Under the pieces are notes generated by a model. It was not told the origin of the DNA. It saw only the letters and a list, made by a program, of their open reading frames with translations, and made no database searches. From NCBI GenBank assembly GCA_904063045.1, contig CAJFCJ010000025.1:930001-994000 (forward strand): a stretch of 64,000 nt of DNA. Reading direction: 5' to 3'. The stretch is from Dimorphilus gyrociliatus (Eukaryota > Animalia > Annelida). The first letter of the stretch is position 1. The number at the start of each line of letters is the position of its first letter. Positions 1 through 64,000 of the stretch are shown piece after piece. A program made the translations under genes and the position numbers.

Positions 1-2327
1 CACTCATTCTATCATAAAAAACATCACAAATTCAATTGCCTACGTTGTCTCTTCCACAGAAACCATTCTTTGCATCTTCTGCAGCAGAAACCCGTTAAGA
101 TTCTACCAGCTCTTTTGTAACAAATTTAAAGTTTGATAAGAAAATTACGAACACGGAGCATCTTCTCCCATTCGACTTTGTTTTTTTGTTTATTTTCTTC
201 TCTTCTCTACCTTATTCTACTCTCTTTTTCTCTAATATAATATTTTATTCCACTTTTTCATTTTACTATATTTCTCTTTCTCTCTTTTCCGTCCTTGTCT
301 TTTCCAATCTCCTCCTTTTTCACCTTCCCCCTTCTCATCTTTCTAATTATGTTAGACTTGCGAATATAATTATTGGGCGCATTGCCAATTGAATAGTTAT
401 GAAAAGTTGATAAGATTTTAAATTGCATAATTCCCTAAACGGATTATGAAAGAATAGAATATTTAGGCATAGTCTACTAATGACTTTTGATCTGACGTCA
501 ATAGAGACAGATCATGAGAGATGAAAATGAGAGAATTTACGTCTATTACGTAATCTACGTAGAGATTATCCCTCATCACCTTTTAACCCTAGACTAGTGG
601 AGTGAGCATATCTAACACGAATATATAAAAAAATAGACGATTGCTAGGAGATAAGTATTTATTTATCCTTTGGCTTTTATAGCAATGTTAAAAATCTAAA
701 GAGGAAAACCGAGAGAACGAAAAGAATAGGAGATTTATTAAACGAAGCTTTAGTGGTCAGCTTGATCGCCTCTTTCCCAGTCTTAATTTTTGTTCATTAA
801 AATTCTTTCCTTCTCTTCCTCTCTCTCTCCTTTTTCCCTTTTTCAGCTTTCCCTCGCTATTTCAATTATTCCTTTTGTATACCAATTGTCAATTTTACTT
901 TTGTTTCTTACTAAAAGTGATTTCACTTAAAGAAACAGGAAAAAAAGATTCTAATTAACTAACCGTTAAAGAAATAATGATAATATTATTCAAAGATTTG
1001 CTTTGAATAAAAAATGAGTGGTTGATTAGCAGAGAATATGAAGTAGCATAGATTATATCGATGGAAACATTAGATAAACCTAAGAAGAGTTTTAGAGAAA
1101 GGAAAAGTGATAAAAATTCAACTCTGTAACGAAAATGATTACAATGGAGATGATGATGATGATGATTATAAAATGGCGAATTTCGTTCTTGTTTGATATA
1201 CTGGAGCACGTTTCTCTTTCCTTTCAATGAACCTCCAGCACGTAGCCTCTTCTTCCTTTACAATCTTTTCATCGTGTTCGCTTTTCTTACGATGGGAGTG
1301 AATCGAAGCAGAATAAATAGGACGCTTTTATCTAACAACGACATAAACCTTATACTTTTCCTTAAATTGGATGCATCCGACTATTTTTATAGAATTTATT
1401 TGACGATCCAAGCAAAAAAGGAAAAAAAACCAAAAACCTAGTTAAATATAGTTTTACCGTTTAAAACGTTAATCCAGGATTCATAGAATTATTACGCAAT
1501 TCTTTACTTAACTAACAATATACAATATAGAAATATATCAAAATTGTATATCATGTCGTATATTTAGCTGCCGAAGCTAAGATTTGGTCTGCATCATCAC
1601 ACTTGGAATTTTATTTAAAATTGGGTAATGGAATCGTTTATACGGATATATATATATATATATACAGTTTATATATATATACATATATATATATACTGTA
1701 CATAGTATATATGTACTTAGGCTATTGTTCAATACATGCTCGCTACATGCATATTTGAAAATTGGATTACATAACAGTAATAAATAATAATTTTTAATTG
1801 ATGAAGGCTTCGTACAGTTTCTAACATTCAAGTCTCCTTTGTTTTTCATCTGTTGTCTGATAGTTTTTGTTTGTTCTTGAATTTGTATACAAACAAATAA
1901 ATAAAGAGCAAAGGAAAGATAAATTCATGAATTGTTTAAAAAAATGGAGAAGAAGAAGAAGAAGAAGAAGAAGAAAGAGAAGAAGAGAATTAAAACAAAA
2001 AGTATATATATAGAAAAAGCATAGATTGAAAATTGAATAGGGATAAAAAAAATTGTCTCTAAATTGAATTTTATTTACTTGTTTCTTTGTTGTTTTGTTT
2101 TTGTTGTTTGGTTGTTGTTCTTTATTTTATATTGTGCTATTTGAATAATAAGTAAATCTTGTGAAAATATACTTTTCTTTCTTTTTCTTCTCATTTTTTA
2201 TAGTTTTTTTTTTTAAAGAAAAAAAAAACAAACTGTTTGAAGCGAAAAAAATTAGAACTGATTGTTCATTTTTTTTACATTTGAAAGTAAATATTCTCTT
2301 TACAACATCAACATACAGTTATATTCC

Positions 2328-2825
2328 TTATTTGGTACTCCTTCCGATTCTGACAAAACTGCTCATTGGTCTCTTACCAATTCTGACGAATGAGCTCATT
2401 CTCTTTTCTTTTTCGTCGTCAAGATTTACGTTCTTTCCAATTCTAACAAAACTGCTCATTCTCTTTGCTTTCTCATTCAATCCATCATCTATTCCTACAA
2501 AATTATTCATTTCCTTTACCGGTTGGCTCTTTCCAATTCGTACGAAAGAGCTTAGTCTTTTTTCAGGATTTCTGCCAATTCTTACGAAGGAGCTTAAAGC
2601 TCGGCCAATCCTAACAAAAGAAGATAGAGCTCGTTTACGTTCGTTCAAATCTTCGGATTGAAGATGTTTTAAGATTTCAGTTTCTTTCAAATCGCATTCC
2701 TTAATACAAGCTGCAGCTTCGGCCGTGGGAAAATTTGCCTCGCATATATCGGAGCATAAGGTTTCACAATTAGTGTGCGTGGAAGCCAACAGGACAAGGA
2801 GGATTGATAATGTGAATTTAAGCAT
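2328..2825 (-). CDS. FVRIa: FVRIamide (FXRIamide) neuropeptide precursor, 165 aa, single coding exon
   Basis: Signal peptide MLKFTLSILLVLLASTHT, a Cys-rich pro-region, then six SSFVRI-G-K/R copies (ALSSFVRIa x2, LSSFVRIa, MSSFVRIa x2, PMSSFVRIa) flanked by basic sites. A splice acceptor (ctacag|GA ATG) lies 2 nt before the ATG, so the 5'UTR is spliced. Confidence 0.95.
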   Translation of the reverse strand: MLKFTLSILLVLLASTHTNCETLCSDICEANFPTAEAAACIKECDLKETEILKHLQSEDLNERKRALSSFVRIGRALSSFVRIGRNPEKRLSSFVRIGKSQPVKEMNNFVGIDDGLNEKAKRMSSFVRIGKNVNLDDEKEKRMSSFVRIGKRPMSSFVRIGRSTK

Positions 2826-5614
2826 TCCTGTAGTGAAGTAAGCATTTATAAATTACATACTATTACCCTCTCTATTATGTTAATGTCATTAAAGAAATAC
2901 ATATATATATGCAGTATATATACAATATGTATATCTACAATTTATCTAAGATAGACCGTATTGGTATATATAACTTGAATGCTATATATAGATAAAAATG
3001 TTATTAATGCATGAACTCTAATATCATATGTATATATACTATACACTTATGATTAATTTAGGTCTATTATAATTTTGTCCTTATGCTAGGGAGAGAGTGT
3101 GAGCGAGAGGGGCAAGGAGACAGAAAAGAAAGGAAATGAATATCAAGTCAGTTAGATAAGTAAATAGATAGATAGATTGTTAAAGACAAAAAGAAAAAAA
3201 ACATGAAAAAGCTAGTTAATTTTCTAAATCTGTAACGGTTCAGCGATATTTCCTTTTTCCCTCTGTCCGTCTCTCTTTTCATTCCTTTCTGCTGGATTAA
3301 AACAAGTAAAAATACTCGACTATCTTTTTTCTCAGGCAATAGAAAATCTGGAGAAGGAAGGCCTACTCATAACGAGGGTTTGTAAATGATAGAGTGTTTT
3401 TACGAATTCATTAGTAATCTTATACAATATTTGTAAGAAATACTTCCCAAAGAATTTATTTGTTAACGTCTATATTTCCTTAATATTCTAAAATAAATAA
3501 TTTTAAATAATTGAATAAAAAGAAATTAAAGAAGACAAAGGTAACAAATAATAAAGAGGAAATAGAAAAATATTAATTTCGTTAGGTGAGCTTTAGGAAA
3601 AATGAGTAGATGCTAATATTGACAAACAGAACATGTATTGTAGAAAAGTTTGGCTATTGGAAATCCTTAAATCTAACATTTATACCATTTAAACCTATTG
3701 AAAAAAAGCTAAAATCTTAGTCCATTTTGGTCTGTCACTTTGGATAAAACCCGTCGCCTCATCCACCCCAATTAACCTTGTAATAAGTTAAGAGATGTTT
3801 GTGGGAAGGGGGAGGAAAGGGGGAGTGGATATTTGCAAACAATTGAGATATTATATATCTTTTCCCTAAGTATATACATAAAGAAAACGGAATATAAATG
3901 GGCAAAATACAAGAAAACTCCTCGATGTGGCACGTAATCGGGTCAATCAGAAATTTTTACTAAAACCAAAAGGGTCAAGAAAGCAAACTAGCAGCCTAAT
4001 TTCTTCCAAATATATTCAGATAAAGCTCTTTTTCAATACTGTCTTCAATTCGTACAGCAGAAACCTTTTAAGTTAGCCTTTTCCATGATTGGAGAAAGTC
4101 AATTTATTTGTTTCTGTTTCTCTGTATAAGGTATGTTAAACAAAAAAAAGAGAGAGCATACTTCCATCCTTGAAATGAAATTTACGTTTAATCAAAACAC
4201 TTCGGCTAACATAATTAATCGATTAAATTAAAAAATTATCATTGTACTCTTTTCATTCTAATAATTTACACTATTTAAGAAATGCAAAAAGGATTGAGTT
4301 TTTTGTGTTTGTCGTCTTAATCTTGTGGCAATGAGCTTATTCTTAGGCCTGACTTTGACAAACTATCAAACAAACTATGAAATGCTTGCTGTTATCTAAT
4401 GTCAATAGCTCTCGTTGAATGTTGTATAGGTTATAACGAAAAATAAATTTACGATATGAGGCTATCGTTCTCTTATTGTTTTCTTTTTCTTAAAATGTAA
4501 CTGACTCATTGTGTCTTTACACTTTCCTGAAAAGCATAGATATCACCTCTCGCATAATCCCTGCCTATTGTAACAAAAATCTTATTCATATTTCTCTAAT
4601 CAACACCAGGTGTTTAATCAAAGTCAAAATTCTATACAAAATTCATTGTAAAACAGCAATAAAGTATGGAAAAATATCCATTCTTACCTTCCCAAGGGAT
4701 TAAATAGTAAATTAATCCAACTTTAATATTTATTTTTAATATTTCCAATTAATTCCTTTCTTTCTTTTTAGTTAACTAAACGACAACAGATTAAAAGAGT
4801 GACGAAAAAGACTTCTTTACTCTTTTTTTTTTCAATAGAAAGCCAATTTTAATCCTTTGATTGTTTAATAAAAATTGCCTTAATTTCTCATTACTTGTTT
4901 ACCTGATTGAGCGGGAATATTTGTTATTATTTCCTGTTACTTCTCATTTTAACACTCTCTCTTTCCATCTCTCTCCCTCTCTCTCTCTCTCTCTCTTTCC
5001 CCTTCCCCCGCTCTCTGTTCCCACTAAACGTTCCAGCACAATGAGCTTTAACTTTCCTCGAAAAAAAGGCCTTCGAACCGTGTCTTCTTTAACTAAACTC
5101 ATGTTATCTAATAGCCCTGAACAAGATTTTTAATAATAATTTTACTAATGGTAAATATTTCAGACTGGGCAGGGGAAAGAAAAAAAATATACAGCTATAG
5201 TTAAAGGTTCGCTTAGGTTAATTATTTAATATCAGCCTCCTTTTTCTGTCTATTTGCTTAGCAATAAATATGAGACAAGTTACATGAATGCGAGGAAGAA
5301 AATAAAAATGACGACAAGACTAAGGTAGGGAAGAAGGAGTGGAATAGAGAGAGGGAGAGAGAGAGAGAGAGAGAGAATGCTAAATGTTACAGATATTGCA
5401 GAAGAAAAAGTAAAAAAGATGTTTTATATATTACAGTATATCCGTTAGTAATAGATATCGATTTGGTAACAATCGTAATAGAAAAATATAGAAAGTAAAA
5501 GAAAAATTATCCTTTCTTTTGGAGACGGTTAAATAAAATTAGTCTTAAATGATATTTAAAGTGCTATACGTTGTACTGTATATAGAAGGAAAAAACAAAT
5601 TAATCATTACTAAC

Positions 5615-5708
5615 CTGCGGCCAAGTCTAAGAGAACAAACTCACGTCCAAGGCGAATATGGCAATGCCGAAGTAAGAAGCGTCGCGCTTATATATGCCGA
5701 TGGCGTCA
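5615..5708 (-). promoter_or_regulatory. Putative core promoter and non-coding first exon of the FVRIamide gene
   Basis: Minus strand: TGACGCCA (5708-5701), TATATAAG (5694-5687), Inr-like gCATTg with A at 5665 (29 nt from TATA), then donors gac|GTGAGT (exon end 5645) and cag|GTTAGT (exon end 5615). The nearest downstream coding acceptor is 2828. The link to FVRIa is inferred. Confidence 0.55.
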
Positions 5709-8700
5709 GCACATTTGCTAAGCGATAAGGGAGCGATAGCTGTGGAAATCTATTTAAATACTAATTACAGTGTATTTACACTATCAATTTAATTTTCTAT
5801 TCGGTCTTGTTTGTCAATGGTTTAATTTTCACTTTGCTCTTTTATTAACTAATCCACTATATAGAAATTAATATGTTTACCGAAATATTTTTTTTTCCCA
5901 CCCCCTTAATTTTTCTTTTGCCTTTTCTTTCATTTTTTCTTCCTTCTTTCTTACCATCTTTGCCGCCCTCACCATTCTCTCTTTCTTCTTTTTCTTTTCT
6001 TAATGTTGTAAAGTTAAAGCTTTAATATTATTTGGGAATGTTCGATTTTTTTTCTCTATTAAATGACAAGTATCAGTCCTAGTGTATAAATTATGCTTTT
6101 TACCGCAAGATTAACTAATAAGCTCTATTCTGTACCCCTATTCATTATACGAAAGTCGAACGTGCTTTTCTGACAGAACCTTGAACAAGAGTTATGGTTT
6201 GAGAGTTAAAAGGAGAGACAAATGAACAAATGCCAATCTTGTTCATTGAGAAAAGAAACGGGCCGTATAGGAAGAGGGAGGGAGTAGACATATTTCCAGT
6301 TTGCATATGCCTCAAATCAATAATGAATTGTGAATATTGAAATAGAAACACTTTAGATAACAAGTTTGTGTGCACAACTAATCAACAAAACCTTAATAAA
6401 GTTCATTAAGTTCGTCCTAAGCGACACACGAGCCTCACTTAACCAGAATAGGAAATTAATGTTTGTTATGTCATCGCAACCACTTCTGTAGTCGATTATC
6501 GACTTAATAAAAATTCCACGTATTAATATAATCTTGAAGAATATAGTTTTCTTTCTAAATATTCATAGCCGTAATAGATTTGGTAGGATAGATAGAAGAG
6601 AAACCGGAAATTGAGACATTCACATGGAAAATAAGATCTAAATTGTTACCCAAGGGATATCCTATACTATGTAAAAATAAGCTTTACGTAATACCTTAGT
6701 GTTTAACTTTATTCGCTAAACATGTTTAGACTAATTGATAAATCAGACGTTAAGCCCATAACTTACGCACACATATACACATGTATAAATCCGACCATAT
6801 ACCATATACACATACAGACATGTATATATTTATATGCTATAGTATATATGCTATATATATATAAAGTATATATTTATATACACCTTCCTATCTACTTTTA
6901 CTGTGTTTAATATGATTGAACATGTATTATAATTTATGTTCTCTTCTTGTTAAACAAGCTTTTTAATTGGATGTTGAAAATTGTACAGTAAATATTTAAC
7001 CGTCTATTTTTAAGTTGTTTCCTCTATTCATCATAGAGATATAACTGTCCAGCCGACAGTAAAGATGAAAATAAGTTTTCTTTCAAGAAAAGGGGATCAG
7101 CATTTTTTCAATTACGAGCCGTTATCTTTTCTTCCTTCTCGAATAATACTTATGATTTCGTTCTGAATCATTTCCATCTCCCTCCTCTTTTTCTACCGCC
7201 CGCCTCTACTCCCAAACTGCTTCGCTTAACTTTCACAATCATTTGACAAAAGATATGAATTGCTTTCAAATCAGATTTGTATAAACAACTTAACTGAAGA
7301 TTATTCATTCGAAAAGTCGAGAATTTTACTTTTGACGCTTTTTCTATAGATTTGCATAATATAATTTTGTGTTTTCCTCCACAATCCTAGTTTAAGGAAA
7401 GGATTAGCTAATCTAAAGAGAGAAAAATGATTTTCCTTGGATAATATTTTTTATTTGACCGAGAGGAACAAAAATTCACTCCGTTCACTCAGTTCTTTCA
7501 AAGATAAATCTTGTTTACATCTATTTTGCTACCCAATTTTCCCTTGGTAACCTCCTTGTTTTAGGGTGAATTAAAGTGATGATAATTGACAGATTGATTA
7601 TTATTTTCGCTTGAAAGGTCAAAGAAGAGTGTAAGTTTAATATTAAAAATCCATGATATTAACAGTTGAAAGATGTCTTTTTTACGAAATTTCCCTATTG
7701 AATTAATTGGCAAAATTCTAATGTCCAATTTTATTCAGTACTCCATTAATAAACAAATTCCTATAGAAAATTTATTGTATATTAAACTATATCATTTGCC
7801 TAAAGTATTGTAAATTCAATAATTACTCTATTTTAGCAGTAAAGTCCATTAACTATGATAATTTAAGATCGTTTAACTATTTGGTGCCTCGATAAATATT
7901 CTGAAATTTAATCATTCCTTAGCGAGATTGCTTTTGTCCCAGATTGCTTTAAAATTGATAGAATATGTTTAAAAAGACGCTATAAGTCTACACTTTAAGG
8001 CTATAATTTTCTTTACAGCCATAATAGCAATCTTTTCGATACGGTTGAAGTATCAAAACAACAAACACAGTGTTTCATTCTTACGTACAACAGCCCCTCC
8101 CCCTTCTTTTTTTTTCTTTCACTTGCTTCCTTTTTCCTTCCCACCCCCTGTTTTTTCTCTCCGTCTCCCTGCTTGCACCATTTTCTCGCCCACTTTTTTG
8201 AATTTTATTGCCAATAAAAAGAAAAGGGTAACGTTGACGAATTTTCCATATAAAACAAAAAAAGGATGTATACTTCATATAATAAACATGCAAAAAGAAA
8301 GATGAATTACAAATAACAATTCTGTTTGTTATAGTGCATAGTATTTCTATTTTTGTATAAATAATTTATTATCTCATGTTATATAACTAAAACTAACCTA
8401 GTTTTCTTAATATTTACATTAGACGCCCTCTCTCTATTTTTTTACTTTGCTTTATACTCTTCTTCTCATCTGGATTGTTCAATCTTCCCACCAAACGTGA
8501 AATGTTGTAGGCGAGAGAATTGTAAACAAAAGGTATTACTTGTAAGAATTTGTTTAAAGTCAATTGTTTGACAGTTTTTAATAGATAAATTTGTGGTTGA
8601 GCGTCTATGAAGAACAGAATAAAAAAAAGAGCAATTTTTACATGACAAAGCCATCTGTTGTTATACTGTTTTGTAACTTTTATCTGCCTTTCTTCTTTCC

Positions 8701-9255
8701 TTTTTGTTTTTTAAAAAAAAAACATAACACCCTTTTTCTACCTTTTTTTCTTTCCAATATTTCCTAGGAGACTTTTTTAAATCTTTCAATAATGATACGT
8801 TAGAGGCCTATAAATCCGATTTTTTCTACTTTACACCAGAATTAAGTGATTAGGGGAAAAAATTGATTTTAGCTAGTCTTAATAAACAGATATGGATAGC
8901 GAGAGAGACAGAGAGAGAGAGAGAAGGTTTTTCTCTTTTCACTATTATCAAAGTAAAAGCTTACTTTTTAGAGAATAAGGTATATAATGTAGCTCATGTA
9001 CTGCATTTAGGATAGCGACGGATAGCATCTAAAACAGAGAAAGCGCTAAGAGATATATAGCAAATTAGCTTGGATTGTTGTGTAAACTTGATACGAATGT
9101 CGAGTACTCGATTATTCATTAATTGAGCACCTTTCGTAGTCGTTACTGATAACAATAATCTTAATTATGAGAAATGAAGAGAATTTTACCGGATGAATTA
9201 GATCAACTTGTCAATAAGCGAAAAAAAAACCTAAACGCAAAAGAACGAATGGAGA

Positions 9256-9258
9256 GAA

Positions 9259-9317
<59 letters not shown>

Positions 9318-9340
9318 AAGAAAGAAAGAAAGAAAGAAGA
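9256..9340. repeat. Compound (AG)n/(AAAG)n microsatellite
   Basis: Directly visible; representative of many AG/CT tracts in the window. Confidence 0.9.
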
Positions 9341-11996
9341 GTACTAACATAATCAAATAATGAGCAAAGATGTCAACTTTTAAGTGAGAATATCGTGACA
9401 AATTATATGACGTTTTTTTTGTCAATTAACGATAGATTACCTCTGAGAAAGTTAGAAACTAATTGGCTGTTGCTAGGACTATTTTAAAAGTTAATTTTTT
9501 AATTTGGTTGAGTAAAAAATCCCGCCTTGAGGTAATTGTCACATTATAAGTCTTTCAGCACTTAGTACTGGAGACGCTCCGTACAAAGATATTGGAAAAT
9601 TACATAGCAAGGATACGAGGATGTCATTTTACGCAAAATTTGTTTTTCCCCTCTTTACGGTTAAACTAACGACGGCAGCACACTAGTTTCTTTTTCCTTT
9701 CTCTTTGTTTGTATTTTTTTGCCGTCCTTATCCTTTCATTGTTAGATGGCGAATGAAGAAGAGGAATCTCTCTTCTCTCTCTCTCTCTTTCTCTCTCTCC
9801 CTGTCTCTCCATATTTATTTATAATGTATTACAGAGCGTTTAAAGTCATATTGGCTACATAGGCCTAATAGTATTATTATATAATATAGATATTTTACTT
9901 TTAAACTTTATTAAAGGTACGGAGGAAAAACGTGTATAAAAATTTATCCGATTTTCTACACCACTTGTTTGACAGCAAACGGAACAGGTTCAATCGTTAG
10001 TTCACACTATGGATTTGTTTGCAGAACATACATTTATTTTCCTGTAAGTCTGATAAATAGATTCGAATACTGTTTCATCGGCTAAAGTATTACGATATCT
10101 CTATTTGAATAGACTTGCGCCATTTCCGGTCTTTTCTATAATAAGAATCATAATCTTTATTTTGCGGGAAAAGCTAATTAATCACGTCTTAAAATAAAAA
10201 CGATATAGTTTTTAAAGTAGCTATTATTTAAATATGGAAATTCCTTTTTCCTCGTTTCCTTGGCTGTAAAAGAAAAACAGGAAAATACTCTACTTTTCTA
10301 AACGATCTACCACTATGCCGCATTCTCTAATATTGACTAGTCTTGGAAGAAATGGCTTCTTCCCTAATTGCTTATGCCATATTGACATGATTTTCTCTCC
10401 AAAAGACCAACAAATCATTGGTTCGATTAATTTATTTCTCTATTTTCCTTTTGTCCCCGTTGCATTCCTTACCGTAACTGTTGTTCTTTCCTCCCATGAA
10501 TAGATTATAATACTAATAATATAAAAGCTCTTTACCTAATGTATCGTTTAAGAAGGAACTTTAACTAGATAAGGACAGAAGAGAACAAAAATTATCAATT
10601 ATATTGTTTTTTATTCATTTATTTAAATTCTTTCGCATAACAAAACATAAATCTAAAATTTGTTGTTTACAATTAAAACTAACCATTAGGATATAAATAA
10701 CTATTTTTTCCTATTTGTCATTAACCAATTGAGCAGTAGCAATATATGATTATATGACTATGATATGTTATATGCGATTTTAATACGACATTAGATAATC
10801 TATTGCTTCTAATATTATTCTTTAATTGAAAAGATTATTGAACGAGCAGAAGCGATAAGAACGGAAGAAAGAAAAAAAGTAATTAAATCAATTGATTGAT
10901 TGATTGATTTTTCAACTTTTAAAGAATATATCCTGTTTACTATTCATAGCAGAATTTATATAGAAAAAGAGAGAAAAGGTGAGTTTGTATAAGATGCTTA
11001 TAAACAAAAGTGTACGATTTCAAGTTGTTATAGATTAAATTGAGCTAACGAACGATTAAATTTTGAACGGTTTCATAAGTCAATTATTAAATCGAACATG
11101 GAAAATTTTGCAATATTAAGATATTTTTTGATATAATTTTATACAGACTGCGAATCTATAATCATAATCCCATTTTCTTCTAACTAAACGGTAAATAATT
11201 AAAAATATTTTTTTCTGGGAGAGAAGATTTAAAGATATTGAATTTTTTTTCTATTTTGTTTTCTTTTTTTCTTTCCTCCATTTTCTTCTTCTTCTTTTTC
11301 TTCCTCTTCTCCTCCTTTTTACCTAGTTTATTGTTATACTTCTTCTTTATGAGATTTTCTCAATCTTTTGAACCAACCGCCCCTGTTGTTTTTGTAAGAA
11401 AATAACTTAGAAAAATTAGTACAACACTATAGAATGTTGTGATGCTTTAATCACATCTGTTACTTATTAAAAAGCCATTCCATGCTATACAGCATATATA
11501 TATTAGTATATACAGTATATTAGTATATAAATAAAAGTATATAAAATATTATCCATTAAGTTTCTACCCTTTAATTAATGGTTCTACGTGCCATAACAAC
11601 ACTCCAAACTTTTCCTTTGAAAAAACGTTCCTCGTATTCTAGTTTATTTAATCTAAATCAATCTCTTTCTTTTGTTCTAAATTGTAACCTTTCTTTCGTT
11701 TGTTATATCTTTATCTATACCTGTCTTCGTTTATAATGATAATAACAATAAACGATACAATAGACACCCTAACTTTTATATTCACTCATTTTCTTATTCT
11801 TTAATTTTCAATCAATTCTCTTTAAGAGCATAATTAAAACTATATCATCTCTATCACTCTCTTTAGATTAGATAGAGTAGTTAAATACAATTCTATTAGT
11901 TATTTTTTTCTTTCTCTTTCTCTCTCTCTCTACGTTGTAGATGGCGTTTATATAATTATCGCCATCTGTTGTATATAATTGGAAAACGTATTATTT

Positions 11997-14900
11997 TTAC
12001 CTTTTCTTCTTATCCTTCTTAGAATTATCTTGGGGTAAAATATTGTCAAGGGCTCCTAATTCGCTTTGAGTGAAACATCTTTCCATTAACTTTCTTACAA
12101 CGCATATTAACAAAATCATCAGTGGGAAAGCGATTGAAGTTACTTTTATCGCTTTTACAACCCAAAGTAGACCGAGGCAAATACATTGAATCAGTGTAAA
12201 CAAATGCACTCTCCAAGTTTTCACTTTTTTAAGAAAATTATACTCTGGTTGATGTTTTTGGGGCATGAATAACAATAGTAGACGGTCCACCAACTGTAAT
12301 CCTCTCAAAGCTCCAACACCCATATACATAAACACCCCGTACAAAACTGGCATAGGAATCATTTTGAATACAGTTGTCAACTGAACGGATAAACCAATTA
12401 GAATCGAAACCAATAACATTGTGACTCTATTCTCTCTTATCCCATAAAATTCAGGCTTTTCTCCTGGTGCGGCTGCTTCCGATTCGACTCTTAACGAATT
12501 TACGTGAGTCATAGCTCTTACAGTGGCAGCTACAAACCAAGGTAGGCCCATAACAGAAGTCAATATTGTAATTATTGATAGAATGAAAATGTCCAAATGA
12601 TAACCACCGCCTTTTTTTAGTTTATTCTCCTTTCTGTTTACGATAACAGCCGTAATCTGCTGATCCAAAAATATAAGAATTGTACACAACAGTGCCGGAA
12701 CAATAGCTATTAGTATGGTATACCAAGGGTTTCCTCCAAGGGCTGGTACAATCCAACCCCTATCTTCCCATCTAGTTGGTTTGAATTGTTCCGGAACTTT
12801 AAGTTTTGGCGTGTCTAAACCAACTAGCCAATCTATTAGAACTGATATTATAACGCCGATAACAACGTTAAAATCGCTGACTATTTGCCGAACTTTTGAT
12901 GGAAAGAACGGGCTATTTCTAAACGATTTTAAAGTAATAGACACGGTAAACATGACAATGAACAATAAAACCGAAAAGAAGAAAACATTTGGAACATAAT
13001 TGCATCCATCTCCTACTGGATTACCCCCAATGTCTAGACACTTTTGTTTAGTTGCTAACAGTGTTGGAATAAGGGTAGGTCCCGTTGGCATAGTTGCATT
13101 TTCTAATGATGCTGTTGTGTAAGGCATAGAGGTGGTAGTAATGTTGAAATGACTGATCAGTGTGCTATTTGGTTTTGGGAAACAATAGCATTGACTCTTT
13201 TCTACATTGAAAGGATCGGTATTAACTCCATATTCTTTACGAATAGAAAGTAACTTCGAAATGGCTTGTTGAATGAAAATGATACAGATCAGGGTTGCGA
13301 ACGCTTCTTCAGTAAATCTTGTTATGTAAGTAACAAGCGCCGATAAATCAAGAGCGCAAATGATTATGATAAATAATCCTGACCACACTCCTACCCAGAG
13401 TCTCATTGATAAGAAATACCATCCGAACGTTTTACATAGACGAAAGAGAATTGTTTCGAAAACCAACATTGGACCAGTTGCACCCAAAACAGTCAAAGGT
13501 TGCCCACAAAATAGAACGTATATTACTCCGCAAATGGCACCTGATAGGATCCCTTCCATGGCAGCTAGGTAATTGTCTGTTGCGGCTCCTTGAAGACCTC
13601 CAAACGTGATAATTGGAGAAAGACAAGCTATGTAAATGAATATTACTGAAGCTAAACACTGGGGGTGGAGAGCATCTTTAAAATCTGATAAATAGTGGGG
13701 TGCTTTTCGTTTTATATCCTGCACAAGACCGCCAAATAATCTTCCCGAACGAACAAGTGTTGCATCGCCGTGTTCCTCCGCATGATCTTCAGTATCCTCG
13801 TATTGAATAGATTCTTTGTCTTTGGCAATTGAATTTTTTGATGGTCTTTTCTATAAAAGTAAAATAGTTGAAATTATTTTCAAATTGACAATAGAAGCTG
13901 TAGACTTGAACAAGTATTTCATTGTTCATTAATGAAATATTCAAATATTTTTTCCTTTCTTATGAAATTATAAAGAAATTGTATTTACTCTTATTGGATG
14001 GCTAGGCAAGTTCGAAGGCGGCTCTATTCTAAGGCTTCTATCCCATTGTCCTGGAGGTAAAGCTGTTCCAGCTTCAATGCTTTCTTGGAAACCCTCTAGT
14101 AGGTCATCTTTAGTTTGGGCCGAGAATGCGCACGGTCTAAAGTAAGAATCAGCCAACATGGTGGCCATGACCCTTCCGATTTCCTTATAATCGTACATCA
14201 ATTTCGGTCCAAGAAATAATATAAAAAATCTTGTAGGAACTAGTACTTCGGTTAAAGTTTCTTTAAGTATTTTTGGCTCTTTTAGCCTAATCCAAAGGCA
14301 AATTGGTTCATCAAGAAAATCAGCATGACCAACAAGAACGTCAGCAGCTTCGCAATTTTTAGGAAGATGTTTAGCAAACTTTTTGTTAGGCTGTAATAGA
14401 TAAAGAAACAAAAGATGTAAGGATGGATATTGAAAAACATATTTATAACAAGTGCAGAATTCCTCAAAAACATATTTATATATTTCACAATAACAAATTT
14501 CTATGTTGTTCAATAACAAAGACGTTTCTGCGGTTTAAAGAAAACCATATTATAAATAGATGAATATAGTTTATTATTCAAAATTTGAATAAATCAACCT
14601 AGGAGTTTCAGCTCTAGTTTAGGGTTTGGTAATAGGTCTTTTTTTCTTTTTTTTATCTATTTAAATATTTTCCTTTCTCTGTTGTGCTTAATAAGATCAA
14701 CGTTCGAGTTGTAATCGACTCTATTTCTCATATGTTTTTTATAAATACATGCTTTTTTTTCTTTTCTTACCGTAAATATTTCATCGTCTTTTCGACTGTC
14801 TAAATGCTCCAATAGGTCTGACATACTAGGTTTTTGGCTAATTCCTGTCACTCCTAGTTGGCTTGGTTTTAAAACGGGATCAGTACGCGAAGATCTTATT

Positions 14901-15610
14901 GGTGCTGGTGATCTATTATCGCTTGGAGTATTGGTACCACTTCCTCCTATTTAATATAGAAAGTTGATTTCTGTATTTATTATTATAATAGTAATAGTTG
15001 AATATACCGTCGCCCAATTTTTTGTATCTTCCCTTCAAATGTCGGTGCTTTTTGTAAAGCAATTTGCCAAGCTCTTCTAATTGCTCCTCCTTAAGATCGG
15101 TATCGCTTTCTAGCTTGGCGAATAACTTCTCAGTAAAATCCCTTTGATGTGCGACAGAGAGAAGAAAGAAAAGATAACATATTAATAGAATATATCTAAT
15201 GTATATATATATATATATTAGTATATATATATAAAGATAAGTAGTTACTTGTAATTTTCGGCTTGAATGTCTTGAAGTAGTATTGCATTTTCTAGTACTT
15301 CTTTTGATTGATGTACAGCTTCGAGTGAAAGAGCAGCAACGTGAGGTTTCGACCATCTTTCTCCACCTTTTGTTTTTATTATTATTATTATTTTTAATAA
15401 AATAAGTTAATGAATAAATATCGTTTTCATACCTTCTTCTACGGTTTCTTCAAATTTGATTAAACGGCTCTTTTCTTTCCAAACATCTTTCTCATAGTCA
15501 AACTCCAAAAGTTCGCAAAGGAGACGTGGGTATTCTCCGATACAGTTTTCATTAGCATCTTCAATGAAGAAAGTTGGCGCGTCACCTTTGACGTCTAAAG
15601 ACATTACCAT
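11997..15610 (-). CDS. SLC4: SLC4-family bicarbonate transporter, ~953 aa, 6 exons
   Basis: Exons 15610-15433, 15366-15249, 15141-15008, 14946-14771, 14390-13989, 13850-11997; all GT-AG, phases consistent (2862 nt). Motifs [92 protein letters not shown]. A donor-like AAAG|gtaaaa overlaps the stop, so another terminal exon is possible. Confidence 0.95.
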
Positions 15611-15659
15611 ATTAAAAAGGCGAATGAAACTCTTGTAAAAATAATCCGATTATATATGT

Positions 15660-15784
15660 TGTCAGTTTGACTGACAAACGTTTTATAACACAACGAAGAC
15701 TGTCAATTTGTTTTAAAACAATCGCAGTATGTTTTCCACCAGAACTCGAGTGTCAAAAGTAAATTTTTCCATAAAAAAGTGTCA
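15660..15784. promoter_or_regulatory. Cluster of five TGACA (TALE/Meis-type) sites upstream of the SLC4 start
   Basis: TGTCA/TGACA at 15660, 15672, 15701, 15751 and 15780, within 125 bp and 50-175 nt upstream of the ATG. Confidence 0.35.
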
Positions 15785-18700
15785 AATTAGTGAAATTAAA
15801 GACATAATTTTCGAGTTTTTTGTACAAAGCACAAGAATATATACATAAAGAGGAAGAGAGAGAGAGAGAGGAGATATAACAGCAAACTTTCTTTCATAAA
15901 TATCTTCAATATTGTTTTTAAAAAAATTATTAAATATCATTGACCTTCTTTTTTATGATATTCTGTAGTTATAGTGCAGGGAAAAAACAAAAAATTTAAG
16001 GGCAACTATTAAGAAAGAGCAAGGTTACAGTGTTAGAGTTTGCTTAGTGTCCTTTATACATACATACAATATATACTAATATATATAGATATATTAGAAG
16101 AAAAGTTTTCTAATATATCCTCCTCGTCACGCTGGGAAAGTCTTAGGATTTAACAGTAATATATAATGATATTAATATAAAATAGAAGATTAAACTAATC
16201 TATATTTTCTTTCTAACGAGAGAATATTGAATTTATTGTTGAATATATATTTTATAGCAAAAATGGGTTAAGAATAAGAATTGAAGAAATGCAAGACAAA
16301 AGAAGGAAATAGTGGTAAATCAACCAATCATTCATAAATGTATTTGTATATATTATAGTCATTGTTAAAGTTTATTGACTCCAATAAGGTTTTAAGCGGA
16401 ATTATTTTCATATGTTTTCTTTTATCATATTATTTATAGAATCGATTAAGCTAAGTAGGAAAACTGTAGGATTTAGGCTCAATTTTATACCTCTCACCTC
16501 TTAATTTAAATTTAATAGGCATTTGATTGTCTTTTTAAATAGGAAAATTTTCCGTCAAGATGTTTCTTAAACGGTTCATATTATTCAATTGGACTTGTCG
16601 CGCTATTTATAAACGACCGAAAACGAAATTTTTCAATTCATCAATCAAAAAATATCTACCCTCTTCACAAAATTTTGGCCTCTATTGATCTGCGAATTTT
16701 TGTATGGCCTTTTTTCCTTTCTTTATCTTTCTCTTTCAATCTTTTTCTCTACTTTTCGCTCTTTCTCTCCCTCTCCCTGACATGTTCTTTTTTAGAATTT
16801 CGTAAGTTTTAACCAATTTTTGATTAATCACGTCTTTGTAACATTACGTGAGCGAAAAGTCTCTCTAGCAAGGTGTAATTTAATAGGTAGAATAACTTAT
16901 TGTGTCAAATTGTTAAAAAGCATAAAAAGGAAGACGAAAACTTTATGGTAAAAACTATTTTATGTAGTTTTGCGTCTAGATGGCGTTGTGAAAGGGTATT
17001 AAACTTTCAAAGTGGAGGAAACACACCAAAATAGGTAATGCGTATGTGGAAGAGAAATGTAAGGAATTTCTTTTTTATATAAGACGCATAATAATAATAA
17101 CAAAATTTTTAATATATAAGCTCATTTCTAATACTTATTTCTCGCCCCCTTCCTCCTCTTTCTCCTCTTTCTCCTCTCAAATCAATAGCTAGCTTTCCAA
17201 ATTCAATTGAACGCGGAGAATTTACTTTAGACAAAAATTATGTAACGAAATATTTTTACACTCGATAATTGATAGAAAACAGATTAAATAATCAACAATT
17301 ACTGAATGAACTGTAGACATCTGCTTACATCTATATTTTAACTGTATACAATGTACGCATTAGTAGTTAAATAATGCTCTTATTACTTAAACTCCTTAAT
17401 AGAAGATAGGGAAAAGAAGAGAAAACAAAGGGGAATACTAATTAAAATTAAAAATATTGTTATTGTGAAATTCCCCAGCAAAACCTAAGAGATAGAAATA
17501 GAAGAACAAATGTAATGTTGTATAGTTCAAGAAACTTGTCTCTACTTTCGGCCGATAGCTATATACTATATATATGCTGTATAGTAAAAGCCTTGGCTTA
17601 GAACTTGTAAAAAAAAGCGATTTAAATGGAACAAAACTGTATAAAAATAGGGAATACAATATGTTTATATAATATATAAATATGTCTATTTAGAAACAAA
17701 TTTATAATGAATAATTCCAGAAAAGGGATAAATAATCAATTTTTTCCCCCCGCAATCAAAATTTCCCCTTTCCTCTCTTTCTCCTTATTTTTCCCCTTTC
17801 TGTCAAACTATTTTATATTCTTATCTCCCCAGCAGCTTTTATCAAAACATAATAGCATTTTTCTCTTATCATAGAATATTGACACCAATACATTTATTTT
17901 TAGTAAAGTATTTTTCGATCACTCTGACGTCCAGTTAAAGAAAAACTTTGTACAAAGTTTCATCCTAAAATGACTAAGGATTTTATACTGGGTTCAAATG
18001 AATAAATACTGATTATGTACTGTAAATCAATAGATTTAATACAAGTGTTATATATTAGAATATAAACTATATACTTTTTACTGAGAAAGAATAACAAAAA
18101 TAAACAAACAAGCAAAACAGTTACATGCCTTTTTTCTATAATTTCTCATCCTTTTTTCATGATTTTTTTAATACAGTTTGTTGTTTTTGTTTTCTTAGAG
18201 AAAACAGAAAAATAAAAACAGTCAGATCAATTTTAATAGCCTTTAAACAATTATTATAAAACAAAATACAAAGAGTTTTATTATTATTTTTGACTCTCTA
18301 TCTTTCAACATTTTCTTTTAACTATATATTGTTTATATATATATATATATATATATATACTGTATTGATATATATAGCTTTAGTATTATCTTTATAGCGA
18401 ATTTTATTAAATTGTACATAATATTTTCGGCTCTTGTCCTTAAGATAATTAAGACAATATATACAATTTCTCTCTCTTTCTACTCTAGTTATATATGTAA
18501 TAGATTGGATTTAGGGAAAAACTTTATCTTCCACTCTTCCCTGTATAACAAATATACTACGCCTATAATCGATACAATACAACTAATTAATCCCAATGAT
18601 TATCTATTTAATGCTTTGTTTTAATTTATTTATACTTTTTTCTGGTCATTTTGAAAAGAATCAAAATCGATTATTACAACAAATGGAAATGTGTTAATGT

Positions 18701-20137
18701 TTGAACGAGGGAAAAATACAGTTAAAGAGATACCTCGTGTAAATAATACGTTAACTAAAGCTGAAAAAATTGAATATACCTAATCGACTTACTGTTTGTC
18801 GGTCTCAAACTACTGACATCTATTGGTTTGAATAATCCTAATTAAAACATTTATCCGTCTAGGAAAACTCTGAGAAAATAGCAATAATCAATCGAATAAT
18901 TCGTTATTTCAGTCTATCAAAATTATAAATTTTAACTAGCCTATTTGTTTTTTTTTTATATAAGTTCTGTAACAATATAACTGTTCTTTTATCAATCAAT
19001 CTGTCTATTTATCCCCCGCTCACTCACTCGCGGACACAGATATACACTCTCTCAATCTCTCTCACTCTCTCTCTCTCTCTCTCTCTCTCGCACTCTCCAA
19101 TAAATCAAAGTGTGTAAAGAAAACATTAATACTACTAATAATAATAAAAAGATAATTGTCACTTATAACATTTATAAAAAAATCTTTTATATCAATAAAA
19201 AAAAATTATTTGTTCAACAAATTTTTTTATGGATTAAGTTTCAAAGAGAGGAAGAGAAAGAGCAAGAGAGAGAGAGAGACTGACTGAGAGACAGAGAAAC
19301 GGAGAGACGATTTAGGAAAATAAACGAAAGCACCGCTAAAAATAAACACCAGATGCTTAAGATGAGAATATTGAAACTCAATTTAAAGCGTTTGTTAATT
19401 ACATAGGAATGATAAAGTAGGTAAACGATTGAACACGTAATTGCCCTCCATTGAAAAGTCGAGTTTAAAAAGGGTCGTTAATTAATAACTAGGCAAGGAA
19501 AAATTAAAAACTGTTAAAATGTTAAAAAGGTTACCAACCTTGTGCCGTATCCTCCGACATGCTTATCAGACAGGACAATTGTAAAAAATCTTGAGCTTTT
19601 AAGGTAAATGCGTTAGGAAAACGCCTCCTTCTCAAACTGTTATCGAGCTACAGATAGAAAGTGCTTAGATAAAAAAAATCATATCTGTAATATGAACGTC
19701 ATAATCGATTAAAAAAACTATACAATTTACCCTATCTCCTTATCTAAGAATAATAGAGAAAAATTGAATTTACTTTTAAAGAAGATTATTAGCTGGAACT
19801 ATTCAGCTTGAATGTCGTATTGAATCTGACGATGTCTGATTTAAAATATTTCATTAAGTTCAAGCGTTCCACTTGAAAATCGCAAATTTTCAAACAAAAT
19901 TTACAATACTTATAAAAGTATCTGAATTATGCACTATTATCTTATCAACAGTGTACACGTTTCAGTTCGATAAACTTACTATACTGTAGGTTAGCGTATA
20001 CTTATACGCAACCTAATCATACAACAATAACAAAAACTATAGTAAGTTTTGTCTGACTTGGCCATTCTTTGAATTTATATTTAGTGTGTATATTAGCAGA
20101 TATCTTTTCATAAAATATTCACTTGTTCAATAATTCT

Positions 20138-20173
<36 letters not shown>

Positions 20174-22909
20174 TATCTCTGTCTCTATCTATCTCTGTAT
20201 CCGGCTCTTCCTCCCCCTCTTCTTCTGCTCTTTAGTATGTTTTCTATTGTTTTTGTTTTTGTTTTACTCTATATATATATATATGCGTATTTTCATCTAT
20301 GTGCGTAGATTTTATATCATTATTTCATAGTAGGATTAACCTAATTCTTATGAAACCCTTCCTCTCTTTTCCACCCTTTGCGATTTTCTACACTTTTGGC
20401 TATTTCACTCTCTTAATTTTTCTCTCTTAATATCTCTCTATCTATCTATCACTTGCCTACTCTTCTCCGCCCACTCCCACCCTCCTGCTCTCTTTGGCGA
20501 GACATCTCCCTAAAGTACTTATTCATTCTCACGTTTTCAATTTATTAAGAGAAATAGAAGGCACTTAACATATTTAATGTTTTAGTATCGTCGTCGGTGT
20601 GGACTCTTTAGAGGTAACACCTGTTTCTTTATCAGATTAAACGACTCGATGGCAGGTTGATTCGGTACAATTAGCTAATTGATAACTCTTTATACCTTAA
20701 TCTATTAACTACCCTTTTGTTATGGCATTTTTGTCTTTTTAAGGAGGTATAAATGAACAAATTATCTAACGGTACTCTGTGTTATCGTTGCTCTAGAATA
20801 TTACAGCCACTCTTATCATCTCGGCGACCTTAAAAAAGACCCAAGCGTTATTTTTTTACACCTAGTGACGTCAAACAAATTCCACTTATATCAATTAGAC
20901 ACAATATGAATCTACTGATTAGTTTTGATTGTTACAGAGTGATTTAAAGAAGGTAATAAAACCTAAACAATTGATCAATTGTTATACTGTAAATGCTGTT
21001 TAAATGATTTTAAATTCCAGTTTTTATTATCAATTGTACATTAAATGTATTTAATATACAGTATACTGTATGTGTATTGAATAAAAGACTTTTTGAACGC
21101 TTAAAAGGAGGTTAGATAAGATTTATTTCTATTGTAATGTGCTATAAAATACGATTACAGAAGGTCGATTGGCGAATGGAGAATTACAATTATTCAGCCA
21201 TTTTTATGCAAATTAATAATTGTCTTTTAGGCACGACGTACTCATCTACCAACAATAGTTCAAGGTACTCCAACGTACTTGAGAGTAAAATAAAACAAAG
21301 CCTAAAAGACAGAGGCAATAGCATGTTGAAATGAGATAAAGAAAGAGGCAGAGACTGCAACAAGAATCAGAAAGATGAAATCGAGAGAAAGAAAGAAAAG
21401 TTCTAAACAATATTGAAATAAAACAAATTGAATAATAAATAGTATCCAAGCTAATATAAGCATTTAGCCTTAAAATAGAGAGAATTTTTTTTATATATTA
21501 AAATAATAGATTTTTTATCGGTCGGCGGGAAATTTACAGAAGGTTCCTTGAATAACGAAAGGTTGAATTTGAGGTTATAAACGTGATAACTTGACTAGTT
21601 CGATATCGTTCCAAAGTATAAGCGACAATATCTGGTGTGACTCTTTGGTATTTTTTGATAATTACTTATCTTTTCACCTATTTCGTAAAATGTATTAATT
21701 AATATGAGCCTAATATATCGTTCTTCGGGGATAAATCGTTTAGGGAAGAGGAACTAAATATAGAATAAGATAAAGATGTGTCTGTGCATAAATATAGTTT
21801 AAATTGTGTCCTGCAGACGGAAATGATTTAACTAAAGGCAGCAATTTTGTCGCAAAGGTATTCTTAACATAGCGTGCTTACAGAGAATAATTTACCCTTA
21901 TGCGGAACATTGATCTTCTAATTGATGAGCATTAGAGCTTTCCTATGCTTTGTAGGAAAAGAAAAGGAAAGACAAAGGAACATCGTGGTATATTTTTATT
22001 CAGAGTCCAAAAGACAATCTAGCTCTCTCTCTCTTTCTTTCCAATTCTATACAGCATATATCAAAGTATACGACACTCCATCCATCTCTCTTTCTTTAAT
22101 TCTTAGTATTTTAACTGTAAAGCATTTAGTTACGTTTAATGTTCTTGTTGAATGTTTTAGATATCTTATTGCGCAATTATTAAAAGCATAGTCAGATAGC
22201 GAAAGATAGTTTTTCGCTATTAATTCCCCAACAGAGAGATACTGAGGAAAGAGGAACAGGGTGAAAAGAATGGAGACGTCAGCAATCAGTTCAAAAACTT
22301 TTGCATTGGAGTTCGGTGACTTTATCAAATATTTTTGTCTGCCATCTTAAAATAATCAATTATAATCCAAAAGTATGATTAGATTTCTTATTCGACTAAA
22401 GGAGTACAATAGACTATAACAGACTGTGATATGAATGAATATAGTGCCTGCATGTTTATATATGCGGTATATATGTATATTTATATATTTACAAACATAT
22501 TAACTGTATATGAATTGTCAGGACAAGTTGTATAGTATCTGGAAATTGTATACTGTAATAACAATAGCATATACAGCATTGTATATGAATACTATATATC
22601 TCTTTTGATATCCAAGTTATATACAATCATATGTAAAAATATATATATATATAGATATATGCAGTATACAGTATGTATTTAAATGATCAGCCATATCTGC
22701 AATATCATAGTCTGCTGTTTTTTTTATATAGATATTTTTGGTATCTTAATAAGCGAAAGAGAACTTTGCTATCATAATTTTTCAACAATAAATCACTTTA
22801 CTAAATGACTTTGCACTGTCAAATTTTTATTTCACACCAAATTATGAATAATCTTATGTAATTTAGGTAATTTTTCGTTTTTAAGGTAAAGAGAGAATTG
22901 AATAATTGT

Positions 22910-23942
22910 TCATCCCATTCTTAACATTTGTCTTTTTCCCAATTGTAACATTCCATGGTCCTTTTTACCCAACTGCAGCATTTTGGATCCTCTTTTACCC
23001 ATACGCAATAATTTCACATCTCTCTTCTCTTTACCTAGTCTAGGGAGAGGGGCAGCTCTATAACCCAATCGCGGAAGAGCTGCTCTAGAGTCCTCTTGAA
23101 ACTCATTCCAATCGAGTTCACTAACTCGTTTATCCTCCAATCCTAATCTAGGTAAGGGTGCCGCTCTCAGTAACCCTAATCGAGGAAGCGGAGCCCTTTC
23201 ACCAAGCCTTGGCAAGGGAGCTCGTTCTCCCAACCTGGGTAAAGGTGATCTCTGTCTCAGAATATGTAGGGTTCTCTATATTCCAATTTATAGAAAAACA
23301 ACATAAAACGTTCAAGAGAATTGAAAAGCATTAAAACATTTTTTGATATAACCTTTTGTTCATCGTTCAAGTCTCCGATGTATCTTTTACCCATTCTTAG
23401 CATTTGTAAATCCCTTTTCTCCGCCATCAAATTCTCTCCGTCATCTATAATAAAACAAAAATTAATTGAGCAGCACCAGAAGACCTTAATACCTCTCCCA
23501 TGGTGCTTTAAGACTACCGTATACTAATATCCGCCTTTTTTGAATTAGTTCAGGTGATATTTATTGCCTTGTCAATCAAATATAATGCTTAATTGCCTAG
23601 TTTCTTTGAAATTGAATTTTTCAATATATAGAATTCCCTCAAATCAGTTGAGACAGCAAAAAGAAAAATCAAGAAATAAACAAACAAACAAACAAACAAA
23701 CAAACAAAGGGAAAGATGATTGTTAAAATATTCATTTATGTCAATTTCTTTCACTTGACCAGTTCTAAATTCTGTTCTTTCTATTCTTAAAATAAACAAA
23801 TTTAGCGTTTTCACTTTTAGTCTTTTTTCAATTAAAGAAATCAAGAGAAACGTTTATATATCTTTTCAATGTAAAACTTACCGCTTCTAATAGAGTTGAT
23901 AGCGACTAGAAGAAGAAAAAACTTGATGAAAGCAAAAATCAT
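22910..23942 (-). CDS. myomodulin: Myomodulin-type neuropeptide precursor with PLPRLG repeats, 172 aa, 3 exons
   Basis: Exons 23942-23882 (signal peptide MIFAFIKFFLLLVAINSIRS, donor G|gtaagt), 23444-23353 and 23275-22910; 519 nt in frame. Encodes DLQMLRMa, DVKLLRMa, GSKMLQLa, DHGMLQLa, QMLRMa and six (P/A)LPRLG repeats. Confidence 0.9.
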
Positions 23943-23973
23943 TCTGCTAACTTTGCTGGAGAACTTTTGCTAA

Positions 23974-24004
23974 AACTGCAAATCTTACCCCAACCACTTT
24001 TATA
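23974..24004 (-). promoter_or_regulatory. TATA plus initiator of the myomodulin gene
   Basis: TATAAAA at 24004-23998 and gCAGTT (A at 23977, 27 nt downstream), 35 nt before the ATG. Confidence 0.6.
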
Positions 24005-24412
24005 AAGAAAACTTTCTCATGAATATTAAGTTCCTTGTCAACGAATGAATAAACATTACGTATATTTTATCTTCATCAAGGAATGGTAGGAGAAAAAAGG
24101 GTTTTAACCATATTTTAGGGGGATAAATGATGAATTAATCAATCTGAAGGATACAAAATGAAGAGAGGTATTTAAGGATGACAAACTTAACAAATATATA
24201 CAATCTCAGTAGTGAATATATTAGATGTATAATATATATATATAGTATATAGATATCTATCATTTTAATATACCACAGAGACTGTTTATAATATCTAGAT
24301 TGGGTGATTTAATAGAAATCGAAGTGTTTTCGTAGTTTTTCCAACAATTAAAAACCGATGAACAATTCATGTTTGCAGTTCAGTGTTTAAATATACAAAT
24401 ACTGTATATTAG

Positions 24413-24416
<4 letters not shown>

Positions 24417-24460
<44 letters not shown>
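24417..24460. repeat. (TA)n microsatellite ending in a TACTGTA motif
   Basis: About 22 TA units directly visible. Confidence 0.95.
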
Positions 24461-24462
<2 letters not shown>

Positions 24463-27004
24463 TGTATATACACCATTTATTGAAAAGAAAAATAACCTGT
24501 TTAGTTAATGATCAAGTTACTAAAGGCAAGAAATTATTGATAAAAGTCTTTCTGTGTTTAGATGATCTATGATAGGACAATACGTTTTAGCTTTCTTCCT
24601 CCTTTATACCTTCTATCAATATACTGGTATAGTACTGCAATTATATTACTATTTATATTAGCGTTTTAAGTAATAATTTATAGACTGCTTGGTTTTATTA
24701 CTCTCTTTCTCTCTCTCTCTCTACAAAAACTTACTGATTTAATGAATAAAGACCTATTGGATTTAAGATTATTGAAAGAAATTGGATTTAAACGTTTGAA
24801 AGAAAACGATAAAGAAAAGACAAAAATTGCAAAGAGTTTTCATTCTTTTCCATAGAGTGATAGCAATGTTATTCTATACAAACTACTGATTTTATGGGTG
24901 ATGGAAAAAAATAAATCGTGAATAATGAATCGACATAACCAGTATTTGTTCAATCAAGTCAGGGATAAAATATAGAGCTCCATCTATTGGTGAATTTGCA
25001 TCTGTATAATCTTTCCATACATATTATATTATCTATCAAAAATGAAAGAATAACAAATTAGAAAGCGCTAACCCTCCGGAAGAGAAGCCGTAAAACTGTT
25101 CTTTAATTTATTTACCAGCAATGAAAACTCAACAACAGCCAGCGATTCGAAATGAAGTTTATACCAAAGATGGCGTTGTTCTACGCCAAAGAGAGAGAGA
25201 GAGAGAGGTGAGGGGGAAAAGGGAAAAGAAAGAGAAAGTTATGCTAATTAGGGATATTTTATATACTTTTTGATACTAAATTTTCCTTAGATAAAAATGA
25301 AAAAGAAAAGTACTCTTTCAAGCTGGCCAGTTATTTCTTCTCAATTAACGAAACGTATATTAAGATCGTCAACTCCGCAGCTGGCTTCTGCAAATGAATT
25401 TGCCTCCAGTTATTAGAAACATAATTGATATTTGATATGAAAATCTTTTCTATGTTTACTGAAGAAAATTAAATGCTCGAGTGGAGAGGAAAGTTGAAGA
25501 AAAGAAAAGATAATCACAACAACGGTAAATCTTCCCATAAGGGTATCTACCCATATTCGGGCCACGAATTAACATTTAGCTGGTGCTAAGCTTATCGAAT
25601 ACTAATCCAGTCTCGAGGGACCCGAGTTCGTTTTAAATATCCGTTAAGACTTGCCAGTCAAAAATAATAACCGACTTGCAAATGACTTATGACCAGTAGC
25701 GACTCCTAGCCAATATTTTCTTTCTTTTCTAAACCTACTTGTCCATTCTTTCAATAGATCTAATCTCTCCGTCAACTCGACTGCATTGGCTAACCAATGT
25801 AGCAAAAAAGTGAGAGTGACATAATTACTTTCTTTTTTTTTTCCATTTGTTTTTGGCGGGAAAAAAATGAAACTAGAATTACTGAGGAAAAACTTTTTTT
25901 CCTCGTCAACCGCCCTTCAATCTTCTTTAAGAGTATATAGTTATATAGTATATAATCTATATTTCTAACTTGAAGTCCGAGCTCCCAAGAAAATGTAACT
26001 GTCCGCAAGATGGCACTTTAGACGACGTTTAGAACTCGGTTTTTTTAATTCTATATTCATTTTGTAAATATGTTTTATAAGACTTTCCATTGCTCATCAG
26101 TTATCTCCTTTTTTTTCCCTTACTATTTCGGTGGGGATAAAGTTTACTTTACTGTCGAAATATTAACTAGGTGGCGCCTTTTGTTGATTAGGAAAGTTTG
26201 TTTAGCAATATCGGAATTTTTTTTAATTAGTATTGAATGTTTGATGAGTTGGAAAGCTTAAAGAGATAACTTTACGGTGATATATATGTGACTAACTATT
26301 AATGAGGAACTGCATAGAGATGAACTATAGATGTGATTTACACTTTTCTCGTTCTTTTTAGACATTTTCTGTTGACTCCTCCTATTACAGAGAACGAATC
26401 GAAATAAACACGATAATTGGTCACTTCGTTTCCTATTTTTTAATCATCCTTAATAGACTGTTCTTTAAGAACATCGTAATGCTTTTAAACTATACATTAC
26501 ACTGCCTTTTATAAACCAGAGATGCTTTAAAGACGTCTCTTTCTTTCTTTCTCCTTCCCTTTTTTTTAATCCACCTATCATTTTACGTAAATCAGTTTGG
26601 CTATTAATTCGAACAGCTCTTTTCCGATTCCGATTTTATGAAGTTTTCAGTAATTACACTCCTTTTTGATGAAAACTGTAAATTGTATTCAATTAGGCTG
26701 TCAAGCGTCATTTGTTAAGTGAAGCTTGCGGATAAGGACTTATCACCGCAGGGAAAATGATACAAGAGTAGGATACGAAGGGGGAAAAAAGCCACCTCAG
26801 CAAAAGACAAACGAAGGGGACAGAAACCACGAGAGTAGGGAAATAGAGTAAGAAATAACAACGCCACCTGTTGGCGATAGATCTTCGATTTGGGCAGAAG
26901 GGAGAGTAAAAAACGCCAAAGCTCATCAATGTGCACCAGTGCGTGCGCCTGTAGCAACGGAATAACAATCGGCGTGAAAAGTTTGTCACCAACAGCAGTT
27001 TGTA

Positions 27005-30000
27005 ATGCTTTTATCAATCATTTCCTCTTTCTTTCGAGCCACTTTGTGCTGCTTTTTCTTATTTACAGGTTTGTATGATCATTTATAAGTGTAAAAGAGT
27101 AGAAGCAAAGCTTTCATTTTCTTTTTAATTTTGTAACATGTCTAAGTTGAATAAAAGACTTATGGACTTTAATATTGAATGTATTCGTTTATCGATGAAA
27201 GTACAATAGTGTACATATTGAGTAAATTTTCTCTATGTAGATATAAAAGAAAGTACGAAAATACTCCTATCTTTATCTTTCTCGTATTGTTTCATATACA
27301 CATTAACATTTTAATATATTACCTTTCAAGAGTTTTATTGATATTTACTTCAAAACAAAAATAGAAAGAAATTAGTCTTTGTGGCGATAAGATTCAGATC
27401 GTTGAACTAGTTATTGATTAAGAATGATTAGAGATTAGTATATTTACGATTTATGGCGTTTGTAGTAAACTTATCGGGTGAAAGATAAGATATTTAAGTA
27501 CTTTAGACTGGCTAATTTAAAAGTTTAAACCATATTCTCCCTCTTTTTTTTGTATATATCTCACTTTATTGCTTGTTGTGATCTATGTGAAAGGAAAAAG
27601 ATGGATGAAAAGGTAATAAGATGACGCTCTTTTTGTTAATGTTATACAAAAAAATTGTATAAAAATTACACTGTAAAGAAATAAATAAAATAACCTAATT
27701 GGATTGGTAACGTCATCTTTTAAATTATCATTGTACAGTTGTCGAAATGCAATGGGAATGTTATCAATTTCGTTTTATCAAACAATATCAGACTTTTAGC
27801 TAAACATCGCATCGAAAACTAGGGACCATCGACAAATGGAATGGTTAGGAATGCGTTGATAGGAGAAAAGTATGACGATTAAATGTATATGGATTAATAA
27901 AGATAGCACGAGATTGAGTATACTAGTGTAAAAATGTAGGAGCGGACGAAAAGGAATAAAGAATTGAAGAGAAATAGATACAGCCTATTGCCCTTCGTGT
28001 CTATTTGAATAATGGCATGAAACACCGAAAATCCGAGTAAATTATAAAACGACTTATCGTTTGGCAATTTTACAGACTCCAATTCGTGTTTGAAATAGTT
28101 ACTCGACCTACTGCAAAGCCATAGCCAGACAAACAAACCCGCCTAATACCGGCATACTATCGTTTAATTAGCAAATTAGCGACAAATTGTAGGAGAAAAC
28201 TCTTCGCCTGGTACTTTCACTATTAGCACTATTTTCCTTCAACTACTCTCCAAACCTCCTTAGAACTTTTTTCAAAGATCCTAGAGCTGAATAAGAGCCT
28301 TTCCAAGGAGGAAAAAAACCCCGACAAAAACTTGTTTTCCTTCTTCTTTTATTATTGAAATTATTTAACATTTTTCAATTCCGCTAATTGTATAGCTTTA
28401 CTACTGCATTTCTCACCTCTCGACTCAATTAAACCGCAATACTCGATCGATCGTAAAACTATCCAATTTTCAACCTATTTAGCCAATTGAACACTTCGGT
28501 AGATAATGATAAACGGCGACAATTTAACCATCTCGTCTTAACAGATAGATTCTAATATTACTCTATAGTATCTACCATTTATTGGTAGACCGTTTTAAGA
28601 AGGCATTTTGCCGCCCTCGCCCGTCACCCCCCTCCCCCTTTCTACAACAAACATCTGCAACAGGACTAGATAATATCGAAATTTCAGACTGCCTGCAACC
28701 TTCTGATAGTGTTGAAACGAGATCGATGACGCCAGCGCCACGCCTTGGACATGTTCTATAAAAGAAATGGCGAAGAGGGAAGGGAGGGGGGTGGCGAACG
28801 GCCATTTGTTCGAAAAGTTAATATTTAGCGATTACGACTGTCTCTTATCAGCTTTTGATTAGTTTGTCTGATTTCATTTATCAATTTCATAGATAGAAAA
28901 GCATAACTATATTGCTTTGTTATCTTAATCGTGAATCAATTTGTAAACATTTCCTAAGGTTGCGTAATAAAATATAGTATAAAGGAAATAGTAAAGGAAA
29001 GCCGTATAAACGATCATAAAAGATATATAGAATAAAAGACAACTGATTTTGCGTGCTTGCCAATCCTAATTCAGTCTGGGGGATATAAATAATAATAAAT
29101 AAACAACGATAAAAAAAAGGGAAAATCACCAATAATATTCTAAAAGAGAAATGATGCAAAACTCGTGATCTCTCTCCCCTGAACGGATCAGTATCCTTCA
29201 TTCTTTTTACTCTATTGAAATCTCTGAAAAATCTTACGGCTATTGAGTAGAATTTTAATGAATTTTTTCCTTCTCCTTCTCTTGCTCACCGTCTGTCTGT
29301 CTGTCTGATAGTCACCCTCCCCTCTCTTTCTCTCAATCTTTCTATTTCTGTTACTCTTATATAATTTTTTCTTTTTTACTTTTGAAATATGACCAATGGT
29401 ATAGGCCGCCACGCCTCGGTCGTGTTTTGTCAAAATTGCCATCATTTCACTTTCTCGGGAGAGACGATTTTCAATTGAAACTTTCTTTTTCTTCATCAAA
29501 AAGAAGAGAAGAAGAAATTTTCTTTTTTTTTTTCCCTTTTAATGAAAGTTAAAGAAGAAAACAAAAACAAGATTTTTGTCTGATTGTTGAAGAGCGTATG
29601 GAAACTAATCGACAATTAAAATTGGTTAAAGGCTGTTATAAAAACCGGCAACTAACCTTTACCGAACTAACAAACACTAGCGGTTGTTTGTTTCAAAAAT
29701 TTTTTGCAGACTGAAAAACCCTCTTTATTCGCTAAAGTCAATATTTGACGCGGTCATTCATAAGTTGATTGGCGCCTCGTCCCAAAACTCAACCAAATTG
29801 CATTGCCAAGCGTTTATTGCAAATTGAAATAGTACGCCATCTACAAAAAGTCAGGAAATTTTTATCTAAAAAAAAAGCATTGTTAATAGACAATAACATA
29901 TCCATTAAGTACAGTTTTATAGAAACGCTTTTCGACGCCTCAAGAGAATCGCTTAAATTTTTTTCATCCATTTAAAATTCTCCAAACACAGTTTTCTTTC

Positions 30001-33000
30001 GATTTTCCAGCTTGTTTCTTTTTTTTTTCCCCACTTAAGCAGATAATCATTCAATTTACTCTTTACCCAACAATTTAGTTACTTTGGGAGGTCGTCATGA
30101 AGAAAAGTTGATTAATGATATCTTCCATGTAAGGAGGTATAGCGAACTTGCAAGGCCGGTGGAAAATGAAAATGAAGCGTTAGATATCAAGTTTGGTCTT
30201 ACTCTTCAACAGATTGTAGATGTGGTAGGCCGACATTTCCTTTTTTACTATTTTACTAAAAGAATTATTTTAGTTTATCTTTTTTGGTTGTTTGTTTCTC
30301 TATTCCTTTCCGTAGGATGAAAAGAACGAGATGCTTCACACCAATATGTGGCTCAACTACGTAAGTATCTTATTCTCTCTTATTCACCACCAAACTATTG
30401 AAGACGCTGAAAGAAAAAGGAATTCTCATTTGTTTTTTGTAATAGAAACTTTGCTGTATGGGGGAAAAAGATACTTATCGTTTTCTTCCCCTGTTTCACC
30501 TTTAAACGATTTATTACAGGAATGGACAGACTATAATCTCCGATGGAATTCAAGCGACTACGGTGGCGTAGAGAGCATTAGATTACCAAGTACAAAAGTT
30601 TGGACTCCAGATATATTATTATATAACAGGTTAGAAGCTAATGCACGCTTTTTTACAATTTTTTGACTAGTATAATGAGAATAAGAGCATAATTAGCAGG
30701 AACAAATAAGAAAATTTGTATATAGAGATAGAAAAGAGTTTTTCTTCCTTCTGTAAAGGTAGATGTATTCTCATTAGAAAAAAGTCTATAATGTTGTTTG
30801 CTTCCTAAACGAGCTGATAGATGTTTCTAGCTATCAGGAAAAATGATTCCATGTAAATAAGATAGCGCAGCGGGTAATTTCGTCGTCTTCCTGTAATCGA
30901 ATTACTCATACTTCTATTTACTGTATAAATAGCTAGAAAAAAGAGGAATATCAACAAAAAACAACTTTCATTCATAATCGTTCGTTCCTTGTTTCCCGTT
31001 AAACATTAAAAGAAGGATACTAAAACCTCGCTAAGGGAATCATTCATTTCAGCGTGTCTCTCTCGATGACCTTACACTTATTTATCATATTCTCGCCTAC
31101 TAAATTGTTTAGAGAAGAAGAAGGAAAGCGAAATAAAGAATAAAAAAAGAATAGTAGACAGAATTGACGGGTGGGGGAGGGAGGAATGTTAGACGCCCTA
31201 AAAAGAGAGATGTTTCCAACATAATTTATTTTATCCATCATGTAAAAAAGAAATACATCATTCTCTTCTGGAATATCTAAAGAAGAGATATAAACCAAAA
31301 TATAAAGTATATGCTAAGAGTATACTGTATCTAGACTGACCATTGTTTATATAGTTAATGTAATGTAATAAGCGATACATACAATATATCATATTACAGT
31401 ATGTAAAGCATGTAGAGTTGTCGGATAGTCATTGTACTGCATTTAGTGTATTATTGTAAATCTATATAACAGCGCAGTACATGTATCTGATCTACAATTA
31501 CACTGATATTCACTTATATATATATATACATATATTATGAAGTTCTTGTTTCTCATCTAGACATTCAACCCTCAAACTGTCGGATCAATAAATATTACAA
31601 CTGAAAAGATAATTAAATTTGTTGACAACTTAACTGTCACACAAGATTTTTTAAGGTTTAGCCTATATAACATGAATCTTTATAAAATATCCCATAACAA
31701 TAGATTTTCGGGGTAGGGTTAAGAAAAATATGATAACTATTGATTTGTAGTTAGTTGGGTCTAAGATAAGGGCTAGAAAGTTGATAAAAGTAGGTTAAGA
31801 GCTTCAGCTTTGTTAGGGTTTAGGGCTGAAGAGGATTCTTCTGTTATTTAGAATATCACAATGTTGTTAATGAACCAACTAACATATAGAAGATTGTGTC
31901 AAAGTTAACTAGGGTCTACGAGTTGTTGTCTATCCTCTGAGGAGAGTGTTGAGTTGAATATCTAGCACAAGAACTAGAACCGTACACAAATAATCGTTCA
32001 TATTTACAGTACATTCTTTATGTATACATTTGTAAACTCAATTTTTGTGCATTTATATTGGAGATAAATTAAACTAGGCTGATAAAATTCTTCTTAAAAC
32101 AGTGCAGATGAAGATATAGATAGTAAATTCCCAACGAATATAGTCGTTTATAGTACTGGATTATGCAATTGGATTCCTTTAGGACTTTACATCAGCTCAT
32201 GTGCCATAAACATTAAATGGTTTCCCTTCGATGATCAGTATTGTAAGCTGAAATTTGGTAGTTGGACTTACGACGGTTCAAAGATTAATTTAACATCAAA
32301 GAGCGCCGAAATAGGTAGATTAAATTTTCTTTAATAAACATCATCCACACCTTTAATATACTTTACTTACTAGTATTGTGTATATGCTTTGTTTGTATTA
32401 TGATATTTTATATCCAAGTACTCATTAACGTGTATTCAAGATTTTGTTTCATTCCGATAAAAGACACGAAAACCTATCAGCATAGTGGAGAATGGATCTT
32501 ACTAGAAGTTCCCGCCAAGCGTAACATTATCAGATACGAATGTTGTCCCGAAGAGTACATTGACATTACTTTTACGATACATATTAGGAGAAGAACGTTA
32601 TACTACGGTTTCAATCTTATCATTCCATGCGCCCTTATTTCATCTTTAACGTTGCTAACATTTCTGCTACCTCCGGATGCTGGAGAGAAGATCTCTTTAG
32701 GTAAGTAGTTTAGCATAGTGCAAAATTCCACTTATAAATTTGTTTATATGAGGAGTAAGTAAACTATTTCAGGAATTACTATCCTATTATCTCTGGGAGT
32801 TTTCAGTCTTGTTGTAACCGAATCTACTCCTCATACTTCTCTTAATTTTCCTCTTATCGGTAATTCTTAAGAATATTTCGGCTTGACAAGAGAAATTTTT
32901 GCAGTGGTGCTTAATATTTCTCCCTCTTTCTCTCTATCCATTCATCCGTCTGTCTGTCTATCTATCTATCTATCTATCCATCCATCTCTCTCTTTCTTTC

Positions 33001-33322
33001 TCTCTTTCTCTCTCTCGCTCTCTTTCGGTGATTGTCTCTCTTTGTTTTAATAAGTTAATAACTATGTGTTTCAGAGTTTTAAAAATATTCAATTGCTAAT
33101 TATATTTACTTTTTGTTTATTACTGTTATCAAAATGAATAATGGAGAAACAAATTTTTTCTTTGCTTATATCAAATAAATAAATGAAGAAGAGAGAGAAA
33201 AAAAAACATCATACTGGGATAAGGAGCTAGACGGGTGGTGGCTAAGTTTTGGGAAAGAATAATTCGGAGAAAAAAGGCATTGAGCAGCTGTGTATGCTAC
33301 AGATGCCAAGTTAGAGGATAAG

Positions 33323-33361
<39 letters not shown>

Positions 33362-33618
33362 GTATATACTGTATATAAGTATATTATGTAGCAAATGTGT
33401 GAATATCATTATACTATATATAGTAAACAATTGAGTATATACTGTATATTATAAGTACAGTATGTTTATTTTCAATAAGTTTTAACTTTTGGAAACATTT
33501 AACTTATTCGAAGAAAGAAAAGTTCCAGGAAAGACGTTATTTCTTCAACTTTCTTTAATATTTTAAGAAAAAAATTGATAGGAAGTCTGCTAATGTCAGA
33601 AAGTGGAGAGGAAGTATG

Positions 33619-33655
<37 letters not shown>

Positions 33656-35504
33656 GTGAGTTATGTATACTGTATATCTATAAGTATTCGTAAATTAGAA
33701 GGATCGGAGGAGAAAGATAGAGAGAGAGAGAGAGAGACAAATCTTTTGTAACAAGTAACAAATATAATTTCTTTACGAAAAGAGAAGAAAGAAGAAGAGA
33801 TTAAGATGATAATAACGAATATTAATAATAATAGTTAATTTAAAAAGAGAAATGAAAAAGAGAAATGAAAAGGGAGAAATCAATACTATTTTGTTATTTC
33901 AGTTGTTGAAGTATTTTCAACACGTTTCAAATTTTACTTTCTCACCCTAATCAATCATATATATTTATATATTTTATTAATAATAATTAACAGAAATAGC
34001 TATTTTTACCATGCAGTTTACATTAATCTTTCGAAAGACATTCAAAACAAACTAATTGAAATCTTTTAACCCAATATATTAATTATTTGATTATTGCAGG
34101 AATAACAATACTAATGTCTTTGGTCGTTCTTTCCCTAATTGTATCCGAATCAGTTCCAGCGACATCTTTGGCTGTTCCGTTAGTAGGTAATAACTTAGTA
34201 ATTAATTACTCCTTAATTAATAACAACAACAATAATAGTGTGAAAATAAGAGAAAGTAAAATAAAAAGTTCAAAAGCAGAAGCCTGTATCATACACAGCT
34301 GTTGGATATATACGAAATTTGACGTTTAGTCATTATTTTGACTTTTGCCTCTTTTACATATCACTCTTCCCTCTCCCCCCATTCTCTTCCCTCTTCCTGC
34401 TCCTCCTTTTACCTTTCTCCCACCCCTCTCATGCTTCTTCATCTATCAATCACCTTTCGAAACTGTATTTTTGATTAAAAGACATAGAAAAGTATTTAAA
34501 AAAGAAACATAAAAATAAATAGATTCATCTTTCAGCAAATCACGTTCAATCGTCTATTTATTAAGTTAACCAGTATGGTACGGTATGATAATTAGTTTCT
34601 TTCGGCTGTGGTTGAAAATAAACTATATACAAAGAATGATGGCTCTTGCTTTACTTAATACAAGTAAAATAAAAGAAAATAAACCCTATCTAACCTCTCA
34701 ACCTCTAAGTCTTGTTTCATTTTTTTCTGCTTATGATAATGGAGATAATTTCTTTCTTTTGATCTCATAATATAACATTTTAAATATATACACATCTATA
34801 TACAGTATATATATTGTATATATATATATTGTATATATCATATTAATATCTTTATTATATGCTCGCCTTCTCTTTTTCCCTTTATAGGTGTTTACTTTGC
34901 TGCCATTATGTTTATGTGTTCGGTATCGGTCATAATGACCGTACTAGTTCTTAATTTTCACCATAGAAATCCAGATATGTACGAAATGCCCAGTTGGGTA
35001 AGTTAATTGAATAAGAAATTTTATTCAATTATTATTTCTTTCGTTCTCTTTCTTTGAAATATTTAGATAAGAAAAACAGTTTGTGAATGGTTGGCCTGGA
35101 TTCTTCGAATGTCACGTCCTGGTAAAGATATTTCTCGTCAATTCCTTCTGCGTAAAGCCAAGATGCGCGAACTTGAAACCCGCTATCCACCATCCCTAAG
35201 CCTCTTGTCCAATGTTAAGGACGTTGACAATGCGATTCCATTAAACGACTTTCCTCCCCTGAGATCAATTAGAGTCGAAGAAGGAGGTTTTGCATCTGTT
35301 CGCAACGAACTCTTAGCCATTCTTAACGAGCTAAGATATATAACACATAAAATTAAGCACGATAGCGAAGCCTCAGAGGAGATAAACGATTGGAAATTTG
35401 CCGCCATGGTTATAGATAGACTTTGCTTATGGGTGTCGGCTGTTTACATGGCAGTATCCACTCTGGCTATATTCCTCTCTGCTCCGAATATAGCTAATAC
35501 TTAG
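27005..35504 (+). CDS. CHRNA7-like: Alpha7-like nicotinic acetylcholine receptor alpha subunit, ~482 aa per isoform
   Basis: Exons 27005-27068 (signal peptide [21 protein letters not shown]), 30079-30224, 30316-30360, 30520-30629, 32103-32314, 32464-32700, [32773-32859 or 34100-34186], 34888-34997, 35067-35504; 1449 nt in frame. Cys-loop [15 protein letters not shown], loop A PDILLYN, loop B GSWTY, loop C YECCPEEY, cation-selective GEK before M2, [13 protein letters not shown] before M4. Exon sizes 45/110/87/110 match the alpha7 pattern. Confidence 0.96.
32773..32859 (+). other. nAChR alternative M2 exon A (87 nt)
   Basis: tttcag|...|gtaatt, phase 1/1; encodes [29 protein letters not shown]. 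Confidence 0.85.
33620..33657. repeat. (TG)n microsatellite inside the nAChR intron between the two M2 exons
   Basis: Directly visible. Confidence 0.9.
34100..34186 (+). other. nAChR alternative M2 exon B (87 nt)
   Basis: ttgcag|...|gtaata, phase 1/1; encodes [29 protein letters not shown]. Confidence 0.88.
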
Positions 35505-37194
35505 GCCAATTCGCCCGTTTTGTACGAACATTTCTTTATTTATTTTTTTATGCGCACAATTCATTTTCTTAATTAAAGAGTTTGTAAAAAATAAACAAGA
35601 GAGAGAGAGAGAGAGAGAAGGAAAGAAAGAAAGAAAGTAGAAAAGAAGGAGATATGAAAAAGGTTTTTATTACTTCAGATCGTAGATTAACTTAGATTAT
35701 TGTAAAATATAGATACATATAAAAAAATACTCATCTTCTCCTCTAAGGTCAAAGAGAAACACAATGAAGAAATAAAGATACTTAGCAAGTTTATAAGAAA
35801 AAACAAAATAATTTCTTCTTCTTTAATTCTTACAATCTCTTTATTTAATAAGAAAAGTAAATTGTACGCTTTAAGGAAACTGCAACAACAGCAACAACAA
35901 TCATAACAGCATCAACAACAATGACATCAATAAAATAAGCCGCTTAATTGTTTACACATGCACTGTAGGAAACTCCAATGTCCTTCAAATACAATCAATT
36001 TTATCACCCAAAGTCATATATAATTTATCCTAAAAGTAACTAGCAGAAAATTTTTTAAAGGTCAAGCGTATAAACGAATAGATTAACGATTTAACTCTGT
36101 TGTTTGTTAAGAGACCATTTGCTCTTTTATTCCTACCACTTTTGAAACTTTTCTTCATAGCTTTCCTATCAAAAGCAATTTGCTCATCAAAAGCATTATG
36201 CCGACTTTTCACATACACTCTCCTCTTCCTTCATTCCTTGAGCGTGGCCCCTCCACCCCTCCCTTTTCCTCCCCCTTCCCCCTTTCTCAAATTATTCGTG
36301 TCACGTAGGGCATCTGGTTATAGTTCCAACTAGCTTTTTTCCACTGTATTTATACTACTTTGAGATTAGAGGAGAGCAAAAATGACATTCAATTGTCTCT
36401 GTTGTTTTCTCTTGTTCATATCTTGTTTATAAGCTATATTAATACACACCTTTTCACAAGTAGCCTAATACAACAAATCATTAGAGTACTCTCTTTTTCA
36501 ACATCTAATGTGGCGCCATCTTTCTTCTACCGAAAAGTAATTTAGAAAGATGGAGAGAGAGAGAGAAAAGGAAGCAGACAGAAAGGAGACAGAAGAGTGA
36601 GGGACACAGAGATGAGATGAATAAATATAATGAGTCATTCATTCGGGTTTAGGTTTAAACTAAAATAAAAAAAATGAAATTGAAGAAAAAAAAAGACTAA
36701 AGGGAATTGAAGACTTAGAGAGGTAATAAAGGTTTATAAAAAGGAGAAGACATAATCTGCTAGTAGAAGAGATAAAAGGAGAATTAAATAGATTAACCGT
36801 ATCGAATAATATGGGAAAGTTTATCGTAAAGAGAAAAGAAGGCGAAAAGAGGAAATACCCAGCGCCATCTTAAATTGCATTGTGTACATTAACTTTTAAC
36901 TGAGAAAAAGGAAAAAGAAGATATTCTGACTTTATCAACGCTTTCTTCGTTCTTTGTTCTTGTTTTTCTTTCTTTATACGAAAAGACGCTTTACATCATT
37001 CCTTAAATGATACATTTCATAATATTCACAAATCTCCCGTTATATACAATATAATGAAACTGTAGTCGTATCTACTCCACGGTATAGCGTATTTATAAGA
37101 AAAAGTCAAGATCAGATGGAAAACTATATTGGTGTTATATATAGATTTGTTTGTATTGTTAAACATTACTGATTATTTAATACGATGTTGAATA

Positions 37195-39460
37195 TTAATT
37201 CAATGGCATGAGAGATCTTCTTCTTGCTATCTTCTTATCTGCTTCTGTATACGAAGATATAAATTGGTTCAATTATGAATAATGTACAAGTCACAAGTAA
37301 CACTTACTTATTCCATTTGAAATGGGCGGATTACCATTTTGATATATATCAACTGGTGTAATGCTAGGCTTTCTTCTTCTCTTCTCTTCAGTTTTTTTAA
37401 GAGTAGGAGAACCAATCTTGCGTTTTGGTGACACTGAAAATTCATCTGTAAATATAACGCTAATAACTCCGCTGTTCCCGCTCTTTTCTGATTCGGATTC
37501 GGGTAGAAATTTGCCATTAGCTTTAAAGTGAAATGAAAATCCTTATAAATAGCTTTTTAATACTAATTAGCAAGTTACCGTCGGTTTTATTCTGAATGAT
37601 AGAATTTTCTGTAGTGATACTACTTTCGGGCAAGGAAGTTTGCGTTTTCAGAGCGTCTGCCGCTCCAACTAGGATTTTCTTTCTCTTCTTTGGTAACTTT
37701 AATTTCGCTTGGGCGTGACTATAATATGATGCAAAGTTGTTGACAATTACAGGAACAGGTAAGGCCAATACTAAAACCCCTGTTAGTGCGCAAACCATTC
37801 CTACTATGTATCCTAAAGCTGTCCGAGGGTATATATCACCGTAGCCAATTGTTGTTAGTGTTACGGCAGCCCACCAGAAAGCTACTGGAATATTCTTAAA
37901 GTCATTTTTAGCGGGATCGTCTACCGATTCCGCAAAATAGACCAATGATGAGAATACAATGCAAGAAAGAAAGAGGAAAATGAGAAGCAAGACCAACTCC
38001 TTTGCCGAAGCTCTCAGCGTATGCCAAAGAACTTTGAGGCCACTAAAATGTCTGTTTAACTTGAATATCCTCACAATACGTATTATTCTAGCTGTTTTTA
38101 AAAATTGCAGTACATCGTAATTGACATTGAGCTTTAGCACCATAAATAATTTTTCAATTATAAATATAACAATAGAGAAAATATCGGCCCAAACAAGAGG
38201 AGATTTGCAGAATTCTTTTAATTTCTTCGAAACGATTATCTTCATTTTTTATGTGGTTTTATTTTTTTTTGTTGCAGAGACATAATTAGCCCAAGTGTCT
38301 CATTTTTAATGAATAAAAATGTCTAATCTATTAACTTATTACTAATATAATATACTTAATAAGAAGATTCCATTTTAGCGTAATTATATGCACATATATA
38401 TAAATATATATAAAGAGACAGAGAGAGAGAGAGAGAGAGAGAACTTAAAGAGATATGCTAATTTCCTTTATTAGGCTAATAAAAACTAATTACGTCATTG
38501 CAACCTTTGCAGTTAGTTCAAGAATAAAAAATCCGACGCAGACGTATTCGATGATTTTCAGGGCTAAATGAGGTCTTGAATTACTATTCTTTTCTCTAAT
38601 TGTCCAATTCGGATTTGTTGATCCATTATCATTTCCAACACGGAAAATTACATGCGTTTCGCACGCCAATACAAGAATAGAGACGAGTACAAAGAAAAGA
38701 GAAGTAAAAGCAAAAACTTGAGCACCTCTAGAACTATATGGCTCTTCCAAGAGAGCCCATAACTTTTCCCTTGTCCGTTGCCATCTTGTTAAAGGCTTCT
38801 CTATAATATCCTCTGACAGACCAAATCTTTGGGCAATACTTACACTTTCTTCATCTTCGCTAGGTTCAAAGTCACCTTGGGTGAGAACGATTAAGGTACT
38901 CCTAATAAATCCTCTATAGATATATTATGGAAGGGAAAAAACTTACCACCATCAAATTCCCTTAGAGTATCCTGAGCATCTCTATGTGTTCTATAATTCA
39001 TCCAGCAGCAAGGTTCAATCTGGTTTTCATCAATACCCCAGAAGTTAAGCTCATCTTCGAAAAGTGGCCCACATATATCGGTTGGGGCGTGTAGCTTTCC
39101 AGTTCTATAGTAATTCAAAACCATTAGGAACACTCCGGGATGCCGATCAAAAAAGTATTCTCCAGTTGTTGGGTCATAGTCGCAATTTTGAGTAGTGGTT
39201 TCAGTCAGCCATGAAAGTCTAAAAAGAATACGAAAGAATACGTTCTTTAACGTTAAGATAGTAGATTGCCAAAAAAAAAAGAGTATAAACAACCTGGAAT
39301 CGGGAATATTTTTAAGTGTCGACTTGTAAGTTTCGTAACGAATACCTCCAACGTTAATAACAACTTTATTCTCAGTTTTACTGGACGCACCTCCTCCTGG
39401 GGCTAAGGAACACTTTGGAGCAAGGGATAATGAACGCGACTTAACAGATTTCTCATCCAT
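37195..39460 (-). CDS. KCNC/Shaw: Voltage-gated K+ channel, Kv3/Shaw family, ~577 aa, 6 exons
   Basis: Exons 39460-39294, 39218-38947, 38875-38505, 38239-37579, 37520-37308, 37244-37195; 1734 nt in frame. T1 domain [12 protein letters not shown]...FFDRHPGVF with Zn motif HAPTDIC...EPCCW, S4 [17 protein letters not shown], pore [19 protein letters not shown]6 PVPVIVNNF. Confidence 0.95.
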
Positions 39461-41108
39461 TTTGCTAGCTTAGCCTAGTCCATAACCAGATGTTTGGTAC
39501 CCAATGAGAAAGAAAAAGTGAAGAGAAACGTGCTTAATAAACAAATTGTTGTTATGGCGATTAAGATAAATCTTTGAACTGTTATAGAAGAAAACTTTTA
39601 ATGGATATTCTTATAATGATAGTTCCTTCTACTGTGAAAAACATATTTGAATATTGACGATTACGCAGCTGGTACTCAACTAGCACTTCAGGAAGATAAG
39701 CTTTTGTAACTGGTTTATTTGGTTTAAGCTTATCTTGTTGATTGGAGGATAATGACCGTTTTTATCATGGAAAAGAACGACAAGGGATCCAGGAAGAGAA
39801 TAAATTAGTGCAGGGGGTAAAAAGAGAGCAGGGAATAGAATGAAAGAGGAAAAATAAAGAGGATTATTATTAATTTCTTTCCATCCCAATTCCAAATTCT
39901 CCTTCACAAATTATTAATATTCATGGGATCTATGACGAAATTTAGTGCCGATAAACTCTTTTGTTTCCGAAAGCTTTAAAGAAGAGGGAAGGGCACAAGA
40001 GGAAAGAAAAGCAGAAAAGAAAAATCTCTTCGAGTTGAGAGAATTCTAGAAGTGTTATTAGTTTTTCTGGAACAAAATAAAAGAATTTTCAATAATTCTT
40101 AGTTTATACTAATAGATATTGATCATATTGCATAATAGTTCTTTAGAAACTAACAAAAAACAACAACTATATAAGCAGAAACCTTCTTGAAAATCAACTA
40201 CTCAATTAGTATACCTTTCTAGTCTAAAGAAAATTGATGACGCGGTCACCATGGAACAAAAGCGTCTAAATACAATATATGTATTTAGGGTATATATATA
40301 AATATACATATACTTGATAAGAAAAGAAAAGTAAAACAGAGTATAATCTAAAGAAATGAAAGGAATAAAGAGAAGGAGAAGGACAGCGGCAGAGATAGAG
40401 AGATAGACAGAAGAGATAGATAGATAGAGGGGTTTTTTTTTATATACATACTTGTATAATAAGATATTCTACATACGTGTCAATGTCCTACATTTGTCTA
40501 TTATCATCTACTATTTTCAAGAAAGTAAATTAATAATTGTTTGGAAATAACTTAAGGGTTAAGCAATAAATTATATATGTATTATATATATTTATATTTT
40601 ATTATACGGAGATTTATTATGCTTGTACAAAGAATAAAAAAAGACCAATTAACGTATGAACTAAAACTGTAAATTCTTAATATACTTAGTCATAGAACAG
40701 TGTATAGATATATGGTGAATATAAATGCTTATATATATATATATATGCTGTATATATATATATACCTAATATTCAATCTCTCTCGCCCTTCTTTTCCTTC
40801 AACTATCCTCTAACAACAAACGTAATAAATCCAAACTGCGACAGTTTCCGTACAAAAGAGCAATAATAATAATAATAATAATAAGAATATCAAGCAGGGT
40901 AATTAAGTTTTTATATAGCTTATGAATTTTGCTTAAATTTCATTGATCATTAATTCGTTTATTCATTAAAATCTTTATCTTTTCTAATCAATAATTAAAT
41001 CATTAAAACTTTATGACTGGGGAAAATGCTTTATACTCTCTTCAATTTTCTTTTGCTTATACTAATAATACTGTTTTAGTTTGTCAAGGAATACTTTCTT
41101 TGCCATTC

Positions 41109-41530
41109 TCAGAGGTTATTGACCATACGTGGAAAACCTCTTTCCACTTCCCATCCAGTTTCTCCTGGTCTGCCGTTCTTCGCTTTCGGAAATGAAGCGT
41201 TTGGAGCCGCCTTAAACAAATACGACACTGAATTCGTAATTTGTCCTGATCTGGCTGTTTCTCCGATAAACATAGGCTGTTCAACTCGAACTCTATGATG
41301 CCAGATACCGTCTGGTCCTAGGGAAAAAAACACGCCCGCAATAATAACAATCAATACATGCTTTTATTTGTTTGTTTATTTATTCTATTTAAAGACGAAC
41401 CGTCGTAAATTATTCCTTTTCTACCAGAGGGAATGTCCTGCTTCTTCTCATCTTCAAAAACTTTGTTACTGCTTTTACTGCTCTTTGTAACGGTAGTAGA
41501 AGCAGTCGTCGGTCTTGATTTTACACTCAT
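41109..41530 (-). CDS. Small protein resembling C4orf45/SPMIP2 (DUF4562), ~104 aa, 2 exons
   Basis: Exons 41530-41425 and 41317-41109, phase 1 GT-AG. SGPDGIWHHRVRVEQPMFIGE...VSYLFKAAPNASFPKAKNGRPGETGW follows the GPD.I...GE...YL...A.N.S.P...E.GW pattern I recall for DUF4562. Family from memory; the 3' end may be incomplete. Confidence 0.65.
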
Positions 41531-42704
41531 TTGTTCGTTTTTCTCTCTTTTCAAGGTTATAGCATAAATCCTACGTATTATTAGATCTTCCCTCAACCGT
41601 TACTTGTAATATTCAAACAGACAGTAGCTAGGAGATTATTGATCATTTCAACAAATCGCCATGTTTTATCCATATCCAATCAATAACCTGCAGGTAACTC
41701 GACAATTGTAGCTGTCAATTTTATTTCCTATTTTTATTGATCTAAGTCATTAAAACCCACGGCTTAACCCTCTCAACAATAATAATTACATCCTTCTATC
41801 AAAAATTACACTTAGAAGTCTACATAACCCACTTTTTCTTTTTTCGAATAAAAACTATACAGAATATCTGAGTGATAAGTATATTATTTCTCATATATAT
41901 TAACTTATACGCAGCAAAAACTGTGATTCTGCGAGATAATGGTTAAACGTTTACTGAATCATTCATCATCCGACAAATGACATCAAAGCAAAATAAAAAC
42001 AGTATGCTCGTCCTATATATCTCTAATCCGATACCTTTCAGTTATACCTTTCAGTTGTTGAAAACAGTTGACCTTTATAAAAAATACCTACAGCCTACAA
42101 CATCCTTTAAGATATCCATCAATAATTTCAAACAACAAGAAGAAATAGTACACAAATCCGTATAGACAGTGTACGAGCACTTACATTTGACCATTTTTTG
42201 GTGTTTTTTTTAATAATCTCCGTTTCAATCGAAACTGTTGTAACAAACAAAAAAAATAGGCTTAAGGGGGGTAGGAAGTCTCTTTACTACGTAGTTTATC
42301 ATGCGAAAAATATAACAACCCTGTAAATGTATAGCAAAAAGCTAAAAGACTATTCAGCTGATGAGAAAAAATTCTTATTTCTTTTCGATAGAAAATGTAT
42401 GCAGAGATTTTCTTAAAAGTGTTCAGACACCGAAATCTGAACTCTTTTAGTGCACTGTGAGGACACCGGTAGTTTAGAGAAGATAAGAGATAACGGGCCT
42501 TATTTTGTAGCTAGTGCACCAAGGCACACACTATATATATATAACAGTATATATATATATATATATATTGTACATATACAAGTAGAAATAAGAAATGACC
42601 GGACATTTTTAAGGAATAGACATCATAGGAGAAAATATTTCCGCCATCGTCAGATTCTGTCAATATTTGAACGTAACGAAAAAGAGAAAGAGATTTCAGT
42701 AACT

Positions 42705-44209
42705 ATGAACAAAGTTCTCAGATTCTTCATTATTTTATGGAAGATAGCTTTCGATTTGCTGTCTGATCTTTTAGCGTATTTTAAAGTCAACCTCATAACC
42801 TTAAATATTAAAACTCTTTGCTCAAACATCTCCAAAGAGGCTTCCAGCGATTTATTGAGTAATGATTATCTAATTGAAAATCTGAATTATCTCTTTAAAT
42901 ACAATACGGATAGAATTGAAAATCCCTGTTCATCCAGATTATTTGCTAAAATATGGATAAGTGGCCTATTAGAGCAGAGAGCTCGAGTAAAGAACTACAT
43001 TATGGCAAATCCAAGTGTTCGTAAAGTTCCTCTAAACAGACCTGTATTCATTATAACGCTTATCAGAACTGGTAGCACATTTTTACACTGTCTTCTGGAA
43101 AATGATCATAGATGGAAATGTCCAAAGCTATGGGAACTAGAAGATTTCGCTCCGCCTCCAGGCGATAAAAACGATCAAGTGAGAATTAAGAGATGTCAAT
43201 TAAAATGGGGTTAGTCATCGTAGTATTCTGAAAATTAATTTACACGCATTGAGAATTAGTATAACTAAAAGATATTGATGCTTTTATCAGAATTTGCAGC
43301 GGCGATTATGGGCTGGGATGAAATAAAAAGGACTCATAATTTTGATCCTGAAAAACCTGAAGATTTTCTATTGCTTTATCACATGGATATGAAATTTGTA
43401 CGTATTTATTTATACAAGTTACCTTGTAAATTCATATATTTTTCTTTATTTTCTTTCTATTTTGCTCTTTTTAGCCTATACCTATGAATAATACTATGCT
43501 AAGCAAAGAATATACTAATTTCATAAGGAATAGAAATAAAAAAGTGACAAAAATTTATGATGAAAACCTAAAGACAAATTTGCAAGTCCTATGCAAAAAT
43601 AGTGGTAAAGTTATTTCTTTTATTCATTATATATACAAATAACCTATATTTAGACATGTTTCTTTTTTACTTTCAGATATGATTAATAGAAGATTAATGG
43701 GTATGTTGCACGTTTCGTCTGCCAATTTGGAAACTCTATTAGAGACTTTTCCCGATGCTCAAATTATTACGATACATAGAGATTCGGTAAGCCTTGTAAA
43801 GTCGGCATGCACTTTACATCACCTGAATTCAAAAAGTTGCCATAGGTATTTTAATGATGATAAACTAGGAACAGGTATGAGAATTATGGACATCTTAAAT
43901 CATGATAGTAAAAAACTAGTTGAATGGAGAATGAATGCCAGTTTATATCATAAAGAATATCCTAGATTCGTTGATATCTATTTTGACGATTTAGTTAAGC
44001 AACCTATGGAAACCGTAAATTATATTTATCAACATTTAGGAATGGATATGATCCCTGAAGTCTGGCAAGCAATGTCCAATTATTTAGCGACTCACAAGAA
44101 CTCAAAGAGTAATCCGACAGTGCTAGGGGAATACGGTCTCAGCGAGAGCAATATAAAGCAGACCCTGAGAACCTATTCGGAATTTTTTAAGGTGAAGGAC
44201 AAATGTTGA
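42705..44209 (+). CDS. Sulfotransferase, Sulfotransfer_3 (mycobacterial Stf3-like) type, ~424 aa, 4 exons
   Basis: Exons 42705-43209, 43291-43397, 43475-43604, 43677-44209; 1275 nt in frame. 5'-PSB-like RPVFIITLIRTGSTFLHCLL, WEL..APPP, 3'-PB-like FPDAQIITIHRDSVSLVKS, and FVDIYFDDLVKQPMETVNYIYQHLG. Confidence 0.88.
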
Positions 44210-45264
44210 AAAAGAAGCATATACAGTATATATCAAGCAAGCATTAACAGTAGCCTATAATGATACATATAATATACAGTATATACATATATAGTTAAAG
44301 AGGTATTTAAGCTATTGATCTGATTTATTTGGAAGTTTAGACCTAGAACGAAAGAAGAAAGGATATGAAAAACTTCTATATGAATTGGATTAATTTTAAC
44401 ACAATTTCAAAATCAAACGAATAATAAATAAACCAATTTCGCTTTATTGTTTCTATAAGTATTATTCTTATTGGAATAAACAAGATTATTATAGGCCTAT
44501 AGTTTTTCTTTTTCTTTTCAACTAAATTTATAACTGTATAAGAGCTGATGAGTAACTGTAAATATCTTAATATCAGACTCAAAAACGTATATATATAAAA
44601 GACAAGTATGCAAAAAATTATGGGGAGCAAAAGCTTAGATTGAAAGTGTTGTTGTTTTTTTTATATAAAAAAAAAAGTAAAAGAACAAGTTGAAGCGCTG
44701 AAATGTAAATGTAGATAAGACTGATAAAATTTCCTATTAGCCCTTTGAACAACTAATTCGACAGATGTCAGCACTTTGGTTTTATTTTTTTTCCCTTTCT
44801 GTAGATATTATATTTATACACAGTATACATTTTCTGTATATTTACCGTATGTATCTGCACCCAAATGTATATTATACATATGTAAATAACATTTACGCAT
44901 TATATAATTATTACAAGGGAAAGGGAGGGAGTATGTCAAGGTGAACAGATGTAAAACATTTCAATTATATTTATTAAGAATAAAATATGATTGTTTCTTT
45001 AAAACAAGTAGAAAGTAATAGGTCCAGGCACCTAAAAGAAACTAAATTCTGAGCGAAAATAGCCGGTGCAAACTGACTTTTAGCACCTGTTTAACAAGCA
45101 TAACTTTTCTGACAAACATATGCATAAATAAGTAGGAGGGCATATAATCCGAGGTTAAATGTACCTCTCTTCTAGAAGCCGAATAGAACTGGTAAGATGA
45201 TGACTAGTCAAAAAGTTGGTGCCGAGTAGTGCGGTATAGGTGCTGCTTTAGAATTTCTACATTA

Positions 45265-47928
45265 ATGGCTGGCGGTGCAGCTAGCCAGACAGATAGTGCG
45301 GTATCAGTTGAAAAAATCCTTTAAGCGTGCCGAGGAAAAACTGTACAAATCTTTATTAAACAGATCGATTTGCAAGATGAACCGAGGTTGAGAAGGAAAA
45401 AGAGCCTTAAAGAGATGTGGAAAAAGGCTGTGAGAACGTTAAGATCGGACAGTAAAGAAGAGAAGGATAAAGAGAAGGCTAATAATTGCGGTAAAGTAAA
45501 CTAATCCTACCTTTTCGATTAATAATTATAGGGGCATGCCTTATCAAATTGATCCATATCTCTTTTCAATTATCACTATTTTAGCGAACAAAGATATACA
45601 ATTGGATAGAATACTCTTGGCCTATTAATTTCATTTCATAACAATTTTTTCTTCCTCTAATTTACCTTATTCTATATATTTTATCTATTTCTTTCTTTTC
45701 TTCCCTTCCTTTCTCGCGCTCTCATCTACTCTCTCTCTCTCTCTCTTTTTCTTCCTCTCTTTCATTTATACACACACACACACTCAACCATAAATACATA
45801 CACGCATACACACACTCGCATATATTACATGGTCTATCTCTTTACCTTTCCTTTCCTCTTTCCTATTGCCTATCTTTCTCTTTCTCTTACCTCTTCTATC
45901 TATCCGTTATTGTTTCTCCTTCCAACTTATAGCCTGCCTAACAGTCGCTATTAAGATACTTGAGGTATTTTTTCACTTTAATTTATTGCTACAATCAACC
46001 ATCTTCTCCCAATAAATCTTTTCTTGCTTCCATTACGTAACATGGTCAGAAAATTGGGCGAAAAAAAGTAGCTTGTATATTTTTCCTGATCTTTCTTTTT
46101 TTTATTAAAAAAAAAGAGTAAATATTGTTAGAGTAGATCCCTAGAAAATATTTTTATACTCGACAAGAGAAAACACATAAGATTTTTCATTCGAAAGAAA
46201 TAAACTTATGGTATGAATTTGAATCTTTTTATTTTCATACTTTTTATCAAAACGGATTAGAAAATTCTCTCTAAAAGTCAAAAATTACAAAAAATAGCCC
46301 AAAATTATATCAATTTAAAGAATGAAATCAAAGAGACATTCTTTTAAAAGAATAGGAAACACTTGGGAGAATTGGTGAACTGTAGAGAAGCATGTCAATA
46401 CTACTGCTATTTAAACAACATAGCTACTGATTACGAGCTAATACTACTGGATTGCTAACCAAAGGTTAAATCCTAATTACTCTACTTTTCATTACCCTAC
46501 CACCTCACTCTTACTATATCTCTTCCTCAACTTTACCCAGTCATTTCTTTCTACATATAAATATTGTGATAATATTTTTGCTTTCCCTTCCCTTCCCTTT
46601 TTTCTTCTTTTTGTTCAATTCAAGTCATCATTATAGTCCTTTTTTCTCTTTAGCCCTTAACTCACTCTCTCTCTCTCTCTCTATCACTATCAGTCTCTCT
46701 TACTATTCTAATATTTTTTTTATTACCAACAACATTATTAGAGACCTCACTGTAGCCACCGTAGCCACTTCTTTCTTGTTTTTCTCCTCGCCTCTCCTAC
46801 TCTCCCTCCTCCTACTCCTACTCCTACACCTCTTCCCTCTTCTATTTTTTAAACGTTCGATAGCGATCTTTATTTTTCTTTCACTTTGGTAAAATCTCTA
46901 AACCAGATGGCTTGTAAACAAAAGTCTTCTTTATACTTTGAAGCGCCGTAGAAGTGAATAAAAAAGGCCTATTAACTGTCTTCACAGTACAGTCTTGGTA
47001 GAAAGTTTAGGCTATTTGTAATTTCGCTAAATGCCACAAGCGAGTAAAAATAAGAGAGGAGGAAAAAAAGATAGAGAGAGAGAGAGAGAAAAGCAGAGAA
47101 ATAGAAGAAAGGAAAGAGAGTTTCTGCATCTCTGTCTGTCTGTCTGTTGTTTTTCGCGTTCAAACTTTTATTCAAGTTTTTTAAGTCTTTTTATTATTTT
47201 TATCGGAAGTTTATTTATGAAAGAAAGATAAAGAAATTCGAAGATTCTTACTTTTTCTCTTTACAAATCAATCAGGAAAAGACGAAAAACCTAGGCGAAA
47301 TTCCTCTTTGAAAAAGTCTTTCTTAAGACGAGTTATGTCTAATGAAAGTGACGAAAGCGACAGTCCGTTAGAGAGTACCGAAAGTTTGTATAAGAATAAT
47401 AAGACGTACAGCGGTATTTAATAAACACTATGCATTCATTTTACAGACTTGCCGGCCGATCCAGTTTACAGCTTATTAAAATATTCTTCTTATTTACCAA
47501 AGCAAAATTCAGCGGTTCATCACGCTTGTTGTCTTCAAAAATCGGGACAGGCATCACCAACAATTTCTCTAGGCTCACCAACATCCTTAGGTCCGCCAAG
47601 CCCAAAAGGTACGGAAGTAATAGACGAATAAAAAAGCTTTTATCTAGAGGGAAAATAGAGAGGGAGGGAGGTAAAGAAGTAAGTAGACAGGATATGGAAT
47701 GAATGAATGAATGAATGAATGAATGAGTAAATGAAGAGAATAATGTTAAGCAACACTTATTAAAAGAAATATTAAAAACAAATAGGCTTTATCATAAATT
47801 GCTTAAAGGAATTTCTTGTATATTTATAAACAGATTCAGAGAAAAAGACTTGTACATGTCCGTGCCATACTCCAGAGGTTCTGGAAAATTACCATCTCTC
47901 GTTAATTCATAGGAAAAAATCTTCATGA
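45265..47928 (+). CDS. Unassigned ~175-aa basic/Ser-rich protein, 5 coding exons (missed by the ORF track)
   Basis: Exons 45265-45300, 45364-45490, 47276-47383, 47447-47608, 47834-47928; all GT-AG, phases consistent, two 63-nt introns, plus a 60-nt 5'UTR intron (45192-45251). Product MAGGAASQTDSAIDLQDEPRLRRKKSLKEMWKKAVRTLRS...PRRNSSLKKSFLRRVMSNES...ADPVYSLLKYSSYLPK...KTCTCPCHTPE. Last exon uncertain. Confidence 0.6.
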
Positions 47929-50900
47929 CAGATTTGCATATTTCTATCTACCTCAAATTAACAAGAGTCTAATTGGGAAATGAGGTATATATATATATAA
48001 ACAAGACATATATATATACACACACGCAAAACAAAAGTTGTAGAGATGACGTCATACTTTCTTAAACATTTACAAATTCAGGTCAAGGAATGAGGTTATC
48101 GTGCGACTGGCTCGATATTATTAAGGCAAAAATAATGAAAAAAAACATGTTTTTCGTCTGCCAATTCGCTTGCCCCTATTAAGATCGTGTTTGTCTAATC
48201 ATTCATACTTTTCTTCCAAAATAGATGCATTTCTCTAGGAAGAAGTAAGAGTTTTTGTGTGCCATATTATGCATTTTCTCGTTATCAAACTTGTTCTTTC
48301 ATTTAGTTTTTTCTCTTTCTATTTCCAATTCCTACTTACTATAGTTTTTTTTATAAAAGCTCTCTTATTACATACCTCTCTCTCTCTCTCTTTCTCTTTT
48401 AGCTATCTATCTATCTATCTATCTATCTATCTGAAAAAAATGCAAACAGATTAGACCTTCCTTCCTCTTAAATAGGAAATTAGAAAGAGGCAATATCAGT
48501 ATAATTCTTAATTTCTAAATCGAAGGCAAATCCTATAATTTCTTTTACTTAATCGGTAAAACTACAAGAAGAAAAAGAAGAATAAGAAGAGTAAGTAGAA
48601 AAAAAACGGAAAGAAAATCGTATTTTTCATTAATATCTCCTTTAACCATCTTTACCATCTTCTTCTTCTTCTTGTATATTCATCTTTTTTAAATTAGGGT
48701 CAAAATTTATTCATGGAAAATGCTCAATACACAAATTAACTAGTTTTCTTTTTTGCTACAAAAGTAAAATACATACACATACAAAAAATCTTAGCTAACA
48801 CCTTCTCTCGTGTTTTGTGACATAAAGAATTATCTGTTTTCATACGTTGTATAAGAACTATACTATATATCTATTTATAGAATTAATAGAACATATAATA
48901 TAGATAAACATTAAAAAACTTTTTAATGGCAACATTTTCAACAATTGTTTATTAATGGTTATGTTGTTCTTTCCTTTTAAAATTGATAGTTCCGTTCTTT
49001 CTATATTTTTAGCATAAATTGATTATTAAATTGAGATTGAGCTATTCCTAACGACTTTTTATCCTTGTTCAATAAAAATTCAATCAGAATATTGAAGAAA
49101 ATAAGTTGAAAAATAGTTACAAAAGAAAGATAAAAGTTATCTTTAATTTATTGTATTTACTCTTCATAATTCGATAGAAAATTTCTTTATTTAGTCGTCG
49201 ATTCCTTCTTCTTTTTCCTTTCTACTTTTTCATATTATTACATAAACGAATAAATAAATATAAACCGTCTTTATTACTCTTCTTTCTCACTTTCAATATA
49301 GTCTATTTAACGGAAGTGCTCTCTTAATTAATTTTGCTATGTAGCTTATATTATCTAAGAGAGAGGGAGAGAGAGAGAGAGGGAAGAAAGAAAGAAAATA
49401 AAACTATATGTAGCATATTTTCTTTGTATATATTTTATATTTATAGCCATCGTTTTTAATATATTCTCATTTTTTTTATCTCTTTACTCTCTTGAACGAA
49501 AACAAGAGAAAATTAAAAAATTAACCTCAAGTTGAATGAAAAACTATATATATATATACAAGTGAACAATTGTACTTTGAACTTTGAACTATGATCAATG
49601 ATTTCTTTAATAAACTTTCTTTCTGTTCAAAGTCTCTTTACTTTTATAGTAATTTTGAATAGCAAAATGGAGGCGGAAAAAAAACATAACAACAAATTTT
49701 CACTAAAAAGAAACAGTCTAAAAAATAAACTCCTGGTATTCCAGAAAGATATTTACGTAACACCTACCAGAATTGACGTCAGACATTTAGGCCTACTATG
49801 GAAATGATTTATGAAAACACGTGGAGACTATTCATTATTTAGACGTTTTCTATAGGTCAGAATAAGTCAGAAAATTAAAAGAAATATGCTAAAGTTAATA
49901 GTAAAATTATATAAATTGGCCGAGATTATATAATTACCAGGAATAGAATACACGCTTGTTGCCTCCTTTCCGAATAAGATCAGCACGTTCTTCTCCCGCT
50001 TATCCCTCTATGTTACCTTTTAGTGTATGTATTTAAATATAAAAAACACTACGGAACGTGTTAAATGAGGGGCGAATTAAAAGAAACTGATAAAACAAAA
50101 AGTTGTATACTTAGACAACTAATGCTATATACAAACTATATGAGATTAACTCGAGGCGGCCTCCCAGCTTTCGCTAACCAATGATTTATCATTGAAAAAA
50201 TTCATACATTTCACCGTATAAGCTTTAACTTTCTCCTTCATTCTGTTTTTCTTCTTAATCTTTCTATTTATTTATTTATTTATTGCTGTTTATTTCTGCT
50301 TTTTCTTCTTTTTCCTCTTCTTCTGCTTCTGCTTCTTCTTCTTCTTCTTCTTCTTCGTATTTCTCTTCCTTTTTCATATTTTATCTATACTTGTGTATTG
50401 TATAGAAATTTAACAAGCTTCTTTCAAGTCGTCAATTTCTTTGACCTATTTAAATATGTAAATTTTTTCCTCTCTAATATATACAAATTAATGGAATAAT
50501 GAATATTTATAAGGAAGTAAACTTTCGTAATGCGTAACCCAATGCGCTAACAAGGATATGTTATTGATTGCATGTGGCTGCACCAGTTGCAGCAAAACAG
50601 TTGCCTGAGTTTATGTTTTCATTTACTAGAGCACTTATCCTTTACCTAAACTCGATTTCTGACCTGTAAAATGTGTTTTTTCAAGTGAACAGACATTTTC
50701 CAATTATCGATTGGAATGTGACCTTTTTCTCTAATTAAAATAAAGTGTCAATGAGACAATTGCATTCAAGCAATTCAATACTTTTTATCTTGGATATATT
50801 CTTCGTCTTTATCCGTATTTTTGTATTATAAAACTAGATAGTTCAATATACACAGTATATATAATACGAAAAACACGTCTACCGTGTATATAAGATATAT

Positions 50901-52108
50901 ATATATATATATATACAGTATATGTATACTGGATATATAGAACTTTCAAAAAATATCTATTCGCTTAAAACGCACTGTATACAGTATGCTGTTTAATCGG
51001 AAAAGATACAACACTTATGTATATCAATAGTTTATTTAAATGAGATTTTTCTCTTCTTTTCTTCTTCTTTTGGTCCCCCTTTAGGAAATCTTTGTTTAAT
51101 AAAAGGCGATTAAGACATCCCCTACCCTCTTCCTTCATATCTATTCTTTGTATCAGTTAATAGTTTTTGAACTGTTAAACTATGGCTAACATCCTTAATC
51201 CTTTACTTCATTTTTATTATTCATTGTGATTTATTGATATTTTAATAGCAAAGGAGAAAACTGCTGCAGTTTATATATAATCAAATGATAAATAATAAAA
51301 TTCAAGTCTATTTGATCGGACAAACCAACTCAGATTTGCTTATGAATAATGCGCAAGATAGAATGAAACTTCTCACGCTTTTAATCTTAAGACAATATTG
51401 AACGAATTCTAAAAAGCCGATAGCAAGCATTATGCCTCCAACAAGATGTACATAAGCTATTGTCTAATGTATAGTTTACCCATTTGTCAATACCTAACAT
51501 CCGTTCCATACAGACTGGTCTCCTGTTCAAGAAGGAAAAGGTTCAAGTCAATTTAAAAGTCGGAGGGTAGTGACTACTTTAACGATTGTTAATGCTAATA
51601 TAATTTCTTGTTTGGACCAAGTTTACTTGTCAGAAAGTTGTTGCAGTCGTACTCTGTAAAGAATAGTTTTTATCATTAAAAGGTTAATAAAGAGGAGAAT
51701 AGCCAAGAGATGACATGAAGTTTTACGAATTCCTTTATCCTAATGTATATACTCTTCCTTGGATTGCCAAAAATTTCCTAATTTTCCACATTATACTTGG
51801 TAAGTAGACTAAACTCTTCCTCTTTTTTCTAATCAAGAACAGGGTATATCTGCTCTATTTTCCTTTATCTCTCTATCAATTCAGAAGAGTGACAAAGGAA
51901 ACGAGTAGCAAAACTGCATGCGTTAAAATGGAAAAATTGCTATAATATACAATTAACGTAAAATCTGAATAGAAAATATAATGGATGCTCAGAGATATTT
52001 TTGCATTATTTCCAATAAGGACTTGCTTTTACTGAATGAATAAACGCAGTTTTCATTGATATAGAGCTTTTCTTCCCTATGTAGATCAGCTTTCTTGAAT
52101 GTAAATTC

Positions 52109-52613
52109 ATGAATAGGATATCTAAAGTAGCATTTATCTTCCTGATAAAAAAAACAGAACGTCTAAAAAAAGTCTAGACGAGTTATTAATGATGAAACAA
52201 TAATGATAATTTAGATTTATGCAATCGCAGAATTTCTAATAGTTTGCTGCTATTCATCAAACAATACAATTTCGGATCGGAAAACGACCAATTCATCTCT
52301 TCTAAACAAACAGTTTGACAATAACAACCATACGACGATCTTAGATGATATTAATAATAAGACAACAACTCCAAAAGTCAAGTTTGCTTTTACATTAGAT
52401 CCTTGGGATGAAGCTGAAAAAGAAACGAAAAAGATGAGTAAGAAAATGTACTTTATTGTTGGTGGTATCGCCGCTGGAATACCAGTATTTTGTATTATAT
52501 TCTGCATTGTTAAATCCCTATGCTGTAGAAGAAAAATTAAAGTTACTCAAGCAAAATGTCCGGCCAAAACAAAGAAGAAGCAAGTTTTTCGTAAGGCGTT
52601 CATGATTGGATAA
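52109..52613 (+). CDS. Orphan type-I single-pass membrane glycoprotein, ~138 aa (missed by the ORF track)
   Basis: Open exon 52215-52613 (133 codons) after acceptor aatttag|; likely first exon 52109-52126 (MNRISK). Signal-like N-terminus, N/T-rich ectodomain with four N-x-S/T sequons, TM YFIVGGIAAGIPVFCIIFCIV, then KSLCCRRK and a basic tail. Confidence 0.7.
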
Positions 52614-55600
52614 ATGGACGAGGACGATTATCATTTTTATTCCTTTATTTTCCTTTTTTGATATTTTATTGAATCAACTAATTCATAACTGTTGACGGTA
52701 TTTAAAAGAGAAAGAGATATTGAACTATTTTAATAAAATATTAATTATAAATATACATAGAGAAAGTAATAAACTCTCAATTAGGTGTATTTATCTACAA
52801 TACCTTTGACAACAATATCCTTTACTGAACATTACTGTTAATACAATTTACATTTTGTTATATTCGAAAGCAACATGAAAGACTAGGCCTAGAAGAAACA
52901 ACTCTTTTCTCTATTAACGGTTTATTCATAACTTCAAGACATATTATACTCTATAGTATGGTAATAGCCATAACAACAACTCTTCTGCTTCCGCCTATTC
53001 TATTTTCTATTAAACACCTTTACTGGTTCGGAGACAAATTTTATAAAAGAGTCTACTCTCTGCTTAACTACTAAACGTCGTTTGGGTATATATATATATA
53101 TAAAGAGAATAATCGCTATTAGACTTGATTTCAATCCAATAGGGAGTAATTAGTATGGAGAGAGCTGCCGCTGTTAAAGTGAGCTAACGATTCGTTAGAC
53201 ACCTAGAGGCACTGTACTCAATTATAAAAGTAACTTGAAAGAGGCGTTTTTTTCATGAACGAGATTTGAAGAATAAGAAAGTAGAAGATAGAAAAGAGGA
53301 GATAGGCGAAGAGACCAGAATAGATAAAGAGATAAATGCTAAAGAGAGAGAGAGAGAGAAAGAAAGAAAGAGAAGGGGAACAGGAGGAGACAAAATACGA
53401 GAAACTGATAAGAAACTATGAGGAGAAAAAGTCTTTTTGAATTATTTTAATTATAGTCATTTTATGATTACTAAATCACAAAAAAAAGATCTTTCTTCTT
53501 TGTAATAGTAGCTGTTTCCTTTTCTGTAGATCTATCTGCCTCTCTCTCTCTTGGTGGTTTTCCTCCCTTCCCCCAGTCAGTCTTGTATCTCAATTATGTC
53601 GAATCATTAGCGCAAGACCATAATTCAAAGGATATCATAAACAATCAGAACTAAAAGTGAAATAGATAAATACAGTACATCTAAATAAAACAACATTACG
53701 ACACTTTCGATGGCTTTTTAAGCTTAATTTCCTAATTTTTCTGATAGTTTCCAAGTAATTTATCATCTTTTTCCAAAGAAAAGCAAATTGAGAATTCATT
53801 TGGTAAAAATGCTTTATTAATTGTAATTAGAAGCTTCTAGTAGTGTTTTTTTTTATTTCTATTTTTCCTCTTTTATAACAAAAATTAGACATTTAATAAC
53901 GATATTTCCCGTCTCGTTCCCTAATATTAATAAGCGTGTAGGTCTTCGTAAAGAAAAACTTTGATCTTTTTTCTTTGTAATTTTCTTAAATAGTAAAAAT
54001 AATTAAAAAAAATGTTAACAATAGGCTTTTTCTCTTTTTTTTCATTCTATATTTTTGCATGCTTCAACAACAAACTTTTATTATATATTTCCAATTTAAT
54101 TTACACCTTTTTTCAACTGAATCATTCAATACTTGAACAGTTTGTCGCCTTTTTTTTATCTTTTAATCCATTATTAAAAAGTATCGAGTTAAAAATAAAA
54201 GCCTTGTGGTAAACATGTTTTTCTATTACAAACATTCTACAAAATAGTAGAATATATATATATATATATGTAGTAGATACCATAGAAATATTTATATATA
54301 CAACATCGGCGCATATACAGTATATATAGTATTATATCTACTGTACACGGTCTGCACTGATATGCCATCTGTAGTGTAAAGTTTTATTTTTTTTTGGTAT
54401 TAGCTATCTTGTAACGGTTTTTACGAGCTTTTACAATGTTACAACTTCTTATTTAACTAAAAAGCAATAAATATGAACATGAAGAAGAAGGAGAAGGATG
54501 AGGAGGAGGAGAGGGAAGAGGAGAATAGCTTCTTCGACACGAAGTGAATGGGATAAAAAGAGGGCAGGCGACAGATAGAATGAATGGTAGGTATATAGGG
54601 CAAATTATAAAATTAAAGAAGGGAGAATTGTTGCAGAAATGGCCGCTTAACTAACCATTTAGAATAGTTGTAGGAAAAGAAAACGTTATAAATCTCACTT
54701 ATAACATATCTACTAATTGCTGAGAAAACAATATGGATAATGGGTTACTTGACCTTAATTTCGTAAATATAATAAGGACTTAATCATTTTTTTCCCCTTA
54801 ATAACTTAATGTATAAAATTTGGTAATAATTAAGGCACACATAAAGATACAAGGGAATAGAGAGCGAGCATAAAAGAAACAGATGATAAGGGAGGGGGAG
54901 AGAATATAAAAGAGGGAAAAAACAAATTCTCTCCTTAAACCAGTCATTAGTATCGTGTTTTTGTAAAGTTACAAGAATACAAAATTATACCTTAGGTCTT
55001 ACCGTGTCAAAGGATTAATGTATTAAACGTTATTCATAAGTAGAGGAGTTTATTATTAGTAAAATAGCTGCATTTCCTTCACTAATTCCGAGGTGAGAGT
55101 GGACTCATTCAAAGTAGCCTTTTTGTTATTTGCTAATCCATTTACAGAGATGGAAAGAGAGTGTAAGAGAGTAAGAAAGGGTGATATAATAGAGAAAGAA
55201 AGGAAACGCAAAGGATAGAACGGAGACAGATAGGGAAAGAGTAAGAGAAAAAGAAAGAGAGAGAGAGAGAGAGAGGGAGGGAGGGAGGGAGGGTATGCAA
55301 TAGATAGAAATAAGAAAGACGAATAGGATATTGACCTGGGTGGTTTGTATTATTTTAACTAAATGGAAGTAACGTCGACGGTGTCTGCGATTAGCATAAG
55401 AGATAAGCAACCTTTTACGACAGTGCAATTGAGTAGGAAAAGCGAATATTGAATTTGCTAGAATTGCGAAACGTTATCGTTTTTTTCCGAATATATTTTT
55501 CCTCCTTAAATTCAATTGGTTAGATTGGTGGCAAAGGCAGTTAGTTTAGCAAATATTACGTAATCAAACTAAAAGAATTCTAGTAACGTTTGGCCCCATC

Positions 55601-56359
55601 AGCTCTTTACGGTGTTGCACTAATTCCTTCTTTGTCTGACCTTGAAGGGGAAAAGGGAAGAGGACACTGTAAAGCTTTGTGGGCGTGTGACGAGTTGAAA
55701 CCATATCAAACGTATATTCTGTCAAAGTCGAATTTGGTAAAACCATAAAAATCCTTCAAGCCAGAAATTACTAAATTAAACATTAGATAATTTTCGTTTC
55801 GATTCCTCCTACATCTTCTGTGGTTCTTCCTTGCATTTTCTTTGGCTCTTTCCACAAGATGTTTTGCATCTTTATCAAAGATTAACTAAAAAGAAACACC
55901 TAATATATTATGAAAGGGAAAATAAACTAGAAATATGAAAAGAAGAGGAAAGAGTAGGAAGTTAACGAAGAGGCAGAGAGGAAAAGAAGAGAATATTGGA
56001 GATAAGTGGTCTGAAGGAAAATGAACAAGTTCATTAGCTTTATATTTAATAATAATTCATAATAGTGAAATAGGGAAAGGAGTTAATAATTTTCCTATCA
56101 TCTTCTTCATCTGATTATTACGCATATATTCAAGATTGGAGAAAAAAAAAGTGTTTCAATCAATAAGATATTGGCGCCTGGATGGTCGCAAAAGAAAATG
56201 ATTTGAATCGATTATACGCTTGATCGGTTAAAACTATTGGAAAACAATTTATCGATATATTTTATGCAAAGAAAAAGGTAGCGAGGAAATTGTGGATAAA
56301 TCCACTGAAAATCTCAATCTTCTGTAGATAGGGTAAACAATATATAAAATATACAGTAT

Positions 56360-56408
<49 letters not shown>

Positions 56409-59400
56409 CATATATTGTCTCTTTTTTGCATAATTGGGTTGCTTCTTGGGTAATTTGAGAAGGAGGAAAAACCAGGCCAATAATGAATATTTTTTTCAGT
56501 TTTTCCACTTCTTTTATATATAAAAAGAAAAAAAGTAAAAATAGCTTGTCCTCTCTGTGATTCGGAAACGTTTCGTTGGATTTATGATAATGAACATAAG
56601 CTCTTTAACGATTTATTTCTCATCGATCAATGACTTGGAACAATGTATCGTACCACATACGTATTAAGATTCTATAGTCTTTCTCTTCTTTCTCACTTTC
56701 GGAAAATACAAAGTATATGCTAATAACATTTTAAAGAGATATTTACCTTCTTTATAAATTTATTTTCTATTTTGCTCCTTATCTTTCTTTTTCCTACCTC
56801 TCTCTCTCTCTCTCTCTCTCTGTCTCTGTCTCTGCCGATCTTTGTCTTTCTTTCCCTCCCTCCCTCCCTCTCTCTCTCTCTCTTTCTCTTTAGCGCCATT
56901 TTTATTCAATTTTTTCACCGACATATATCTTACTAAACTTCACCACGTGACAAGATTATACATCCAATTATGGTAGTTTCACAATGACAATAGCTGAAAG
57001 TAATCACTTAGACGATAAACAAACGGAAATATAATACGGTAAACCGAATTGATCTTGCTGGCTCCTTCACACAATTTTGCTGACCTCTATTTGCATATTA
57101 AAGCCCCCGTGCAAATTTTTCCCGTAACAAGGACAATTGAATCACAGCTAGTTTTTTAGTATGTCTTCCGAATTGGATTTTGTAATATCGACACACATAC
57201 AAAGTATCTGACCAAATATAGAGGCTTTACGAAAAGTCAATAAAGAACCGGAGATGATCCGAAAAATTCCCTAGAAAGTGAGGCAAAGTAGAAGGATAGA
57301 GAGTTAGGAGGAAGATAGTAAGAAGACGGCAGAAAAGAAAATAAGAAAGTTTTTTCCCTTTTTAAGAAGAGATTAAAAGTTTTTAACGAGTATAGCATAT
57401 AATAATAATAAGTATATAGGCATAAAGGTAAAGTATGTACGCTCTATAGTAATAAATAAAAACATCTAAAGTTTTTACACTAAGAAAAGAAAGAGGAGAG
57501 GGAAGGAGAGGAAAGAAGAGGAGAGGAGAGGAGCGAAGAGGAGAGAAGAGAAGAGAAGAGAGGAGAAAACGGCAAAAGCGAATAAAACACACTTTTGAAA
57601 TAATTTTACACTGGAAATTAGTGAAAGATGAAAGGAAAACGTAATAAAACGGGGAAAATTTCGTTAAGTTAAAGTCACGTAGATGAACAAATGAATAAAC
57701 TTGATATTTTATCATATAAATTTAATAAATGTTTTATCAACTTTAACGTCTAAAAGTAGGCGGATAGTTTAGTGGAGTAACTTAAAATATATCATCCTTT
57801 CATTATTTCTTCAACTTATTACCGTTACCTTATTGACAAAAGTCGTTTTATTTATTTGTCGGTTGCTAAGAGACTTGACAATCAATATACGCTGTGCAAC
57901 TATTCTAGTAAAAATTAAGAAAAGAAACATTATATTTATCAATATTTTTATTAAAACTTGTGAAAATATATCAAATTTTATAAAGGCACTTGATTGAATG
58001 CTTATGTGTTTTGGACTATATGTACGGAATGAACAAACGAACGAACGAATGAATTGATGAATTAATGAATGAATGATTTCATGTGTATACGTATGTGTGC
58101 GTGTGCGTGCGCGTATTATTATCGTTAATTCTAGAAATAATACAGTAAATAAAACATGTAAAATGTTTCGCTATGAACAATATTTAGCATTTATCTAAGG
58201 GCTATGTAATTATTAGTATATATATTCTGTATATATAGGGAGAGGGAGAGACATATAAATATTATGTACGTACCGTATGTACACAGAGAATATTGTATAC
58301 GATATTTAACAACTATCGTCCTTTTTAAGTTACTGCAATCTTAATAAAATGTAAACTTACTTATATTCTATCTTTTCCAGTATTTTATTCTTTATTCTTT
58401 TTAGTAAGTAAGATTTAATTGTTTAAAATATTACCTAAGTTGTTTAAACGTGTCTATTACTGTATATTATAAATTATACAATTCGCCTGTTGTTATGTTG
58501 ATTTTTTTTGTTTGTTTGTTTGTTTTTTTTTCTTTCTTTTTTCCTTCCTCCCTCTCATTTCCTTCCGTCGTTCACTTGCCTGCTCCATTTGTATCTCAAT
58601 ATTTCGTATTTATCTCGTAAGGAAAATAGTATCAATATTTTCTTTATTAAATACTAGCGTCTTTTTGTTAAAATGTACTTTAAAGATGCTTAAGGCATCT
58701 TAATCAAAACAACGAGATTTATTAAATCTTAATTAATTTGCTATTTTTTATCTTCAAGCAGACTAAAGAGGATGTTAAAATTTCTTTACAAAACAAATTA
58801 GTCAATCAATAAGGTAATATATATTAGAAATATGTTTTAAATTAACGAATACTTCCCCTTAGTCGGTAAAAGGGAAAACAATCTATTTTTCTATTTATTC
58901 CTATCTTATGCATAGTTTATACGGTATAAGAATGTGATATATAAATTTATATATATTATATATATATTAATATATATATATATATATATATATATACATT
59001 CCTTCAATCAGGTTATTCAGAACAGCGGCCTCTCAAAGAGAGACAATACGCTTTATCATTCCGGCATGAATCAAGTGATACAGGACAATGCTTCTGCTCA
59101 AGAGGAAGGAAAAGGAAAAATACCAAAAGAGAAATGAAAAGAGATAGAAAAGAGGGAAAGAGGAAGGAGAAGAAAGTATGCATCATAAATATTTTGGTTC
59201 ATTTTAATGGCCTTCATTTGAAATATTCGTTCTAGATTAAGAAGAAAAGCTAACCACATTTGCATATATTCAGGTGTCAATCTTTAAAGTTCATATCGTA
59301 AGGAAATGAAATAAATGGACTTAGAAAAAGTCAAAACAACTTGTAGATTGTTTTCGTTTTCTAAAAGGATATTTTCACCTGTAAAACTTGTTTAACTATT

Positions 59401-59729
59401 CATTAAACGCCCTTGGCACCTATTCAAAGAGAAAAAATGAGCGAAAAACTCAATTAATACTCGACTTCCCTAACGCAAAATCGTTTGAATGATTAAAATT
59501 TGAATTGATTAGACGGTTCTCAGCCTTTTTTTCAGTATGAATAGCAGAATTATATAAATTATTTACTTATTCAAGTGAAAAATAGCTTCGAACTAAATGC
59601 AACATCAAATTGACCTCATTTTCAAATGGTCCAATAAAATGTGATAATTGCAGAGATAGTTTCCTATTGATTTTTAGGTCTGCAAGAGTTGAGAATTTTA
59701 CCCCGTTTTTCCTTTTCTTTCCTGCCCCG

Positions 59730-59826
59730 CTCTCTCTCTGTCTGTCTGCCTGTCTGTCTCTGTCTCTGTCTCTGTCTCTGTCTCTGTCTCTCTCTCTTTC
59801 TTTCTTTCTCTCTCTCTCTCTCTCTC
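59730..59826. repeat. Compound (CTGT)/(TCTCTG)/(CT)n microsatellite
   Basis: Directly visible; produces the SLSLSL ORF artefact. Confidence 0.9.
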
Positions 59827-60355
59827 TAACTGCCTATCTCTCAAGATAATACATCTATCCAACTAATATTTCTTATATGTTGGTGAATAACGAAGAATAG
59901 CAAAAGTGTATATAAGTTTCTTATATATAGGTATATACTTATTCAGCTCTAATGCAATACGTGTCTTGTATACTTTTAATTAATCTTATACAGTATATTG
60001 TTATGTTGTTGTATCGGCAGGAAAGATGTTACTTGTCAACAGAGGAAACCAGAAAAGAATAGGAAATTTAACATAGTAAAATAAAGAAAAAATGGAAAAT
60101 AGATGGAAAAATATCTATTCGAGAAAGATAAACAAGAAAGTATAAAAATGAAAAGCAAACGTAAAATAAAACAAAAAGAGGAAAAAACAAATCAAAAAAC
60201 ACATAGAAAAGAGTCTAATTTAAAAGAAAAAAAACCATTTATATTGTTAAAATGCTCATTCGGATTTCTTTTCGCCTTTCCTCTTTTTTTTTTCTTTCTT
60301 TCTTTTTATTTTTTTTTATTACTAGACTCTCGAAAGTCTATACGTTTATCTTTCA

Positions 60356-60844
60356 TAAGAGACTCTTATATACATTGAGCAGTGGAAACGTCCGATAGAT
60401 GTCCCTAATACCGCACAACCCATTTCATTAGCCGTCATTGTAAACTTAGTCTCTGCGCTCGACCGTCGCTCAAGCAGAACAGGCCACATCACTCTCCAGG
60501 CTGTCTCTTCGTCTGATTTCCTAAAAATACGCTTTAAAAATAAAAGGGGACCATCCTAGACAATTTATTGATTGGCAAGGAATCGAATTAGGCCGTCATC
60601 AGCCTGCCTCCTCGTCGTGGGCAATAAAGTCACTCATTATGGCTTTACCTTAAGATCTCCTCGGATAATTTCTCTCGACCTTCACCTTCATAATGTTGGA
60701 AAATCTATATTCAAGATGATAGCGTCGGCGGGAGTGAAGGGATCTAATTCGGTGAAATACTTGGAGGAGCGTTTAAGAATATATAAGGAGAGTCAACAGA
60801 CAGCCAGAACAAATGGGAATATGGAAAAGGTTTGTAAACTCTAA
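60356..60844 (+). other. High-complexity GC-enriched island with a long frame broken by two stops (possible exons, pseudogene or element relic)
   Basis: One plus frame is open from 60356 to 60844 except for TAG and TGA near 60557-60571; donor-like AAG|gtttgt at 60830. No family recognised. Confidence 0.25.
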
Positions 60845-62800
60845 CTTTTCTTTTTTATATATGTAAATTTACTTTACGCAAACGAAAATAATTTCCGTGA
60901 GCATTTTCCTTCAATCCTTCTTAACAAATTAATTAAAAAATACTCATTACGAAGAGACTGAAACCTATACGTATAGTAATTCATTAATTTATTTGCTCAT
61001 TTTTTTCTACTTATTCATTCATTCGTCCTTTCGTTTGTTCGTCATTCATTCATTCATTCATTCATTCATCCATCCACTTACTCATTTATTCACTGGTACA
61101 TACTCTTAGTCACTCTCTATTCTGTTCATTTATTACTGCTGTATATTTATTCACTTTGCATACCAATGGCAAATGATTTAGTCAGTTCTAATCTCTAAGC
61201 CTTCATTGAGAGTCAATTCGTCAACAATGAATGCGTTAATTATTAGTAAAAGGTGTTGAAAAATTGATTGATATTACATAATTAGGTATAAGTGTTACGG
61301 CTGGTCGGTAATTATAGGATTTATGATGGAAAATATGCAAAAACACGAGCGAAATGGGGCATGAAAACGATTATTGTTGTAGGGAAAAAAAATAAAAAAA
61401 AGGCAATTTTCATTGGCCTTTCTTTTATCTATAGAGAATATCTACTGTCTCACAAAGGACGGGTTAGAAAGGTAATTTTCCTCCTTTTTCTTCAAGAAGA
61501 GAAAGAGAAAGAAACATTCTTTTATTTCTTATCAACTTGAATAAATATTAATAAGAGATTCTTTAACTAATAGATAAAGGAAATTTTTCTAGGCATTTTA
61601 GCAATAATTAGAAAATCGATAACGGGTGTTCTCTTTTGTTCTTTTGACAACAGCGGAATGTGTTAACAGAAGGAAACGTTTATTAATATATACTATTATA
61701 TCTGGTATATATAAATCTATAAATAGAATTAGAATATATATATATATGTACTGTATATATCTTCTTTAGTACGTATATGTAAAACTGTAAAGGATAATTA
61801 GTAAGAATATTCCCTTAATTAATTGTAGCTTTCCGAAAATGACTTGCAAAGGGGAAATTTCTCCTTCCATTTAGGCTCTTCGATTTCCTCAGACAATTTT
61901 AAAATTTATTAACTAAGCTGTCTAGTTCTTTTTTATTAAAGCCTATTTTGATGGTAGTTTTATACATACGCATTGCTCTTTTTGGAGGAGGATTAATGCA
62001 TGTTCGAACAGAAATATACATTCCTCCCAATCAATGAGTATATTCTTATAACTTCTATCATCTTTTATAAAGTAATTAAAAAACAAAGAAAGACAGGAGA
62101 GACAAATAAAAGGAAGAGAAGTAAAGAGAATAAAACTATTCTGTTATTATTGAGCTGATGATACTTATTATTATTACTATTATTGCTGTTATTATTACCA
62201 ATGATGCACAAGGGTTTTTGACTTGGATTACTACTTAATAAGCGTTCGTTATCCGTTCTTTTTAGAATTACATGCTACTTTGAAGATAATAATGGTTTTA
62301 TATTAACGAAAGTATGCCATGACGATACGTAATATATACGAAGGATTTACGTGACCTACTTTCACGCCTTACTTCTTTTCCCCAAGATTTTCATCCTCTT
62401 TCCTATTTGTGCTTAATCTTTTGTCAAGTAAATTTCTCAAATCGTCACCCAAAGAAACTTTACGTTTTGACTATTCATTTATAGTTTTCTATTATTTATA
62501 GAATATATTTCTTTCCATTACATAAATTACTTAATTCTCCCGATTCATTTCATAATAGCTAGTAACAACATGTGATTCATTCCTTCTTCAAATACCAATA
62601 TAGTATAAAAAAAAAGATTCTAATGATTAATTATTTCGTTTTCCGAATGACCTAATTGCTGTTTCAATTCTAACGTCCGCTCTTTTCTGTACAAGATTAT
62701 CGTATGCGTGAGAGACAGACTCGTGAGAAAGCTTCTGGATATATATTGTACATTATAGCAAAACATACATACATCTATAGATAGATACATAAATATACAG

Positions 62801-62804
<4 letters not shown>

Positions 62805-62841
<37 letters not shown>

Positions 62842-62923
62842 GGCAGATAGTGACAAGAAAAGAGTGACGGAGAGACGCAAATAGACAGATAGACAGACAG
62901 CAAAGCAGACATACAAAGAGACC

Positions 62924-62955
<32 letters not shown>
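62805..62955. repeat. (CA)n and (GA)n microsatellites
   Basis: Directly visible; explain ORFs 62620-63063 and 62775-63023. Confidence 0.9.
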
Positions 62956-62965
<10 letters not shown>

Positions 62966-64000
62966 GCTGTAGAGAGGTAGACTGTGACGCCAAACTGTTC
63001 GATAAAACCAACTTTGTATCCATCTATTTTGTTACTTTTATAGACAAATATTAAACCATCCATCCTGATTAGATTTTGGCTAAAAATTCCAAATTTCCAC
63101 CTCGCTTACTTTTACAACAGTAGCCAAATGCACTTTGTATATCGTTTAGAAGACTGAAATTGCCTTAAAACGAGGACATATTATTTATTCTTATATCGTC
63201 TCCAGCCTATTTCTGATCATTCAACGCGTCAAAAAGAGATCTATACGTACATATAAGCACACGTATAGATTTGTCTAACAGCGTTTATTTATTTGTATGT
63301 ATACTTCTGGTAACATTAATAATCACGTTACGTATTATTGGGTTATAGCTTTCAAAGGACACAGATGCTGTATAGTAGGTTGTAGTGATAAAACTGCCCT
63401 CTGTTGTCAAAATACAGAAACTTTTTACAAATTATGTTACGTCTTTTTCTCATTTATACAAGTTGTTTGACGACGAAAGAGAAGGAAAGAGAAAGAATAC
63501 TAAGGAATAGAAAATGATAAAAGTCATTTTTTATGAACAAGTTATTACAAGATAAAAACTTTATTAATATTAATACATTAAAGTATGAAAAGGGAAAAGA
63601 CTATCACTCTACTATTGTGCTATTGTACCATTTACTGTGTATAACATCATTTCATATGATATGCTATATGTTTAATTATGATAATAAGAAAAGTACTTTC
63701 TATCCTTTTACAAGTAGAAAATGTATTTATAGATATGCAAAAGGAATTTTTAACTATTTCCTTTTCATAAATATTCAATAGTTGGTACGTTAATAACGTA
63801 TCTTACAGTTATTTTAATCTTTACTTATATTTTCATATAGACGCCTTTGATGGTCATAGTATCTCTTGTCTATTTTCTCTCTTTTACAACATGCGCTCTA
63901 CCTATATCTTCTATGTAAAAAAAGGAAATATCCATAAAGATTTGTTTATCTTCGTATACACGAATGCAAACACACATTACAGTATATATTTATAGTTAGG

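What the first reader, a model, noticed from the sequence alone, without database searches (positions are those of the whole stretch)
1694..63984. Non-coding DNA is peppered with ATATAC[A/T]GTATAT, the canonical Sleeping Beauty-type excision footprint
Seen: ten exact 13-mers (11508, 24457, 33364, 33437, 34798, 44219, 44272, 50911, 54313, 56349) and at least 36 TAC[A/T]GTA heptamers, in both orientations, none in coding exons. A rough independence estimate at 30% GC gives ~0.03 13-mers and ~15 heptamers; TA-run bias raises the first figure. I noticed no copy of the same-composition control ATATAG[A/T]CTATAT. Established: Sleeping Beauty-type Tc1/mariner elements end in CAG...CTG, prefer ATATATAT targets, duplicate TA and leave TA-C[A/T]G-TA on excision; ATATATAT plus 5 nt gives exactly this 13-mer. 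Inference: a dense fossil record of cut-and-paste excision in a region with no element bodies, possibly linked to genome compaction. A sequence-specific protein-binding site is the alternative.
Basis: partly seen in the sequence, partly recalled or inferred. Interest (0 to 1): 0.78.

Follow-up and report, generated by a model that had tools for sequence, protein, structure and literature searches.

The report
Transposon exit scars in TA repeats
The short palindrome scattered through this worm's non-coding DNA is most likely the 5-letter scar left each time a Sleeping Beauty-like jumping gene, which still lives in this genome and lands in TA repeats, cuts itself out; it is a readable record of past jumping, not a cause of the small genome.

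Summary
Observation confirmed. The window holds exactly the ten ATATAC[A/T]GTATAT sites listed. It has 37 TAC[A/T]GTA, against 7.9 +/- 2.9 in dinucleotide shuffles.

The genome is 77.9 Mb; earlier scan notes call it the annelid Dimorphilus gyrociliatus. Genome-wide the 13-mer occurs 4,511 times, against 60 for the GWC control, 126 for CSG and 33 for the reversed word. CAG/CTG makes up 38% of all fillers of ATATA-NNN-TATAT. It is the commonest interruption of TA tracts, ahead of single substitutions.

The genome carries a young Sleeping Beauty-like DD34E Tc1 family of 10 copies, at least 99.3% identical. It has TA duplications, CAG...CTG ends and a strong TA-tract preference, and it has older relatives. 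Excision scars are the best reading (0.8).

I found no site with filled, empty and scarred alleles. One copy in the rDNA spacer has only empty paralogous units. The link to genome compaction is not supported: each scar adds 5 bp, and about ten active copies at ordinary excision rates would suffice.

The scan has reported this signature on at least eight other windows of this genome. Three were followed up, with the same reading.

The parts
11508..11520 (.). 13-mer scar, core CAG, about 480 bp past the end of the anion-exchanger exon ORF
   Evidence: 4 and 3 alternating A/T bases outside the heptamer
24457..24469 (.). 13-mer scar, core CTG, closing a 40-nt pure TA tract
33364..33376 (.). 13-mer scar, core CTG, in an intron of the nicotinic-receptor-type gene
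33437..33449 (.). 13-mer scar, core CTG, 73 bp after the previous one
34798..34810 (.). 13-mer scar, core CAG, same gene, last intron
44219..44231 (.). 13-mer scar, core CAG, starting 10 nt after the stop codon of the sulfotransferase ORF
44272..44284 (.). 13-mer scar, core CAG, 53 bp further on
50911..50923 (.). 13-mer scar, core CAG, closing a 19-nt TA tract
54313..54325 (.). 13-mer scar, core CAG; a second heptamer lies 23 bp on
56349..56361 (.). 13-mer scar, core CAG, a few bases before a long TA tract
18358..18364 (.). heptamer at the right edge of a 24-nt TA tract
21057..21070 (.). two abutting heptamers, CAG then CTG, 7 bp apart
22667..22673 (.). heptamer inside the 9-mer ATACAGTAT
24400..24406 (.). 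heptamer 60 bp before the 24457 scar, other side of the same TA tract
31323..31329 (.). heptamer in 9-mer context, intron
33668..33674 (.). heptamer with 2 and 3 flanking alternating bases, just after a TG repeat
50980..50986 (.). heptamer 66 bp after the 50911 scar
59989..59995 (.). heptamer in 9-mer context
1694..1700 (.). heptamer ending an 11-nt TA run, no TA run on the right
5432..5438 (.). heptamer with TA context on the right only
5574..5580 (.). heptamer, 4 alternating bases on the right only
58458..58464 (.). heptamer, one-sided context (right, 3)
61749..61755 (.). heptamer next to a TA run broken by one G on the left, 5 alternating bases on the right
63978..63984 (.). heptamer, right context of 5, at the window end

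Best explanation
The motif is the donor-site scar of cut-and-paste Tc1-type transposons. A resident Sleeping Beauty-like DD34E family inserts at a TA, mostly inside (TA)n tracts, and duplicates that TA. When the transposase later cuts the element out, each flank keeps three terminal bases (CAG / CTG) as an overhang. End joining then closes the break as TA-CAG-TA or TA-CTG-TA. In an ATATATAT target this gives exactly ATATAC[A/T]GTATAT, 5 bp longer than the original site. Scars are neutral, sit in non-coding TA tracts, and accumulate and slowly decay. Shown here: the motif's excess and its specificity for CWG; the matching element ends, target duplication and target preference; the similarity of the transposase to SB; and the recent activity of the family. 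Inferred: that this transposase makes a 3-nt staggered cut, and that the scars came from it and its older relatives.
For: (1) Specificity. The genome has 4,511 ATATACWGTATAT against 60 GWC, 126 CSG and 33 reversed. CWG is 38% of all 11,773 ATATA-NNN-TATAT. In 264 kb, TATA-CWG-TATA occurs 64 times, GWC 0, CSG 3 and the 2-nt-stagger form CATG 2.
(2) CAG/CTG is the commonest of all interruptions between two alternating-AT runs: 41, against 27 for the commonest single substitution. It abuts 19% of TA runs of 10 nt or more and 40% of runs of 20 nt or more. A 3-nt phase-shifting insert cannot arise from TA repeats by point mutation.
(3) Resident element. There are 10 copies of 1,657 bp with TA|CAGCCGCGGTC... 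ends on both sides. They differ by 0-10 positions in 1,500, and most have intact 345-codon frames. Its best match among solved structures is the SB100X catalytic domain, E 8e-30, with DD34E spacing. A second family ends TA|CAGGGGATTTCA. Relatives at 71-74% identity align right up to the terminus.
(4) Same target. 68% of extant ends are preceded by TATATA, against 2.3% of all TA. Scar half-sites show the same alternating A/T gradient. 6 of 9 copies with both flanks known lie in ATATATAT.
(5) Independent events. Close pairs (100 bp or less) number 36 against 10 expected, and the central base agrees in only 17 of 36.
(6) Decay products are present. CSG is 7 times its own reversed control, and TAG/CTA and CAA/TTG are the next commonest cores. 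This is as expected for neutral scars.
(7) The second commonest phase-shifting interruption, TA-C-TA / TA-G-TA, is a known non-canonical SB footprint (bioRxiv 10.1101/659086). The canonical footprints are described in PMC6943129 and the ATATATAT preference in PMC8934666.
Against: No single locus was found with filled, empty and scarred states. The one copy with paralogous sites (rDNA units) shows only empty sites, TA or TATA. A scar in the same spacer is identical in all units. Extant CAG-ended copies number about 10-30, while the excess of heptamers is about 12,500, so long-term turnover must be assumed. Some perfect 13-mers form 9-bp-spaced arrays with the same central base (one search list), so slippage has amplified a minority of them. 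The cleavage stagger of this transposase is untested. Scars beside long tracts lie at the tract edge more often than uniform insertion predicts, and this is unexplained.
Confidence: 0.8

Rival explanations
1. The palindrome ATAC[A/T]GTAT is a binding site for a dimeric DNA-binding protein and is kept by selection in introns and intergenic DNA.
For: It is a near-perfect palindrome with a free central base. Copies cluster (36 close pairs against 10 expected), as homotypic site clusters do. One copy starts 10 nt after a stop codon. The perfect core far outnumbers mutated cores.
Against: The equally palindromic GWC version is 75 times rarer. The motif is tied to TA microsatellites and to tract ends. 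Abutting copies such as two heptamers 7 bp apart make poor dimer sites. Decay products are enriched over their own controls. The published ATAC-seq motif analysis of this species, as far as its main text goes, names CTCF and no such motif. A transposon with exactly matching ends and target exists.
Confidence: 0.07
2. The motif is a product of microsatellite dynamics alone. One or a few ancestral interrupted units (for example a 9-bp TATACAGTA unit) spread by slippage, unequal exchange or conversion among TA tracts, without any transposase.
For: Tandem Repeats Finder reports periods of 13 and 17 containing the motif. In the genome list, several perfect 13-mers are 9 bp apart, with the same central base in 7 of 8 tight pairs.
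Against: Most copies are single, in unrelated flanks on all contigs. In 264 kb, tight pairs agree in the central base in only 3 of 9, and pairs within 100 bp in 17 of 36, which is what independent events give. Slippage cannot move a unit between unlinked tracts, and it does not explain why the unit equals TA plus the resident transposon's terminal three bases.
Confidence: 0.08
3. The motif is the conserved tip or core of a very abundant, otherwise decayed miniature element (MITE) or other dispersed repeat.
For: The species paper reports MITEs whose inverted repeats match mariner elements.
Against: Flanks of the ten window copies share nothing beyond TA richness. In 264 kb the 87 TATACAG not followed by TA are followed by unrelated sequences, with no recurring family. 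Self-comparison finds no repeat family around the motif. The exact terminus of the young family occurs only 19 times, all on full-length copies.
Confidence: 0.03

Closest known systems
Canonical excision footprint of Sleeping Beauty (TACAGTA / TACTGTA), Tc1/mariner superfamily
   Same: Identical heptamer, a TA target duplication and CAG...CTG element ends. The target preference is palindromic ATATATAT. The resident transposase's best match among solved structures is the SB100X catalytic domain (E 8e-30) with DD34E spacing.
   Different: This is a natural annelid element, not a reconstructed fish one. The scars are inferred from genome statistics, not seen in an excision assay. The TA-tract preference of surviving copies (6 of 9 in ATATATAT) is far above the 2% reported for SB100X, although selection on survivors may inflate it.
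Engineered SB variants H187V/P and K248R that redirect integration into TA repeats (PMC8934666)
   Same: Strong bias for alternating AT beyond the 8-bp core and enrichment in TA simple repeats away from exons (here).
   Different: The annelid protein carries Pro at the position aligned to SB K248, and HMMER places a 3-residue gap at SB 185-187. Whether these differences cause the preference is untested.
Tc1 and Tc3 of Caenorhabditis elegans
   Same: Same superfamily, TA target and CAG-type ends (own knowledge).
   Different: They are described as cutting 2 nt inside the element (own knowledge; PMC6943129 says 2-4 nt across the superfamily). The corresponding TA-CA-TG-TA scar is not enriched here: 2 against 64 in 264 kb.
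Genome-wide excision footprints found by aligning two rice species (PMC4423477, title and abstract only)
   Same: Excision scars of DNA transposons used as a genome-scale record of activity.
   Different: There the scars were found by cross-species alignment of sites. Here a single genome shows them as an over-represented word, because target and scar are both so specific.

Membership tests
Tc1/mariner (Sleeping Beauty-type) excision footprint | Sequence TA + three terminal element bases (C-A/T-G) + TA | tested here: met
   in the window. and 43 genome-wide. Permuted cores are 36-75 times rarer.
Tc1/mariner (Sleeping Beauty-type) excision footprint | A resident element with a TA target duplication and CAG...CTG termini | tested here: met
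   19 ends of 10 copies read TA|CAGCCGCGGTC. A second family reads TA|CAGGGGATTTCA. Other Tc1-like families (L001/L005, L008) seem to end differently, and about 140 further hits could not be examined.
Tc1/mariner (Sleeping Beauty-type) excision footprint | DDE/D transposase of the Tc1 class encoded by that element | tested here: met
   Pfam DDE_3 at 3.7e-19. SB100X catalytic domain at E 8e-30 over 211 residues, with 34 residues between the second D and the E.
Tc1/mariner (Sleeping Beauty-type) excision footprint | Scar context equals the element's insertion preference | tested here: met
   TATATA precedes 68% of extant ends, 11% of heptamer half-sites and 2.3% of all TA, with the same alternating gradient.
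Tc1/mariner (Sleeping Beauty-type) excision footprint | At one site, alleles or paralogues that differ by element / empty TA / 5-bp scar | tested here: inconclusive
   Filled against empty was seen for the rDNA-spacer copy. No scarred unit was found there or in the neighbouring spacer. No 5-bp indel was found among the fetched loci. Further fetching was blocked.
Tc1/mariner (Sleeping Beauty-type) excision footprint | 3-nt staggered cleavage by the transposase and end-joining repair | not testable with these tools
   Indirect evidence only: the 3-nt scar is enriched and the 2-nt form is not.
Protein-binding regulatory palindrome | Positional conservation or a fixed position relative to genes | not testable with these tools
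   No sister genome or chromatin data were available. Sites lie in introns, after a stop codon and between genes, without obvious order.
Tandem repeat (micro/minisatellite) unit | Copies head to tail with a constant period | tested here: not met
   Only a minority are in arrays. Most are single, and neighbours differ in the central base half the time.
MITE or dispersed repeat | Shared sequence beyond the motif | tested here: not met

The most novel reading that the evidence does not exclude
A large share of the roughly 12,500 excess scars could mark once-fixed elements that were removed without reinsertion. Excision would then have deleted some 20 Mb (12,500 x 1.66 kb) and contributed materially to the shrinkage of this genome. 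The extreme TA-repeat targeting of the surviving family would be a natural safe-harbour strategy that let it persist in a compact genome.
Probability: 0.1. Interest if true: 0.75.

Novelty: new member of a known kind. Interest (0 to 1): 0.48.

Why it matters
If the reading holds, a single assembly of this genome carries a countable record of cut-and-paste transposition: thousands of scars against about ten living copies. That would allow three things. Excision rates and history could be estimated from scar number and decay. It could be tested whether transposons shape microsatellites, since the scar is the commonest interruption of TA tracts and touches 40% of the long ones. A natural transposase with the TA-repeat, gene-avoiding targeting that was engineered into Sleeping Beauty for safer gene delivery could be studied. 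It does not by itself explain the small genome.

Tried and rejected
(a) 5-bp indels among all fetched loci and within the 264 kb: only chance alignments of low-complexity TA sequence.
(b) rDNA units as natural paralogues of a filled site: empty sites were found, but no scar polymorphism. All length differences were multiples of 2, with none of 5.
The termini of about 140 further transposase hits are therefore unknown.
(e) MITE origin: rejected.
(f) A Tc1/Tc3-type 2-nt scar (TA-CA-TG-TA), the double-end form TA-CAGCTG-TA and other permuted cores: not enriched.
(g) Palindromy as such: rejected by the GWC control.
(h) Tandem duplication as the main source: rejected by the 50:50 central base in neighbouring copies, but kept as a minor contributor.
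(i) Literature searches for a described genome-wide TACWGTA signature found only experimental SB footprints. The species' genome paper does not mention it in its main text.
(j) The heptamer count of 24,999 may be a cap. It is nevertheless consistent with the ratio of 13-mers to heptamers in the samples.
Full report
WHAT IS THERE. The window is G000:C25:930001-994000 of a 77.9-Mb assembly in 349 contigs. Earlier notes of this scan name the organism as the miniature annelid Dimorphilus gyrociliatus. I did not verify that by sequence. There are 37 TAC[A/T]GTA heptamers (shuffles give 7.9, sd 2.9, maximum 17). The same-composition control ATATAG[A/T]CTATAT is absent. Of the 37 heptamers, 10 are full 13-mers, 9 more lie in ATACWGTAT, and 6 have a TA run of 3 or more bases on one side. 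The remaining 12 have little or no TA context, about what chance predicts. The 12 weak-context heptamers start at 6984, 18018, 19982, 20985, 22551, 30919, 31395, 32005, 33456, 53671, 54339 and 58141. I do not list them as parts.

HOW STRONG IS THE SIGNAL. Genome-wide counts are as follows:
- ATATACWGTATAT: 4,511.
- GWC core: 60.
- CSG core: 126.
- The word read backwards: 33.
- All ATATA-NNN-TATAT: 11,773. Two of the 64 possible cores therefore supply 38%.
- TACWGTA: 24,999, against 12,506 for its reversed control. The first figure may be a cap.

I also fetched the 200 kb upstream of the window and analysed 264 kb together:
- There are 168 heptamers, against 37, 42, 66 and 80 expected under Markov orders 1 to 4. 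The controls TAGWCTA and TACSGTA sit at their expectation.
- TATA-CWG-TATA occurs 64 times, GWC 0, CSG 3 and CG 2. The 2-nt-stagger form CATG occurs 2 times and CAGCTG 0.
- Among all interruptions separating two alternating-AT runs, CAG/CTG is the commonest (41). It is ahead of the commonest single substitution (TA-C-ATA, 27).
- It abuts 19% of TA runs of 10 nt or more and 40% of runs of 20 nt or more.

A three-base, phase-shifting insert cannot be derived from (TA)n by point mutation. Palindromy cannot be the cause either, because GWC is just as palindromic.

THE ELEMENT THAT FITS. A search of the genome with Pfam DDE_3 gave 150 scored matches from 353 candidates, many with open frames of 330-365 codons. 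One family (loci L009-L011, L013-L031) has 10 copies of about 1,657 bp. All 19 readable ends are TA|CAGCCGCGGTC.... The copies differ at 0-10 of 1,500 positions, so the family has moved recently. Its 330-aa protein matches the SB100X catalytic domain best among all solved structures (E 8e-30). It has 34 residues between the second Asp and the Glu, and it scores on DDE_3. A second, low-copy family ends TA|CAGGGGATTTCA. Copies 71-74% identical to the first family align to within a few bases outside the CAG terminus, so the lineage is old in this genome. Other Tc1-like families (L001/L005, L008) appear to end differently.

SAME TARGET. Of the 19 extant ends, 13 (68%) are preceded by TATATA, against 2.3% of all TA dinucleotides. 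Six of the nine copies with both flanks readable sit in ATATATAT. Heptamer half-sites show the same alternating A/T gradient fading with distance: 41% are preceded by ATA, against 7.5% in the background. Two extant copies have a perfect scar 6 bp from their own end (L015, L025). Sleeping Beauty prefers ATATATAT, but only 2% of SB100X insertions hit it. The engineered H187V and K248R variants raise this to 21-39% (PMC8934666). In the HMMER alignment the annelid protein has Pro where SB has K248, and a gap at SB 185-187. This is a lead, not a result.

MECHANISM. Established for SB (PMC6943129; bioRxiv 10.1101/659086):
- The non-transferred strand is cut three bases inside the element.
- End joining then leaves TACAGTA or TACTGTA.
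- Less often it leaves TACTA, TAGTA, TACATA, TATGTA, TACGTA or TATA.

Applied here, TA in ATATATAT becomes TA-CWG-TA, giving the 13-mer. Three further observations fit:
- (i) Neighbouring heptamers are clustered: 36 gaps of 100 bp or less against 10 expected. Yet they agree in the central base only 17 times in 36. That is as expected for independent events in a hot tract, not for slippage.
- (ii) Heptamers 7 bp apart (21057/21064) fit a second hit directly beside the first scar.
- (iii) The one-base phase-shifting interruption TA-C-TA / TA-G-TA, a known minor SB footprint, is the next commonest insert (12).

Decay is visible. CSG is 7 times its own reversed control. TAG/CTA and CAA/TTG, the C-to-T products, are the next commonest cores. 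I take this as neutral ageing rather than selective maintenance. TAG/CTA could also be minor footprints.

DIRECT TEST ATTEMPTED. One copy (contig C223) lies in the rDNA intergenic spacer, about 210 bp past the 28S 3' end. In six other rDNA units on C5 and C164, the two flanks of that copy abut or overlap by 2 bp. These are empty sites reading TATA or TA. This shows a recent insertion, but no scar. A heptamer 1.3 kb away in the same spacer is present in all units. No 5-bp indel involving the motif was found among the fetched loci. Two tools stopped further work. The filled/empty/scar series therefore remains the missing proof.

NUMBERS AND COMPACTION (inference). The heptamer excess over the reversed control is about 12,500.
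- A 7-base word is lost at about 7 times the per-site substitution rate.
- A steady state therefore needs scars to fix at about 0.1% of the genome-wide point-substitution input.
- For a per-site rate of 1e-9 to 1e-8 per generation, that is 1e-4 to 1e-3 scars per genome per generation. Ten copies each excising at 1e-5 to 1e-4 would supply it, which is within what I recall for Tc1/mariner elements (own knowledge, not checked).
- A new scar allele fixes like any neutral mutation, so the elements need never have been fixed or numerous.
- Scars add 5 bp each, about 62 kb in all.

The data therefore do not call for a purge of elements. They do not exclude one either.

RIVALS. A binding site is disfavoured by five points:
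- the GWC control;
- the tie to microsatellite ends;
- abutting copies;
- visible decay;
- the perfect match to a resident transposon.

Pure microsatellite dynamics explain only the minority of 9-bp arrays. A MITE origin is excluded by the lack of any shared flank.

CONTEXT IN THE WINDOW. No transposase or other transposon domain occurs in any ORF of 90 aa or more. No Tc1-like protein match occurs in the 264 kb. Nine heptamers lie in introns of a nicotinic-receptor-type gene (about 30.3-35.5 kb). Two 13-mers follow the sulfotransferase stop codon.

PRIOR WORK. The scan has at least eight notes of the same signature on other windows of this genome, three followed up with the same reading. These are not independent evidence. 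I found no paper describing it.

VERDICT. Excision scars of a resident SB-like Tc1 lineage are the best explanation (0.8). The compaction link is unsupported.

Noticed in passing
L010 / L030 / L031 (G000:C223:6170-10823); paralogous units on C5:624-652 kb and C164: One copy of the young Tc1 family is inserted in the rDNA intergenic spacer about 210 bp past the 28S 3' end. Six other 9.1-kb rDNA units in the assembly have the site empty.
   Followed up: partly
L030:90-173: An 84-bp stretch of the rDNA spacer matches about 17 dispersed places at 81-85% identity. It is a small dispersed repeat of unknown kind.
   Followed up: no
264 kb, C25:730001-994000; in the window at 18358, 24460 and 50914: Scars beside long TA tracts sit at the tract edge. 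In all 10 cases with 22 or more flanking alternating bases, the short side is only 1-6 nt. Extant copies are less lopsided (9|15, 3|17, 8|22). Either insertion prefers tract borders or tracts grow on one side after scarring.
   Followed up: partly
L009:1363-2352 (minus strand): The transposase has Pro at the residue aligned to SB K248, and a gap (or Val in an ungapped reading) at SB H187. Engineered changes at these two positions redirect Sleeping Beauty into TA repeats.
   Followed up: no
window 30331-35504 (+): A nicotinic-receptor-type gene (Neur_chan_LBD and Neur_chan_memb exons) carries nine heptamers in its introns. Another note of the scan reports alternative M2 exons here.
   Followed up: no
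window 44219-44284: Two 13-mers lie 10 and 63 nt after the stop codon of a sulfotransferase ORF, so they are probably inside its 3' untranslated region.
   Followed up: no
L009:780-830 and L009:2720-2760 (G000:C14, both sides of one Tc1 copy): The two flanks of this copy carry similar scar-containing sequence in inverted orientation, which suggests an older local inverted duplication or earlier events at the same tract.
   Followed up: no
G000:C14:179484-181140 and C14:218225-219881: Two copies of the young family lie 39 kb apart on one contig, as expected from local hopping.
   Followed up: no
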